A DNA stretch of 64,000 nt from Candidatus Poribacteria bacterium. GTDB lineage: Bacteria; Poribacteria; WGA-4E; PCPOR2b. Each line of letters opens with the position of its first letter. Within the stretch, counting starts at the first letter, position 1. The stretch lies in assembly GCA_965215015.1 (NCBI GenBank), contig OZ244042.1, positions 1-64,000 on the forward strand, read 5' to 3'. The notes beneath the pieces were generated by a model that saw nothing but the letters and a program-made list of their open reading frames with translations, made no database searches and was not told the origin of the DNA. Position numbers and translations under genes: made by a program. Of the stretch, positions 1 through 64,000 are shown piece after piece.

Positions 1-105
1 CGCCGGTTCTTTCGTTTTCTTTTTTTTGCGTTCCCCTTCCCCCCGCTTGCGGGGGGACTGAGGGGGGGCATCTTTGTGTTTTATTAAAAGCCGGTAACGA
101 CTTAT
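1..105. repeat. Dispersed REP-containing repeat (core CCCC(T/C)GCTTGCGGGGGGACTGAGGGGGG), truncated by the window edge
   Basis: Near-identical to 44563-44765 and to the 3' part of the 56503-56655 and 56781-56935 units. Confidence 0.85.
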
Positions 106-110
106 CCCCT

Positions 111-1097
111 TTACCAATCTCTCAATACACCGTAGTCAGCAAGCTGAGCAAGGGCATCTCTCGCAGGCGTTTCGGGGAGCACGTTCAGAGCAGATTTCGC
201 GTGGTCGGCATATTCTTGAGCAACTCCACGGCAATGTGCCTGAATCTGATAGTGTTCAAGTAGGGATTCGATCCATTCGATTGCCCCAGCCTCGTCCATT
301 TGTAAACCAAAAATCCGTTCGAGTTCTGTCCTCTCTTCGGTTGTACAGACTTCGCGAGCATAGATCGTCGGAAATGTCAGTTTTCCATCACGCAAATCGT
401 TGAACGGTTCCTTACCCAATGTTTCCCCATCTGCTACAAGGTCAAGAAGATCATCAATAATCTGAAATGCTGCGCCAATAGCTTCTCCATATTCTGTTAA
501 GGCTTGGACGATTTGCGTATCCTGTGTTCCAAGTACCGCGCCCATCACGCACGAGGCGGTGATAAGTTTGCCCGTTTTCAGGTCGATGATTTTTAGATAA
601 TCGTCCTGTGAAATGTCAAAATCTCCATTTTTATAGGCGTGGATGACCTCCCCCTCACACATTGAATGTGTTGCGTCGGAGAGAAGTGCCATCGCGAGAT
701 CATCGGCACGTCGAGCGACAAGCATCGAGAGTACACGAGCATGGAGATAATCCCCAACGAGCACCGCCACTTTATTGCCCCATTTAGAGTGTAATGTTTC
801 ACGTCCCCGCCGGATGGGTGCTTCATCAAGGACATCATCGTGAACGAGCGATGCGACATGAATCAGTTCGACAGTTGCTGCAAGCGTATGGGCATCCTCG
901 CCTTGGTATCCACACGCTTTCGCGGAGAGCAACAACAGGATTGGGCGCAGTCGCTTCCCCCCTCCTTCGACCACGTGCTGAACGGCAAGATCTACAAAAT
1001 CGTAATGACTCGTGGTTCTCTCGCTGAGTTTTTTTTCGACAGCCTCTAGGTCCTCTATAATAAAATGGCAAATTTCACTAAGGCTTGATGTTGGCAT
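111..1097 (-). CDS. ispB: Polyprenyl diphosphate synthase (octaprenyl/heptaprenyl type)
   Basis: GGKRLRP, first Asp-rich motif LVHDDVLD..RRG, KTG, second Asp-rich motif FQIIDDLLD. Confidence 0.85.
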   Translation of the reverse strand: MPTSSLSEICHFIIEDLEAVEKKLSERTTSHYDFVDLAVQHVVEGGGKRLRPILLLLSAKACGYQGEDAHTLAATVELIHVASLVHDDVLDEAPIRRGRETLHSKWGNKVAVLVGDYLHARVLSMLVARRADDLAMALLSDATHSMCEGEVIHAYKNGDFDISQDDYLKIIDLKTGKLITASCVMGAVLGTQDTQIVQALTEYGEAIGAAFQIIDDLLDLVADGETLGKEPFNDLRDGKLTFPTIYAREVCTTEERTELERIFGLQMDEAGAIEWIESLLEHYQIQAHCRGVAQEYADHAKSALNVLPETPARDALAQLADYGVLRDW

Positions 1098-1159
1098 CAG
1101 ATAGGAAACGTGAAACGTTGTGCTCCTTTTTGTTTCTCCGTTTATCTCCCTTCGATATA

Positions 1160-2443
1160 TTAAAGTCTTGACAGCACTTCATCGGCTGCTCGGATTGTTT
1201 GGTCGATATCTACCTCAGAATGTGCCAATGAAACAAAGCCGGTCTCGAACTGAGATGGGGCGACATAAACCTCTTGCTCAAGCAGGTTCCAGAAGTAAGA
1301 TGCGTAGCGTTCGGTGTCCGCGGTCTGCACGCCGGTGTAATCGGTGACCGTTTCATTCGTGAAATAGAACATTAACATCGAACCGACTTGGCTATGCCAA
1401 GTGTCAATTCCGTAGCGTTTGGTCGCTGATTGGAGTCCCTCTGCAAGGGCCGCAGCACGAGCCTCAAGCTGATTATAGACATCAGGCTTGGAAAGTGCTT
1501 TCAGCATTGCGATTCCAGCAGAAACCGCAAGCGGATTGCCCGATAGCGTTCCCGCCTGGTAGACACCGCCGAGTGGAGCGACGCTTTCCATAATCTCTTT
1601 TTTACCGCCGTAAGCACCGACTGGCATCCCGCCTCCGATAATCTTACCAAGGCAGGTCATATCAGGTGTGACCCCGTAGAGAGATTGTGCCCCACCGTAC
1701 GCCACGCGAAATCCGGTAATTACTTCATCGAAAATGAGAAGAATGCCGTGTTCGGCGGTAATCTCGCGCAATTCTTGGAGATAACCATCATGCGGTGGGA
1801 TCACGCCCATATTGCCCGCGATCGGTTCAAGAATCAAGCAGGCAATTTGATCAGGATTAGCTTCAATCACCTCCCGCACAGCATCAGCATCGTTGAATGG
1901 TACAACGAGGGTGTGCCGTGTAAAATCTTCTGGAATGCCGATACACTCAGGAACGCTAAAGGTTGCGACCCCGGAGCCCGCTTCGGCGAGGAGTGAATCA
2001 ACATGCCCGTGATAGCAGCCCGCCATTTTGATGACTTTATCACGCCCGGTGTACCCACGCGCCACACGGATTGCGCTCATCGTGGCTTCCGTGCCGGAGT
2101 TGACCAATCGAACAATCTCGATTGATTGACAGGCGTTGACAATCAGCTCGGCAAGTTCAGTTTCTAACGCCGTTGCTGCTCCGAAACTGGTGCCGTTCTC
2201 TGCCGCTCCTTGAATTGCCTCAAGAATGCTTGGATGTGCATGCCCTAAGATTAGTGGGCCCCATGACGCCAAGTAATCGATATATTCGTTACCGTCGATG
2301 TCATAAACCCTTGAGCCCTTGCCGCGTTGCATGAAAATCGGACTGCCACCCACTTTATTAAAATTTCTGACCGGGCTATTAACGCCGCCGGGGATAAATT
2401 GTTGTGATTTTTGCCATGCTGCTAAGGATTTGGCGTTGTTCAA
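1160..2443 (-). CDS. hemL: Glutamate-1-semialdehyde 2,1-aminomutase
   Basis: PGGVNSPVR, NSGTEATMSAIR, FDEVITGFR, GKIIGGGMPVGAYGG, YQAGTLSGNP. Confidence 0.97.
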   Translation of the reverse strand: MNNAKSLAAWQKSQQFIPGGVNSPVRNFNKVGGSPIFMQRGKGSRVYDIDGNEYIDYLASWGPLILGHAHPSILEAIQGAAENGTSFGAATALETELAELIVNACQSIEIVRLVNSGTEATMSAIRVARGYTGRDKVIKMAGCYHGHVDSLLAEAGSGVATFSVPECIGIPEDFTRHTLVVPFNDADAVREVIEANPDQIACLILEPIAGNMGVIPPHDGYLQELREITAEHGILLIFDEVITGFRVAYGGAQSLYGVTPDMTCLGKIIGGGMPVGAYGGKKEIMESVAPLGGVYQAGTLSGNPLAVSAGIAMLKALSKPDVYNQLEARAAALAEGLQSATKRYGIDTWHSQVGSMLMFYFTNETVTDYTGVQTADTERYASYFWNLLEQEVYVAPSQFETGFVSLAHSEVDIDQTIRAADEVLSRL

Positions 2444-2575
2444 GGTGTCTCACCTCTCGACTTGAAAGATAGTTCATTTTTTCTTAACTGTCTGTGAGTC
2501 CTCCTACAACAGGACTGCGAGACGCTGTGTTTTCCGTTGTAATTCAATCGTATGAGCTGCTAATCTGTTATGGCC

Positions 2576-2978
2576 CTAAAAAAACTGTTTAGCGAGGATT
2601 GCCAAAATTCCTATAATGACAGGAGCGAATAATCCTAAGCTCCATTTCTAAAGTTCCTTCCAACCGATCTATCCGTTGATTCATGTCAGTAAATCTTAAA
2701 TCCATATTGTGCTGAAGGTTATTGTAACGGGCATCCCAATTTTTTTCCAAATCAATGAACCGACGCTCGATAGTTCCAAATCGCTGATCAATCATTTCAA
2801 ATCAGAGGTGCATATCTTCTTGCAACTTGGTTAGATGCTATTCTATCGCGTCCAGTCGCTGTTCTACCCGCCGCTCTATCTTCTCAAAGTGTTGGTCTGT
2901 TGCCTCAAAGCGTCGATCCACAGATTCAAACGGGTGAGGGAGGACCAGGTGTGGGTTGACCATTTCATCTTGAGTCAT
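2576..2978 (-). pseudogene. Degraded coiled-coil protein with C-terminal TM helix (DUF1640/CCDC90-like)
   Basis: Reads ..FESVDRRFEATDQHFEKIERRVEQRLDAIE*HLTKLQEDMHL*FEMIDQRF..RIDRLEGTL, then frameshifts to KWSLGLFAPVIIGILAILAKQFF*; two in-frame stops and two frameshifts. Confidence 0.65.
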
Positions 2979-2981
2979 TTG

Positions 2982-3959
2982 TCATTCTTCAAGCCACTCG
3001 ACAACCGATTTTGCAAAGTAGGTCAAGATTATATCCGCGCCTGCACGCTTAATGCTAGTGAGTACCTCAAGCGCAACCCGCTTTTCGTCGATCCAACCGT
3101 TTTGGCCCGCGGCTTTGATCATCGAGTATTCCCCGCTCACGTTATACGCAGCGACCGGCACCTGGAAATGCGTTTTTACCTGACTGAGCACATCGAGATA
3201 GGACAGCGCAGGCTTGACCATAAGGATATCTGCGCCTTCTTCAATGTCCAGAGCAACCTCCCGCAACGCTTCCTCCACATTTGGGGGATCCATCTGATAC
3301 GCACGCCTATCGCCAAACTGAGGGGCGGATTCCGCAGCCTCCCGGAAGGGTCCGTAAAACGCGGACGCATATTTTGCAGAATACGCCATTATGGGGGTTT
3401 GATCGTATCCATTTTCATCCAACGCCTCTCGGATAGCCCCGACCCGTCCGTCCATCATATCGGATGGAGCGATGATATCTGCGCCGGCGCGAGCGTGCGA
3501 TAGGCTCTCCTTGACCAACAACTCCAACGTTGAATCGTTCAATACCTCCCCTCCATGAATGATGCCGCAATGCCCATGGTCTGTATATTCGCAGAGGCAA
3601 ACATCCGTTATTACGAGCAACTCAGGGACTGCATCTTTGAGGGCTCGCACGGCACGCTGAATGATGCCATCGTCAACGTAGGCTTCGGAGCCGACTGGAT
3701 CTTTGGATTCTGGAATCCCGAATAAGAGGGTGCCCGGAATACGAAGGGCTGCCAACTCCTTTGCTGCCCGAACGAGTCGATCGACCGAGTATTGATAACA
3801 CCCTGGCATCGATGGAATTTCCGATGCAACATCAACGCCGTGGACGACAAACATTGGGTAGATTAGGTCATCGACGGAAAGTTGTGTTTCTCGAACGAGC
3901 CGCCGGAGGTTCTCGTTAGCACGAAGCCGTCTCGGACGATAGATTGGAAAGTGACTCAC
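2982..3959 (-). CDS. hemB: Porphobilinogen synthase (ALA dehydratase)
   Basis: [20 protein letters not shown] (Zn site), [25 protein letters not shown]. Confidence 0.98.
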
Positions 3960-3968
3960 AGTTACTCC

Positions 3969-4640
3969 TTATGATCCTTGATGCTCCAAAAAGTAAGAAA
4001 GTCCCTCAAGCTCTATAGATAAATCAACGTTTCTCAGTTTAATATGGTGTGGAACGGTCAAGTGCGCTGGCGCAAAGTTAAGAACCGCTTTGATATCTGC
4101 CGAGATAAGACAGTCAAGCGCACTCTGTGCCGCGTGAAGGGGCACAGCAATGATGCCAATTTCAATCTGCTTGGATTGTACGGTTTCGGGAAGTTCCACA
4201 ATGTTCTGGATTACAACGTTATTGATGACGCGATCCCATTTGCTTGAATCGTTATCGAACGCCGCGACAATCTCAAAATTGTGCTCCCGCAGTACGCGAT
4301 ACCCCAACAAGGCACTCCCCAAGTTGCCGACACCGATGAGCGCAACCTTTCGGGGAACATGAACGCCGAGAATCTTGTCAACAGCACGCTTGAGCGCAGC
4401 AACTTCATAACCAATTCCCCGCTTCCCGAATTGCCCAAAATAGGCTAAGTCCCTTCGGATTTGAGTCGCTGTAAAATCCGTGCGTTCTGACAACTCCTTT
4501 GAAGATACAACCACGACCCCTTCGAGTGCAAGCGTCGCTAAGAGCCGGGAGTACAGGGAGAGGCGATTGATGGTGGCTTCGGAGATGTTTTCATAGTTTA
4601 GAATAAGCGAAATATTTGAGTACATTTGACCTGACCACAA
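3969..4640 (-). CDS. rex: Redox-sensing transcriptional repressor Rex
   Basis: ATINRLSLY, SSKEL, QIRRDLAYFGQFGKRGIGY, IGVGNLG, LNFAP; start codon uncertain. Confidence 0.95.
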   Translation of the reverse strand: MWSGQMYSNISLILNYENISEATINRLSLYSRLLATLALEGVVVVSSKELSERTDFTATQIRRDLAYFGQFGKRGIGYEVAALKRAVDKILGVHVPRKVALIGVGNLGSALLGYRVLREHNFEIVAAFDNDSSKWDRVINNVVIQNIVELPETVQSKQIEIGIIAVPLHAAQSALDCLISADIKAVLNFAPAHLTVPHHIKLRNVDLSIELEGLSYFLEHQGS

Positions 4641-4810
4641 GCTACGTAAAAAATCGATACATTATAACCGATCTCCATACAAAGCGCAAGGAAAAGCAGG
4701 AGAGCTATAGAGACATTTAGTTCTCTATGTAGGAGGGATTTTCAAATCCCGACACTCGGTGCATTAGTTCATTGGTTCATTAGTCGGGCAAGATATCCGG
4801 ACTACGGGAA

Positions 4811-5291
4811 ATTGAAAGTCTTGTATTCAGCATAATCACCGTTATTCTTATCATAGCAGGTTGTAGCCACGAACATGAACTACTGCCCCATGAACATGCT
4901 CACGAGCATAAGTTACTATCTCATGACCACGAGCATGAGCATAAACACGAGCATCCGTTTCTCCCTAAGGATCTATCACATTCATGTTTTTTACCGCTTG
5001 TTAGCGGATCGCTAACAGGCGGAGAATGTTGAAGATCTTGCGGAGATTGTTCGCATTTCAAGTGGCGTCATTGAGAAGCTATACAAATCCTACCCGTATG
5101 AAGGGCAAGTGATTATAGAGTTTTCCCAAGTGCCACGCCATACGCAAGTTACGGCATGGGTGGACACAGGCGGGCATGAAGTCCGATGGGAACAAAACCA
5201 TCGAACCGTGACGATTTATTTTCACTCGAGGAATCAACACAAAAAAGTCAGTGGCTTTATACCAGTGGGAAAGTGGACGCAAACACTTTGA
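4811..5291 (+). pseudogene. His-rich lipoprotein gene interrupted by a 64-bp insertion
   Basis: SLVFSIITVILIIAG-C lipobox then SHEHELLPHEHAHEH..HDHEHEHKHEHP; removing the 64 bp between the two GATCT copies joins it in frame to ORF 5109..5291; no clean in-frame ATG. Confidence 0.65.
4970..5038 (+). mobile_element. GATC-flanked mini-element, copy A
   Basis: GATCTATCACATTCATGTTTTTTACCGCTTGTTAG..CTAACAGGCGGAGAATGTTGAAGATCT; imperfect ~14-bp TIRs; homologous to copies B and C. Confidence 0.75.
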
Positions 5292-5313
5292 CATTCGCAT
5301 CGATAAGCAGAAA

Positions 5314-5403
5314 GATCTATAACATTCCGACTTGTCAGGTGACTGTTAGGGCAAGCCCTAACAGAGGCCTAACAAGCGGTTAAAAACATGGATGTGGTAG
5401 ATC
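5314..5403 (-). mobile_element. GATC-flanked mini-element, copy B (nested hairpin)
   Basis: Reverse complement GATCTACCACATCCATGTTTTTAACCGCTTGTTAGG..CCTGACAAGTCGGAATGTTATAGATC with inner TGTTAGGGCTTGCCCTAACA. Confidence 0.8.
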
Positions 5404-5438
5404 CTTGTCACCACCCAACTCAACAATTACCAGATGCG

Positions 5439-5546
5439 CTTGTGAGGGCCTTGTCGCCGTAAGGCTTCAAGGCGCCTAACAGACATAAAGAAGGGGTATC
5501 CAAGGCAGATTGTGAGCCATACGGCTGACAAAGCCAAGGATACCCC
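5439..5546. repeat. Two compound hairpins related to the TTGTTAG..CTAACAA family
   Basis: CTTGTGAGGG..CCTAACAG (5439-5482) and GGGGTATCC..TTGTGAGCC-ATAC-GGCTGACAA..GGATACCCC (5493-5546). Confidence 0.6.
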
Positions 5547-5627
5547 CAGTTTCATTTTATCGGGATTGATTGTTATGGCAAACCATCAGGCGGTTGATCA
5601 TCGGGAGGCGTATGACCTCTTGGCGCA

Positions 5628-6629
5628 TCACGGGAAGCGGCCCCCCCGACGCTCCTGCTCAAGACGCTCCTGCTCAAATCGACGAGCAGCCTCAGGGGCA
5701 GACTCCCGCAGGCGACGAAGCCCTTCCTCTGTGCCATACCGGTCTATCAACTGTTGCGCTTTATCAGAAAGTTGAGGGCCATACAAATGCGCTGAGGTCT
5801 GTATCCTTTCAACTATCCCTTTATCCCTTTCTTCTGCTTGATCAACAATTCTTTTCTCTTGATCGGATAACGAAAAATCTAGTTCCCCTTGGGCAACTTT
5901 TTTCTCAATATCAGCCATTGAGATACTGTTTGCTTTAGACCACTCGAATTTTTGTTCATACTCTGCACGTTCATACGGGGCTTCTATTGAATAATACTCT
6001 TCGGGCGGATAATAATTAACACCATCTATCGTTACTGAAAATATTTTAGGCCCCTTGGCTGGCACGGATGGGGATAATGCTAGCGAATTAATTTCTCCTG
6101 GTAAAATTGCATCACCCTCTTCATACTGCTGATTCCGAGGGACAACCACCTGGTGCAGCTTTCCATCAGGTGTTACGACACGCTGTTTTACAAACTCGGA
6201 GGAAGATTTTATCTTCTGAAATGCCTCCTGCACGGGGGGGGACATTTTTCCAGTCTTAAGCCACTCATGAATCACTAAATCTTCTTGGCTCAAAGGTCTA
6301 TCAGAGTAAAGGGGTACCCCATTTACCTCATAAACGTACTCCTCGTTCCCGTCCATTGTCGGGAAGTGTGAATGGGGTGAAGATTTATCCGTCCCTGGCG
6401 AGTTCAAGTGAGGATGAGAGTAGTGCTTATCATCCGCGTTGCTGTGTGTGTGGGCTTTGGAAGCTAGGGCGTTTTGACCGTTAACAGCTCGATTTAACGA
6501 TTGAGCGTCCGAGATCCAACGCTCAAATTCAACGTGCCTTTGGTAAGCCTTATAGCCAATATAAGAGAGAAAGAGAAATGTGACTAAACAAACTCCGATA
6601 ATGTAGGGAACGAAACGACGTTTTAACAT
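5628..6629 (-). CDS. Hypothetical membrane-anchored protein
   Basis: N-terminal TM helix, His-rich linker, C-terminal LIDRYGTEEGLRRLRE motif; RBS AAGGAG upstream. Confidence 0.8.
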   Translation of the reverse strand: MLKRRFVPYIIGVCLVTFLFLSYIGYKAYQRHVEFERWISDAQSLNRAVNGQNALASKAHTHSNADDKHYSHPHLNSPGTDKSSPHSHFPTMDGNEEYVYEVNGVPLYSDRPLSQEDLVIHEWLKTGKMSPPVQEAFQKIKSSSEFVKQRVVTPDGKLHQVVVPRNQQYEEGDAILPGEINSLALSPSVPAKGPKIFSVTIDGVNYYPPEEYYSIEAPYERAEYEQKFEWSKANSISMADIEKKVAQGELDFSLSDQEKRIVDQAEERDKGIVERIQTSAHLYGPQLSDKAQQLIDRYGTEEGLRRLRESAPEAARRFEQERLEQERRGGRFP

Positions 6630-6755
6630 TAGATTTTTCTCCTTACAGGACAGGTTTGAAATAGAACACCTTTAACCGCCTCACTAGTTTGAGTCACAAT
6701 AGTCGCACCACCACGGCACTTGGCTAGCTCGGGGTCCGTTCATAAGCCCTGTATT

Positions 6756-7730
6756 TTACCCCAATTTATACCTGTATCGTGCCACAGCCCCCTTCCCCGC
6801 TTCTTTGACCCGTGCGTAATGAGCGGGCATCTGAGGAGATTTCCATCGCCCCGCTTGTTGCATCTCCACGACCGACGCACCCGCTTGGGCGAGCGACACC
6901 GCAGCACCGACACGAAGGGAATGACCACTGATAAAGCCATCAATGCCCGCTCTGCTTGCCCATTGCTTGATAGTGTAGCGCGCCCCATTGACCGTCAGGC
7001 GTATTTGTTGGATATGATCGCCCCGCACGATGCGACGGAACAACGCCCCGCCCGGGGCGGCAGACGTCTGCCGCCCCGGGGTAAGACCCGTTCTGGTACA
7101 GTAGAACCTTATCAGCTGCATTGTCCGATCCCCGATATACAACGCTACACCCTCGCCTTGTTGATCCGTCTTACTCGACTGGACGATTAAGGCGTTTTCT
7201 TGGATATCTTCGACGTTGACCGCCACCGCTTCAGAGATTCGCAACAGGCAATCACTCATGAGCCGAATCAATGCAGAATCCCGATAGCCCTTGATACTCT
7301 GCTCTTGCTCTGCGAACCTGCACACGAAATCGACATCCGCCCACGAAAGACCGTCGACTTGACCATTGCCCCTGTTCTCAGTATCCCGCTTAATCGTGAT
7401 CAGCCGTTTATCAGTGGTTGTCCATTTTGCAGGACTTCTCATGATGTGCTTGAAATACCACTTGACCGAAGCGACAGTAAGTGAGAGCGTGGCTGGCGAT
7501 AGACCATCGGCGTCCAGTTGCGAGATACACAAGGCGAGCGATTCATCCGTTAGATCTTCAACCACCACGCCACGGCGAGAAAGCCGTTTATACGCCTTCT
7601 GGTAAGCCATCTTGGTGTTTTCCGATAGCGCATCCCACGCCACAGCGATACGGATGCGCCCCTTTTCATCCAGCTCGTGGCGGCAGACAGAGTTAACAAT
7701 AGTGTTATGCTTGACTGCTAATGGATTCAT
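6756..7730 (-). CDS. Cre-like tyrosine recombinase 1
   Basis: RDSALIRLMSDCLLRISE (R), SKTDQ (K), GHSLRVG (HxxR), GRWKS (Trp in place of the second His, as in Cre), HYAR (Y); RBS AAAGGAG. Confidence 0.92.
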   Translation of the reverse strand: MNPLAVKHNTIVNSVCRHELDEKGRIRIAVAWDALSENTKMAYQKAYKRLSRRGVVVEDLTDESLALCISQLDADGLSPATLSLTVASVKWYFKHIMRSPAKWTTTDKRLITIKRDTENRGNGQVDGLSWADVDFVCRFAEQEQSIKGYRDSALIRLMSDCLLRISEAVAVNVEDIQENALIVQSSKTDQQGEGVALYIGDRTMQLIRFYCTRTGLTPGRQTSAAPGGALFRRIVRGDHIQQIRLTVNGARYTIKQWASRAGIDGFISGHSLRVGAAVSLAQAGASVVEMQQAGRWKSPQMPAHYARVKEAGKGAVARYRYKLG

Positions 7731-7813
7731 GATGGTCTCCTTTGGAATTTGTCAACATTCAAAGCCTGTGCGGTTCAGAACTAGAAGGTGCAGGGGTTCA
7801 AATGACCCCCCTA

Positions 7814-7880
7814 AATCCTGAAAATCTTCAAATCCTGACGCTTGTTAGGCAAAGCCTAACAAGCCATCCTGATTCAGACA
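7814..7880. repeat. AATCCTG..ATCCTGATTCAGACA repeat containing a GCTTGTTAGGC-AAA-GCCTAACAAGC hairpin (7840-7864)
   Basis: Same ATCC(T/G)TGATTC(A/T)GACA-like end at ~19915, ~38196, 51216, 51358 and ~51866; 11-bp perfect stem. Confidence 0.8.
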
Positions 7881-7917
7881 GTTAGAATAATATCTGTAGG
7901 TAAGTTTCGTTACACAC

Positions 7918-7948
7918 ATTATAACACGATAACACGAAAAGAACGCAA
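7918..7948 (-). promoter_or_regulatory. Putative promoter of recombinase 1 (extended -10 TGTTATAAT) overlapped by ATAACACG direct repeats
   Basis: attata at 7918-7923; ATAACACG twice within 7921-7936, a possible RHH operator. Confidence 0.45.
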
Positions 7949-8043
7949 TTGCAAGCGATTTCCACCACTAATTTTCATGCTATTTTTAGTTGTCGACGAC
8001 ACCGAAATGTGATATACTTATATAAGAGTGAAAGAGACGGGAG

Positions 8044-8250
8044 GTGATTGCATTGTTGAAGAAAAAGAAGTGGGTAACGACTTCAATCGTGATTGAACAA
8101 AATCAGATGGACAAAATCACGGAAGCCGCTGAACTCTTTGATGTGCCGAAAATCAAAATCATTCGAGAGTGCTTTCGAGCCGAACTGCCACGCATGATCG
8201 ACCGTGAACGGAAGCGACAACGGCGGACGGACAAATCTCAGGACAGATGA
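8044..8250 (+). CDS. Small ribbon-helix-helix-like DNA-binding protein
   Basis: Beta strand VTTSIVIE, then helices QMDKITEAAELFDVPKIKIIRECF; divergent from the recombinase; RBS GGAGG. Confidence 0.6.
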   Translation: MIALLKKKKWVTTSIVIEQNQMDKITEAAELFDVPKIKIIRECFRAELPRMIDRERKRQRRTDKSQDR

Positions 8251-8342
8251 AACCGGGCCACGCTTGAACGCAATAGCCACGCACCTTCAAGCGATATGGG
8301 CGAAACGACAAAACGCGTGGACAAAAGAAAGGAAACTCAACA

Positions 8343-8685
8343 AATGGACTTTGCAGGCTGGAGCCCAAGCCACCTGATACTGGTAGTATTCGCCATCGTT
8401 GCGTTCATTGGGCATGTAGCGATTATGTTCTACCGCATTGGGCAGAACGATAAGAAGATAGACAAACTGGGTGAGACATTCTTTCACGCCTTAGAACGCC
8501 TCGAAGATCGGATAGACAAACGATTATCAGATATGCAAGCCGAAACCAATCAGCGTTTGTCAGATATGCAAGCCGAAACCAATCAGCGTTTTACTGAGAT
8601 GAATCAGCGCCTATCAGACATAGAAGCGAGCATCCGACAACTTAACCAGAACCACATCGATCACTTAACACAACATGACCCATAA
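8343..8685 (+). CDS. Small N-terminal TM plus coiled-coil protein with an 11-aa tandem repeat
   Basis: Within ORF 8296..8685, likely start MDFAGW near 8344; SDMQAETNQR(L/F) twice from a 33-bp DNA duplication at ~8527-8592. Confidence 0.75.
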
Positions 8686-8686
8686 A

Positions 8687-8780
8687 GATCTACCACATTC
8701 ATGTTTTTAACCGCTTGTTAGGCAGATTGTTAGGTGATACCTAACAATCCCAGCCCTAACAAGTCCAAATGTTATAGATC
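8687..8780 (+). mobile_element. GATC-flanked mini-element, copy C (nested hairpin)
   Basis: GATCTACCACATTCATGTTTTTAACCGCTTGTTAGG-CAG-ATTGTTAGGTGATACCTAACAAT-CCCAGC-CCTAACAAGTCCAAATGTTATAGATC. Confidence 0.8.
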
Positions 8781-8795
8781 TTGGAGGTAAGCATT

Positions 8796-8982
8796 ATGAC
8801 CGAGCACAAAGAGCCTTCTTTCGTGCATATCGGCTTCAAAGCGAACAAGACTGGTGGGTCCCGAAGCCGCTATGACGAACTCTAGAGATAGACTCTGGGA
8901 AACCATGCAACAAAACGATGATGAACACAAGAAACGGACACAACAAGCCATCAACAACTTTATGAAAAGGAGCACACGATGA
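8796..8982 (+). other. Two overlapping micro-ORFs (8796-8885, 29 aa; 8872-8982, 36 aa) or one frameshifted small gene
   Basis: GGAGGT RBS before ATG 8796; the second ORF stop overlaps the start of the Sel1 ORF (ATGA). Confidence 0.4.
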
Positions 8983-9242
8983 GGACGATGAGCATGAGAG
9001 ATACTCTCAACGACTGGCTACCCGCATTGCTCAAGGCAGCCGAACAGGGATGCACCGATTCAATGGGCATACTTGGATTTATGTATACCGATGGCTTTGG
9101 CGTAGAAAAGGACGAAGCCAAAGGTAGATACTGGTTTGAACGAGAAAAGAACTCGCCACAACTCAGTGATTCCGAACTCGATAGACTTGATAAAGAAAAT
9201 CCGTGGATGACGGACACCGCCACACCCGCCCCAAAGGTGTGA
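8979..9242 (+). CDS. Single Sel1-like repeat protein
   Basis: KAAEQGCTDSMGILGFMYTDGFGVEKDEAKGRYWF fits the Sel1 consensus. Confidence 0.8.
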   Translation: MRTMSMRDTLNDWLPALLKAAEQGCTDSMGILGFMYTDGFGVEKDEAKGRYWFEREKNSPQLSDSELDRLDKENPWMTDTATPAPKV

Positions 9243-9272
9243 AAAATGACTTCGAGCCTTCTGGTTTGCTGG

Positions 9273-9293
9273 CTGTTAGGCTTTGCCTAACAG
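9273..9293. repeat. CTGTTAGGC-TTT-GCCTAACAG hairpin, inverted copy of the 7840 site; may act as a bidirectional terminator
   Basis: Perfect 9-bp stem between convergent genes. Confidence 0.7.
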
Positions 9294-9303
9294 GCGCAGG
9301 TTG

Positions 9304-12300
9304 TTAGCGCAAAATTGCCAGTCGTCCGATTTTTTCGATTTTATGCCCATCTGTTTCAACAATTACTTTGTAGAAGTAGACGCCATTTGCCAAACGTTCA
9401 CTATTTTCATCCCGTGCGTCCCAATCGGTTTCGTTATAACCTCGTCTCGCTGAAGCATCTTCGATTGTCCGGATGAGTCTACCGCTCACGGTATAGATTT
9501 TGACTGTGACTTGGTCTGGTGCCTGTGCAAGGTTATAGGTAAAAACGGTATCGGTGTGCATGGGATTCGGCACATTTAACAGGTGGGCGATGGACATAGG
9601 CTCCTCAAGACGGAAACGATAGATTTGCGATTCGACTGTGTTTTCACTGGTATCCTTGGCAAGGATTTGGAGTTGGTATTCGTCGTTTGGCAGACCGGGT
9701 TCAAAGGTGATTTGTGCTTGTGTTGGTTGAGCGGCATCAAACTGAAGGGCGTAGTGGTTTTCAGGCAGCGGGAGCAGTGGGACGGTTGTTGAACCGAAGG
9801 CAAATTGAATCGTCGTTGGACTGATCCCGCCTTCGTCAGCAACTATAATCTCAAATTTCGGTTGTTCACGTATAATCGCTCCGTCAGTGAGCACTTCATC
9901 GTTGATACGGATTTCAACGGTTGGTGGTCTAAGATCAGGTTGCTCTACCACAGAAAAGGTAAAATCACGGAATCCGTCCTCGCCGCCGAGTGTGCTCCCG
10001 GTGAGATCGGTTGCCTTGATTCTGAAACGATAGCGGCCGATGAACAGCGTTGGCTTGTAGTGGATAGAAACCGATGTCACCTGGCCGCCACTAGTTTCAA
10101 GGTTCTTGATTGTTTCAAATGCTCCTCCCTCTTTGCTCACCGCTAGACTGAGACTGTCTAAATCTATCCCGCTTTCATCCGTCAAGAGAAAGGAGATTTG
10201 AGGGCGGGGTGGAATGGTGCTGCCGGATCTAGGTGTTTCTCCGTCCACCCAAAGTTGGATTTTGGGGGGCTTTTGGTCTGTACTATGCATCAAGGCGAAA
10301 GTGGAGGGTTCACTTGTCTTAGTGGAGACGATACCCACAGTCGTCTTGCTGAATTTGAACTTATCTCCAAACTCGAAAGGATAGTTGTTGGTCCCTTTGA
10401 ATCCCGACCCCATCGGGGACGTAATGATCACCTCAATTCCAAGGTTGTCAAGAACCAAAAGCTGATTAATCTTTCCCACAGCGGGATTTCCTGTCGTATG
10501 AAAGGCTAACTCGTTTTGTGCATTTCGTAGATCAAAGTGTTCGTTATCCCGGAAGAAAATCAGCCAATCGCTAACGTCGGACTGCCCCCCTTTGCTGACG
10601 GTCTGATTTTTCGCCCTGATGTTCACATGTGCAGAACCTTCACCACGGTTGGTGTTCCGTAGCGCAGAAAGTTGCACCTCTCCGTTTAGATTGACATCAG
10701 TTTCAAAGGTCAACACATCACCGAACTCAAAGGCCAGATTTCTGCCTAGCGCGTCTGTTGCACCGAGTCGTGGAATCTCTAACTCAATTCCCAATCCCTC
10801 ATCTCTAAGAGGTTGAGCGACGCGCCCGGTTTGGTGAAGCTCTTCGATTTCTTTTTTTCCTTTTCTCTGGAGAAGCACTCGATACCGATTTGCATCAAGA
10901 AAAAGGATAGCCCATTTCCCCGTTGGCGTGAGGCTTGAATCGAGGTGAATATAGGAGGTCCGTAATTTTTGAACGCTTGTGTTTTCAGCTTGTGCTGAGG
11001 TCGTAAATTTTTCGGAGACTAAGTTTCCGGTATTATCGCGTAGCACCTCGGAGGGAAGCCGTTTCCAAGCGTTAATATCCGTTTGCCATTGATAGATTGC
11101 GAGATTTTCGGTCTCTCTTTGTAAGGTGGGGTCAAATTCCGCCGTTGCAGGATTCAGCCCCCAATTTGTCTGCAAGCGATCTTTCAAAGCGTCCAAATCG
11201 AAACGGAACCTGAGGGCCGCAGCTTCGACCAACTGCTCGGCACTAGAATGTAATTCAACTTGGTATGCTCTATTTTGTAATATTGGTAGGCGGGGAAGCG
11301 AGACAAAACGGAGATCGGGTTGAAATGAGATAGATGGCTCGATTGTATTGATGGAAAGCGTTATTATGCGTTCAGGAGCGGCTCCGATTGGGAGCACAAC
11401 GTCAAATACCCGATCCAAGCTAAACGCGGTGAGTGCTTCATCAACCTTCAGGGTAAATTCGTTGACCACGAGAGATTGGGACCCTTTGTTATCAAACGAG
11501 CGGGGCTCATCGAGCTTGCCGATCACCTCATCCGTGTGGTCGTCATCGGGGGATTCCGGATCCGCAAAGACATGAATCTGATGAAAGCCGGTGGACAACG
11601 GTTCTGCAAGGATTAACGTCACTATTGTTTCTTGAAGATGCGTGTCCCCCGACTGCCACGCATCAATTCTGACCAAGACACGCCCAAGCACATCTGCTTC
11701 AGGGTCAATTTGGTTATCCCCGTTCCGATCCGGATCCCCTTCTGCGAACCAAACCTCGATGACTACATCAACTTTTTGGCCGCCATCATTGATAAGCTTG
11801 GTGGTAAGGGTATAAGCTCTTTTCTCCTTTGAAAAGGTGTAACGGAGGGGAGCGACTGCTGCCGAAGCGATGGCGATATTTGCTCCTTCCGGGACCTTGA
11901 GCGGTTTTTTGTCGGTACTGATGGTATGATTGGTCCGGTCAGTCACTACGATTTGATACTGCACCGTCTGCCCCCCTTTTGGGAGGGGAATTGCGGTTTG
12001 CAGCTTGTACCAATGCCCTCCGTTCACCGCGGGGGTGGGTGGTACCGGATGGGGTATCATCGCCACCGTACGTTCCTTGGATTCCACGGTGTCGCTCCAA
12101 ACTACTTCTATCGACTTTAGCCCTGTGGGACCTTCATTGTCCACTATCAACGCGGAAAGGTTCAGTGTATTGGTGACTTGGGAGTCAATATCTTCACGGA
12201 CTTCGAGGATAGCAGGTTGGTATGCCCAAAACTGCGCCCCTCCCACCGCTGTCCGCTGATCGTCGAAAGCGAGGAGGCGGACAATACCTTGTCCGGCGGG

Positions 12301-15300
12301 GATATCTTCTGGAATAGGAATGCGAATCGCGCCGAACTCGCCCTGCCATACTTGGATACCAGCCTTTTGTTGCTGCAAATTGTTGAGCAAATTATCGTCT
12401 AAATTGTTGGCAAACAGTGCTATTGCGGACATCGTTCCTGCGCTGAAATCGGTCGCCTTGCGAAACTCGACCGCTCCCCTAATCGGCGAAAATTGGTGCT
12501 GCCCAACAACATTATGACGAATGATCAGCTCTTTGTTCGGATCGACTGCAACGCTCTCCAACTCGACCTGAATCTCTAGTTCTGGCACAGCGAGGCGCGT
12601 CGCTGGATCACCGAAGAGGGTATACTGCATTGCACTAGGGAGCCACAGTTGTGGTGCGGTAATCATAAACTGCGTCTTAGCATTGGTGATGATTGCGCCG
12701 AGTGTTGACGGTTTAACAGTGAAGATGGAGGTAAAGAGATTTCTATCGAACGCCGCATTGACTGTTGCAAAGGTCAAGCGGGTCGCGCTCAGGACACCGA
12801 TGGCACCGGCACTGCCCATCAGAAATTGCTCGCTTAAACTACGCTGCCCAAATTGCAGGGGTTGATCAAATTGCCCATTGAGACATGTTGTGGTGATAAT
12901 AAACGGCAGGTGCACATTTCGCAAGCCCTCTGCATCTGCGATGCGGAAAATGCCCTCATCCGCCCACGTTTGGGTGCCACCGTGCCCCGAATATTCGACG
13001 ACGAGAACGCCCTCATTAATTGTCGCCAGAATCGCTCGATTGGTGCGTTCTGGACTCCCAATCTGCCGTAGGTACACCTTGCGAGTATCGTAGGCGACAG
13101 GAATATATTCCTCAATGAGTTGCTTGCTGGATCGCTCAAAAATGTCGTCCCCGACGTTGTCCACCTCATTATCTGCTACCTGCATCAGCCTGCCCTGCCA
13201 TAAGCCGGGCTGTCGCTTTGCCTCATAATTGATAATCTTTTTCACCATACCGTCCAACTCGTGTGGTAGCTGTACTGGAAGTCGCCCAATAAACATATCC
13301 GGCAGTGGGTCATCGCCACTGACTGTGACAAAGCGGTGATCCATCGCAGTTTCTCCACTCGCCGGTGCCCAACCGTGAAACGTCGGCACGTAGATGGGAT
13401 AGAGGTCGTAGTCCTTGTCGAGCACACTCCTATATAGCTTGACAATTGCCCCTTTATAATCATAGTGTGCATCACCGACTAACAGGACGTATGTAGGCTT
13501 GGGCGCGCGCCAATGGGTGTAGGTGTAGTGCAAAAACTTTTGGATAGCGAGGGGGTTAAAAATTCCGTGGTTGAATTGATCATACACCTCTTCGACATCA
13601 ACCACCATGACTGACAAGCCCTGTGACCGCCGAAAATCTGCAAGGGACTGAATGTTATTAATAAAATCTCCGTGAGAGATAATAATGTAATCCGCTTGAT
13701 TCCCAGGATTGCTGATTACCGATGGCTTGGCAGGAGCAATGTGATTCACCTGAATATATCGCGCTTGCTCAACCACAAAGTAGCCGACTAGCGATGTTAC
13801 ATTATCCTCAAAGGTTAGCTGGAAATTCCCGTCCACCCGTTCAACCCGACCGTTGGCGAGTTTTGCAACTATACTTCCATTGCGAATCTGATACACATCA
13901 ACATCGGGACGATGAATGTTTGTTAAACGGTACTGAACTCGTCCCGTCCTTCTCGGCTCGGTTTCCGAGTTAAACCCAAGCACTCCTTCGGACACCTTAA
14001 AGGTATGCCAATAATCGATCTCAAACCAATCCAGATAGAAATCGGGTTCGCCTGCCGGTGTACCGTTGCGGGCTTCGGCACGAATTCTCAGAACATTTGT
14101 ATCCTCCGAATGACTAAATCGCCACGGTTCAATTTGGCGCGCAACCAACGGTGCGGCTTGCTGCCGCCACTCAGCGACTTGCCCAAGTTGTGCGTCGTTA
14201 AATAGAATGCGCGCTTGATGTCTGGCGTTCCTTTCACGGGAGGCCCCTTGAAACTTAATTCGGATCTCGGCATTCCGATTTACCAACCCTCTCGGTGCTA
14301 CATGATGGAGTTGAATCGGAAAATCCTTTTGGCTCAATCTATTGTCTACTCCACCTGTCAGGCTTTCCCAGAAATAGTGATCTGCCTGCTCAGATTTCAC
14401 ATCAAGCAGTCGGTCATACTTAAGGTCCTGTTCAAAGCGTACAGTTTTCTTGAAAGCAAGCGGAGTGGGCACATTTGGCGTTTTTGGAGCAGCGTCTCTA
14501 ACAGCTACCTGTGAACGACCAACACCGCCCCAACTCAACCAATACACGTTAGTATCAGTAAATCTATCCCCAATTGGGGCTTGCCCATAAAACACAATTG
14601 AGTCGTCCCGATCGAATCTACCGTCTGTATCGTGGTCAAAGATGTGAAGCCCAACCCGGCGTCCGCGGTTTTCCATTTTAAGGGTCTCAAGTTCAATATC
14701 CACAGAATTGGCACCGGCGCGTCTAAGCTGACTATATGTTACTTGATAAATCCCTGTTTGGCTGATCACAATCTTATATCTATTTAAGGGTTTACTAGCG
14801 TGTTGCACTGCAGGGGCAGCTGGGGCACTTTGGGGTGAGCGTCGCCATGCCTTCGCCTGATCGTAATTGAGCAGTTTTACCTGAAAGAGTTGCTCAAAAG
14901 CCTGTGATGATTCTACGACAGAGAACGGGGGAGCAAGTTGTCTTGAAGTCCGGTGGGATTGGGGAGATGAGTGAGTCCAATTGAAGTCAATTCGGATCAG
15001 CAGCTCGTGGTAAATTTTGAGCTGCAATCTGGCAGGATTATACTGAATCGGTTGAATTTGGAGCTGTGCAACCCGCTGTCCACGGATAAGCCCGATCGGC
15101 GTGACCTCTACGAGTTTGGTCGGGTAGGGACGATCCTGTCTGTAAAAGTTCGTGTCCATGATGAGTGTTGGTTGGGGAGTGGCGAGATTCAATGGTTGGG
15201 CGGGGATAATGCGCTCGGTTTGGCGGACTTCAAGTCGTGAGTCAATCACGGTCACATGCGATGAGGCATCAATGGGAATCCCAATTAGCTGGGAGTAAGC

Positions 15301-15579
15301 AGGTAGGCTAGGGCGTCCCACATCTGTCGTGAGGGTTGCCCCTGTGAAAGAAATCCTCGTGAAGGTGCGTCTATTGATTTTTTGCGAACTAAATTGCAGC
15401 GTAGGCACCTCAAATTTGACGAGGAGACTATCCGTGTCTGCTTGGATAATTTGTAACGGAGATTTCGCGGCGACAGCAGCGACAGAAAGCCAAAAAGTTA
15501 GAAGTGTGTGAAACGTGATGCGTAAGTGAACCGATGATACCGGTTCCAGCTGTTGATTTCCTCTTAACATAGACACCAT
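9304..15579 (-). CDS. C25 family cysteine peptidase (gingipain/PorU-like) with propeptide, Ig-like domains and C-terminal FlgD-Ig/T9SS-type sorting domain
   Basis: Propeptide VGRPSLP..LIGIP; ADYIII; YVLLVGDA; IGRLP; YSGHG (His); TTTCLNGQFD (Cys); YTLFGDPA; C-terminus NVPNPM..IYTVSGRLIR..LANGVYFYKV..RLAILR. Confidence 0.88.
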   Translation of the reverse strand: MVSMLRGNQQLEPVSSVHLRITFHTLLTFWLSVAAVAAKSPLQIIQADTDSLLVKFEVPTLQFSSQKINRRTFTRISFTGATLTTDVGRPSLPAYSQLIGIPIDASSHVTVIDSRLEVRQTERIIPAQPLNLATPQPTLIMDTNFYRQDRPYPTKLVEVTPIGLIRGQRVAQLQIQPIQYNPARLQLKIYHELLIRIDFNWTHSSPQSHRTSRQLAPPFSVVESSQAFEQLFQVKLLNYDQAKAWRRSPQSAPAAPAVQHASKPLNRYKIVISQTGIYQVTYSQLRRAGANSVDIELETLKMENRGRRVGLHIFDHDTDGRFDRDDSIVFYGQAPIGDRFTDTNVYWLSWGGVGRSQVAVRDAAPKTPNVPTPLAFKKTVRFEQDLKYDRLLDVKSEQADHYFWESLTGGVDNRLSQKDFPIQLHHVAPRGLVNRNAEIRIKFQGASRERNARHQARILFNDAQLGQVAEWRQQAAPLVARQIEPWRFSHSEDTNVLRIRAEARNGTPAGEPDFYLDWFEIDYWHTFKVSEGVLGFNSETEPRRTGRVQYRLTNIHRPDVDVYQIRNGSIVAKLANGRVERVDGNFQLTFEDNVTSLVGYFVVEQARYIQVNHIAPAKPSVISNPGNQADYIIISHGDFINNIQSLADFRRSQGLSVMVVDVEEVYDQFNHGIFNPLAIQKFLHYTYTHWRAPKPTYVLLVGDAHYDYKGAIVKLYRSVLDKDYDLYPIYVPTFHGWAPASGETAMDHRFVTVSGDDPLPDMFIGRLPVQLPHELDGMVKKIINYEAKRQPGLWQGRLMQVADNEVDNVGDDIFERSSKQLIEEYIPVAYDTRKVYLRQIGSPERTNRAILATINEGVLVVEYSGHGGTQTWADEGIFRIADAEGLRNVHLPFIITTTCLNGQFDQPLQFGQRSLSEQFLMGSAGAIGVLSATRLTFATVNAAFDRNLFTSIFTVKPSTLGAIITNAKTQFMITAPQLWLPSAMQYTLFGDPATRLAVPELEIQVELESVAVDPNKELIIRHNVVGQHQFSPIRGAVEFRKATDFSAGTMSAIALFANNLDDNLLNNLQQQKAGIQVWQGEFGAIRIPIPEDIPAGQGIVRLLAFDDQRTAVGGAQFWAYQPAILEVREDIDSQVTNTLNLSALIVDNEGPTGLKSIEVVWSDTVESKERTVAMIPHPVPPTPAVNGGHWYKLQTAIPLPKGGQTVQYQIVVTDRTNHTISTDKKPLKVPEGANIAIASAAVAPLRYTFSKEKRAYTLTTKLINDGGQKVDVVIEVWFAEGDPDRNGDNQIDPEADVLGRVLVRIDAWQSGDTHLQETIVTLILAEPLSTGFHQIHVFADPESPDDDHTDEVIGKLDEPRSFDNKGSQSLVVNEFTLKVDEALTAFSLDRVFDVVLPIGAAPERIITLSINTIEPSISFQPDLRFVSLPRLPILQNRAYQVELHSSAEQLVEAAALRFRFDLDALKDRLQTNWGLNPATAEFDPTLQRETENLAIYQWQTDINAWKRLPSEVLRDNTGNLVSEKFTTSAQAENTSVQKLRTSYIHLDSSLTPTGKWAILFLDANRYRVLLQRKGKKEIEELHQTGRVAQPLRDEGLGIELEIPRLGATDALGRNLAFEFGDVLTFETDVNLNGEVQLSALRNTNRGEGSAHVNIRAKNQTVSKGGQSDVSDWLIFFRDNEHFDLRNAQNELAFHTTGNPAVGKINQLLVLDNLGIEVIITSPMGSGFKGTNNYPFEFGDKFKFSKTTVGIVSTKTSEPSTFALMHSTDQKPPKIQLWVDGETPRSGSTIPPRPQISFLLTDESGIDLDSLSLAVSKEGGAFETIKNLETSGGQVTSVSIHYKPTLFIGRYRFRIKATDLTGSTLGGEDGFRDFTFSVVEQPDLRPPTVEIRINDEVLTDGAIIREQPKFEIIVADEGGISPTTIQFAFGSTTVPLLPLPENHYALQFDAAQPTQAQITFEPGLPNDEYQLQILAKDTSENTVESQIYRFRLEEPMSIAHLLNVPNPMHTDTVFTYNLAQAPDQVTVKIYTVSGRLIRTIEDASARRGYNETDWDARDENSERLANGVYFYKVIVETDGHKIEKIGRLAILR

Positions 15580-15609
15580 ACTTTTCAGTTGGAAAATTTA
15601 CCCCAAATG

Positions 15610-17154
15610 TTAGTCAAGCACTTCAATCTCCAGCTGATTCAGGGTCCGCATCACCCCTTCACCAAACTCCAGCATAGAGTCGGATTCCAACTCGCTGCCA
15701 GCGAGTTGAATATGATTAGCATCCGCCTGGATTTGACCAAGCGTTGGCTCCATTGCTACCCACTTGCCCACATATACTTCGGGCCAAAAATGGTAGTAGA
15801 AAGCGTCGCGTTGAAATACAAGCCCTGCACAAACTCGCGCGGGGATACCAACGGAGCGTGCCATTGCAATCATTAGGACTGTGTGTTCTGTACAATCTCC
15901 CTCCAGCGATTCTAATGTTTGTAATGCCGAGCCAAACCCAACCTTCAGGTTCTTGTCATAGATGCTTTCATACACCCATCGACACAATTTCTGTGCGGAT
16001 CTCCAAGCATTCATCTCACCATCAAGCACTTCAACGGCTTTCGCCCGGATCGTTGGGTGTTCCGCTTGGATATACACGGTTGATTTCAAGAACTGCGCGA
16101 GTTCCTTGGCCTCATGTTGGTTCTGTATCGGCAGGTTCAAAGTTTCCGTGCGATCAATCACGGGTACGTTGATTTCAATCTCTCCATGGCGGGGGTCATT
16201 ATCCACCCGCAGCTTCTGACGAGGGTTAATCATCACTGCTTTGTCCAACCGCCCTTCGGTCAGGTACAAATACGCTTTGAAATAGCGGGCACGAGGAGTC
16301 GGGGTGCCTCCTTGGGCAAAGATCTTTGTATTCAGAATAACGTCAACTTCTCCAGATTCACCGAGTGCCGTTTGCATATTAGTCTTCGCCAAGACCATTT
16401 TTAGCCCCATCAGTCCGACCTCCAACCGATACGTTGTGCCATCGTGTCCCAACCATTGCGTCGTCGTGAATCCTCCCATGATGTCCATTGTGTAACTGAC
16501 GACGTAGACCGGCTCCACTTTGCCATCAAATTCGATCTGGGCTTCTCGAAGGACTCTGACATCTGTTTTCACGGGCTTCATGAGGTCCAAATTGAATACG
16601 TGCAAGGTATGTGCATCACCGATCCGGATGCTACGTTGCAGCAGGAAGTAACTGATTACCTGTTCAAAAATTGTATCGCCTGAAATAGACATCTGGGTGT
16701 GAGTCGTTTTTCCTGCAAGACTTGTCTCTAGGTGAGCAATACCATCCTTGATTCGCCCTTCAACCCGTTTCTCTTGTCCTGTCTCATTGGAGGTGGTGAT
16801 AAAATAGCGGGGTACGAGATCCATACCGACATGTGAGATTCGTGTTGTTGTGAGTCTTAATCCGGTGCCAGTGCGCTTGAGGTCCATCACCATATCAGCA
16901 CGGACCCGAATAGTCTCCTCGCCTTCAAATCTTGATTTTTCCATATAGATATGGGCGTACCCGATTTTCGTGCCCATCAGTGTTAGGTTTAACCAGTCAT
17001 CTTGAGGCAACTGCATCATTTTCTCAATCTCCGCCAGATCGATTTTTACCCATTGCCCTACCACACTTCCAACTAAAATAAAAAGCAAACAACAGGCACA
17101 AAAAATCTGTTGTCTCATCAGAAAATATTCCTTCTCCAATCCATCGTGTATCAT
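15610..17154 (-). CDS. Secreted transglutaminase-like domain protein
   Basis: GDCTEH..ARSVGIPARV..YHFWPEVY..W.AMEPT; likely start at MRQQ followed by a signal peptide. Confidence 0.88.
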   Translation of the reverse strand: MIHDGLEKEYFLMRQQIFCACCLLFILVGSVVGQWVKIDLAEIEKMMQLPQDDWLNLTLMGTKIGYAHIYMEKSRFEGEETIRVRADMVMDLKRTGTGLRLTTTRISHVGMDLVPRYFITTSNETGQEKRVEGRIKDGIAHLETSLAGKTTHTQMSISGDTIFEQVISYFLLQRSIRIGDAHTLHVFNLDLMKPVKTDVRVLREAQIEFDGKVEPVYVVSYTMDIMGGFTTTQWLGHDGTTYRLEVGLMGLKMVLAKTNMQTALGESGEVDVILNTKIFAQGGTPTPRARYFKAYLYLTEGRLDKAVMINPRQKLRVDNDPRHGEIEINVPVIDRTETLNLPIQNQHEAKELAQFLKSTVYIQAEHPTIRAKAVEVLDGEMNAWRSAQKLCRWVYESIYDKNLKVGFGSALQTLESLEGDCTEHTVLMIAMARSVGIPARVCAGLVFQRDAFYYHFWPEVYVGKWVAMEPTLGQIQADANHIQLAGSELESDSMLEFGEGVMRTLNQLEIEVLD

Positions 17155-17254
17155 TGCATTTTCAGCTTTCCGTTATAATAGCACAAGTTAAGGTGGTGGG
17201 CAATCGAAAAGCGTCTGCCAAACTAACCTTCGGAAGGTTTCTCACATATGCTTC

Positions 17255-17284
17255 TTGACACCAATAATTCAAAAATGGTATCAT
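17255..17284 (+). promoter_or_regulatory. Sigma70-type promoter
   Basis: TTGACA-N18-TATCAT with a TG extension, upstream of 17340. Confidence 0.6.
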
Positions 17285-17339
17285 ATCGCAACGACTTTAA
17301 TCTCTTCCTATCATGAAGTAATCCCCGCAGGAGAAAAAT

Positions 17340-18104
17340 ATGAAAGTTGGCATCCGAGATAGTATGTTAGGTTTACCCTTTGAGGAGGTATTCGGCAAAG
17401 CGAAAGAGATTGGCTTTGACGGCGTTGAAATATGTATCGGTGCCAACTATCGTGAGCACCCACTTTGGAGCGAGTCCGGTGTGGACGACATCAAGGCATT
17501 ATCCGAAACAGCTGGTATTGAAACGCCGGCACTCTCGCCGGGGGGTTTCACTGCATATACGTTTGCCCATCCAAACGATGCAACGCGAGCTGAAGGAATC
17601 GCAATGTTGCAACACCTCTCGGCGGTTTGCCCAAAACTTGGAGCGTCTGTCATTCTTGTGCCGTTCTTCGGCGATGGTAAGATTGAAACAGAGCATATAA
17701 CATCGCCACGTTTCATTGATGGGGTGAAGGTTGCCGCGGCGACAGCAGCACAACATAACGTTTGCCTCGCGTTGGAATCAACCTTAACGGCTGATGAACA
17801 CCAACAGATTCTCGATCAGGTCAACTCCCCGGCGGTTGGCGTCTATTACGATATGGGCAATGCCACGGGACTCGGATATAACGCTGCCAAGGAGATTCGT
17901 CAGCTTGGGAAGGCTATCGCGCAGATGCACATCAAAGACACTGCGAGCAGCCACGCCGGCGAGGGTGGAGTTGATTTTCCGGCGATTATCGAAGCCACCC
18001 ATGCAATTGGTTATGACGGCTGGTTTGTCCTCGAAACACCAGCAAACGGCGATCCAATCGCTTCAGCCATAAAGAACCTAAATTTTGTCCGAGAGAACTA
18101 CTAA
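17340..18104 (+). CDS. Sugar phosphate isomerase/epimerase (xylose isomerase-like TIM barrel)
   Basis: GFDGVE, LALES, YYDMGN, MHIKD, GYDGWFVLET. Confidence 0.88.
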   Translation: MKVGIRDSMLGLPFEEVFGKAKEIGFDGVEICIGANYREHPLWSESGVDDIKALSETAGIETPALSPGGFTAYTFAHPNDATRAEGIAMLQHLSAVCPKLGASVILVPFFGDGKIETEHITSPRFIDGVKVAAATAAQHNVCLALESTLTADEHQQILDQVNSPAVGVYYDMGNATGLGYNAAKEIRQLGKAIAQMHIKDTASSHAGEGGVDFPAIIEATHAIGYDGWFVLETPANGDPIASAIKNLNFVRENY

Positions 18105-18127
18105 AATTTCCAACCAATGAGAGGGAT

Positions 18128-18952
18128 ATGAGTGTGAGTAGTGCAAAGCTCATTGACCCACAGCTGGAAGCTGAGAAACTGCTAAGAATGCCGGTGACCA
18201 CGGCTGAAATGCTGTTTCAAGGTTTCACAATAGATCAGCAACTGGAAGTCATCTCATCTATACGAGACGCGAAGGCGCGAGAGGAGTTGTATTATCTTGT
18301 GCCAGACTGTACCGAGTTAATCCAGATGAGTCCAATGGAAGATGTCTTGCAAATCTTGGATACAAGGCTTGGTACGGGAACGGCGTCCGCCCTGCTGCCG
18401 TGTCTGTCGCCGGATCAGTTTGAAGAAATGATGGATTTCGTCTTGTGGCGTAACGGCAAGCTCGATGAAAAAACAATCGATTTATGGCTTTTTGAATTGT
18501 CTGAATGTGAGATAGATGAACTGGGAGAGATGCTCTCCCAAATTGATGTGGGCATTCTCGGTAGTTTGCTGCAGGGGCGCGTTGAAATGGACGAAGAATT
18601 TAAAGCACTGTTTATTGAGGAGGGACTGGTCGACCCGTCAACGCCGGGTATTGACTACTTAGATGAACGGGCAAAGGCAATCATGGACGCAATCTGGGAA
18701 GCGGACGCAGATCTGTTCATTCGTGTACTGTATGAACTCTTTGGGCTAGATCGGGAAGATGAGTTGGGTGAAGAACTGTGGGGATCGCTTGACCGCGTGA
18801 AAGGGGAACAGGAAGAGCGAGTCAGGGAACGCGATAAAGCAGCTGGCATTGACATAATCGAAACAGAAATTCTCGAAAAGGTAGACCTCGACCAACTTGA
18901 TTTAGAGGACAAGGAGGTGTCTACAGTTGACGAGGAATCAGAAGATATTTGA
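18128..18952 (+). CDS. Acidic hypothetical protein resembling the DUF6178 N-terminal half
   Basis: LLPCLSPDQF..DFVLWR..LD..WL motif (recalled similarity, not searched). Confidence 0.6.
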   Translation: MSVSSAKLIDPQLEAEKLLRMPVTTAEMLFQGFTIDQQLEVISSIRDAKAREELYYLVPDCTELIQMSPMEDVLQILDTRLGTGTASALLPCLSPDQFEEMMDFVLWRNGKLDEKTIDLWLFELSECEIDELGEMLSQIDVGILGSLLQGRVEMDEEFKALFIEEGLVDPSTPGIDYLDERAKAIMDAIWEADADLFIRVLYELFGLDREDELGEELWGSLDRVKGEQEERVRERDKAAGIDIIETEILEKVDLDQLDLEDKEVSTVDEESEDI

Positions 18953-19865
18953 AGCTGACGCGCTGACCCATTACGATAGTCGGCTGTTTCTCGCCCAAAC
19001 ACTTGAACATGGACAAAAGATGGGGCGAATTTCACCCGCAAATCTGGACAAAATTCATCAAGATATTGCCTCCCTCGTTCACAAGTTGATTGAGATCAAA
19101 GTGGAAGATCTCTCCTCGCGCGCGGAGGTTCGAGGACAGATTCAAGAAGCGTTTACCTTGACAAGTTTGGGGCTAGAGTACGGTTGTGCAGGAGCACTCG
19201 ATAAATCGGTTCGTCTGCTGAACAGCAACCGACTGATTAAGTTCTTTCAAATCGGCAATACGCTCGTTGATAAGTTGGTGGAACATTCCCGAAATATACT
19301 TGAAAAAGCCGTCCTCATCTCACCGGCGATGCGAGCTGTCGAGCCAGAGACGATTCCCGCTTACAATGAATGGGAAAGCGATTTTCTGGAATCAATTATC
19401 GAGCGGAAACTCGCGATTGATGCCGCACAGATTTCACTTCATCAGCTATCCGCCAATCCCCGATCCTTGACGAGCCTTGCCGATGTCAACATCGCCAATC
19501 AACAGCTAGACTATATCAACCTCCGATTCAGCTACCTCTACGCATTACCGCAAGAGAAAATTTTCGCCATTGACTATCCGCCGGACACCGATTGCGATAC
19601 CGTCCGCCGAATCACGATTGCACTGATGGTGAATTTAGTCCTATATCGCGAGATTGATTTCCACCTAGATGAAGAAGATTTGGACAATTTTCGCAATATC
19701 GCCTATGATATAGAAAGCTGCACTGTCAAAAAGACATCTCAAGACCTATTACTTGGTTGGATTCGAGGTTATATGGATTTGACAGGTCAACCGGAGGAAG
19801 TCAAAAAATACGCGGTCGAATACTGGAGATATTGCTTGTCTGTTTTTAAGGATGTGGTTAGGTAA
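18927..19865 (+). CDS. Hypothetical protein resembling the DUF6178 C-terminal half
   Basis: TSLGLEY..RLIKFFQIGNTL motif; overlaps the previous gene by 26 bp. Confidence 0.55.
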   Translation: MTRNQKIFEADALTHYDSRLFLAQTLEHGQKMGRISPANLDKIHQDIASLVHKLIEIKVEDLSSRAEVRGQIQEAFTLTSLGLEYGCAGALDKSVRLLNSNRLIKFFQIGNTLVDKLVEHSRNILEKAVLISPAMRAVEPETIPAYNEWESDFLESIIERKLAIDAAQISLHQLSANPRSLTSLADVNIANQQLDYINLRFSYLYALPQEKIFAIDYPPDTDCDTVRRITIALMVNLVLYREIDFHLDEEDLDNFRNIAYDIESCTVKKTSQDLLLGWIRGYMDLTGQPEEVKKYAVEYWRYCLSVFKDVVR

Positions 19866-20114
19866 TGGCTCTGCCCGACTTGAGACCCCTATCTGTATCC
19901 GCGCAATCTGCTGAATCCGTGATTCAGACAATTATGATGAGCACCCTCATCCACAGTAGCGATTTGGGATATCTGGGTTGAGGTTGATCTTGTATGGAAA
20001 GGTCTTTCTGCTGTTTTAGCTGTCCCTGCAACTGCGCTTCCGATATTGGATTGGCCAAAAACAATAAGTAGGAGGTCGGATTTAGTAGGAAAGGGGACAC
20101 GAATCGAATATGAA

Positions 20115-20158
20115 TAGGAGTTACGCACTTGAGTTTGTAGTCGCGCAATTCAACCGCC
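20115..20158 (+). repeat. Left-end fragment of the TAGGAGTTACGC MITE family
   Basis: Matches the starts at 41161, 57536 and 59192. Confidence 0.7.
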
Positions 20159-20380
20159 TAAAAAAGACAGGATCCACAGACCTGTCCAAAAACTTAGTGG
20201 AGGAACTTCTGGCCCTAAGCAAAATCTCAAGCAACCTCTAAAGAAGGATTGAGAGAAATGTCCTCACAGAATGCTAAAACTACGCTTTTTGTGTAATATA
20301 ACAAATGGCGTAGCGTAACTTAGACGATATTACGATAATTTTATCGCATCACCAAAATTCTATATCTAGTGGAGTTAGTA

Positions 20381-21277
20381 ATGTCACAAAACGCTATCAC
20401 AGAAACAAGCCTAACGAATCTTGCTCTTGCCAACAGAGGTAAAGTCCGAGATCTCTATGACCTTGGCGAGCAATTATTAATTATCTCAACAGATCGGATC
20501 TCGGCATTTGATGTTGTGCTGCCGAACGGAATTCCGTACAAAGGACACATCCTGACCGGACTTTCTGAATTTTGGTTTGATTATACAAAATCAATCGTCG
20601 ATAATCACATCATCACCACTGATGTTTCGCAGTATCCTGATGTGCTACAGACAGATGTCGAAGTGCTTAAAGGGCGCTCGATGCTTGTACGGAAAGCGAA
20701 TCGAATCGATATCGAGTGCGTCGTGCGAGGATACATCGCGGGCTCCGCGTGGTCGGAGTATAAACAAGATGGAACGGTATGTGGGGAGAAGCTGCCGGAA
20801 GGGCTAATGGAATCGGAGCGGTTGCCGGAGCTTATCTTTACGCCTGCCACGAAAGCAGAACAGGGGGAACACGATGAGAACATCTCAATCGCAGAGATGG
20901 AGAAGGCGATTGGAAAAGAGTTGTCAGAAAAGATTATCCAAACCAGTTTTGCATTGTTTGAAGCTGCGAGCGAACATGCCGAAAAAGCCGGAATCATCCT
21001 CTGTGACACCAAGTTTGAGTTTGGGCAGATTGACGGTCAACTGATTCTCATTGACGAGATTTTCACCCCGGATTCATCTCGCTTTTGGCCCAAGGACGAG
21101 TATCAACCCGGCAGTTCCCCACCCAGCTTCGACAAACAATATGTCCGTGATTATCTGAGTGAGATGGGTTGGAACAAGCAGCCTCCAGCACCTGAATTGC
21201 CAGCGGAGGTCATCCGCCAAACCAGCGAAAAATATCTAGAGGCTTATCGCCTGATTGTTGGTCGAGAGTTGTTGTGA
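20381..21277 (+). CDS. purC: SAICAR synthase
   Basis: RGKVRDLY, TDRISAFD, ECVVRGY, FTPATKA, DTKFEFG, DEIFTPDSSRFW, FDKQYVRDYL. Confidence 0.97.
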   Translation: MSQNAITETSLTNLALANRGKVRDLYDLGEQLLIISTDRISAFDVVLPNGIPYKGHILTGLSEFWFDYTKSIVDNHIITTDVSQYPDVLQTDVEVLKGRSMLVRKANRIDIECVVRGYIAGSAWSEYKQDGTVCGEKLPEGLMESERLPELIFTPATKAEQGEHDENISIAEMEKAIGKELSEKIIQTSFALFEAASEHAEKAGIILCDTKFEFGQIDGQLILIDEIFTPDSSRFWPKDEYQPGSSPPSFDKQYVRDYLSEMGWNKQPPAPELPAEVIRQTSEKYLEAYRLIVGRELL

Positions 21278-21480
21278 GTGGCAACGTGAGCGACTATTCT
21301 TGATGAACTCAAAAATTAAAAAGGAATGGACAATAGCTGAAGAACAGAGGATAGGTGATTAGCCTGCGACAATAACCCCTATTAGCTATGTTGATATTGA
21401 TGAAGAAATCTGGAATGTTGCTAGCCTATTGGGATGCGTAGGTAAAACGCGATATTTATCGCCTAAAGGCAGATTGTTCG

Positions 21481-22320
21481 ATGACAGGAATAAAAACAGA
21501 CCTTTATCTTGGGGATTGTCTAGAAATACTCGCCAATTTTGAGACAGATTCATTCGACCTGATTATAACCTCTCCCCCGTATGCGGACCGCCGATCCAAA
21601 ACGTATGGCGGAGTCCATCCCGATGAATATGTCAATTGGTTCATGCCTCGCGCTGAAGAACTTTTAAGAGTCCTCAAACCCTCTGGCACATTCATTCTGA
21701 ACATCAAAGAAAAAGCAGCTGACGGAGAACGGCATACTTATGTTATTGAGCTGATACTTGAGATGAGAAAGCAGGGATGGTTGTGGACAGAGGAGTTTAT
21801 CTGGCACAAGAAAAATTGCTATCCGGGTAAGTGGCCAAATCGATTTAGAGATGCTTGGGAAAGGTGTTTGCAGTTTAATAAGACCAAGAAGTTCAATATG
21901 TATCAAGAAGCAGTTATGGTACCGATGGGAGATTGGGCGGAGAGAAGGTTGAAGCATCTCAGTGAGACAGATCAGAGCCGGGATACGTCGAAAGTGGGAA
22001 GTGGTTTTGGTAAGAATGTTTCAAACTGGTTAGATCGAAAAATGGCATACCCGACGAATGTTTTGCACTTGGCAACGGAAACAGGGAATAGAAAACATAG
22101 TGCGGTCTTTCCCAAGACATTGCCCCAATGGTTTATTAAGCTGTTTACCAAAGAAAATGATTGGGTGCTTGATCCGTTTACAGGTGCCGGCACAACGTGC
22201 CAAGTCGCTCAAACGTTGTTAAGAAATTCCGCCGGTATTGAAATTTTGCCTCAGTATTATCAGTTGGCAAAGGAAAATATCAAGCCGAAACAATATTTGA
22301 AATATCTTCCTGAACTCTGA
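21481..22320 (+). CDS. Beta-class N4-cytosine/N6-adenine DNA methyltransferase, orphan
   Basis: TSPPY (motif IV) precedes VLDPFTGAGTT (motif I); no adjacent endonuclease. Confidence 0.92.
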   Translation: MTGIKTDLYLGDCLEILANFETDSFDLIITSPPYADRRSKTYGGVHPDEYVNWFMPRAEELLRVLKPSGTFILNIKEKAADGERHTYVIELILEMRKQGWLWTEEFIWHKKNCYPGKWPNRFRDAWERCLQFNKTKKFNMYQEAVMVPMGDWAERRLKHLSETDQSRDTSKVGSGFGKNVSNWLDRKMAYPTNVLHLATETGNRKHSAVFPKTLPQWFIKLFTKENDWVLDPFTGAGTTCQVAQTLLRNSAGIEILPQYYQLAKENIKPKQYLKYLPEL

Positions 22321-22379
22321 TTCCATCAATGAAAACAATCAGCGGTTGAGGAAAGTGAAATTTTGGCGAATGTGCTGAG

Positions 22380-22844
22380 TCACCTGACATCAAACACATG
22401 GCTCCGCTCGAACAAACCATCCAGAAAAATTTCGACAAACCATTCGCCATGGGCAAAGCCACTTGAAGGAGCGTCTATAAAGAACCAAGTAATCTGATCC
22501 CCCGTTGAGGAGGTGAAGGTCTCTTGATCCTCTCGGAAGGGGGGAGCGTCTAGGGCACCCTCCGGCGAAAACCAGTTGACTTCAACCGTATGCCGTCCCT
22601 TGACGTTCACCCAAAAGATCCATAGGTAAATCCGATCGCTCGTGTCGAAAAAGGTGTCAGCAATTCCATCCGGACGATCATCGCTGACATTAATTGCGAG
22701 GGTAGAGTCCAAAATCACAGGTTCACCCCTGAGCAGGCTTACCGATCCACTTCCACCTGAACCCGCATCATCACACCCGCCAAAAATGATGCTAATTAGA
22801 AAGAGTTTTATAAAGAGACCGAAAAAATGAAATTTATTGTGCAT
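22380..22844 (-). CDS. Hypothetical lipoprotein
   Basis: Hydrophobic signal ending in IIFGG-C, then a beta-rich domain. Confidence 0.7.
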   Translation of the reverse strand: MHNKFHFFGLFIKLFLISIIFGGCDDAGSGGSGSVSLLRGEPVILDSTLAINVSDDRPDGIADTFFDTSDRIYLWIFWVNVKGRHTVEVNWFSPEGALDAPPFREDQETFTSSTGDQITWFFIDAPSSGFAHGEWFVEIFLDGLFERSHVFDVR

Positions 22845-23019
22845 TCGTGCATTTCTCCTCCCCGATCCTGCAATCGGGATTCAAAGCAACTTGTATTTAT
22901 GTTGAAGCCTGATTACATCGTACCCGATCTATTTTTCCATGTCAACCGAAAATCTGCATTTATAGGGGTTAGGAATAACCAGCAAGATAATGCCCCAACA
23001 CAATAATGGAGAATACTTG

Positions 23020-24567
23020 ATGCAATTTGACTATATTATTCATGGCGGAAAGGTTGTCGATGGCACAGGTGAGCGCGAGCCTTTCCCCGCGGACGTTGGT
23101 GTCATTGATGACCGGATTGCTGCTATTGGGAAATTAGATCCCACGCAAGCAAACCGGAGTATTGATGCAGCAAGACAGGTCATAAGTCCCGGTTTCATCG
23201 ATGTCCATGTTCACTCGGAAATTTCGCTGTTGGGTGGCCGAGATCAGCTGGGAGCGGTCCGTCAGGGGGTGACCACCCAACTTACCGCGCCAGATGGTTT
23301 TGGGTGGGCACCACTCCCACCTGAGAAAGCGCAAGAGATGTGGAGCTATACGCAGTTTGCTATTGGGGATGTGGAACTCAAGCTCGATTGGCACACCGCT
23401 GAAGATTATCTGAGCATCTTTCCCGGCAATACTCCTGCCAACGTTTATCCACAGGTGCCGCACTGTGCAGTTCGTTTGGGGGCAATGGGGTGGGACCCCC
23501 GACCCGCTACCGATGAAGAATTGCAGACTATGGTAGAGACAACCCGCGAATGGTTGGAGGCGGGCGCAGGGTGCCTGTGCTTGGGGCTTGACTACCAGCC
23601 AAGTGCCAATGCAGATCTACGCGAACTTGTGACTTTGTGTAAGTTAGCAGCTTCATACGGTGCAATCTATGCCGCACATATCCGTTACCGAATCCTCGGA
23701 CGCAAAAAAGCGTGGGAAGAAACCTTCGCGCTTGCCCAACAGTCGGGCATCCCCGTCCATATCTCTCACGAACGGGTAGATGACGAGAGCGCAGCATTGC
23801 TTGAGCAGGTGGACCGCGAGGGCATTGATCTAACTTTCGAGTCCTATCTCTACCCTGCGGGGATGACCCATCTCGCGTTGATGCTTCCGGCGGAGTTTCA
23901 AGCGGGAAGTCTCGCAGAAGTCTTGGTAAATTTGGAGCGGTCGGAGGTGCGGGAAAAATGCCTGCCTCATATCCGAGAACAGTTGGGACGGGGCGATCAG
24001 ATTGTCGGCTATACCCGTTCTGGTCGATTCATCGGCATGACCTTATCGGAAGCCGCCGAAAGCGAGGGTAAATCCCGCGAGGACTTTGCTTACGACCTGA
24101 TGCTTGAAGAGGAAGGAATAGAAACTTTCGTTTTCCCATGGCAGACACCGCCCGAAGATAACAAAGTGACAATTGACCGCACGGCTGTCCACCCGCGAAT
24201 GATGATCGCTAGCGACGGTGTCTACGATATTCCTCACCCGCACCCACGGGGATATGGCTGCTTCGTGCAGTACCTTGGACGCTTCGTTAGAGACCGTCAA
24301 CTGGTATCCTTACAGGAAGCGGTCTATAAAATGAGCGGGTTCCCGGCAGCGCGTTTTGGGATCAAGGACCGGGGGCGAATCGCCGAAGGTTTGGCTGCTG
24401 ATCTGGTTGTATTTGACCCAAAAACCGTTGCTGACCGTTCGACATGGCAAGATCCGGTGCAGCCGGCAGTCGGTGTAAACTGGGTACTGGTCAACGGTGT
24501 TCCCGTGATTGACGCTGGAAACCCCACAGGACAACTGCCGGGGCGCGTAGTACGACATTCTCCATGA
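23020..24567 (+). CDS. N-acyl-D-amino-acid deacylase-like amidohydrolase
   Basis: PGFIDVHVHSE, HISH, IASDG, HPRGYG, RGRIAEGLAADLVVFD; likely start MQFDY (approximate) within ORF 22990..24567. Confidence 0.9.
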   Translation: MQFDYIIHGGKVVDGTGEREPFPADVGVIDDRIAAIGKLDPTQANRSIDAARQVISPGFIDVHVHSEISLLGGRDQLGAVRQGVTTQLTAPDGFGWAPLPPEKAQEMWSYTQFAIGDVELKLDWHTAEDYLSIFPGNTPANVYPQVPHCAVRLGAMGWDPRPATDEELQTMVETTREWLEAGAGCLCLGLDYQPSANADLRELVTLCKLAASYGAIYAAHIRYRILGRKKAWEETFALAQQSGIPVHISHERVDDESAALLEQVDREGIDLTFESYLYPAGMTHLALMLPAEFQAGSLAEVLVNLERSEVREKCLPHIREQLGRGDQIVGYTRSGRFIGMTLSEAAESEGKSREDFAYDLMLEEEGIETFVFPWQTPPEDNKVTIDRTAVHPRMMIASDGVYDIPHPHPRGYGCFVQYLGRFVRDRQLVSLQEAVYKMSGFPAARFGIKDRGRIAEGLAADLVVFDPKTVADRSTWQDPVQPAVGVNWVLVNGVPVIDAGNPTGQLPGRVVRHSP

Positions 24568-24586
24568 TGTCAAAAGGTAACAGCGA

Positions 24587-27500
24587 GTGGATATGCCAAA
24601 CGTAAATTCCTATCAATCCCTTGATGAAACCATTTCCAAAAATGCCACCATCCTCGCTGGTCAACTCAACAGAGCCGCTGCTTCTACGTCGAAAGAAGAA
24701 GAAATCCGTATTGCAGCTGAGAGAGAACTCGCCTTCATCCAACGCGAAGCGGGTATTGAACTGAACGGAAAGCATGAATTCACAATCGGTACGGGCAGAG
24801 CTGACTCTGTTTATGACTGTATCATCATTGAATATAAGAACCCTGCCGGTGCGGATAAACTTTCTGCCCGAAGCGAGGAATCCGGGAATCAGCAGGTTGT
24901 TAAACAACTCAAAAGACGCTTTTACGATATGCGAACTGAGTTCGGGCAGCCGCTTAACACCATGTTTGGTGTGGGGTGCGATGGCAACTATTTTATTTTT
25001 GTCCGCTTTCGAGATGATAAATGGGAAATTCAAGATACAGTCGAAGTCAATCCCTATAGCACCGAGCGTTTTCTATGGGCATTATTTAACTTAGGGACAA
25101 AAGGGAAAGCGTTCTCACCGGAGTATTTAGCGGCTGACTTCGGTGCTGATGCCAGGCTCGCTCAAGATGGCATTCGTGCCCTCTATGATACTATCTGTAC
25201 CACGGCAGACCCAAAAAGCCAGACCTTCTTTCAGCAGTGGAAAATCCTGTTTGGTGAGGTGTGCGGATACGATGTCAATACTCCTTCAGACAAAATGGAA
25301 AAATTGGGTGAGGCCTACGGTGTTTATGGCACCCTCAGACCGGCGGAACTGCTCTTTGCTTTCCATACCTATTACGCTTTGTTTATGAAGTTCTTGGCAG
25401 CCGAAATCGTAACGTTTTTCCACAACTTGCCGACTCCGCTTCAAAAAATTGTCCAAGCAGAGACCTCCAACAAACTTAAACAGGAAATGGAAGATTTAGA
25501 AGCGGGGAGCCTTTTCCGTCATTTGAACATTACTAACTTTCTCGAAGACGACCTTTTCGCTTGGTACACAACGGCTTGGTGTAACCCTGTTGAGAAACTC
25601 ATCCGGGATATGAGCGCGAAACTTGACGACTATAACCCCGGAACGTTGTCCGAAGACCCCGCCGGCAGCCGTGACTTACTCAAGAAACTGTATCAACAAC
25701 TTTTCCCTCAGACGGTTCGACACGATCTCGGAGAATATTACACCCCCGATTGGCTAGCAGAGCATGTCCTTAACAAGTTGGAATACACCGGCGACCCGGA
25801 AAAACGCATACTTGACCCCGCGTGTGGTTCTGGCACCTTCCTGGTGACTGTGATAAACCGTATCCGCAAGTGGTACGATGACAATCGTGAACGCTGCCCG
25901 TATAGCGAAAGCGAGCTATGCCGAAAGATTCTCCAGAATACCATCGGCTTTGATTTGAACCCCCTTGCGGTTATGGCTGCCCGCACAAACTATCTCATCG
26001 CTATCCGAGACCTGATCAGCCATGTGGGAAGCGTAGAAATTCCCGTTTATCTCTGCGATTCCATCATGACGCCATCGGAGTACAGCGGACTGATACTGGG
26101 AGGAAGGCTTGGCGATGTTCGGAAACTCCAAACTAGTGCCGCGGGGTTCCTTGTTCCTACCGAAATCGCAACAAGTCATGATGACTTGGCGAAGTATACC
26201 GAAAAATTAGAATTTTGCATTCGTAATAGCTACTCGCCCGAAGAATTCATCGAACAGTGTCGTGATGAATCCCTTCCTGTTACCGTTGAAAACTTCCACA
26301 TAGATCTTTATAACACTTTGGTGAAACTTGACAGGGAGAATAAGAACGGTGTCTGGGCACGGATTATCAAAAACAGTTTTGCACCATTGTTCATTGACCC
26401 GGTAGATTATGTCGCAGGAAATCCGCCGTGGGTGAATTGGGAACATCTGCCAACCGCCTACCGGGATTCGATGGCTCCGCTGTGGCAGCAGTATGATCTA
26501 TTTCGTCATAAAGGAATCAGAGCGCGGCTTGGGGGTGCGAAGGACGACCTTTCAGTTCTAATGACATACGTTGCACATGATGCCTACTTAAAAGAAGAAG
26601 GGAGACTCGGTTTTGTAATCACACAGACTGTTTTCAAAACCAAAGGAGGAGGAGAGGGATTCAGAGGTTTTACTTACCAAAAAGGGGGCAAGAACATTTC
26701 TCTGAAAGTTCTCTCTGTTGACGATATGAGCGATTTGCAGCCCTTTGAAGGCACTACAAATCGCACAGCCGTTTTCTTATGTGAAAAAACAGCGAAGCCT
26801 TTCGACTATCCGGCACCCTACATTCTTTGGAAAAAAACGAGAAAAGGACGGATTGATCAAGATGCGACACTTGCGGAGGTGCGGGCAGAAACGCTGCAGC
26901 ACCAATTGGGTGCGATTCCTGTGGACAAGAATGATTTAACATCGCCGTGGCTGACGATGCCGGAAGCGGCTTTGTCTGGAATCCAAAAGGCTATCGGTAG
27001 AAGTGATTACAAGGCTCATGCTGGCATTACTACATGGCTAAATGGTGTCTATTGGATTCGCATTTTAGCGTATTTACCCAATGGCGAACTGCTCATCGAA
27101 AACCGCCATGATGTAGGTAAAAAAAAGGTGAAACGCGTCCAAGTAAGCATTGAACCCGATCTAGTCTACCCCCTCCTTCGCGGGCGAGATGTGAAGCATT
27201 GGCAAGCGGAACCGTCAACTGCTGTCATCCTTGCAAATCGGACAGATAAATTAGCGGGTATCCCTGAAGTTGAGATGAAACGCCAGTACCCAAGAACCTA
27301 TGCCTACTTCAAGTTATTTGAAGAGCCGCTTCGGCAGCGTTCTGGTTACCGGAAATTTTTCAAACCGACTGACCCATTTTGGTCAATGTATAACGTTGGA
27401 CCCTATACGCTGGCACCTTGGAAGGTATTGTGGGCTGAGGTTGGACACAAAGTACAAGCAGGTGTTTACAATCCTATTTTAGACGAGTTTAATCGCTTAG

Positions 27501-27922
27501 AAAAAACACCAATTCCTGATCATACTGTTATTGCTATTTCTTGTGAACGCGGAAAATCGGAAGCATACTTTATAGCTGCGGGATTGAATTCCTCGCCAAT
27601 CCGTTCCATCGGTCTAGGATATATCACTCTGCATCCATCGCCGCATGTTCTGGCCTACATGGCTGTCCCACGGTTCGATCCGAAGAATACTTTGCATATC
27701 CACCTCGCACAACTTTCTGAATGTTGCCATGACGCTAGGGCGAAAGGAGATAGATCAAACCTTGCCACTTTGGAATCTGAGATAGACAAGGCAGCTACAC
27801 AACTCTGGGGCATCACCGAGAATGAATTGAAGACGATACAAGATGCTCTGAAGGACATGGAGAAGCCGGGGGAAAGTCGTAGAAAAACGTCCGATGAAGC
27901 GAATCTCAAGACAAGATTTTGA
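24587..27922 (+). CDS. Type IIG restriction-modification enzyme (nuclease, N6-adenine MTase and TRD in one chain)
   Basis: N-terminal GRADSVYDCIIIEYK (PD-(D/E)xK-like), LGEYYTPDWLA, ILDPACGSGTFL, GNPPW. Confidence 0.88.
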   Translation: MDMPNVNSYQSLDETISKNATILAGQLNRAAASTSKEEEIRIAAERELAFIQREAGIELNGKHEFTIGTGRADSVYDCIIIEYKNPAGADKLSARSEESGNQQVVKQLKRRFYDMRTEFGQPLNTMFGVGCDGNYFIFVRFRDDKWEIQDTVEVNPYSTERFLWALFNLGTKGKAFSPEYLAADFGADARLAQDGIRALYDTICTTADPKSQTFFQQWKILFGEVCGYDVNTPSDKMEKLGEAYGVYGTLRPAELLFAFHTYYALFMKFLAAEIVTFFHNLPTPLQKIVQAETSNKLKQEMEDLEAGSLFRHLNITNFLEDDLFAWYTTAWCNPVEKLIRDMSAKLDDYNPGTLSEDPAGSRDLLKKLYQQLFPQTVRHDLGEYYTPDWLAEHVLNKLEYTGDPEKRILDPACGSGTFLVTVINRIRKWYDDNRERCPYSESELCRKILQNTIGFDLNPLAVMAARTNYLIAIRDLISHVGSVEIPVYLCDSIMTPSEYSGLILGGRLGDVRKLQTSAAGFLVPTEIATSHDDLAKYTEKLEFCIRNSYSPEEFIEQCRDESLPVTVENFHIDLYNTLVKLDRENKNGVWARIIKNSFAPLFIDPVDYVAGNPPWVNWEHLPTAYRDSMAPLWQQYDLFRHKGIRARLGGAKDDLSVLMTYVAHDAYLKEEGRLGFVITQTVFKTKGGGEGFRGFTYQKGGKNISLKVLSVDDMSDLQPFEGTTNRTAVFLCEKTAKPFDYPAPYILWKKTRKGRIDQDATLAEVRAETLQHQLGAIPVDKNDLTSPWLTMPEAALSGIQKAIGRSDYKAHAGITTWLNGVYWIRILAYLPNGELLIENRHDVGKKKVKRVQVSIEPDLVYPLLRGRDVKHWQAEPSTAVILANRTDKLAGIPEVEMKRQYPRTYAYFKLFEEPLRQRSGYRKFFKPTDPFWSMYNVGPYTLAPWKVLWAEVGHKVQAGVYNPILDEFNRLEKTPIPDHTVIAISCERGKSEAYFIAAGLNSSPIRSIGLGYITLHPSPHVLAYMAVPRFDPKNTLHIHLAQLSECCHDARAKGDRSNLATLESEIDKAATQLWGITENELKTIQDALKDMEKPGESRRKTSDEANLKTRF

Positions 27923-27963
27923 TTCACTGACATATTGCGCCCACAATTCTCAGGAAATGATTT

Positions 27964-29511
27964 ATGGCACATCTCATCGGTATTGATGTTGGAACAACAG
28001 GGGCGAAAACAATTCTCGTTGATGAAAGCGGTCAACTGCACGCCAGCACCCTAGAAGAATATCCGCTGTATACACCTCAACCAAAATGGGCGGAACAAAA
28101 CCCGGAAGATTGGTGGCTGGCAACGGTGAAATCCATCCAAAGGGTACTTGCCGAATCGCAGATAGCACCCAAAGAAATCAAGGGAGTAGGGCTTTCCGGT
28201 CAGATGCACGGTTTGGTGCTGATGGACAACGGGCACCGTGTCCTGCGTCCGGCAATGCTATGGTGTGATGGGCGAACGACAGAGCAGTGCCACTACATCA
28301 CAGAGACTGTCGGTGAGGATTTGCTGGTGCAGCGTACGTGTAACCCCGCACTTGAGGGGTTTACTGCGCCAAAAGTGATCTGGGTGCGAGACAACGAGCC
28401 TGAGATTCTGGGAAAGACAGCCACAATGTTGCTTCCCAAAGATTACGTCCGATTCCGCTTGACAGGGGAAATCGCCGCAGAGGTTTCCGATGCGGCGGGG
28501 ACACTCCTGTTCGATGTGCGGCAACGATGCTGGTCTAAGGAGGTGTTGCACAAGCTCGGTATCGATCCAACACTTCTGCCGCCCGTGTACGAGTCGGTCG
28601 ATATCTGTGGAAAGATTACCGCTGAGGTCGCCGAATTGACCGGACTCCCGGTAGGGACTCCGGTCGTCGGAGGTGGGGCGGATAACGCCTGTAGCGCAGT
28701 CGGCAACGGGATTGTCAGGACGGGGCGGGTTTCGGCAAGTATTGGGACGTCGGGAGCAATCGTTGCACATACCGATGAAGCCAAAGTAGACCCAAACCTA
28801 CAAGCACATAGCTTCTGCCATTCTGCCCCGCACAAGTGGTATCTGATGGGCGTGGTCCTTTCAGCCGGCGGCGCATTCCGTTGGTTTCGCGATAATTTAG
28901 GAGATCCAGAGGTTGCGGCTGCACAAATCGAAGGCGTTGATTCATATCAGATTTTGACCCAGCGCGCAGCAGAAGCACCTGTCGGCAGCGAGGGCTTAAT
29001 CTTTCTGCCATACCTCACCGGCGAGAGAACGCCACACGCGGACGCAAATGCCAAAGCGACCTTCTTCGGTATGACGTTGCGGCACGGCAAACCCCATCTG
29101 ATCCGCTCGGTAATGGAAGGCATTGCCTACGCCTTGCGCGACTCGCTAGAGATTATTCGTGGATTAGGAACGCCCATTGAGCGAATCTACGCCACGGGCG
29201 GCGGCGCACGGAGTTCACTCTGGCGACAAATCCAAGCCGATGTCTACGATGCCGAACTGGTCACGATTAACATTGCCGAAGGCCCCGCATTTGGCGCAGC
29301 AATTCTCGCGGGCGTCGGAACAGGAGTTTACCAAAGCGTTGAGAGTGCAGCAGATGAAATTATCGAAATTACGTCAACGACGCAACCGAACTCTGACAAT
29401 GTGAGAATTTATGAGGAATACTATCAGATTTACCGCGCGCTGTATCCCGCACTCAAGCCACAATTCGATTGGGTGACAGCGGTGGTTTCGGGCGGAGGAT
29501 ATGATGAATAA
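27964..29511 (+). CDS. xylB: Xylulokinase
   Basis: IGIDVGTT, SGQMHGLV, LLPKDYVRF, GGGADN, LPYLTGERTPH, GGGARS. Confidence 0.92.
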   Translation: MAHLIGIDVGTTGAKTILVDESGQLHASTLEEYPLYTPQPKWAEQNPEDWWLATVKSIQRVLAESQIAPKEIKGVGLSGQMHGLVLMDNGHRVLRPAMLWCDGRTTEQCHYITETVGEDLLVQRTCNPALEGFTAPKVIWVRDNEPEILGKTATMLLPKDYVRFRLTGEIAAEVSDAAGTLLFDVRQRCWSKEVLHKLGIDPTLLPPVYESVDICGKITAEVAELTGLPVGTPVVGGGADNACSAVGNGIVRTGRVSASIGTSGAIVAHTDEAKVDPNLQAHSFCHSAPHKWYLMGVVLSAGGAFRWFRDNLGDPEVAAAQIEGVDSYQILTQRAAEAPVGSEGLIFLPYLTGERTPHADANAKATFFGMTLRHGKPHLIRSVMEGIAYALRDSLEIIRGLGTPIERIYATGGGARSSLWRQIQADVYDAELVTINIAEGPAFGAAILAGVGTGVYQSVESAADEIIEITSTTQPNSDNVRIYEEYYQIYRALYPALKPQFDWVTAVVSGGGYDE

Positions 29512-29983
29512 ACTCACACATTTTGACGAAAAAGGACAAGTCCACATGGTTGATGTCACGCCGAAGGCAGAAACCCTACGCGTTGCGGTGGCACGGGGGC
29601 ATGTGTTCGCAAAACCGGAGACGCTCCGATTAATCGCTGAACGTGGTTTTGAAAAAGGGGATGTCCTCGAAGTAGCTCGCCTCGCCGGCATCATGGCAAC
29701 CAAGCACACTGGCAGTCTCATCCCCCTCTGTCATCCGATCGCGCTGACCTCCGTCAAAGTTGATCTGTCAATCAATGAAGCGGAACGCCGCGTCCAAATT
29801 GAGGCGGAGGTACAGACCGTCGGACGGACAGGTGTCGAGATGGAAGCCTTGACCGCTGTTTCTGTCGCCGGTTTGACGGTCTACGATATGTGCAAGTCGG
29901 TAGACAGGGGGATGGAGATTTCTGATATTCGATTGGTCAAAAAAACTGGTGGGAAAAGTGGAACATTTATCCGGGAGGAGTAA
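29501..29983 (+). CDS. moaC: Cyclic pyranopterin monophosphate synthase
   Basis: LTHFD..MVDV, KGDVL..ARLAGIMA, LIPLCHP, TGVEMEAL, YDMCK, KTGGKSG. Confidence 0.97.
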   Translation: MMNKLTHFDEKGQVHMVDVTPKAETLRVAVARGHVFAKPETLRLIAERGFEKGDVLEVARLAGIMATKHTGSLIPLCHPIALTSVKVDLSINEAERRVQIEAEVQTVGRTGVEMEALTAVSVAGLTVYDMCKSVDRGMEISDIRLVKKTGGKSGTFIREE

Positions 29984-29988
29984 TCATC

Positions 29989-30341
29989 GTCAACCACCCA
30001 ACCCTAAAGGGTAGGGCTTGTCAACCGTTCCCTTAACTGGTATCTTTAGGGGCTTATCGGTCTTGGCTCGTCGCTTTACACGCGTGCGACCGAAGGTCAA
30101 AAGTGTACCTTTAGAATGCAAGTCAAGCAGAATCGGCGATTCCACGAACTCAATTTCAACGCGAACCCTCGGACAACCTTCTCTCCTTTGGCTACTACGC
30201 CAAGAGGGAAGCGAAAAGCGAGCGTTTTTCTTAAGGCGTCGAGCTACGATAATACCCCAAGACGTTTTGGAAAACAAGGCTAAAGCAGATGTTACCTCCC
30301 ACCACAGAGGTGTGGGTTTCCACACCTAAAGGAGTTTTCTA
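29989..30341 (-). mobile_element. Non-autonomous IS200/IS605-family element (~353 bp), probably TnpB-derived
   Basis: End hairpins GTCAACCACCCAACCCTAAAGGGTAGGGCTTG and CCTCCCACCACAGAGGTGTGGGTTTCC; no TSD; abuts ATGA at 30342. Confidence 0.8.
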
Positions 30342-33300
30342 ATGAAAAAAGAGGAACACAAAGGCACAGAGAGGCGTAAAAATAAACACAAACGTGCAAC
30401 GGCGAGAAGTTGTAAAGAATCTTTATTATTTTTTATTTTTGCGTCCTTGCGCCCAAGCATCCTTGCGTTCTTTTCAAATGCGTCTTTGCGTCCAAGCAGT
30501 AAAATAAAAAGATCGATTCAAATCTCCAGCTTGAAATCGGGACTCACAGCAGTTTACGTTTGCCTGATTTTGAGCTGTATTCTACTCATCACACCGGACA
30601 CCTCTGCCGAAGATTACGCACTTATCATTGGCGGCGTTGGCGGTGAGAAATCCTTTTATGATGAGTTTTGGAACGCGACCACACGAATGCGTGAACTGCT
30701 GATAGAGGAATACAGCTACGCATCGGAGCATGTCACCTTTCTGTTTGAAGATGACGGAGAGGTGTCGAATCTGATCGACGGGAAATCAACGAAAGCAGGA
30801 GTTGAAGCCGCTTTCACTAATCTACAGGCCCGGGTACAGCCGAGAGATCGGTTCCTCCTTTTCATGGTGGGTCATGCAACCAAAACCACAGGTGGACTAA
30901 AATTCAACTCACCCGGACGGGATATCAGGGGCATAGAATGCGCTGCGCTCATTGAGAAGATTCCCGCTGAGCAGATGATCTTAATCTTCGGATTTCCTTA
31001 CAGCGAGCGCGTCGTCTCTCAAGTGAGCAAGGAGGGGCGAACAATTATAACCGCGTGCTCAGCGCGTGAAGGGTACATGCGTTCAGGATTTGGGAACATC
31101 TTCATTGACGCCTTTTCCGATGGTGCCGCTGATGCGGATGACAATGGAGCAATCTCACTGTTAGAGGCGTTTCTGTACACTCAAAAACGGGTGAAAACGT
31201 GGTACGAAAACGATGGTTCTATTCAATCGGAGCATCCCCATCTTGACGATAACGGGGATGGGAACGCTTCACGCAAAGAGTTACCAAACGCTTCAGATGG
31301 TGCCCTCGCTCAAAGCACCTACCTTGGAAAACGTCGTTCAGCACTCGTTGCCTCTGTGTCAGCCGAAGTGGACTTGAATCGTCCCAATGGTGAATTGACA
31401 GAAACGCTTAACGAGGCTGACTACCCACCATCCCAACGCACCTCAATTTCCTATAATTTCGTTTCAAAAACAGATGAAGCACAGATCGAAGGGTTGCTCG
31501 CTGATGCACCGAAGGCGGATGATCATCCCGATAGCGGCGCGGTTGTGCTTTGGGAAACAGAGGTGATGAACGTCAACGAAGACAGCAGCTACATCTATTC
31601 GACGCGGCGGATTGTAAAGATTTTCAATGATACGGGGCATAAATTTGGTAAGGTTAGCATCCCTTATACCCGCGGAAACGATGACATCACGATTCATCAC
31701 GCTCGAACACTCACCCCCGATGGGCGTGTAATCGATCTGGACCAGCGGAGAATCGTGAAAAATATCCCACCCCCGAGTGCGGTCGAAGCAGGGTTATTTG
31801 TAGACGCTCGCCTCATGCACTTTTCAATGCCAGAGATGTCCGATGATTGCATCATTGACTACGCCTACTCGTCCAACAATCGAGGACATTTGATGCAGGG
31901 CGAATTTTGGCATCAGGCCTACTTTCAAGCCTCGGTGCCTGTGCTGCACTACCGTTTCACGATTCATGCGCCGAAAAAGAAAACTGTCTATTACCAGATT
32001 AACAGTCCGCAAACCATCGGGAGTGAACCGACAATCACGGAGAATCGCTATACACGTACTTATACATTTGAGATACATGATGTTCCCCCGCTCCGTGAAG
32101 AGGCGTTTATGCCAGCCATCGCGGACCTCGCTTACAGCATCAACATCACATCGCTTGATTCGTGGAATAAACTTATGGAGTGGTACGGCACTCTTATTCG
32201 TGAGCAAGATTATGTGACACCAGAAATCGAGCAGAAGGCGAAGGCGTTGCTGAGAGGGGCATGGAGCCGAAAAGAGAAGATTAAACGGCTTTACGAATAC
32301 GTTGCGACGAACATTGATTATGTCGGCATCGAACTCGGAATATGGGCGATAAAACCGCACTCGGCGCCCGAAATCTTTAAGGAAGGATATGGAGACTGTA
32401 AGGATAAGACAACGCTGCTCAGTACGATGCTCTCCGCGGTGGGCATCCAGTCCTATCCGGTGCTGATTTCCGCGGGTGAATCCAGCAGGGTTGTCCGTGA
32501 AATCCCTTCACTCGCGTACTTTAATCACATGATTCTCGCTGTCGAGGAAAGTGACGAGGGGGGGCTCATCTGGCTAGATGCGACAGCGGAGACCTGCGCG
32601 TTTGGAGATCTCCCCGCCAGCGATCAGGATCGGTGGGCACTCATCGTCAACCCTGATTTTCTCATGAAGGAACGGGAAGGGATAGACCAAGGGTTTACTT
32701 CAAATTCCGAGAAAATTGGCGGAATGCGGGAGCAATTATATCGATTCGCAAAAAGTCCAACCATTGGAGCGGCAGCAAACCTCAAAAGTGTTGAGACGCG
32801 GATACAGGTGGAAGATGATCTATCAGTAGAGGTCACTCAAACACTCACCGTAACCGGGGCGTTCAACACGAAACTACGAAGCCAATTGAAATATATCAAT
32901 CCTAATGAGCAATCGAAGTTTCTGCATGAATACATGGAGCTGGACGATCGCGCAAAGTTGGAGAAGGTTTCGACCCCAAAACTTGATGCCATGGAGGACA
33001 AATTGAAGATTGTCCTCACATGGCGATGTGAGGATTACCTCTTTGCTATTGGACAGCAGTATGTTCTTGAGTTACCGCTTGTCAAGCATCCTTACGCTGC
33101 GCTGCTCAGTGAAGAGGATAGGACGCACCCGGTCATCCTCGGCAAAGCGATTACTTTTGTGGATGAGGTTATCGTCAATTTATCGTCTCTATTTTCGGTG
33201 GATTCTGTGCCTGAAGACCGTGAAATTCATAACCGAGTTGGGGCTATCCAACTCAAGTATACAAAATCGAAACGAAAAATGGTAATGAAGCAGACACTCC

Positions 33301-33407
33301 GTTTCCATCGTCCAACAGTCCATGTCAATGAGATTCTCGACCTAAAGGCACTTGTCCGACAAGCCTCAAACAAGGGGACAAAGCGGGTATTGTTAGTCCA
33401 CAGGTAA
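30342..33407 (+). CDS. Fusion of a caspase/legumain-fold domain with DUF3857, transglutaminase-like and DUF3858-like domains
   Basis: YALIIGG..FMVGHA..DADDNGAISLLEAF..SEHPHLDDNGDG; ARTLTPDG; YGDCKDK, FNHMIL, WLDAT. Confidence 0.8.
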   Translation: MKKEEHKGTERRKNKHKRATARSCKESLLFFIFASLRPSILAFFSNASLRPSSKIKRSIQISSLKSGLTAVYVCLILSCILLITPDTSAEDYALIIGGVGGEKSFYDEFWNATTRMRELLIEEYSYASEHVTFLFEDDGEVSNLIDGKSTKAGVEAAFTNLQARVQPRDRFLLFMVGHATKTTGGLKFNSPGRDIRGIECAALIEKIPAEQMILIFGFPYSERVVSQVSKEGRTIITACSAREGYMRSGFGNIFIDAFSDGAADADDNGAISLLEAFLYTQKRVKTWYENDGSIQSEHPHLDDNGDGNASRKELPNASDGALAQSTYLGKRRSALVASVSAEVDLNRPNGELTETLNEADYPPSQRTSISYNFVSKTDEAQIEGLLADAPKADDHPDSGAVVLWETEVMNVNEDSSYIYSTRRIVKIFNDTGHKFGKVSIPYTRGNDDITIHHARTLTPDGRVIDLDQRRIVKNIPPPSAVEAGLFVDARLMHFSMPEMSDDCIIDYAYSSNNRGHLMQGEFWHQAYFQASVPVLHYRFTIHAPKKKTVYYQINSPQTIGSEPTITENRYTRTYTFEIHDVPPLREEAFMPAIADLAYSINITSLDSWNKLMEWYGTLIREQDYVTPEIEQKAKALLRGAWSRKEKIKRLYEYVATNIDYVGIELGIWAIKPHSAPEIFKEGYGDCKDKTTLLSTMLSAVGIQSYPVLISAGESSRVVREIPSLAYFNHMILAVEESDEGGLIWLDATAETCAFGDLPASDQDRWALIVNPDFLMKEREGIDQGFTSNSEKIGGMREQLYRFAKSPTIGAAANLKSVETRIQVEDDLSVEVTQTLTVTGAFNTKLRSQLKYINPNEQSKFLHEYMELDDRAKLEKVSTPKLDAMEDKLKIVLTWRCEDYLFAIGQQYVLELPLVKHPYAALLSEEDRTHPVILGKAITFVDEVIVNLSSLFSVDSVPEDREIHNRVGAIQLKYTKSKRKMVMKQTLRFHRPTVHVNEILDLKALVRQASNKGTKRVLLVHR

Positions 33408-33480
33408 ACGTGAATTTGCAATCCAATCCTAGTTAAAAGGGATTTTGACCGTTTGAGTTTAGTGGATGTGAGGAGAGAAA

Positions 33481-34584
33481 TTGGTGAGGCAGAAAGACTA
33501 CTATCAAATCCTTGGTGTGGGTCGGGATGCAACCTTCGACCAAATAAAGAAGGCTTATCGAAAAATTGCGATGCGTTATCATCCCGATAAAAATCCGGGG
33601 GATAAGCGTGCAGAGGAAAGATTCAAGGAAGCATCGATGGCTTATCAGGCATTGACCGAACTCACTCCGCAGCACATCGGCAATCAACCGCCAGGGAGGG
33701 GTCCGGGTAGTCAAGGCGGTGGAGGTTTTGGACCTTCTGGTGATAGTGTCTCCAAAATTAATGACCTCTTTGATAACCTATTCCAGCCCGGGGCGCAAAC
33801 CAAACGGAAAACAAAAACGAAACGAACAGTTAAAGCGAAGGGAAGACGTGGTTCCAACATAAGAGCTAGTCTGACCCTCACGTTTACTGAAGCGATGCTG
33901 GGAACGGAGCGGCCTATCCGTGTACCCCGCCATGAGGAATGCGACAGTTGTAATGGCACAGGTGCACAAAAGGGCTCGCCTCAATCAACTTGTCCTAATT
34001 GTATGGGAAACGGCGCGATCTTCGACCAGTTGCTACGTGGTAATGCAGCGAACAATAAACCGTGCGAACGCTGCCGAGGAACGGGTGTCCTCATTCATCG
34101 ACCGTGTCAGACCTGCCGCGGGACAGGTGCTACCCGCAAGGAGCGTTCTTTACTAGTGAAAACGCCTCCGGGGATTGAGAGTGGTAAATCATTACGCTTA
34201 CCCGGTCAAGGAGAATGTGGTTTACGGGGGGGGGGTTACGGCGATCTGTTTGTGGATGTTGTTGTCAAACCGCATCCGGCTCTACAACGCGATGGATATG
34301 ATTTGCGCTATCAGGTTTCAGTTGGCTTTGCGATTGCGGCACTAGGTGGAGAAATCGATGTTCCGACACTTACTGACCCCATAGCATTGAACCTCCCCCG
34401 AGGTACACAACCCAATCAGACGTTCCGGCTAATCGATCAAGGGATTCAAAAATCTGAAAACGAGAGGGGAGATCTCCTTGTCACTGTAGTCATTGAAATT
34501 CCTACTACCCTAACGAGGAAACAGGAACAGCTCCTGAAGAAGTATATCGAGTTGGAGAAAAAAGCGTCCTCACAGGAACCTTGA
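33481..34584 (+). CDS. dnaJ: DnaJ-family chaperone
   Basis: KDYYQILGV, HPDKN, four CxxCxGxG motifs, GDLFV, ALGGEIDVPTL. Confidence 0.85.
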   Translation: MVRQKDYYQILGVGRDATFDQIKKAYRKIAMRYHPDKNPGDKRAEERFKEASMAYQALTELTPQHIGNQPPGRGPGSQGGGGFGPSGDSVSKINDLFDNLFQPGAQTKRKTKTKRTVKAKGRRGSNIRASLTLTFTEAMLGTERPIRVPRHEECDSCNGTGAQKGSPQSTCPNCMGNGAIFDQLLRGNAANNKPCERCRGTGVLIHRPCQTCRGTGATRKERSLLVKTPPGIESGKSLRLPGQGECGLRGGGYGDLFVDVVVKPHPALQRDGYDLRYQVSVGFAIAALGGEIDVPTLTDPIALNLPRGTQPNQTFRLIDQGIQKSENERGDLLVTVVIEIPTTLTRKQEQLLKKYIELEKKASSQEP

Positions 34585-34767
34585 CAAACAGCTCGATACT
34601 CCCCGATGCACAGACTCAGATAGGCAGATCGGTTCTGTTCCGAGAATCCCGATTTGTCGGGATATTCAAAACAACCCCGATAAGATTGGAATTCAAAGGA
34701 ACTTGATGCCTTGACTCGCTTTCTCGTTCACTGGTTCGTTAATGAACCCATGAACTGAAATCAGCAC

Positions 34768-35352
34768 ATGAACTCATGTACTAATGAACCTATCACGGTG
34801 GTGTCGGGGCTCCCCCGATCCGGCACCTCAATGCTGATGCAAATACTGGCTGCCACCGGCTACCCGTGCCTGACTGATGGAGTACGGAAGGCGGACGCCG
34901 ACAACCCGCGTGGCTATTTTGAATATGAAAAGGTAAAATGGATTCGGCGAGATTATTCGTGGCTGCCTAAAGCGAAAGGCAAAGCGGTGAAAATCATCGC
35001 CCAACTGATGCCGTTTTTGCCGCCCCAATTCAGCTATCGAGTTATCTTCATGAAGCGCAATATCAACGAAGTGCTTGCGTCTCAGGGGAAAATGCTTCAA
35101 CGTCAGGGGAAAGGCGGCGGTAGCTTGTCCGACGTGCAGCTGGGCAAAATCTTTGAACGTCAGATCTGTCAGGTGAAGCAGCTGCTGACTCAACGTAATA
35201 TTCCGACGCTTAATGTAGCGCATTCGGATGCCCTTCAACGCCCGATGGAAATCGCGAAGAAGATTGAAATGTTCTTCGGTGAGGATTTGGATGTGTATGC
35301 CATGGCTGCAGCGGTTGACCCTAACCTCTACCGTCAGCGATATAAACAATAG
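34768..35352 (+). CDS. Sulfotransferase family protein
   Basis: PAPS-binding loop VSGLPRSGTSMLMQ, DNPRGYFEYE, EVLASQ. Confidence 0.85.
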   Translation: MNSCTNEPITVVSGLPRSGTSMLMQILAATGYPCLTDGVRKADADNPRGYFEYEKVKWIRRDYSWLPKAKGKAVKIIAQLMPFLPPQFSYRVIFMKRNINEVLASQGKMLQRQGKGGGSLSDVQLGKIFERQICQVKQLLTQRNIPTLNVAHSDALQRPMEIAKKIEMFFGEDLDVYAMAAAVDPNLYRQRYKQ

Positions 35353-35495
35353 ACTCCAACATCATTTGTATCGCATCGGCAGCATAGATCCATCTTCTGT
35401 CACGGTTCCCCTCAATCTTGGGTTCTCGAAATTACGAGAAAAGGCCTGATCGGCTTGGATAGACATATCCAAGCCATAACCGTGTAAAAGAAAAA

Positions 35496-36674
35496 ATGCA
35501 CCCTACCAACACAAAACCGCTCACGGCAGAAGAGGCAAGGGTATGTATCACCGGCTGGGATTTCAATCGTCCGGATCCATTCCCCGGACTCGGCGACTTT
35601 ATTGGATGGGCCGGGGCACTGGAGCGAATGCCTAATGGAAATTTACTGCTCGCCCACTCCGCCGGTTACTGGCACGCCTCGTTTGCATCACCGAGATTGT
35701 TTGAGAAAGAGACCCGTGAACGCTATGCCGCTGAAGGTTGGCCCGTGGATTTTGTCGCGCCCACAGGTGGACGCTCGATGGCAGTCCATTCCACCGATGA
35801 CGGTCGTACCTGGAGTAAACCTGTCGGACTGATAGACCTCCCTTTAGATGACGCTCCCGTTACGTTGTTTGTCTGTCGAGATAATACCGTACTCTGTTTC
35901 ATCAATGTGCAGGCATCTTGGTATGGATTCTCAGAGGCACCCCCGGCTTTCCGCAAAGACCTGAATGGCTTGAATACCCAGCAGTGCGTGATCAGATCAA
36001 CCGACAGCGGGACGACCTGGAGTGAACCGATTTGGTTGGACAGTCCCGGCTCATTTTACGAAAGGAGTCACGGTCAGGCGGTCCAACTTCCCGATGGGGG
36101 TATCCTCTGGCCCACCTACTATTCAAGTCAGAATGAAAATCATCTCTTGGGTGCGATGCGCCGCTCTGATGATGCCGGAAAGACGTGGCGCACCGTTTCC
36201 ACCATCCGCCGCAAAGGGAAGGATGTGGATGAACCTGCTATCGCCCGTTTCGACAGTGGACGGCTCGTTATGGTGTCCCGACCCGATGGCGGTATCTTTT
36301 TCTCAGACGACGATGGTGTGAGTTGGCACGAGTCCGGACAAATTGTAACCCCCTCCCCCCGTAGGCGGGGAGGGGAGACGCTCAAAGCACCCCGATTGTT
36401 TGTGTTGGAAGATGGCACACTCGTCTGTGTCACAACCTACCAAGGTGGATTATATGTTTTCTTGAGCCGGGACGGAGGGGCGAATTGGACGCCGGAACTT
36501 CCCCTCGATGTGTCTTGCTACGGCTACCCCGGTGGATTCCAGATTGAGGATGGATCACTGTTGATCTCATATTGTGAAAGTGGTAAAGCACCAAACCGCG
36601 TGTATGTGATACGGTTCACGGTCAACTCCACACGAGATGGTATAGAACTATTGGGCATTGGAAATTCTCCATAG
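35496..36674 (+). CDS. Sialidase-like BNR (Asp-box) repeat protein
   Basis: Five SxDxGxTW-type boxes (STDDGRTW, STDSGTTW, SDDAGKTW, SDDDGVSW, SRDGGANW). Confidence 0.85.
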   Translation: MHPTNTKPLTAEEARVCITGWDFNRPDPFPGLGDFIGWAGALERMPNGNLLLAHSAGYWHASFASPRLFEKETRERYAAEGWPVDFVAPTGGRSMAVHSTDDGRTWSKPVGLIDLPLDDAPVTLFVCRDNTVLCFINVQASWYGFSEAPPAFRKDLNGLNTQQCVIRSTDSGTTWSEPIWLDSPGSFYERSHGQAVQLPDGGILWPTYYSSQNENHLLGAMRRSDDAGKTWRTVSTIRRKGKDVDEPAIARFDSGRLVMVSRPDGGIFFSDDDGVSWHESGQIVTPSPRRRGGETLKAPRLFVLEDGTLVCVTTYQGGLYVFLSRDGGANWTPELPLDVSCYGYPGGFQIEDGSLLISYCESGKAPNRVYVIRFTVNSTRDGIELLGIGNSP

Positions 36675-36766
36675 TAACCTTTAGTGCGGGAGGGTGAAGA
36701 TATTGAGTTCATCGGTTCATTAATGAACTAATACAACAATAAACCAAAAAGGATTGGAGGTATGAT

Positions 36767-37429
36767 TTGGACCTTGAGCAGAAAACAGAGTTAATTTCTA
36801 ATGCTTTAGAAAAACTTTACGGTGTGCCTGAACCGGATACGGAAGAAAACGTCCTCGATTGTTTGATACTTACAATCTTGTCCCAGAACACAAATGATGT
36901 CAATCGCGATAGGGGATTTGCGGTCCTCAAGGAACGTTTGCCGACATGGGAGGAGGTTCTCGGTGCTGATGTAGAGGAAATCGGGGATGCAATCAAGATT
37001 GCAGGATTGAGCGGACAAAAAAGCCAAACCATCAAGAATTTCTTGACATGGCTCAAGGCAGAATATGACGAGCTAAATCTGGAGTTCATCCGCGAAATGG
37101 AAACCAAAGATGCAATACAACTGCTGTCTCAGCACAAAGGCATCGGTATCAAGACTGTGTCCGTTACACTTGCTTTTGCTTGTGGGCGCGATGTGTTCCC
37201 TGTGGATACGCACGTCCTGCGGATCAGCAAACGGCTTGGATTCGTGTCATCAAATTGTACTGCGGAAAAAGCGCATGAATTGATGCCGCAGATCATCCCT
37301 AAAGGCAAAGCGTACCCGTTTCACATGAACCTTATTGCTTTTGGACGCCAGATCTGCGACGCGCGCAAGCCGAAATGCGATCAGTGTCCCATCACGGCAC
37401 ATTGTCTCTATTATCGGGAGGAGTTGTGA
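36767..37429 (+). CDS. nth: Endonuclease III / HhH-GPD glycosylase
   Basis: ILSQNT, KGIGIKT, FPVDTHV.R, C-x6-C-x2-C-x5-C Fe-S motif. Confidence 0.9.
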   Translation: MDLEQKTELISNALEKLYGVPEPDTEENVLDCLILTILSQNTNDVNRDRGFAVLKERLPTWEEVLGADVEEIGDAIKIAGLSGQKSQTIKNFLTWLKAEYDELNLEFIREMETKDAIQLLSQHKGIGIKTVSVTLAFACGRDVFPVDTHVLRISKRLGFVSSNCTAEKAHELMPQIIPKGKAYPFHMNLIAFGRQICDARKPKCDQCPITAHCLYYREEL

Positions 37430-38298
37430 AACGAAAGGGTATCCAGATTGGAAAGACGGGGATTATTCTATTAATAATCGCCCGATAGAAGCGGTGCATC
37501 CTTATCAAGGTCCCACTGAAATGTCTTTGTGTCCGACATAAAATGCTTAAATTCAACATGATTTTGGTAGGCCCTATATCGGAACTAAAAAAAAGAGACG
37601 CAAAAATGCCAATCCAATGAGAAACGAAATGAAACGACGCTGAAACATGCTAATAGCCTCCCTATTCGTTGTAGAGGCAGTAGGAAGTCCCGATTTGTGC
37701 TCCCTCCCTCCTCAAATTTGCACAAGGCGAAAAGACCTTCACCCCAACTTCAATTCGTATGATAGCACATCGAGTTCGTGTGTATCGGTTCGATACGCTG
37801 CCTCCAACCAGTGATCCAAACTATTCCCAACTCAACAATAAATGATTCCAACGATATATCGACTGGTGTAAATCCTCCGTAACTTTCCGCAGAATGGGCG
37901 GGGCTTGTTCTCATACCTAATTCGCGTGTAGCTGCTTTTTCCGGGAACCACCTCGCGTGTTTTATAATATGAGCCGTTATGGGCAGCCCCATCATCTACC
38001 TGAAAAGCGGCTATCAGTCCCAAACCAACGCTCAATAACCCAACAATAAAAACCATCGCATTCAAATGGCGTAAACTTAACATAATTCATTTTCCTATGA
38101 GTTGTGCTCATAAAGTAGTAGGCACGACCCGCATGCCGTAAACAACACAACCGTTATGACACATTGCTGGGTTAACACGCAACTGCCATCTGTTGAATCC
38201 GTGATTCAGACAATAATTATGCACACCCCTCGCTAATATAGTATAGTCGATAAAACTCACCTTCGCTAAAAAAATAACGGAAAATAACAGCTTCGACA

Positions 38299-38326
38299 TT
38301 GCAATCACATTATGATGTGATATACT
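38299..38326 (+). promoter_or_regulatory. Promoter with an ATCACA-N6-TGTGAT palindromic operator
   Basis: TTGCAA-N16-TATACT with ATCACATTATGATGTGAT in the spacer. Confidence 0.55.
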
Positions 38327-38357
38327 GTATCCTAACATTTGTATCCGAGGTGATTGA

Positions 38358-39669
38358 TTGCCGAATATAGAACATCATACCGTAATTATTGTGGGCGGGG
38401 GGGCCTGCCGGGCTGCCGCTCGCTGTGGTGTTGGGAGGTTGGCACCCTTACTTTCGTGGAAGTCGTATGTTCAACCTGCGCTATCCACAATTGGCTGCGG
38501 GGCTGCAGCAAATCAAAGGGACCCTTTTGGGATTAGATTTCAAAGGATTGTCCAGAAACGTCCCGCCCGTGGATCTATTCCGACTCCTCCATCATCCCAG
38601 ACAGCTGTTTGAAGAACTCGCGCAAATCGCGATGGAGTTTCGCCAAGAGACGCCGATAGATTATCTACTCATTACCCAAGAGGAGGTCGGTGGACTGTGG
38701 AACAATGTTCCCCAAAATCTTTTGACCCTTTCCCCAGGACAGTGGATGGAGTTTCCGTTCTATCCACTCGCACGACATATCCAGGAACAGGGGATTGACT
38801 TAAACGTCAACGATCTAATAATCAAAGGGGATTTACTGCGTTACTATCATAGCATTCCCGGTCGATTTGGACAAACTGACCGCATCCACACCGGCGAAAC
38901 GGTTGTCCGTATTGAGCCGCATGAACGCGGCTTTCTAGTCAAGAGCAAAGATCTCGGAACGGAGATAAGCCATCAATATACCGCTAAATACCTCGTTTAC
39001 GCCGTTGGGCAGCGGTGCATCTTCCGGCGACTCAATGTGCCCGGGGAAGATCTTCCGTTTGTGGCGAAAAGCTACAATCGACCGGAGGATTTCCCCGGCG
39101 AGCGAGCGATTGTCGTCGGTGGTGGCAGATCGGCGGATTGGGCAGCAACGGAGCTCTACGATGCGGGCAAACAGGTGTATTATGTGATGCGCCAACCGTT
39201 TGAAAAACACTGGCGGTTAATCAGTGAGAGCCGCTATGGTCTGCCCTATTATGCTCGACTTGCAGAGATTATGGAGAGCCGAGACCCTCGATTTCAGACG
39301 TTGTATCAAAGCCATATCCGCAAGATTGAGGAAGGGGTTTCCATCGGTCTAGTGACAATAGACCATCAGAGTGAAAAACAAACCATCGAAGCCGAGCATG
39401 TTATCTTGGAGATTGGCGGTATCGCAGACTATTCTCCCTTTCAGGGATTTGAGCCGCTCGAACAGGTCGAAAAATATGACAACTATCGTTTCCAGTTACA
39501 TCAGGTGAGGACGCATCCGCATAACTACGAAGCGGTCAATATTCCGAACCTCTATATGGGCGGTTACCTCGCATCGGGCATCGGATTAGTGGTCATTGCC
39601 ATGCACGGGACAACTTACGCGATTGCTGGGGATATCCTTCAAAAAGAGGGACTTATCAGAGAAACGTGA
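38358..39669 (+). CDS. FAD/NAD(P)-dependent oxidoreductase (OSGIN-like N-terminus) with a +1 frameshift in a G7 tract
   Basis: HTVIIVGGG|PAGLPLAVVLGGWHPY is in frame only with G6 at 38397-38403; second Rossmann motif VVGGGRSA. Confidence 0.8.
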
Positions 39670-39763
39670 GACGTGAAACCTAAAAAAAATGGGGGCATAG
39701 GTTCATGAATGAGCGCATGAACTAATGAACCGATGCACTCTTGAATAAGGCTTGGAGCAAAAC

Positions 39764-40774
39764 ATGACACGTATTGGCGTTATCGGCACAGGAGGAATGG
39801 GTAGTGGCCATTGCAATTCGCTGCCCCACGTTGAAAATTGTGAATTTGTCGGCGTTGCGGACCTCCGGTTAGAGGCGGCACAAGCAGTCGCAGAACAGCA
39901 TCAAATCCGTGCATTCCAAGATTACCGTGAACTGCTAGAGATTGTGGAGGGTGTTGTGGTTGCAACGCCACCTGTAGCACATCGGGAGGTTGTCGTTGCA
40001 GCGGCGGAGGCCGGTGTTCACGCTTTTTGCGAAAAACCCCTGTCTCTCACCCTCAGCGATGCAGACGCTATGATTGCAGCTGCAGACAAAGCAGGGACGC
40101 ATCTGATGGTTGGTCAAGTGCTCCGATTCTACCCTGTGCATATCCTCGGCAAGCGTTTGATCGATGACGGTGGGATTGGGGATGTGACCTATATTGAAAC
40201 GGATTATAGCGGGCCCTATCGGGGGCCGCGAGAACGTCCATCAACTTGGTACGGGAGTGTCGGTGGACTTCTGGAAAACGGCATCCACAAATCCGATCTC
40301 ATTAACTGGTATGGTGGAACCGCTCTAACGGTCGCGGCAGAAGTGGGCAGCTTTTCTGGGCACGAAGATTGGGAGGATTACACCGTGTCGCTCATTCGGT
40401 ATGATACGAAAGTTGCTTTGAATCCCAATCGAATCGGGGCAGTGGGTATATTGCGATGGGGTGGGTTCATGGGGGCACGCGGCACAAACGAGACCATCAT
40501 TGATGGATCGAAAGGCTCGCTACGGCTCGATATGGGAGCCGACATGGCGTACCTCAAAAAGATTGGCGAATCGGAATGGAAGGCACTCACTCCCGATCGC
40601 ACGGCACCTCACGGCGTCGTCGGTGAACTGACCCATTTTGTGGAATGTATCCGTGAAGATAAAACACCCCTGATTGATGGCAGAGGCGGGCGTCATGCTG
40701 TTGAAATTGTCTTAGCAACTTACCGTTCAGCAAAGGAAAAGATTAAAGTTATCTTGCCGATGCAGGATCTATAG
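39764..40774 (+). CDS. Gfo/Idh/MocA family oxidoreductase
   Basis: IGVIGTGGMG, HAFCEKP, GGLLENGIHKSD. Confidence 0.92.
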   Translation: MTRIGVIGTGGMGSGHCNSLPHVENCEFVGVADLRLEAAQAVAEQHQIRAFQDYRELLEIVEGVVVATPPVAHREVVVAAAEAGVHAFCEKPLSLTLSDADAMIAAADKAGTHLMVGQVLRFYPVHILGKRLIDDGGIGDVTYIETDYSGPYRGPRERPSTWYGSVGGLLENGIHKSDLINWYGGTALTVAAEVGSFSGHEDWEDYTVSLIRYDTKVALNPNRIGAVGILRWGGFMGARGTNETIIDGSKGSLRLDMGADMAYLKKIGESEWKALTPDRTAPHGVVGELTHFVECIREDKTPLIDGRGGRHAVEIVLATYRSAKEKIKVILPMQDL

Positions 40775-41160
40775 AGAAAATAAGGGGCGGGAGCACATCA
40801 ATCATTCCAGAATCGGACGATTTTCCTAACTGCTTGATATTGCCGTTCTCGCTCATCTTTTATCTTAGCTTGCAGTTACCGTTTTTCAGCATCGGTGAAC
40901 TTCCTCATTGGCAATCATCCCCTTGGGTGCTTTGTCCGAGCAGGCGTACTCGACTAACTACAACGGCTAACGACTTTTTGACTGTTTCCCCACTGTTTTG
41001 AACGGGCAAATCCGTTTTTGGAGGCTTTGGTTCTTACAAGTTGGCGTAGTATCGTCTTCTATCTTTCACTAGCGTATAAGATTGTTAGAAGAATTATATG
41101 ATAAAAATATCTATTAAGACTACACCCCCATTTTTTTATAAAAACTTAATTTGATACAAT

Positions 41161-41404
41161 TAGGAGTTACGCCCTTGAGTGTGTAGTAATGCCATTCAAC
41201 CCGCGTCAAGAGGATAAATTGATCGACAGTAGTCGGTATACGCCGTATGCCGTACCCCCCTTCCCCTGCAAGCAGGGGATGGGGCGTAAGTGAGGAGAAA
41301 TAGACTCAATGAGTCTGTCTCCCCCTGCTTGCGGGGGGACTAAGGGGGGTCTTAGGGGATAAATCGCTGAACTACAAGGCTTCGGGTCAACTGCGTAAGG
41401 CCTA
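41161..41404. mobile_element. 244-bp MITE with TIRs TAGGAGTTACGC / GCGTAAGGCCTA carrying REP palindromes
   Basis: TIR match 10/12; ACAAT direct repeat on both flanks (41156-41160, 41405-41409); internal CCCCTGCAAGCAGGGG and CCCCCTGCTTGCGGGGGG. Confidence 0.75.
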
Positions 41405-41426
41405 ACAATTTTGAATGAGGTTCAAC

Positions 41427-42893
41427 ATGCCTACGAACAGCGAACAAAACCTGCGTCCGAATATCCTCTGGATCTGTACCGACCAGCAGCGTTACGATAC
41501 AATCGGTGCGCTAGGCAACCATTATGTCTCAACCCCGAACATCGATCAGCTGGTCGAAAAGGGGGTCGCTTTTACCCACGCCTACTGCCAGAGCCCAATC
41601 TGCACGCCTAGCCGGGGCAGTTTCCTCACAGGTATGTATCCGAGTGCGGTGCATGTCAACGGAAACGGCAACGAATACTTCCCGGACAATCCACCCCTTG
41701 TAACGCGCCTGCTCGCAGACGCTGGGTACGACTGTGGATTGATTGGCAAGCTACACCTCGCTAGCGCTTATGGTCGTATTGAACCCCGCGTGAACGACGG
41801 ATACCGATATTGGCAGTATAGCCATGCACCCCGCGATGATTGGGAAACGGGACACGACTACGCAGACTGGGTGCGATCCAAAGGGCATACTCTGAGGGAA
41901 TTGACCAAAAGCATTAACGGTGTTCCGGCTGAACTCCATCAAACCACTTGGTGTGCGGAAAAGACGATCGAATTTATCCGACAAGAACGGGACGCGCCGT
42001 GGTTGGCAAGTGTGAATATTTACGACCCTCACCCACCCTTCAATCCGCCCAAAACTTACAGGGATATATTCAATCCGGCGGATATGCCGGGCCCCCTTTT
42101 CCGAGAGAGCGATTTGGAACAGCAGCGGAAGCTCGAAGCAGTTGATTTCCAGTCAAAGGGGCACCCTCCAGAGGAATTGGATATCCGCAGCCCAATCGTG
42201 CCCCAGCCTCCGGGGACAGCGGAGCCGGCTTCAGCGGGAGGACGCGATGCCAAGACCTTGCAAGCAGCATATTACGCTATGATTAAGCTAATCGACGATG
42301 CGCTGGGGTGTATCTTGGAGACACTGGAGGAAACTGGGCAGCGTGAACGGACAGTGATTATCTTCACCAGTGATCACGGAGAAATGCTCGGTGATCATGG
42401 ATTGATTCAGAAGGGCTGTCGGTTTTACGAAGGATTGGTCCGTGTGCCGCTCATCTTTTCTTGCCCCGGATACTTTGAAAGGGGGGTGAGAAGTGATGCG
42501 TTGGTAGGGCTGCTCGATAAGGCACCAACCTTGTTGGATTTGGCTGGTTTGGAAATCCCTGATCGTATACAAGGCATGTCGCTGCTGCCAATCCTCAAGG
42601 GGGAGGTCTCTCCCTCTCATCACCGGGATTTTGTCCGCTGCGAATTCTATGATGCCTTAGATCAGCCGGACAGTACCTTTGCCACGATGTACCGGGATAG
42701 GCGATATAAGCTGGCGATTTACCACGGGCACCAGCACGGAGAACTCTACGACCTTGAAACGGATCCGGGGGAATTTGAAAATCTGTGGGATGTGTCGAGC
42801 GTACAAAACCTCAAGTTGGAGCTGATGAAACGAAGCTATGATGCTTCAATGATGGCGATGGACCGGGGGCCTCGACGAATTGGTCCCATGTGA
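41427..42893 (+). CDS. Sulfatase (Cys-type)
   Basis: PNILWICTDQQR, CTPSRGSFLTG, GKLH, DPHPP, SDHGEMLGDH, ELYDL; start approximate within ORF 41415..42893. Confidence 0.93.
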   Translation: MPTNSEQNLRPNILWICTDQQRYDTIGALGNHYVSTPNIDQLVEKGVAFTHAYCQSPICTPSRGSFLTGMYPSAVHVNGNGNEYFPDNPPLVTRLLADAGYDCGLIGKLHLASAYGRIEPRVNDGYRYWQYSHAPRDDWETGHDYADWVRSKGHTLRELTKSINGVPAELHQTTWCAEKTIEFIRQERDAPWLASVNIYDPHPPFNPPKTYRDIFNPADMPGPLFRESDLEQQRKLEAVDFQSKGHPPEELDIRSPIVPQPPGTAEPASAGGRDAKTLQAAYYAMIKLIDDALGCILETLEETGQRERTVIIFTSDHGEMLGDHGLIQKGCRFYEGLVRVPLIFSCPGYFERGVRSDALVGLLDKAPTLLDLAGLEIPDRIQGMSLLPILKGEVSPSHHRDFVRCEFYDALDQPDSTFATMYRDRRYKLAIYHGHQHGELYDLETDPGEFENLWDVSSVQNLKLELMKRSYDASMMAMDRGPRRIGPM

Positions 42894-42968
42894 TAAAATG
42901 GTTAAATTGAAAACGCACCGCTCACATTTCACTTACACCATTGCAACGAAGAAAAAGGGGCACAACTA

Positions 42969-44405
42969 ATGTCTGATTCCAATAATCGTCAGCCTAATAT
43001 AGTCTTTATTTTAACCGATGATCAGGGACCTTGGGCGGCGGGCTGCTGTGGCAACGATGAAGTTCGCACACCAAACATAGATCGACTTGCGGAGACGGGT
43101 GTTCTCTTCGATAACTTTTTCTGTACCTCTCCCGTCTGTTCTCCAGCTCGGGCTAGTCTGATGACCGGACGGATTCCATCAGCGCATGGTGTACACGACT
43201 GGATTCGGGATGGGAATATGCCGCCGAATTCCGCGAGGTATCTTGAAGGTCTGACGTGCTACACCGATGTGCTCGGTGAAAACGGCTACACCGTCGGTCT
43301 CAGTGGGAAGTGGCACCTCGGCGATAGTATGACCCCACAGCACGGCTTCAGTCACTGGTTTGCGATGCCACTGGGTGGTAGTAAGTATAATGACGCAGAG
43401 ATGATTCGGGACGGAGCTGTGGCAGTGCAGCCCGGCTACGTTACCGATATCATCACGAACGACGCCTTGCAGTTTATTGAGGCAAACAAAAATCAACCTT
43501 TTTACCTCAGTGTTCACTACAACGCACCCCACACGCCGTTCGACGGGCACCCACAGGATATTGTGGATTCTTACGATGATTGTCCATTCAAAACGTGTCC
43601 CCAAGAAGCGGCACACCCGTGGGCTGTCCCCGGTGCTCGGATACATTTAGGAAACAGGGAATCGTTGAAGGGCTACTTTGCGGCGATTACAGCAATGGAC
43701 TTGAACGTCGGTCACATTCTAGAGAAGCTTGAGGGGCTTGGCCTGCGAGAAGACACACTAATCATCTTCAGCAGCGACAACGGCTATTCCTGTGGACATC
43801 ACGGGTTCTGGCACAAAGGAAATGGCACCTTCCCGCTGAATATGTATGAGAACTCCGTCAAGGTGCCCTTTATTATGAGCCACCCCGGAGAGCTTCCACA
43901 GGGGCGCGTTACCACAGCGATGGCAAGTCAATACGATTTCATGCCGACCCTGCTTGACTACCTCGGCTTGGAGATGCCAGCAGATCCATTGCGCCCCGGG
44001 CGGAGTTTCCGAGCAGCTTTGCTCGGTGAAACGGACGACGCACAGGATGAGGTCGTCATTTTTGACGAATACGGTCCCGTCCGAATGATTCGGACGCAGG
44101 AGTGGAAATATGTGCACCGCTACCCTTATGGGCCCCATGAACTCTATGATCTGGTGAACGATCCAGACGAGCGGAAAAACCTCGTGGACGAGAAATCGAA
44201 GGGCGCACTGGTGAAGGAGATGCGTCAACAACTCGCCTCCTGGTTCAGCCGATATGTTTTGCCGGAGCTTGACGGGACACGATTCCAAGTTACAGGTCTG
44301 GGTCATGCTGCCAAGATTGAGCCGGGGGCCTGTGGTGAAGGTGCTTTCCATCCGCTGCCAGAGGACTGGCACGAAGTCCGACAACGGCTATTCCAGCATA
44401 GGTAG
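42969..44405 (+). CDS. Sulfatase (Cys-type)
   Basis: PNIVFILTDDQG, CSPARASLMTG, GKWHLG, SDNG, ELYDL. Confidence 0.93.
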   Translation: MSDSNNRQPNIVFILTDDQGPWAAGCCGNDEVRTPNIDRLAETGVLFDNFFCTSPVCSPARASLMTGRIPSAHGVHDWIRDGNMPPNSARYLEGLTCYTDVLGENGYTVGLSGKWHLGDSMTPQHGFSHWFAMPLGGSKYNDAEMIRDGAVAVQPGYVTDIITNDALQFIEANKNQPFYLSVHYNAPHTPFDGHPQDIVDSYDDCPFKTCPQEAAHPWAVPGARIHLGNRESLKGYFAAITAMDLNVGHILEKLEGLGLREDTLIIFSSDNGYSCGHHGFWHKGNGTFPLNMYENSVKVPFIMSHPGELPQGRVTTAMASQYDFMPTLLDYLGLEMPADPLRPGRSFRAALLGETDDAQDEVVIFDEYGPVRMIRTQEWKYVHRYPYGPHELYDLVNDPDERKNLVDEKSKGALVKEMRQQLASWFSRYVLPELDGTRFQVTGLGHAAKIEPGACGEGAFHPLPEDWHEVRQRLFQHR

Positions 44406-44519
44406 GCACCGGTTAGGCAAGCGAGAATAAGTCACCCCTGCAATTGGATTAAACAGGTACTCGCTCAAAGCATCCAATAGAAGGTTTTATTTGGGTCAAT
44501 TGGAGAAAATCTGACGAAA

Positions 44520-44765
44520 GAAATGAAACAGGAACCTTTCCTGGCGAATCGGAGAACGGGAAGCCGGTTCGATCGCTTTCTCGTTTTCTAACTCTCCCGT
44601 TTTCTTTTTTTTGCGTTCCCCTTCCCCCTGCTTGCGGGGGGATTGAGGGGGGTCCCTTCCCTCCCCCTGCTTGCGGGAGGACTGAGGGGGGTGCCTTCCC
44701 TCCCCCTGCTCGCGGGGGGACTGAGGGGGGTGTCCCCGCGTTTTATTAAAAGCCAGTAACTACTT
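44520..44765. repeat. Dispersed repeat with three tandem REP units (period ~36 bp)
   Basis: CCCCCTGCTTGCGGGGGGA(C/T)TGAGGGGGG three times at ~44623-44730; flanks match 1-105 and the 56.5-56.9 kb units. Confidence 0.88.
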
Positions 44766-44904
44766 ATTGCCACAAAAAATACTGCGTAACGAGTAATGCG
44801 TCAGAAGATCGTTACTATTACTTACGCATCACGGATTATGCATCCACTACGACTGCATCTGGAGTGCGTAAGTGCTTTCAAAACAGATTTCACAGGAGAT
44901 TACA

Positions 44905-46245
44905 ATGGAAAACAGAGTAACCGAAGATGTCACGGCTTCACTAGAGGAGAGCTATCGAGCGCGCACCCCACGGTCTCGGGAACTCTTTAAGCAGGCGCGA
45001 AAGACGATGCCCGGTGGGGCGAAAGGTGCCTATTTTCATCAACCGTATCCTCTCACAATGGCGCGCGGCGAGGGATGTTATCTGTACGATGTCGAAGGGC
45101 AGCGATATGTGGATTTCGCCAACCATCACACAGCACAGATACTGGGACACAATCACCCCGCAGTCATAGATGCTATTGAGAAACAGATGGCGAAGGGCAT
45201 TGCGTTGGGTGCACCGGTCGGCGTTGAGGCAGAGTTGTGCGAGGAGATGTGCCACCGGGTGGCATCCCTGGACCGGATTCGATTCTGTAACTCCGGCACC
45301 GAAGCGACACTGCACGCTATACGGCTAGCGCGCGGCGTCAGTGGACGGGCTAAGATCGCTAAGTTTGAGGGCGGCTACCACGGCAGTCACGATGTCGTCG
45401 AAATCAGTTCCGCCCCGTCTTTGGACAAAGTGGGCCCCGAAACAGCTCCCAACTCCGTTCCTTCAACAGGCGGGCTATCTCCACACGCGGCAGAAGAGGT
45501 AATTGTTCTCCCCTACAACGATGAGGCTTCGGTGGAACGCCTCGTCACGCAGCACCGTGATGAGTTAGCGTGCATTATTTTCGATACCAAAGCGGGCATC
45601 GTGCCGCAACGTAGAGAATTCGTGCAATTTGTCGGGGAGATAGCACACAAAAACGACCTGCTGTTTATTTTGGATGAAATTGTCGGTTTCCGAGTAGGGA
45701 CAGGCGGATTGCAGGAATACTACGGCATTACGCCCGACTTGACCGCCTATGGCAAGATTGTTGGCGGCGGTTTTCCTGTCGGCGCGTTTGGTGGACGATC
45801 GGATATTATGGATTTGCTAGATGGTACGCGCGGCAGCTCCGGTTTCTTCCAGAGCGGCACATTCAGCGCACATCCCATCACAATGGTAGCTGGTTTGGCA
45901 ACCTTGAGACAACTCACACCTGAAGCTTTCGCCCACCTGAACGGATTAGCCGCCCGGCTGCGTGTCGGCCTGAATGAACTGTTCGCCCGTGAAAATATCG
46001 CAGCGAAAGCGGTGAATACTGGCTCAGTGTTTAGCATTCACTTTACCAGCGAAGACCTCGTCAACTATCGCAGCCTCGCTCGCACCGATAAGGCAATGGC
46101 ACATCGCGTCTTCCTCGCGCTGTTAACAGAAGGCTATTTCTTGAGTCATGGGTTGTCTATGAACGCAATCTCACTGCCGACTGAAACCAGCCATGTGGAC
46201 GAATTGATAGAGACGGTAGGACGCGTTATCAAACAATCGCAGTGA
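44905..46245 (+). CDS. Class III PLP aminotransferase (HemL-like paralogue)
   Basis: NSGTEATLHAIR, EGGYHG, LDEIVGFR, GKIVGGGFPVGAFGG, SGTFSAHP; RBS AGGAG before ATG 44905. Confidence 0.9.
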   Translation: MENRVTEDVTASLEESYRARTPRSRELFKQARKTMPGGAKGAYFHQPYPLTMARGEGCYLYDVEGQRYVDFANHHTAQILGHNHPAVIDAIEKQMAKGIALGAPVGVEAELCEEMCHRVASLDRIRFCNSGTEATLHAIRLARGVSGRAKIAKFEGGYHGSHDVVEISSAPSLDKVGPETAPNSVPSTGGLSPHAAEEVIVLPYNDEASVERLVTQHRDELACIIFDTKAGIVPQRREFVQFVGEIAHKNDLLFILDEIVGFRVGTGGLQEYYGITPDLTAYGKIVGGGFPVGAFGGRSDIMDLLDGTRGSSGFFQSGTFSAHPITMVAGLATLRQLTPEAFAHLNGLAARLRVGLNELFARENIAAKAVNTGSVFSIHFTSEDLVNYRSLARTDKAMAHRVFLALLTEGYFLSHGLSMNAISLPTETSHVDELIETVGRVIKQSQ

Positions 46246-46273
46246 GCAACAGTGAGCAACAGGAGGAATAGTT

Positions 46274-47461
46274 ATGCACAGTGCTGATACCCATGCCTAC
46301 GATCTCCTTGTCCGCGCCGGGCGCGTTGTATGTCCGGCAACTGGACTGGATGGGCCAGGCATAGTCGCGGTTCGTGGAGATCGAATCGTCGCTGTCGGTG
46401 ATCAGATTGATGGGGCCGCGCGGGAGACACTAAATTTCCCGGATGCCATGCTGCTGCCGGGATTGGTGGACATGCACGCCCACCCCGCCCGTGAAGGCTC
46501 AAAGTATGGTGTTGACCCCGATGTTCACTTCCTCCCCCGTGGAGCGACGACCGTGCTTTCCCAAGGGGATGCAGGTGCCGGCAATTGGCCCCGATACCGT
46601 GAATCGATCATCGAAGGCGCGCAGACACGCGTCCGGTTGGCTATCAATCTCTCCGTTACGGGGGAATCGAACCCGGCGAGCGGCTGTTTCGAGAATTTGG
46701 ACGATGTGGATGTAGATGCCTGTGTGGCAGCGATTGAAGATGGAGGGGAGGCAATCTGGGGTATTGCCGCCAACATAGCCAAATCCTGTGCCGGTGATAA
46801 TGACCCTCGCGAGATTCTGAACCGGGCGTTGGCAGCCGGCAATCAAACAGATCGCCCACTACTCTTGGGCACGCGGCGGGATGCGGATTTTCCTTTGGAC
46901 GAGCAATTAGCACTGTTACGCCCCGGAGATGTAATCACTTACTGTTTTCAGAGCGATCTGGATTGTCTCGTGATGGACGGCCGTATCAAGGATGAGGCGT
47001 GGGCAGCTCGTGAGAAAGGGATACTGTTCGATATCGGGCACGGCATGAATTCATTCCACTTTGACGTGGCAGAGATAGCAATCGCGAACGGATTCCTACC
47101 AGACACCATCTCGACAGACCAATATATCCGACATGTGAATAGCAACCCGCAACATGATTTACCCCGTACCCTTTCTAAGTTAATCGCTGCCGGCATGTCT
47201 GAAGCGGACGCGTTGGCACGGGTGACGGTGTGTCCCGCAGAATTTCTCGGGCTGTCCGGGGAGGTTGGGACGTTGTCGCCCGGTGCTTGTGCAGACCTCG
47301 CCGTGTTGCGTTTCAATCAAGATGCGCTACCGCTGCAAGATGTCAAGGGACTGGAGCGGCCTGGAGGCTGTTGGGAACCGATTTTCACTGTGCGGGCGGG
47401 GGAGATTGTCCGCACCAAGACGACTGCCGCGACCGCTTCTACCACTCTTGGTAGATCTTAG
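46274..47461 (+). CDS. Amidohydrolase/deacetylase (dihydroorotase-like)
   Basis: PGLVDMHAH, LRPGDVITY, FDIGHG..SF, PDTISTD, GTLSPGACADLAV. Confidence 0.88.
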   Translation: MHSADTHAYDLLVRAGRVVCPATGLDGPGIVAVRGDRIVAVGDQIDGAARETLNFPDAMLLPGLVDMHAHPAREGSKYGVDPDVHFLPRGATTVLSQGDAGAGNWPRYRESIIEGAQTRVRLAINLSVTGESNPASGCFENLDDVDVDACVAAIEDGGEAIWGIAANIAKSCAGDNDPREILNRALAAGNQTDRPLLLGTRRDADFPLDEQLALLRPGDVITYCFQSDLDCLVMDGRIKDEAWAAREKGILFDIGHGMNSFHFDVAEIAIANGFLPDTISTDQYIRHVNSNPQHDLPRTLSKLIAAGMSEADALARVTVCPAEFLGLSGEVGTLSPGACADLAVLRFNQDALPLQDVKGLERPGGCWEPIFTVRAGEIVRTKTTAATASTTLGRS

Positions 47462-47476
47462 ATGCTCACGTAGCGG

Positions 47477-47803
47477 GGAATTGCCCACGACATTCTTGGC
47501 GACCGAACCGGATTACGAACCCATACGCGTGGGACGAGTCTCGTGAATCCGGTAACGAAAATGGAAACCGACGCACAACTTGAAGTGTGAGCGCATAATC
47601 GGGGCTCCGCAGATGTTACAGCGTTGGGTAAATATTATCGCCGCATCGTGCACAACGATGGCGAAATCATCGTTGAAACTTGCTGCCATCTTCAAAGCAC
47701 CGAAACAGCGTTTCACGTCACGATTGAGCTGTATATCACCGTCAACGGCTTACCGCACCATCAACGGCGGTGGGTACGGACGTTTCCCCGCGCCTTGCTG
47801 TGA
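47477..47803 (+). pseudogene. C-terminal remnant of a probable CocE/NonD-family hydrolase
   Basis: IAHDILGDRTG..LEV*AHN..LQSTETAFHVTIELYITVNGLPHHQRRWVRTFPRALL*; internal stop and no N-terminus. Confidence 0.55.
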
Positions 47804-48085
47804 AATTCCATTAAGGTTGCCGCAGATTTGTGGATATAGTAAAATAGAGACCCAAACGGCAAACAGTATCTTAGATAGACAGCCGAGGATATAGGATGAA
47901 GGTCACTGCCTTCATGCAATCGTCGTCATTGCATATAATGACGAGTTTGTTTACGTTAAAGATTTGAAGTTTACGAACGCGCCCCAAAAAGTCATATAGC
48001 AAGATTTTTCTGCTGCATGGGATGCGGTAGGATATTTCAGAGCAATTCTCGCAAAATAGCTATAAACTGAAAGGAGCTACTAATT

Positions 48086-48940
48086 ATGGACCTTACACGA
48101 CAGCCACCACGGCGTCCATCAAACCTGAGCCTCGCCGGCATTGTCGGCGCAGCACGAATGACCGACAAAGCCAGAGCGCATAACAACGGAACGACCGGCG
48201 ATTACCTCTACGGAGAGGATTCCGGTCTAGACCAGAAAGTTCTCGAACTACTGGGAATTGCAGCCGATGACTTTGCCAAAGCTGCTGATGAACACGATGA
48301 TGAAACCTTGCAGGCGTGGGTGTTCAAAAACTCGAGCGTTACGGAGACAGAGATTGATGCGTTTAATCAGCGGGAATTGAGCCTTGAGCCGCCGAACGAG
48401 GAGTATAAGCAACGCTTGAGAGATCGGCTTGCCAAGTACGCCCCCGGTAGGACAGATATCACAACAGTACTTCAATCGGTAGAACTAGATGATTGGGGTG
48501 GTTTCTGGCAGGTTGACTTGACGGTCGGCCCCCCGCGTAGTCCCCATTCTAAGGAGGTCGTAGGCTGCCATGGTGTCGCACGGATGGCAGATAAAGCGCG
48601 CGCAGCACGCGCCGGAAAAATCGGAGAATATCGGTATGGCGAGGATTCCGGACAGGATAGACGTATCTTGGAGTTTCTCGGTATCTCTGAGGAAGATTTC
48701 CAAGATGCCGCGGTCAACAACCCCAACGACATTGAGATTGGTACATGGGTGCTTGAAAACAGCGGTAAAGGGGCAGATGAAATCGCAGCCTTCAATGAAC
48801 GTATGGCAAATTGGGGGCCTGAGGATGAGTCGTCAAGAGCCTATTTTGAAAAGCGGCGTCAAGAGGTAGATCCAAGCCGTACAGACATTAAGACTTGGGC
48901 AGACCTTCAAGACATTGACGACAAACTCAGTTTCGAGTAG
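48086..48940 (+). CDS. Tandem DUF5069-like domain protein
   Basis: Two internal copies of DLT..PPR.P..ARM.DKARA..G.Y.YGEDSG.D..LE.LGI. Confidence 0.8.
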   Translation: MDLTRQPPRRPSNLSLAGIVGAARMTDKARAHNNGTTGDYLYGEDSGLDQKVLELLGIAADDFAKAADEHDDETLQAWVFKNSSVTETEIDAFNQRELSLEPPNEEYKQRLRDRLAKYAPGRTDITTVLQSVELDDWGGFWQVDLTVGPPRSPHSKEVVGCHGVARMADKARAARAGKIGEYRYGEDSGQDRRILEFLGISEEDFQDAAVNNPNDIEIGTWVLENSGKGADEIAAFNERMANWGPEDESSRAYFEKRRQEVDPSRTDIKTWADLQDIDDKLSFE

Positions 48941-49977
48941 GCCGAAAATTGAGTATATCGAGGACGGTTGCGGTTTTATCATCGACAAGCACGACCCCCA
49001 GATTGCCCCAACCGTGATTGTGGTAACTGACAAACCAAGCAAACCCTTGAAATAAGGCGTATCCGTGCACACCTGTGTGCGCTGTTAGGTGTGTACGGAC
49101 ACGTTCATCCCTATTAGCAATCCTCAACGCTTGTGTGGATGTTAATTGTGGAGCAGGACTGATAGATGGACGGGATAAGTCCCTCAACATAGATTCTGCT
49201 TCGGTGGGCAAGGTTTTTGTCGGTTTGCCCTCAGCGAGTTCGCGTAACAGGGCTGCCCATTGACGATATGCGTTTCGGACTTTTTCATACTGCGTGACAC
49301 AGTTCGCCTCTACCTTTGAGAGGTCATTTGCCGCACGACGGGAAATTACCTCTCGGCCCACGCCCTCTGCTGCGCCACCGACCGCATCGCGATTCAGAGC
49401 ACTCCACCGGAAATAGGCGACTGTTATCTCGTTATATTGGTCAGCACACATCTCCGCAGCATCGGCTTCGAGATAAAGAACAGCGGCAAAATTCCCCCTC
49501 CTTTTGAAAATTTCCTGTTCCACTCTAAAAAAACTAGGGTAGATACCGTAATGATAAAATCGATTCGGATAGATCTGTGCCCACGTTGAAATAAACTGCG
49601 TAATTTTCTCGTGTTCCACCTCCAGTTCGGGCGAAGTCCCCTCTATTTCTGACCTTTTCCACTTTGCCTTCGCAGCCTTTAGATGGTATTCTCGCCGTTT
49701 CTTTATATTCGCTAATTCTCTACGACTCCGCTCCACCCGTACATCTTTTCCATGACGGAGATAGTAGCGAATTTGGATTTCCGTCATCGGAATAGAGATG
49801 ATTTTCAGACAGTCCGCAGCTGCTTCGTGCCACAGGGCTGCCTTGGCAAAGTTTCCCTCCCGTTCATACCGCTGGATCATAGCCGTAGCGTTGGCGGTGC
49901 CTTCACGAACTGCATGGCACAGTTGAACATAGCAAATCAACGCCCAAAGAACGATGAGGGAGTAGATTATCTTCATC
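48927..49977 (-). CDS. Hypothetical secreted helical protein
   Basis: Signal peptide MKIIYSLIVLWALICYVQLCHA within ORF 48927..50015; internal repeat GNFA..A..CA/CL. Confidence 0.7.
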
Positions 49978-50212
49978 TTGATAGATTCAATATTTTGGGC
50001 AGGCACAAGCCCCATCCCTACATTTGGTTAATTGCTATAGGGGCAACCCTTGTAGTTATCCTGCCGTAGGTCAATTTTCCAAAATCGACAATGCCTAGAC
50101 TCTAGCGCGAAAGTTCGGCTAATTGAGCCAAGATTGTAGTGGGGCAGGCCGGGTATTTTGTCGAGATATGAACCTCGACCGACCTGCTGTGCTAGTATTT
50201 TCCACGATTTGC

Positions 50213-50240
50213 GTTATATCACACCCATGTGTGATTGAAA
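50213..50240 (-). promoter_or_regulatory. Putative promoter with an ATCACA-N6-TGTGAT operator
   Basis: Minus strand reads TTTCAATCACACATGGGTGTGATATAAC, same layout as 38299-38326. Confidence 0.45.
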
Positions 50241-50250
50241 TGTCGAACTG

Positions 50251-51168
50251 TCATTTTCCGTATTTGAACCGTGCAATCGCGCCCTGCTCTACTAATTCTG
50301 CGCGGGCGTAATGCGCGGGCATCTGAGGCGATTTCCATCGCCCGGCAACCTGCATATTCACAACAGACGCCCCGGCTTGGGCAAGCGAGACAGCAGAACC
50401 GATACGAAGGGAGTGTCCAGAAATCTTGCCTTCCACACCCGCCGCGCGTGCCCTACGCTTGATAACCTTCCTTACACCATCAATCGTTAGCCTGCCCCCA
50501 GTTATGTTATCACCCCGACGAATCCACCGAAAGAGTGGACCATCAGTGATATCCCCCGATTCACAATACCGCTTTATCGCCTCCCGCGTGGGATCCCCAA
50601 TATACAGCGTCACACCGAGGACGCCCGCCGTACCCGGGTGGGTCTTTGACTGATAAACCCTCAACGCACTATCAACATCCTCTACATCTACCGCGACCGC
50701 TTCACTAATGCGTAACAGACAGTCACTCATCAGTCGAATCAGGGCCGAATCTCTCAGTCCAGCAACGGTTTCCTCCGCTTCGGCAAGCGCACAGATTCTC
50801 TCTACTTCATCCCACGTTATGCCATCCATCTGTCCTCGGCCTCTGCCTTTGCCTTTACGTCGAATGCCGGCGAGTGCCTTTTCCGTAATCTCAAAGGAGA
50901 GCTCCTTTGCCCCCACGCTGTGATTCTTCACCATCCATTTGACTGCAGCAACGATTTTACTGATGGTCGATGGCGACCTTCCGTTTTGATACAACTCTGT
51001 GATATAGTTTGCGAGTAGGTTATCGCTCAGGGAATGTCCATCCAACCAAATTTCCAACTGTTGCATCGCGAGACGATACGTCTCGACGGTGCTCGGTGCA
51101 ACGCTCGCTTTGACTAATTCCTCCGTTTCGTCGCTGATAACGACCTGCTTCCAAGCTGATGCATTCAT
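50251..51168 (-). CDS. Cre-like tyrosine recombinase 2
   Basis: RDSALIRLMSDCLLRISEAVAV (identical stretch in recombinase 1), SKT, GHSLRIG, GRWKSPQMPAHYAR; RBS GGAGG. Confidence 0.92.
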   Translation of the reverse strand: MNASAWKQVVISDETEELVKASVAPSTVETYRLAMQQLEIWLDGHSLSDNLLANYITELYQNGRSPSTISKIVAAVKWMVKNHSVGAKELSFEITEKALAGIRRKGKGRGRGQMDGITWDEVERICALAEAEETVAGLRDSALIRLMSDCLLRISEAVAVDVEDVDSALRVYQSKTHPGTAGVLGVTLYIGDPTREAIKRYCESGDITDGPLFRWIRRGDNITGGRLTIDGVRKVIKRRARAAGVEGKISGHSLRIGSAVSLAQAGASVVNMQVAGRWKSPQMPAHYARAELVEQGAIARFKYGK

Positions 51169-51214
51169 GATTATCCCTCCATGACTAAGTTCCTAATCTC
51201 TCTGATAGTTCTAT

Positions 51215-51502
51215 AGAATCCTGATTCTGACAAGTTACACCTCAGCCTCCAAAATCATCGCCGCATTCTGTCTGAATCGGGATTTACTGGATTTTAGGAT
51301 TCACAGGATTGACTCTATCCATTGCCATTGGCTATCCTGAAAATCATTCCATCTTGAGAATCCTGATTCTGACAAGTTACACCTCAACCTCCAAAATCAT
51401 CGCGACATTTGTCTGAATCGGGATTTACTGGATTTTAGGATTCACAGGATTGACTCTATCCATTGCCATTGGCTATCCTGAAAATCCTTCCATCTTGAGA
51501 AT
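51215..51502. repeat. Tandem duplication of a ~142-bp unit built from inverted ATCCTGATTCTGACA / TGTCTGAATCGGGAT motifs
   Basis: Units start at 51215 and 51357 and are nearly identical. Confidence 0.92.
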
Positions 51503-52144
51503 AGCATTTCTATAGCGTCTTATCTGTTTCTGAAGCGAATCCTCTAACGGAATGCCAACGCATTCCCTAAAACTCATGCTTTGGAGATAACGATAAGAAC
51601 CGCTTTTTGGTTGATCCACTATATTTATTGTGTATAAGTAGTTACTAGCTTTTAACAAAACACAAGCGAGCAAAGACATTGTTCAAATTTTAGGAAAACG
51701 CCAGATCATATAGGGAGAAGGTTATCACACCTTTATGTGGTTTAGGGCACGCGACTCGTGCCGGCTCCTTTATGAGCCCCCCTCAGTTAGTTTTCGGTCA
51801 TGGGATCTGCTTATGCCAGTTGTCCAGGCCGTCTTTTATCCGTGTCCTCCGTCAATCGGTGCTTATCCGTGATTCAGACAATAATATAGGAGAATTAAAG
51901 GACCCTATTTTTACCGCTTTTTCGCTTGATTGGTGTTATTAATCTTGATATAATATCCACAACCGAACACTTTAGAATACATAGCAGCCAATATAAGAAG
52001 GCTGCTGTTAAGAAATTGTGCAACAGACCGTGAGCTTTCAAGAAAAAACTCGGGCTCTCTTCGCGCCATGTACTCTCTTTAAGCCTTACGCAGCTGATAC
52101 CAAGCAAAGGCCTCAGAAAAACTATCTATAAGGAGACACTCCCT

Positions 52145-55100
52145 ATGTTTAAGCATCATTTCATTTCCGATTCGATGGGAATTTGCAAACAACGGCAGCA
52201 CCTCATCACACTTATTAGTCTATTGATGTGCATCGTAGGTTATCAAAATGTATACCCCCAACAACAGATTGCCCAAGATGCCTACGCTATTTTTCAACAG
52301 AGCTGCCTCATCTGCCATGGACCCGACGGTGCCTATCGAGAGACACTCCTAATGGAACACAACTCACTCATCGAAAACGGGACAGTGGTCCCCGGAAACC
52401 CCAATGCCTCCGAACTGTATAACCGGCTCCTGACGACTGAGATAGCCAAACGGATGCCCCTTGGACAACCCCGGCTATCCACTCAAGCGATTGCCACCAT
52501 CCGAAACTGGATATTCGCTGGCGCACCCGATTGGGCGGCAACCCCCGCAGCCGATAGACGCTTTATCTCTCCCGGTGAAATACTCAATACCATCGAGACT
52601 CACGTCATGTCGCTGGCACCGTTTGACCGTGCCTTTGCCCGGTACTTCACAATGACACACCTCTATAACGCAGGTGAGACCACGCGAGCTCTTGACAGCT
52701 ATCGTAACGGCCTCTCGAAACTGGTCAATAGCCTCTCATGGGGGAGTACCGTCACCAACCCCCAACCCATTGACCGACAAGGCACCATCCTCTACATTGA
52801 CCTGCGACACTACGAGTGGGATCGCAATGATGGGTGGGGGCAGATAGAAGCGGCATATCCCTATCACATCGGGTTTGATGCACCGACACAGACCGCGCTA
52901 CGGGCCCAACTGACCCGGTTACAGACGGCGATGAAGTCTGATATACCATCGGTTCATGTCGACTGGTTTATAGCACAAGCCTCTTTACCTCCACTCTACC
53001 ATGATTTACTCTCTCTCCCCTTAACGGATAAAGAGTTAGAGACCCGATTAGAAGTCGATGTTGTCCGTAACCTGCAAAATGCACCGGGGGTGCGTGTCTG
53101 GCGGGCCGGCACCAACAATTCAGGTGTCTCCAATCACAACCGAGTGATAGAACGCCACACCTCTCGCTATGGTGCCTATTGGAAAAGTTACGACTTTGGG
53201 GGGAGTGTGGGTACACAGAACATCTTCACCCATCCCCTGTCATTCACCCATGATGGTGGTGAGGTTATCTTCAACCTACCCAACGGGTTACAGGGATACT
53301 ACCTTGCCAATGGGGCCGGTTTTCGCCTAAATGAGGCACCGATAAACATTGTTTCTAATCCCGCAGCGAGTGATCCGACGGTGCGGAATGGTTTATCCTG
53401 TTTCGGTTGCCACACAGAGGGTATGAAGCCATTTGAGGACCAAGTCCGTTCGGTGATAGCGAATAATACCGCTCCCACTTATGACAAAGCGCAGGCGTTG
53501 CGGCTCTACGTGGCAAAATCAGAGATGAACGCGCTTGTGGGTGAAGATATGAATAGGTACAGGGTTGCCCTTGAAGCGACGGGCGGGGCGTTTGATGACA
53601 TTGAACCCATCTCCCGTTTCCACGAGGCATTTCAGGAGGAGGTAGACACAGCACACGCCGCAGCCGCGGTTGGGTTAGAGCCGGAGGCGTTCTTGGAAAA
53701 GATACGTGAGAATATAGGGCTACAGGATATCGGCTTGCTGGTGTTAGACAGTGAGGCTGGAAGTATGAAACGGGACACCTGGACATCGAGTTTTCGGGAT
53801 ATAGTTTTTGCGTTGGATTTCCCGGAGCGTTTCACCCCTCCCACGGCGATAACCCCGCCGGTAGTGACACCGGGTACGGTTGTGTATATCCCGGACCCAA
53901 ACCTGCGTGCGGCAATAGCGGAGGCACTGGACAAGAGCCCCAATGCTCCGATTACTGCCGAGGAGATGGCAAAGTTGAGCAGGCTCGATGTGCCGCGCAG
54001 GGGCATCCGTGATTTGACAGGGCTGCAGTATGCAACCAATCTGACACGGTTAAATATTAACGACAATCAGGTCTCCGACATCTCACCGCTAGCGGGCTTG
54101 ATCGAACTGCGCGAGCTCCGGATTCACGACAACGACAACCTCTTGTCCGATATATCGCCTGTGAGAGGCTTAACCAATCTCACTTATCTTCAGTTTGACC
54201 GCTCTACAGTCTCTGATATATCTCCCGTGAGAGGCTTAACCAATCTTACTTACCTTGAGTTTGACAACACTTTGGTATCCGATATATCTCCCGTGAGAGG
54301 CTTAACAAATCTCATTACCCTTAAGTTTGGTCACACTTCGGTATCCGATATATCTCCGGTGAGGAACTTAACAAATCTCACTCGCCTTGAGTTTGAGCAC
54401 ACTTTGGTATCTAACCTATTGCCAATTGCGAGATTAATCAATCTGGAGCGGTTACATTTGGGAAGTGATAATATCTCCGACCTGTCGCCGGTTTCAGGAT
54501 TAATCAACCTCAAACACATTAGTGGTGGTTGGGGCAGCTCTATATCCGATTTATCGCCCTTGGCAGGCTTAACAAAACTGGAGCAGATACATATGCACGG
54601 CGGAAAGATATCAGATCTCACGCCTTTAGCAGGCCTAACCGGCTTGAAGGAACTGCATTTTCGGGACAACGACATATCGAATCTCGCCCCCCTCGCAGGG
54701 TTAACACAGCTAACTCGTCTGCAGCTCGCGAACAACAATATATCGGATCTCTCCCCCCTTGCAGGGTTAACCAACTTGAAATGGCTAGTGATCCATGACA
54801 ACGAGATTTCTGACATTTCTCCGCTGCAGGGACTCCGCGAGAATATAACGACGTTCGTTTGGCATGACAACCCGGGATTCCCAAAAGTGGGACCGTCAAT
54901 CGAGGGGCCGTGGTTATGGGTTGTATTACCGGAAACAAGACCGAGTAGCAGTAAGGATTTACTGTCAGAAGTGAGCGGGGGGGCGGTAACAGAGACGGAG
55001 ATTGCTACCCATGGGGCAACCGTGGGAAGTTCTGTAGGTGATGATGTATGGACCTACCGCACACTCCCGCCTACGGGCTGGGCTAATGTTCGCCAAATGC

Positions 55101-56416
55101 TTGACGGCCACATCGATGGTGCCAGCCTCTACGGCACGGTGTCCTTGCATTCACCACGACAACAGGACACAACACTATACGTTGGCAGTCATAACGATTT
55201 TAAGGTCTGGCTCAACGGGACTTTGATTTACGAGTCTCTCCGTTACCATGCGAGTTTCGGTTACACGGATTCTCTGCCGGTCACGCTGAAGCAGGGAAGA
55301 AATGTGCTATTGGTAGCCGTTAGAGCCCAGTATAATGCCTTTTTTGGGTTTGAACCCGGCACCGAATATACTGTGGCGAACCCCGGTGTCGGATACACTT
55401 TTTCCAAGACACCCATTCATATAGGCGATACCTTTACCCTTAATCTTCGCGCCGAAACGGTCTCCGACTTGGCAGGCTGGCAGTTCGATATTGCCTTTGA
55501 CCCGGCTGCCCTCGAAGCCATTGACGTCAGCGAAGGCAATTTCCTGAAGGCAGATGGGGGCTCCACCTTCTTTCAGGGTAGGAGCATCGATAACGCGACA
55601 GGTAAAATCTCAGGACTCAGTGCGGCGCGATTGGCTGCCCAAGGTGTAAATGGCACCGGCACCCTGCTGCAGGTCAGGTTCAGGGCGAAATCTGCCGGTG
55701 AAACAGAGTTGGTGCTGCAAAACTTTCAGTTTGGCTCCATCACCGGCGATACTATCCCTGCAGGACCGCGTCAAATTCGCATCGCTGTCGAGGGACGCCT
55801 GGCGACCGGGGACGTGAATCGAGATGGTGTGGTCAGCATTTTGGATCTCATTCTCGTCGCACAGCAGTTGGGGAAAAAGGTGGCCCCCAACTCACCGGTA
55901 GATGTCAACCGAGATGGTGTTGTCAGCATCCTTGACCTTATCGGCATCGCGCAGGGGATCGGGAACACCACAGCACCTGCCGCCCCGGCACCCTCCTCAC
56001 TGGAGGTAAATCCTGAGACCATAGCGGCATGGATTGCACAGGCACAGGTGGCAGATGACGGTTCCCTTGCCTTCAAACAGGGTATCGCAAATCTCCAAAA
56101 CCTGTTAGCCGCGTTGATTCCTGAAGAGACTGCGTTGTTGGCAAACTATCCGAATCCGTTTAACCCGGAGACGTGGATACCGTATCAGTTGGCAACCCCT
56201 GCGGAAGTTACATTGACCATCTATGATAGGAACGGGGAGGTCGTTCGCCGGTTAGCCGTGGGACATCGAGGCGCGGGTATGTATCAGAGTCAAAACCGTG
56301 CGCTATATTGGGACGGACGGAATCAGCTGGGTGAACCTGTCGCCAGTGGCCTCTATTTTTACACACTGACAGCAGGCACATTCACGGGGACGCGGCGGAT
56401 GTTGATACTCAAATAA
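52145..56416 (+). CDS. Secreted multidomain protein: two CxxCH haem motifs, internalin-like LRRs, beta-sandwich, cohesin-like, dockerin-like and T9SS-type C-terminal domain
   Basis: CLICH, CFGCH, IPDPNLRAAI cap, ~13 22-aa LRRs, DLAGWQFDIAFDP, DVNRDGVVSILDL twice, ANYPNPFNPETWIPYQL..TRRMLILK. Confidence 0.88.
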   Translation: MFKHHFISDSMGICKQRQHLITLISLLMCIVGYQNVYPQQQIAQDAYAIFQQSCLICHGPDGAYRETLLMEHNSLIENGTVVPGNPNASELYNRLLTTEIAKRMPLGQPRLSTQAIATIRNWIFAGAPDWAATPAADRRFISPGEILNTIETHVMSLAPFDRAFARYFTMTHLYNAGETTRALDSYRNGLSKLVNSLSWGSTVTNPQPIDRQGTILYIDLRHYEWDRNDGWGQIEAAYPYHIGFDAPTQTALRAQLTRLQTAMKSDIPSVHVDWFIAQASLPPLYHDLLSLPLTDKELETRLEVDVVRNLQNAPGVRVWRAGTNNSGVSNHNRVIERHTSRYGAYWKSYDFGGSVGTQNIFTHPLSFTHDGGEVIFNLPNGLQGYYLANGAGFRLNEAPINIVSNPAASDPTVRNGLSCFGCHTEGMKPFEDQVRSVIANNTAPTYDKAQALRLYVAKSEMNALVGEDMNRYRVALEATGGAFDDIEPISRFHEAFQEEVDTAHAAAAVGLEPEAFLEKIRENIGLQDIGLLVLDSEAGSMKRDTWTSSFRDIVFALDFPERFTPPTAITPPVVTPGTVVYIPDPNLRAAIAEALDKSPNAPITAEEMAKLSRLDVPRRGIRDLTGLQYATNLTRLNINDNQVSDISPLAGLIELRELRIHDNDNLLSDISPVRGLTNLTYLQFDRSTVSDISPVRGLTNLTYLEFDNTLVSDISPVRGLTNLITLKFGHTSVSDISPVRNLTNLTRLEFEHTLVSNLLPIARLINLERLHLGSDNISDLSPVSGLINLKHISGGWGSSISDLSPLAGLTKLEQIHMHGGKISDLTPLAGLTGLKELHFRDNDISNLAPLAGLTQLTRLQLANNNISDLSPLAGLTNLKWLVIHDNEISDISPLQGLRENITTFVWHDNPGFPKVGPSIEGPWLWVVLPETRPSSSKDLLSEVSGGAVTETEIATHGATVGSSVGDDVWTYRTLPPTGWANVRQMLDGHIDGASLYGTVSLHSPRQQDTTLYVGSHNDFKVWLNGTLIYESLRYHASFGYTDSLPVTLKQGRNVLLVAVRAQYNAFFGFEPGTEYTVANPGVGYTFSKTPIHIGDTFTLNLRAETVSDLAGWQFDIAFDPAALEAIDVSEGNFLKADGGSTFFQGRSIDNATGKISGLSAARLAAQGVNGTGTLLQVRFRAKSAGETELVLQNFQFGSITGDTIPAGPRQIRIAVEGRLATGDVNRDGVVSILDLILVAQQLGKKVAPNSPVDVNRDGVVSILDLIGIAQGIGNTTAPAAPAPSSLEVNPETIAAWIAQAQVADDGSLAFKQGIANLQNLLAALIPEETALLANYPNPFNPETWIPYQLATPAEVTLTIYDRNGEVVRRLAVGHRGAGMYQSQNRALYWDGRNQLGEPVASGLYFYTLTAGTFTGTRRMLILK
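54146..54410 (+). repeat. Four near-identical 66-bp LRR-coding units
   Basis: TC(C/T)GATATATC.CC.GTGAG..CTTAAC.AATCT at 54146, 54212, 54278 and 54344. Confidence 0.85.
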
Positions 56417-56502
56417 ACCAGATGGGCTTGTTTCACTTTAGCCATACGGAAATTGCTGTGGAACTATTGTATGTAGGTCGATTTGCCAAAATCGACAATC
56501 CC

Positions 56503-56935
56503 TATCGGGGATTCACGGTTTCATCGGAAGAAGAACCAAGAAACGAAACAGCAACCTTCCCTGACGAAAGGAAAGACGGGAAGCCAGTTCTCTCGCTTTC
56601 TTTTTTTCCGCTCCCCTTCCCCCTGCTTGCGGGGGGACTGAGGGGGGTCCGTCTTATAGAATACCAGAACCCAATGAGTGGATAGGAGCTTTTCTCTGAA
56701 TTTAACGCAAAATCGCCCCCCCGCAAGGAGGAGGGGGCACCAGTCCCGATGCTGTTGCCCTCTAAAGGGAATGCTTACCGCATCGGGGATTCACGGTTTC
56801 ATCGGGAGAAGACCCAAGAAACGAAACCGGAACCTGCCCTGACGAAAGGAAAGACGGGAAGCCGGTTCCCTCGTTTTCTTTTTTTTCGTTCCCCTTCCCC
56901 CTGCTTGCGGGGGGACTGAGGGGGGTCCGTCTTTA
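56503..56935. repeat. Two copies of a ~155-bp REP-containing dispersed repeat
   Basis: ATCGGGGATTCACGGTTTCATCGG..CCCCTGCTTGCGGGGGGACTGAGGGGGGTCCGTCTT at ~56503 and ~56781. Confidence 0.9.
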
Positions 56936-57022
56936 TTTCTGTTGGTCGTCGTGCTATAATGAAAGTATTGAAATTTGGTTTCTAAACCGATTTGATGCCC
57001 CAAACGCAGAAAGGGAATTAGA

Positions 57023-57430
57023 ATGGCTATCTTTTTACACACGCGCGTTAGAGTGAGCAATCTCGATCAATCAATCAAATGGTATTGCGACCACTTAGGT
57101 TTTGTTGTAAAAAGTCGAAGCGATAAATCTCCAGCAGGCAACCAGATCGTCCATCTGGAACTTCCGGGTAACGTACCGACGCTGGAGTTGACCTATTCGC
57201 CCGACTATAAACTAAATGTTCCAGAAGATCTGATGCACTTTGCTATCAGTGTGCCGAATCTCGTTGACTGTTGTGACACATTGGAGAAGGCGGGACTTGA
57301 AATTTGGCCCGATGGCTGGCGAGAACAGTTCACATCGGGAGGCATGAAGATGGCATTCATCACCGATCCAGACGGTTACGAAGTTGAACTGCTGGAAGAT
57401 ATCGATGAGATTCTGGCAGAGTTGGAATAG
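57023..57430 (+). CDS. VOC/glyoxalase family protein (lactoylglutathione lyase-like)
   Basis: FLHTRVRVSNLDQSI, LELTY, HFAI, AFITDPDGYEVEL. Confidence 0.9.
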   Translation: MAIFLHTRVRVSNLDQSIKWYCDHLGFVVKSRSDKSPAGNQIVHLELPGNVPTLELTYSPDYKLNVPEDLMHFAISVPNLVDCCDTLEKAGLEIWPDGWREQFTSGGMKMAFITDPDGYEVELLEDIDEILAELE

Positions 57431-57535
57431 CTAAACGCACCCAAAAAGCTGGAATCTGTCCGCCCGACCATTCCTATTGAACCTTTGGTGATAGTTGGTG
57501 AGGGTGTCGTTATCGTTCAAGAGTTCATTAGTACA

Positions 57536-57675
57536 TAGGAGTTACGCACCTGAGTTTGTGGTAACGCCATTCAACCCACGTCTTTAAGGGTTACGGTATA
57601 CAGAGTATACCGTAACCCTCCTGCCCCCGCTGAGCCCCCTAACCCCCAACCCCCCGCAAGCGGGGGAAGGGGGGA
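57536..57675. repeat. TAGGAGTTACGC-family MITE fragment with REP hairpins
   Basis: Homologous to 41161 and 59192; hairpin GGGTTACGGTATAC-AGA-GTATACCGTAACCC. Confidence 0.75.
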
Positions 57676-57727
57676 TAATGAACCAATGAGCAAATGGTTT
57701 TCCCGTTTCACCTGGTTATTGAGGCCT

Positions 57728-59035
57728 CTACTCCTCCTGATAGACCTCCTTGAGTTGTGTGGTGGTGATAAACCCCAGCAATCCCATCCCGATGGCAACG
57801 GCGAACATTCCTGCATAGTTTACAAGTCCGATGAGTTGCCCCGCGAGCATTGGCATAAAGCTGAACGGAAAGAGGATTGTGTTTATAAAACCGACATAGC
57901 TTGGACGATTCAAGCTTGGTGCAATATTTAGCAGATACGCCATGAACCCTATCGACGAACCGCTCATTGATGCGCCGTTGAAGACAAACGTCAGAAAATA
58001 GCACGGCACCTGCCACGCCGTCGGCAAGTATTTCACCAAAATCGCAACCAACGGTGATGCACATCCCAATGCCGAGGTGCAACTGAGGATGTATCGCACA
58101 CCATATCTCTCCCCTAGGTAACCCCACAGTGCATTTGACATGACACCGCTGATGGAGACAACGGCGAGAAACGTTCCAATCGTTGCGTCCGGCACTTCCA
58201 ATTTGAGCAAGGCGTAAGGGACATAAAAAGGGGTGCACATCCCGGCGACGGTGGTACACATTCGATAGTAAAAGAACCAGCGATAATTCCGATCTGTCTG
58301 AAAGAAGTGTGGTCCCTGCTTCAGGTGCTGTCCAAGCGGTTGACGCGCACTTTGGACGGGACGGATGGGCTCGCGGAGCTGCAGAAAAGTCGTAAGCGAC
58401 AACGCAATAGCTACCCCCGCGCACCCGAAAAGGAGCGCATAATTCGTTGGGAATACCAATCCGGATTCAGGGTTTAAGATATATCGGATAAAGAAAAAAC
58501 CGATGAACACACCGAAGAACCCACCCATCAACTGGCGCAAACTGAAATATCGGGATCGCCGCTGCGGTTCAATGGATTTGGAAATAATATCCATATACGG
58601 AAGCGTGGAAACCCCCATCGCCGAAGATCTGATGAAATAACAGCAGAGAAAGCACGCGGCAAGTAACCCGTTGTTTCCAGAACCGACCAAAAGGGTGCAG
58701 ACGACCATTGTGATCCATGCGAGCAGTCGAAAGCTCATACCGAGGACATAGAAGGGCATCTTGCGTGGACGGTGTTCTAGCAGATTCGAGATCAGGAGTT
58801 GGGGCCACATCCAACCGGCTCGCGTCATCGAACCGGTCAAACCGACAAGCGTGTTTGAGGAAGTGAGTTTTAAAATAAAGGCAGGGAGAACCGTTGTTGA
58901 GTCTGCAAACGCAAAAGAAATTCGTATGAATGTGCCTTGAAGCACAGCAATCCAAAAATTACGGTTCTGTTCCCGTTCCCTGTCTGTTTCCTGTTGATGC
59001 TCGGACTCCGATGTGTTCGTCAGGGCAGCTTTCAT
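57728..59035 (-). CDS. MFS transporter
   Basis: ~12 hydrophobic segments, WGYLGERYGVR loop motif. Confidence 0.9.
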   Translation of the reverse strand: MKAALTNTSESEHQQETDREREQNRNFWIAVLQGTFIRISFAFADSTTVLPAFILKLTSSNTLVGLTGSMTRAGWMWPQLLISNLLEHRPRKMPFYVLGMSFRLLAWITMVVCTLLVGSGNNGLLAACFLCCYFIRSSAMGVSTLPYMDIISKSIEPQRRSRYFSLRQLMGGFFGVFIGFFFIRYILNPESGLVFPTNYALLFGCAGVAIALSLTTFLQLREPIRPVQSARQPLGQHLKQGPHFFQTDRNYRWFFYYRMCTTVAGMCTPFYVPYALLKLEVPDATIGTFLAVVSISGVMSNALWGYLGERYGVRYILSCTSALGCASPLVAILVKYLPTAWQVPCYFLTFVFNGASMSGSSIGFMAYLLNIAPSLNRPSYVGFINTILFPFSFMPMLAGQLIGLVNYAGMFAVAIGMGLLGFITTTQLKEVYQEE

Positions 59036-59074
59036 AGTCAGTTTCGTTTTCCCTCTACACCTCTATCGAACCTT

Positions 59075-59114
59075 GCTGACAAGACTCCATGCCTTTAGGC
59101 TAGGGACAGCTGGT
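59075..59114 (-). mobile_element. Degenerate IS200/IS605 end in the 5' UTR of the MFS gene
   Basis: Minus strand CCAGCTGTCCCTAGCCTAAAGGCATGGAGTCTTGTCAGC resembles GTCAACCACCCAACCCTAAAGGGTAGGGCTTGTCAAC at 29989. Confidence 0.5.
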
Positions 59115-59191
59115 TAGGTATCACCTAACATTATAGTCAGTCGAAGTGCGTTGATATATAAAAACTGGTGAATTTATAAGTAAAATAGAGT

Positions 59192-59745
59192 TAGGAGCTC
59201 CACACTTGAGTTTGTAGTAACGCCATTCGACCCACGTCTTTAAGGGAGTCAGCATACAGAGTATGCCATCCCCCCCTTCCCCCGCTAAATACCCTGTGGG
59301 TTGTCCGTCAGTTCCTGGCTCATTGAGTCTACCCCCCTCAATCCCCCCGAAAGCAGGGGGAGACAGAACCACCCCCCTCAATCCCCCCGCAAGCAGGGGG
59401 AACGTATCGGTAGTTGGCACCTCTTTGCCCCTCCCCGCTTGCGGGGAGCTCTGTTCCGCCACGCTTACGGCCTCTTCCCCTCCCTGCTTGCGGGGAGGGG
59501 CTAGGGGTGGGGTTCTTAGGGGGACACCCCACCGGGTTGCGGCCCCGCTTGCGCCCTTCCCCCTGCTAAACACCCTGTAGGTTGTCCGTCAGTTCCTGGC
59601 TCATTGAGTCTACCCCCCTCAATCCCCCCGAAAGCAGGGCGAAGAGATACCGTATCGGTATTTGGCACTTCTTTTCCCATCACCCCTTGCAGCCTCTTCC
59701 CCTCCCTGCTCGCGGGGAGGGGCTAGGGGTGGGGTTCTTGCGGTT
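59192..59745. repeat. Composite MITE/REP cluster with a ~280-bp internal duplication
   Basis: ACCCTGT.GGTTGTCCGTCAGTTCCTGGCTCATTGAGTCTACCCCCCTCAATCCCCCCGAAAGCAGGG at ~59290 and ~59572; GGGGCTAGGGGTGGGGTTCTT twice. Confidence 0.85.
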
Positions 59746-59805
59746 TATGAATCTCGACTTACAGCGTTTGCAGAATCGGCGACAGTAAAATGCCAACACG
59801 GCATA

Positions 59806-60894
59806 TCAAGTCCGGGGGCTATACCTAGGTTGTCGAGGGGCACGGTCTCGCAGGAGCCGAATCGGACGCCCCTGCAGCGGCAATTCGACCCGTGCCCCAC
59901 CACAAAGATGTGATTCGATGGTTGCAAAGATTAGCTCTGTGCCAGCGTGTGCAACCCGCACCCCGCCGCGTGGTGGCTCGCCGGTGTCAAGTGAATGGAC
60001 GAGATCTTCCACGAGTCGTAGGTTGGGACTGGCTGGTTCGTAGTCGGGAAACGCTGCGTCCACAACCGTCGGCTGCCCCCGGTAACCCGGTGGCCCCTCT
60101 GCTCGCATTCGATACACGCTGTTGGGCAAGGCGGTCAAACTCCCTTTTTCACAGTTGACTTCCCACTCAATTTCACGGCTAGGGGTTACAGCATACGCTG
60201 TCATGTTGTTCTCAAAATGAATAACCCCGTGCCCAACCGGGTCCTCGGTCAATCGGTCCCCGTCAACCTGCCAATTGCCCTCCCTCAGATGCGCTTGCAC
60301 CCAAACTGCACGGCGGTCACTATTTAGGAACAACAGGTTATCATAGTAATGACTGGCTCCATTAAACAGCGTGCTACCGTTGAAGATAATCGTCTTTGGG
60401 GCACCAAGTTTGCCGCTGTCGATGATTTCCTTCATTTTAGTGAAGCCGGGATGCCACCGCCGTTGGGTGCCGAGGTTAAAGAAGACACCGTTCCGCTCGC
60501 AGGTTTCAACCATTGCATCAGCTTCTGCCATTGACGCTGCCATCGCCTTCTCAGCATAGATTGCTTTGGCACTGTGCTCGGCGGCATAGATGACGATTTC
60601 AGCACGATGCTCCGGCTGTGTAGCGACACTGACAATGTCGGGCCGCTCTTTGTCAATCAATTCTTTGTAGTTGGTGTACTGTTTTTCTTTTGGGATATTA
60701 TACTGCACTCCAACTTCAGCCATGACCTCTGGACGGAGGTCTGAGCACGCAATCAGGTCTGTTCTATCGCAGGCGGTAAATACTGCCGTGTGCGAATAGG
60801 GAGGCACATGCCCTGGTGCCCCAACAACCTCATTGTCGATGAACGCTCCCATGCGGCTGCATCCGATAACCGCTGCTCGATATGTCTTCAACAT
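59806..60894 (-). CDS. Gfo/Idh/MocA family oxidoreductase
   Basis: AAVIGCSRMG, DIVSVAT, IYAEKAMA; likely start MLKTY within ORF 59806..60912. Confidence 0.88.
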   Translation of the reverse strand: MLKTYRAAVIGCSRMGAFIDNEVVGAPGHVPPYSHTAVFTACDRTDLIACSDLRPEVMAEVGVQYNIPKEKQYTNYKELIDKERPDIVSVATQPEHRAEIVIYAAEHSAKAIYAEKAMAASMAEADAMVETCERNGVFFNLGTQRRWHPGFTKMKEIIDSGKLGAPKTIIFNGSTLFNGASHYYDNLLFLNSDRRAVWVQAHLREGNWQVDGDRLTEDPVGHGVIHFENNMTAYAVTPSREIEWEVNCEKGSLTALPNSVYRMRAEGPPGYRGQPTVVDAAFPDYEPASPNLRLVEDLVHSLDTGEPPRGGVRVAHAGTELIFATIESHLCGGARVELPLQGRPIRLLRDRAPRQPRYSPRT

Positions 60895-61166
60895 CAATTC
60901 CTCCCGATACACGAAACATATAACAACTCAAGTTGCCCCCTAAAGCCCCAGCAGAGCGACAGGTGTCAACTTGCCTACCCTTCTGAAGTTCCCACGTACG
61001 ATCTATTTTTACCTTAGCATAAAATGACTAATCTGTCCAAATATTTATGTATAAGTCTTGGTTGCGGAAAGATCAATTTAGTAAAATATTAGATATCGCC
61101 CCTGTGCAACCTGTGATTCTCTTCGTGCTTGCCTTCCTGATGTTCCGACACTCCCGTAAAAAAAAG

Positions 61167-61195
61167 TTGACAACTCCTAAAATATGGGTTATCAT
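61167..61195 (+). promoter_or_regulatory. Sigma70 promoter of the mntR-troAB operon
   Basis: TTGACA-N17-TATCAT. Confidence 0.8.
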
Positions 61196-61208
61196 GTACT
61201 GATTAAGA

Positions 61209-61226
61209 ATTTAGGAGTGCCTAAAT
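61209..61226. promoter_or_regulatory. DtxR/MntR-type operator
   Basis: Palindrome ATTTAGG-AGTG-CCTAAAT just downstream of the -10, resembling SirR/MntR boxes (TTAGG-N4-CCTAA). Confidence 0.8.
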
Positions 61227-61247
61227 CTAATTTTTGGATGGTCAAGA

Positions 61248-61620
61248 ATCAATAACCCCGTCCTAAAGGTCAGAGCTTGTACGAAGCGAATGCCACCCGC
61301 CGCTCCACAAGCTAAACCGTTGACTACACAGATGGTAACTTAGCTGTCTCTGCGTGGTAGCAGTCACCAGATGATACGGATGCCTCCTTATGGAGAATTA
61401 CTGATGTTCGTCCCAGTTGTAAACAAAAAATCAAAAACTGTTGATGCCTACCAAGCCCGCCCGTGCCCGGCGGTGGATTAAACAGGGCACAGTCAATCCC
61501 TTCTTTAACAAAGGTGTGTTCTGTGTTCTATTAAATATTGAGCCATCTGATAGCCAACTTGACGATAAGGAGCGCAGTTGCCTCCACACCATAGAAAGAT
61601 GGGGAACTGCGAAGATCTTG
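61248..61620 (+). mobile_element. Internally deleted IscB/IsrB-type IS200/IS605 element: partial omegaRNA plus PLMP/RRXRR N-terminal coding fragment
   Basis: ATCAATAACCCCGTCCTAAAGGTCAGAGCTTGT..ACAAGCT..GTTGAC; MFVPVVNK|LMPTKPARARRWIKQG..FFNKGVFCVLLNIEPS; far-end hairpin ~61578-61611; abuts ATGA at 61621. Confidence 0.85.
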
Positions 61621-62289
61621 ATGATAACCCATGCGATGGAAGATTATCTGAAGACAGTCTACTTGCTGCAAGAAGGTCGGGAGAAAGTCTCTACCTCTGC
61701 TATAGCCCAGCAAATGGATGTTTCTGCCGCATCTGTCACCGGTATGATCCGAAAGTTGGCAGCGATGGGATTCTTGAATTACGCCTCCTATCACGGCGTT
61801 GAATTGACAGAAGGTGGAAAAAAAATCGCTCAAGAAATTATTCGTCATCATCGGTTACTGGAACTTTATCTCGTGGAAATCATGGGATTTACTTGGGACA
61901 AAGTGCACGATGAGGCGGATAAACTGGAACATGTTATCTCCGAGGAGTTTGAGGAAAGGATGAGCGAGGCGTTGGGACATCCGACAACCGACCCGCACGG
62001 ACACGCTATCCCAGCCAAGGATGGTGCACTCCAAGAAGTTACTTATGAAACGCTGACAGAGGTGAATGTGGGCAGTTCTGCTACCGTTCAGCATGTCAAT
62101 GATAATAATCCCGAAATGCTGCGTTACCTCGATCAGCTGGGTTTGCTGCCGGGCACCGTTGTCCAAGTTATGGCGAAAGAACCATTTAATGGACCATTGC
62201 GTTTGAGGATTGACCAGACCGAACACTTTGTTGGTCTCGAAGTCGCAGGAAATGTGTTTGTAAGTCCTCAGACCACCTTATCTGCATGA
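61621..62289 (+). CDS. mntR: DtxR/MntR-family metal-dependent repressor with C-terminal FeoA-like domain
   Basis: MEDYLKTVY, ASVTGMIRKL, RHHRLLELYL, EADKLEH, DPHGHAIP. Confidence 0.93.
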   Translation: MITHAMEDYLKTVYLLQEGREKVSTSAIAQQMDVSAASVTGMIRKLAAMGFLNYASYHGVELTEGGKKIAQEIIRHHRLLELYLVEIMGFTWDKVHDEADKLEHVISEEFEERMSEALGHPTTDPHGHAIPAKDGALQEVTYETLTEVNVGSSATVQHVNDNNPEMLRYLDQLGLLPGTVVQVMAKEPFNGPLRLRIDQTEHFVGLEVAGNVFVSPQTTLSA

Positions 62290-62333
62290 CGTTTGCACCG
62301 ATCGAAATTTGTGTGATGCCAATTTAAGAAAGG

Positions 62334-63311
62334 GTGAGGAAAAGTATGCACATAATCTATGGGTTGTTAGCTTTCGTGATGATATTATTTGTTACTTGCG
62401 ACCATCAATCGGACAAGGCTAGCCAGAAGACGTCAAGCTCAACAGGTATATCCAGCCAGAAACCGATTCGCGTAGTGACAACAATCGGCATGATTACCGA
62501 TATTGTTCAGAATATTGGAGGGGACCGGGTTAATGCGACGGGATTGATGGGACCCGGCATTGATCCACACCTATACAAAGCGAGTGAAGGCGATGTGGCT
62601 CGGCTCGCAGGTGCTGACCTCATCTTTTACAATGGTCTGCATCTAGAGGGGAAAATGGCCGGTGTGCTCGAAAGGATGCAGGACCAAGTAAAGACAGTTG
62701 CTGTAACACAGGACATTGATAGGGAGATACTGTTGGCTCCACCAGAGTTTGAAGGGGCATACGACCCGCACGTATGGTTCAATGTCACTCTTTGGATGAA
62801 AGCGGTTCAACGTATACGGGATACGCTCATTGAGGTGAATAAGAGCAGTGCAGCGTTGTACCAGACGAATACAGAAGATTACCTAGCAAAGCTAGAGGAA
62901 CTGCACAATTATGTAACACAGCAAGCGGAGCGGATACCTTCTGACCGAAGAGTGCTCGTCACGGCTCACGATGCCTTCAATTACTTTGGCCGCGCTTACG
63001 GATTTGAAGTGCGCGGTCTTCAGGGAATTAGTACCGCAACTGAAGCGGGCACAGCTGATGTGCAAGCACTCGTGCGGTTTATCGTCGAACGCCGCATCCC
63101 TGCTATGTTTGTCGAAACATCCGTGCCCCGCCAGAGCATCGAGGCAGTACAAGCCGCTGTCAAAGCGAAGGGATTTGCTGTAGAGATTGGCGGGCAGCTT
63201 TTCTCAGATGCAATGGGAGCGACGGGAACTCCAGAAGGCACGTACATCGGGATGGTGCGTCATAACATTGATACAATCGTCGCATCGCTTCTGCAATCGG
63301 CGACAGACTGA
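62334..63311 (+). CDS. troA: Mn/Zn ABC transporter substrate-binding lipoprotein
   Basis: GPGIDPHLYKAS, NGLHLEGKM, DPHVWF, TAHDAFNYFG, LFSDAMG. Confidence 0.9.
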   Translation: MRKSMHIIYGLLAFVMILFVTCDHQSDKASQKTSSSTGISSQKPIRVVTTIGMITDIVQNIGGDRVNATGLMGPGIDPHLYKASEGDVARLAGADLIFYNGLHLEGKMAGVLERMQDQVKTVAVTQDIDREILLAPPEFEGAYDPHVWFNVTLWMKAVQRIRDTLIEVNKSSAALYQTNTEDYLAKLEELHNYVTQQAERIPSDRRVLVTAHDAFNYFGRAYGFEVRGLQGISTATEAGTADVQALVRFIVERRIPAMFVETSVPRQSIEAVQAAVKAKGFAVEIGGQLFSDAMGATGTPEGTYIGMVRHNIDTIVASLLQSATD

Positions 63312-63428
63312 TAGGGGTGTGGCCACCTTTTGTTTGTAGGGTGCAACAATCGTTGAACCCTATAACATGTGTTCACCCAAAAATAGATAGGCGAACGAGT
63401 GTCGGTGTGCGAGAGGAGGACGAATGAT

Positions 63429-64000
63429 ATGGCAAAATCCCTTAATAATCCATTGGCGATTGAGGTTGCAGATTTGACCGTGGCGTACCGGGATCAACCT
63501 GTGTTGTGGGACGTAGACCTTAACGTACCATCGGGGGTCCTCATGGCAATCGTCGGGCCCAACGGTGCAGGCAAAACGACGCTCATCAAAGCAATCTTGG
63601 GGCTAGTGACACCGGCAGCCGGGCGAATATTAATCTACGGTCAACCCTACGCCGATCAGCGGCAACTTGTGGGATACGTCCCGCAACGCGGGAGCGTTGA
63701 TTGGGATTTTCCGACAAGTGTATTGGACGTAGTCATGATGGGATGTTATGGTGCACTGGGATGGGGACGTCGCCCGGGCCGTCAGGAACGTGTACGAGGA
63801 ATGGAAGCCCTTGAAAATGTTGGGATGCTTGACTTTGCAGACCGGCAGATTAGTCAGCTCTCCGGCGGACAACAGCAGCGGGTCTTCTTGGCACGGGCAC
63901 TAGTGCAGGACGCCCAAGTGTATTTCATGGACGAACCATTTCAAGGCGTTGATGCGACGACCGAGCGGGCAATCGTTGCGCTTCTGCAAGACCTGCGCGC
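63429..64000 (+). CDS. troB: Mn/Zn ABC transporter ATP-binding protein (runs off the window)
   Basis: Manual translation: GPNGAGKTT, YVPQRGSVDWDFP, LSGGQQQRVFLARAL, MDEPF. Confidence 0.9.
   Translation, partial: MAKSLNNPLAIEVADLTVAYRDQPVLWDVDLNVPSGVLMAIVGPNGAGKTTLIKAILGLVTPAAGRILIYGQPYADQRQLVGYVPQRGSVDWDFPTSVLDVVMMGCYGALGWGRRPGRQERVRGMEALENVGMLDFADRQISQLSGGQQQRVFLARALVQDAQVYFMDEPFQGVDATTERAIVALLQDLR

Follow-up and report, generated by a model that had tools for sequence, protein, structure and literature searches.

Decayed ISC1/IsrB-type elements next to start codons in a Candidatus Poribacteria genome

How do two short insertions come to lie exactly between the upstream region of a gene and its start codon, and what are they? 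The question is raised by the 64-kb window analyzed here (64,000 nucleotides, contig OZ244042.1 of a Candidatus Poribacteria assembly), in which both insertions stand on the plus strand in the sense of the gene that follows. The first, el1 (29989-30341, plus strand), is a 353-bp mini-element without ORF (neither reading frame inside it has a Pfam match) that consists of a scaffold and an AAGGAG-bearing end. It separates moaC (29501-29983, plus strand; Pfam MoaC, E 1.8e-58) from a DUF3857/transglutaminase-like gene (30342-33407, plus strand; Pfam DUF3857, E 7.4e-30) with a conserved start ATG at 30342. As read from the sequence, el1 opens with GTCAAC and closes with AAGGAG plus 7 nt, after which the ATG follows directly. 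Its omegaRNA-like scaffold (29989-30247, plus strand) carries conserved blocks and compensatory pairs in eight copies from four genomes, a terminal hairpin with the loop CTAAAG lies at ca. 29997-30016, and the 3' end (30288-30341, plus strand) holds subterminal hairpins, the AAGGAG at 30329-30334, the 7-nt spacer and the terminus at 30341; the AAGGAG ending is as the preliminary description had it.

Loci of the same genus provide the corresponding empty sites. The element is absent from 10 of the 11 that could be read, and in nine of these ten the moaC 3' end abuts ATGA or ATGG, and this ATG opens a frame that continues into the conserved protein; G015, the tenth, has ATA in place of the junction ATG, and the next in-frame ATG serves. 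In one relative (G014), as we read the sequence, the moaC stop TGA and the ATG of the next gene share letters within an ATGA. The last moaC codons contain the GGAGG ribosome-binding region native to the downstream gene, and the claim that excision of el1 joins this region directly to the ATG holds. The eleventh relative (G003) harbors an internally deleted el1 copy at the same site with the AAGGAG end retained, so that el1 is found in two of 12 genomes, i.e., the source genome and this deleted copy. We also considered the ATG at 30342 as a false start and rejected it, as in the relatives the frame that begins at the junction ATG is uninterrupted. The N-terminal 70 codons of the DUF3857 gene are hypervariable between relatives. 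Related el1 copies occur elsewhere in the source genome, and el1-type copies in general are 340-416 bp long, possess both ends, lack an ORF and are present several times per genome.

The second insertion, el2 (61248-61620, plus strand), is a 373-bp internally deleted IsrB element. What it retains of IsrB is a frameshifted piece of the N-terminus (PLMP/RRXRR region, PF14239; 61404-61563, plus strand) that matches profile positions 6-50 of 174 at E 7.2e-5 (E 0.0013 in another search) and starts with MFVPVV, as do intact IsrB proteins. The target ATGA of el2 contains the start ATG, at 61621, of mntR, which encodes a DtxR-family metal repressor (61621-62289, plus strand; Pfam Fe_dep_repress, Fe_dep_repr_C and FeoA). 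All 10 readable relatives show the empty site, ...GGATGGTCAAG(A/T)|ATGATAAC..., and identity with them picks up exactly at 61621, which bears out the proposal that removal of el2 rejoins the mntR start; an eleventh locus, cut by a contig end, was not counted, and of 11 genomes read only the source genome carries el2. Promoter-like hexamers (61167-61172 and 61190-61195, plus strand, 17-nt spacer) and a palindrome (61210-61225, plus strand), both read by eye, are kept upstream of mntR in 10 of 10 relatives, and el2 has moved them 373 bp away from the gene. Over positions 61249-61565, el2 aligns (74%) with the 5' portion of an element that is intact in the relative G005; this alignment takes in the ca. 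200-nt region upstream of intact isrB genes, and the first 130 nt of el2 share 89% identity with a second remnant at 3936560-3936685. El1 and el2 have no more than ca. 45 nt in common, located at the 5' end. Nothing resembling a Shine-Dalgarno sequence is present in the el2-type end. ORF 61441-62289 starts inside el2 and reads in frame into mntR, as noted earlier; such fusions of a fossil into a host gene are annotation artefacts.

Both insertions derive from ISC1/IsrB-type IS200/IS605 elements and are decayed and without ORF; they count as derivatives rather than full members because el1 has no Pfam-matching ORF and el2 only a frameshifted remnant. They share with this family the insertion directly 5' of NTGA, the lack of a target-site duplication and the 5' GTCA end, and their empty sites confirm the suggestion that non-autonomous IS200/IS605 elements inserted here beside a fixed ATGA without duplication. 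In a sister species, the intact IsrB element measures ca. 1.27 kb and comprises the GTCA 5' end, a ca. 200-nt scaffold, a 335-aa IsrB and a 3' hairpin. Intact 335-aa proteins are present in 9 of 19 sister genomes, flanked by the same 5' and 3' ends as those of el2; their Pfam match is RRXRR alone, and they match DtIsrB (PDB 8DMB) over residues 3-281 at E 2e-40. In all 22 IsrB elements of relatives with delimited ends (18 + 4), ATGA follows. Subterminal hairpins of the Y1 TnpA type are present, i.e., the 5' hairpin (loop CTAAAG), which varies on both sides, and 3' hairpins in both end types, and they are predicted to be bound by the transposase.

In none of the genomes searched is the el1-type scaffold accompanied by an intact protein. 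Its 5' hairpin pairs better on the minus strand (54/56 cells) than on the plus strand (46/56), while three internal scaffold helices pair better on the plus strand; only these helix-level differences are given, since folding each strand separately to obtain its structure biases the test. Taken with the shared ends, the pattern is suggestive of an omegaRNA. Rfam searches returned no family at gathering score in the 64-kb window and chance-level matches at E <= 10 around either element, and HEARO RNA (RF02033) in particular did not reach the gathering score anywhere in the window, nor did it match at E <= 10 around el1 or el2. Weinberg et al. (2009), describing HEARO, are said to have remarked on insertion next to ATGA/GTGA.

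The enzymes that would move these elements have decayed in the source genome. No intact IsrB, TnpA or TnpB was found there (the two strongest of its four TnpA matches contain a stop or frameshift), for which reason we regard el1 and el2 as fossils; enzymes acting in trans are thus broken or absent at home, and full-length TnpA matches remain in 17 of 19 sister genomes. Judged by sequence identity, the copies appear young relative to their hosts, with a mean of 93.8% across 17 elements vs 82-89% in flanking host DNA, and the two members of the youngest pair are 99.4% identical and both located at starts.

A third, degenerate end had been proposed upstream of an MFS transporter gene (57728-59035, minus strand; Pfam MFS_1, E 1.7e-13). 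An end is indeed present (ca. 59060-59175, minus strand), with a hairpin 44-70 nt upstream of the ATG at 59035; it is of another mini-element family, the TnpB type, and is not placed at an ATGA or a start codon, as it stops 28 nt before the ATG with no ATGA at the boundary. It resembles the far ends of TTGAC-type elements, and its nhmmer match is weak (E 92). For these TTGAC-type (TnpB-type) far ends, a boundary after TA was considered and dropped, since comparison with the ATGA type favours ...TTTTTG|ATAA. Two candidate sites, 4607500 and 5808096, were reassigned to the TnpB-type class and stand outside the census given below.

The tabulation of copies across genomes that the preliminary description had proposed recovered both the ATGA boundary and an enrichment at starts: copies rest at start codons far more often than anywhere else, with 38 of 45 unique insertion sites from the source genome and the genus abutting the start of a long ORF. 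This comprises 11 of 13 unique sites in the source genome, 17 of 21 for intact IsrB elements in relatives, and 10 of 11 for ORF-less el1-type copies in relatives, two of them at GTG (GTGA target). An ORF start was accepted for ORFs that reached 68 aa or continued past the end of the locus, together with a look at the N-terminus, annotation not being the criterion. Seven of the 20 el1-type loci fetched had no recognisable 3' end and were dropped, and two loci with HNH-bearing or longer RRXRR proteins (L039, L040) were left out owing to their other ends. The strength of the excess depends on the null, and all nulls derive from the source genome only, with a crude home-made gene caller (4767 genes, longest-ORF starts), and were applied to sites of many genomes. 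Against all tolerated ATGA sites (null 0.19), 38/45 gives P 3e-21; for sense, gene-proximal sites (null 0.40-0.47) P is 9e-10 to 3e-7, and it is still 0.004 when the null is drawn from the 60 nt in front of genes (null 0.66). With the last null, the protein-anchored set alone (17/21) is not significant (P 0.10), so that these data do not establish a preference for the start codon itself over any sense position just in front of a gene. Copies stand exactly before start codons because the target ATGA contains the start codon. Beyond it, flank positions 5-6 vary (ATGAAA, ATGATA, ATGACT, ATGAGA and others), i.e., the recognised specificity is just 4 nt, and the seven exceptions include sense sites 45 and ca. 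70 nt upstream of a start and one right after a stop codon.

One of the two end types also appears to supply what the insertion displaces. In the el1-type end, AAGGAG sits 7-8 nt before the ATG, and such ends precede an ATG at six places in the source genome, four of which are stubs of ca. 25-100 nt before long ORFs. Of the 10 genomes read, five retain the stub at 4784272, with conservation limited to the last ca. 25 nt and diverging sequence upstream, and the native Shine-Dalgarno region is gone where the stub persists; the other five genomes have a native AAAGGAA site at this gene. Most likely, the AAGGAG of the el1-type end has taken over as the ribosome-binding site of the gene, and in this sense we infer that the element may restore translation.

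Much of this behavior is already published: elements with a GTCA 5' end, N|ATGA as the target, an NTGA TAM and a requirement for read-in transcription have all been described, and the copies reported here are selfish DNA of a familiar class with one modest peculiarity of their own. According to Kapitonov, Makarova and Koonin 2016 (PMC4810608), ISC1-1_MA of Microcystis aeruginosa has a 5'-GTCA end and an N|ATGA target, and the ends and target of this N|ATGA ISC group are common to TnpB-type IS605B elements with the gene on the other strand. Our elements resemble the group in the GTCA terminus, the missing duplication, the subterminal hairpins and the supply of Y1 in trans, but differ from ISC1-1_MA in that the IsrB gene is lost, entirely in el1 and all but ca. 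50 frameshifted codons in el2. The same source names PATE/MITE-like, ORF-less IS200/IS605 derivatives, which el1-type copies resemble in having both ends, no ORF and multiple copies; unlike these, they keep ca. 250 nt of conserved structured scaffold and not the ends alone. For DtIsrB, Hirano et al. 2022 (PMC9581776) describe a ca. 300-nt omegaRNA encoded upstream of the gene and an NTGA TAM. The TAM equals the flank found here, whereas only ca. 200 nt separate the element end from the ORF in sister genomes and the source genome has no protein. In Geobacillus IscB, according to Meers et al. (10.1101/2023.03.14.532601), the scaffold is the transposon right end and the guide lies outside the element, so that a host promoter must read in; orientation follows the upstream gene, and after excision the nuclease brings the element back to the donor site. 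The TAM there is AT-rich, and the text, in which ATGA does not occur, gives no start-codon rule, while the target motif in our case contains the start codon. By analogy with this system (10.1101/2023.03.14.532601), the native ribosome-binding region, i.e., the 5' flank, would be the guide, as had been supposed, and the empty-site geometry, with the 5' flank followed directly by ATGA, would fit RNA-guided nicking of the empty site with this flank as guide. The text of PMC4810608 makes no mention of start codons, and landing at start codons is unreported in the open literature searched; the supplementary flank figures of Kapitonov et al., outside that search, may bear on it.

We consider it probable that el1 and el2 are fossils of non-autonomous ISC1/IsrB-kind IS200/IS605 elements retained at sense start codons. 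Y1 TnpA, acting in trans, would insert the element right 5' of NTGA without duplication, and copies would accumulate at ATG+A and GTG+A starts, these being NTGA sites that are transcribed, in sense and just outside the coding sequence. Three filters may act: gene-internal insertions would be purged; the guide would need read-in from a host promoter, since an omegaRNA guide made of upstream host sequence can be produced only by copies read from such a promoter; and IsrB would reinstate only the read-in copies after excision by TnpA. The copies in the source genome are by now immobile and decaying by internal deletion, and the host genes would be expressed through them. We postulate read-in transcription as the cause of the start-codon excess.

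The excess might instead precede selection if insertion itself favoured start codons, through the transposase or through the single-strandedness that this enzyme requires of its DNA. The roughly four- to five-fold excess over tolerated ATGA sites (38/45 vs 0.19) and its persistence in the youngest copy pair would agree with this, yet the 4-nt specificity with variable positions 5-6 speaks against it, the sense exceptions 45 and ca. 70 nt upstream and the one after a stop codon are what retention by read-in predicts, and the excess nearly vanishes once the null is restricted to 60 nt upstream of genes; we therefore hold an insertion preference to be quite improbable. Somewhat unlikely, too, is survivorship alone, by which fossils would be recognisable mainly where the host uses the end as a ribosome-binding site, the others having decayed past recognition. 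The four stubs among six AAGGAG-type ends, and the conservation of that at 4784272 in five genomes with diverged upstream sequence, are as expected from it, but intact elements in relatives, found via their protein and not their flanks, are at starts in 17 of 21 cases, and the el2-type end, being devoid of an RBS motif, falls outside its reach. As the same excess is seen among intact, near-identical copies, survivorship is at most a contributing factor, for the stubs.

The preliminary description had also raised a domesticated regulatory layer. Under such a reading, translation or transcription of mntR, the DUF3857 gene and other genes would be governed by RNA structures that the insertions brought in. 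The position in sense 5' leaders, with hairpins beside the start codon and a Shine-Dalgarno-like motif in one end type, invites such a reading, but we found no evidence of this layer and regard it as very improbable: el2 occurs in 1 of 11 genomes and el1 in 2 of 12, and the orthologous leaders lack el2 in 10 of 10 and el1 in 10 of 11 cases, contrary to a conserved cis-regulatory leader; the target genes are functionally unrelated; and the copies carry frameshifts and internal deletions and are conserved only in their last ca. 25 nt. Insertions that are polymorphic between species and decaying, in a genome that has lost nuclease and transposase, run against domestication.

The retention of read-in copies unites the N|ATGA target, the NTGA TAM and the externally transcribed guide in one picture, start codons in sense, and quantifies this habitat for one genus at 38 of 45 unique sites. 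For genome annotation, it means that when a gene is preceded by 350 bp of structured leader or by an AAGGAG stub of 25 nt, this may be what is left of a transposon and not a regulator. The stubs are also a small test case for the translation of host genes from a transposon-derived ribosome-binding site. An unlikely but farther-reaching idea is that the NTGA target is itself an adaptation, which would secure a host promoter for the guide without coding damage, while the AAGGAG end supplies a Shine-Dalgarno sequence, the host becomes dependent on it, and dead copies leave conserved 25-nt stubs; if this were true, many "native" ribosome-binding sites in cyanobacteria would be transposon ends.

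Two mini-elements of the window, el1 (29989-30341) and el2 (61248-61620), both on the plus strand, end directly at an ATG. The 353-bp el1 lies between the moaC stop codon (29983) and the ATG at 30342, starting with GTCAAC and finishing with AAGGAG plus 7 nt, and the 373-bp el2 separates the mntR promoter region from the ATG at 61621. Their common sequence is limited to ca. 45 nt of the 5' end (a hairpin with loop CTAAAG included), and the flanking genes encode, by Pfam, MoaC, a DUF3857/transglutaminase-like protein and a DtxR/MntR-type repressor. Both loci were queried against 40 relatives for empty sites. Among the 11 same-genus el1 loci read, ten lack the element and the moaC 3' end joins ATGA/ATGG directly; the remaining one, in genome G003, has at the identical site a copy with an internal deletion that retains its initial 21 nt and final ~85 nt. 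From the junction ATG, nine of these ten empty sites have an open frame that continues into the conserved protein, and in one the codon is ATA and the next in-frame ATG is used; in one relative the moaC stop TGA and the downstream ATG overlap as ATGA (sequence read by eye). For el2, identity with relatives restarts precisely at 61621, and GGATGGTCAAG(A/T) is joined to ATGATAAC in all ten loci with readable sequence. As the relatives' empty sites read so, the boundaries that the preliminary description drew for both elements, between a ribosome-binding site and an ATGA start codon, are correct to the base, and the ATGs at 30342 and 61621 are real start codons. The first ~70 codons of the DUF3857 gene (30342-30552) are Lys/Arg/Glu-rich, of low complexity and different in nearly every relative; three relatives have an extra ~140-nt insert here, and the frame from the junction ATG is still open.

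In a census de-duplicated by site, 38 of 45 unique sites were at the start of a long ORF. The source genome (set A) contributed 13 sites (six el2-type ends, six AAGGAG-type ends and one further copy), 11 of them at starts of ORFs of ≥188 aa; the ORFs at the other two have 15 and 18 codons. Intact IsrB elements found via their protein (set B) gave 24 loci, of which two of another family were left out and 22 had both ends; one shared site reduced these to 21, with 17 at long-ORF starts and four exceptions of 2-18 codons. For el1-type copies in relatives (set C), 13 of 20 regions had a recognisable 3' end (the seven without were left out), and removal of one orthologous duplicate and one site common to the source genome left 11, ten of them at starts; two of the ten (L070 and L080, in G004 and G015) are GTG codons with GTGA as target. 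Native Shine-Dalgarno-like motifs precede the 5' junctions by 5-12 nt; flanking-gene names at census sites were assigned by eye. At one locus in G014 (L053), an intact IsrB element sits on the ATGA stop/start overlap of two adjacent genes, and the upstream ORF consequently gains a few codons read from the element.

The null model came from a home-made gene caller applied to the source genome (4767 genes, 84% coding); of the 52,037 ATGA sites there, 1,995 coincide with a gene's first ATG and 8,591 fall between genes. With intragenic hits purged, a fraction of 0.19 is expected at starts (P 3e-21 for 38/45; 1e-9 for set B alone), so that the proposed enrichment over tolerated ATGA sites holds as a very large excess, judged by this caller in one genome. 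Confining the null to sense-strand sites no more than 150 nt before or 100 nt after a gene raises the expectation to 0.40-0.47 (P 9e-10 to 3e-7), and sites ≤60 nt upstream raise it to 0.66 (P 0.004; 0.10 for set B alone); sense orientation close upstream of a gene accounts for most of the start-codon excess.

Inside el2 lies a frameshifted remnant of an RRXRR/PLMP N-terminus, and intact RRXRR-family genes occur in 9 of 19 sister genomes. The main intact type is a 335-aa protein with RRXRR as its sole Pfam match, which matches DtIsrB (PDB 8DMB, E 2e-40) and is an IsrB. Every intact isrB gene sits within a 1.25-1.29 kb element, ~200 nt preceding the ORF; these elements start with GTCAATAACC, as el2 does, and finish with a hairpin followed by ...GAAGATTTCG, resembling the el2 end. 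Since the first ~317 nt of el2 align with the 5' part of one intact IsrB element (74% in alignment), el2 is an internal-deletion derivative of such an element. Kapitonov et al. (2016, PMC4810608) describe exactly this for ISC1-1_MA of Microcystis: its 5' end is GTCA, it inserts at N|ATGA without duplicating the target, and TnpB-type elements with the gene on the opposite strand have the same ends and target. Hirano et al. (2022, PMC9581776) give IsrB an omegaRNA of ~300 nt and the TAM (flanking motif) NTGA. Element kind, target, TAM and read-in logic are already published; the start-codon rule is stated in none of the open-access main texts searched.

The el1 family consists of ORF-less elements of 340-416 bp, most with the 3' end of IsrB elements; el1 itself has the AAGGAG-bearing end. 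When eight copies from four genomes were aligned, they showed a scaffold of ~250 nt in which blocks are strongly conserved and compensatory pairs occur. For the terminal hairpin, pairing is better on the minus strand (54/56 cells versus 46/56), which is what a DNA hairpin that TnpA reads there should show; for three internal helices the plus strand gives the better pairing, suggesting a putative omegaRNA with the same sense as the host gene. Neither an Rfam match to the scaffold nor a protein partner was found.

A third, degenerate end before the MFS transporter gene (~59060-59175, minus strand) had been grouped with el1 and el2; it belongs to the other, TnpB-type family and stops 28 nt short of the ATG. 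Dozens of ends starting with TTGAC carry the same hairpin, and remnants of a TnpB zinc ribbon lie 100-400 nt further in, encoded on the opposite strand; these ends are the right ends of TnpB-type elements. The far ends of those elements read ...TTTTTG|ATAA; this target contains no start codon, and they do not sit on start codons.

The AAGGAG-type end precedes an ATG six times in the source genome, five times at long ORFs, and four of these ends survive as stubs 25-100 nt long. The gene at 4784272 was read in ten genomes: a native AAAGGAA site precedes it in five, and in the rest the upstream gene or other sequence adjoins a stub whose last ~25 nt are nearly invariant. G003, too, retains the AAGGAG-type end of el1 with the remainder deleted. 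This would fit a host gene that depends on the element's AAGGAG motif. AAGGAG falls within the subterminal region required by such elements for transposition, so its Shine-Dalgarno likeness may be incidental; the el2-type end has no AAGGAG-like motif. The upstream neighbor of the 4784272 gene differs between stub-bearing and native-site genomes (G000:C1:4784170-4784272 and L086-L094), suggesting deletion or rearrangement with a breakpoint inside the element. Another stub (48 nt, G000:C1:2490146-2490196), a degenerate 5' end fused to an AAGGAG end, is flanked by a stop codon on one side and on the other by an ATG whose next base is C, the fourth target base having been altered or never A.

The source genome has no intact tnpA, isrB or tnpB that could act in trans: RRXRR matched nothing besides the el2 remnant, none of the 19 TnpB zinc-ribbon matches is in a frame longer than 109 aa, and the two strongest TnpA matches contain a stop or frameshift. 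Its elements are immobile fossils. Other repeats in the window include short C-run/G-run palindromic families, often nested (8-69, 41313-41351, 44593-44732, 56588-56927, 59273-59720), also seen within some of the genome's other mini-elements; roughly ten 66-nt units in tandem (54144-54777) in a 1423-aa ORF (52145-56416); a further pair of 65-nt repeats (55811-55965); and an intergenic 141-142-bp tandem duplication, 91-99% identical (51210-51502).

Identity among 17 copies averages 93.8%, compared with 82-89% for flanking host DNA, so that the elements are younger than their hosts and the excess among intact copies is not a fossil effect. According to Meers et al. (preprint 10.1101/2023.03.14.532601), the transposon right end supplies the IscB scaffold, and the guide is located beyond the element; making the omegaRNA hence needs transcription from outside, and iscB elements show a bias toward sharing the upstream gene's orientation. 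Census exceptions include sites 45 nt and ~70 nt upstream of a start (sense) and one just after a stop codon, which fit this picture of read-in transcription. On this logic, a start codon is the sole NTGA site that is always host-transcribed, always in sense and outside the coding sequence. Excision by TnpA would leave an empty site of flank plus ATGA, i.e., a guide match plus TAM, so that IsrB could then restore the excised copy.
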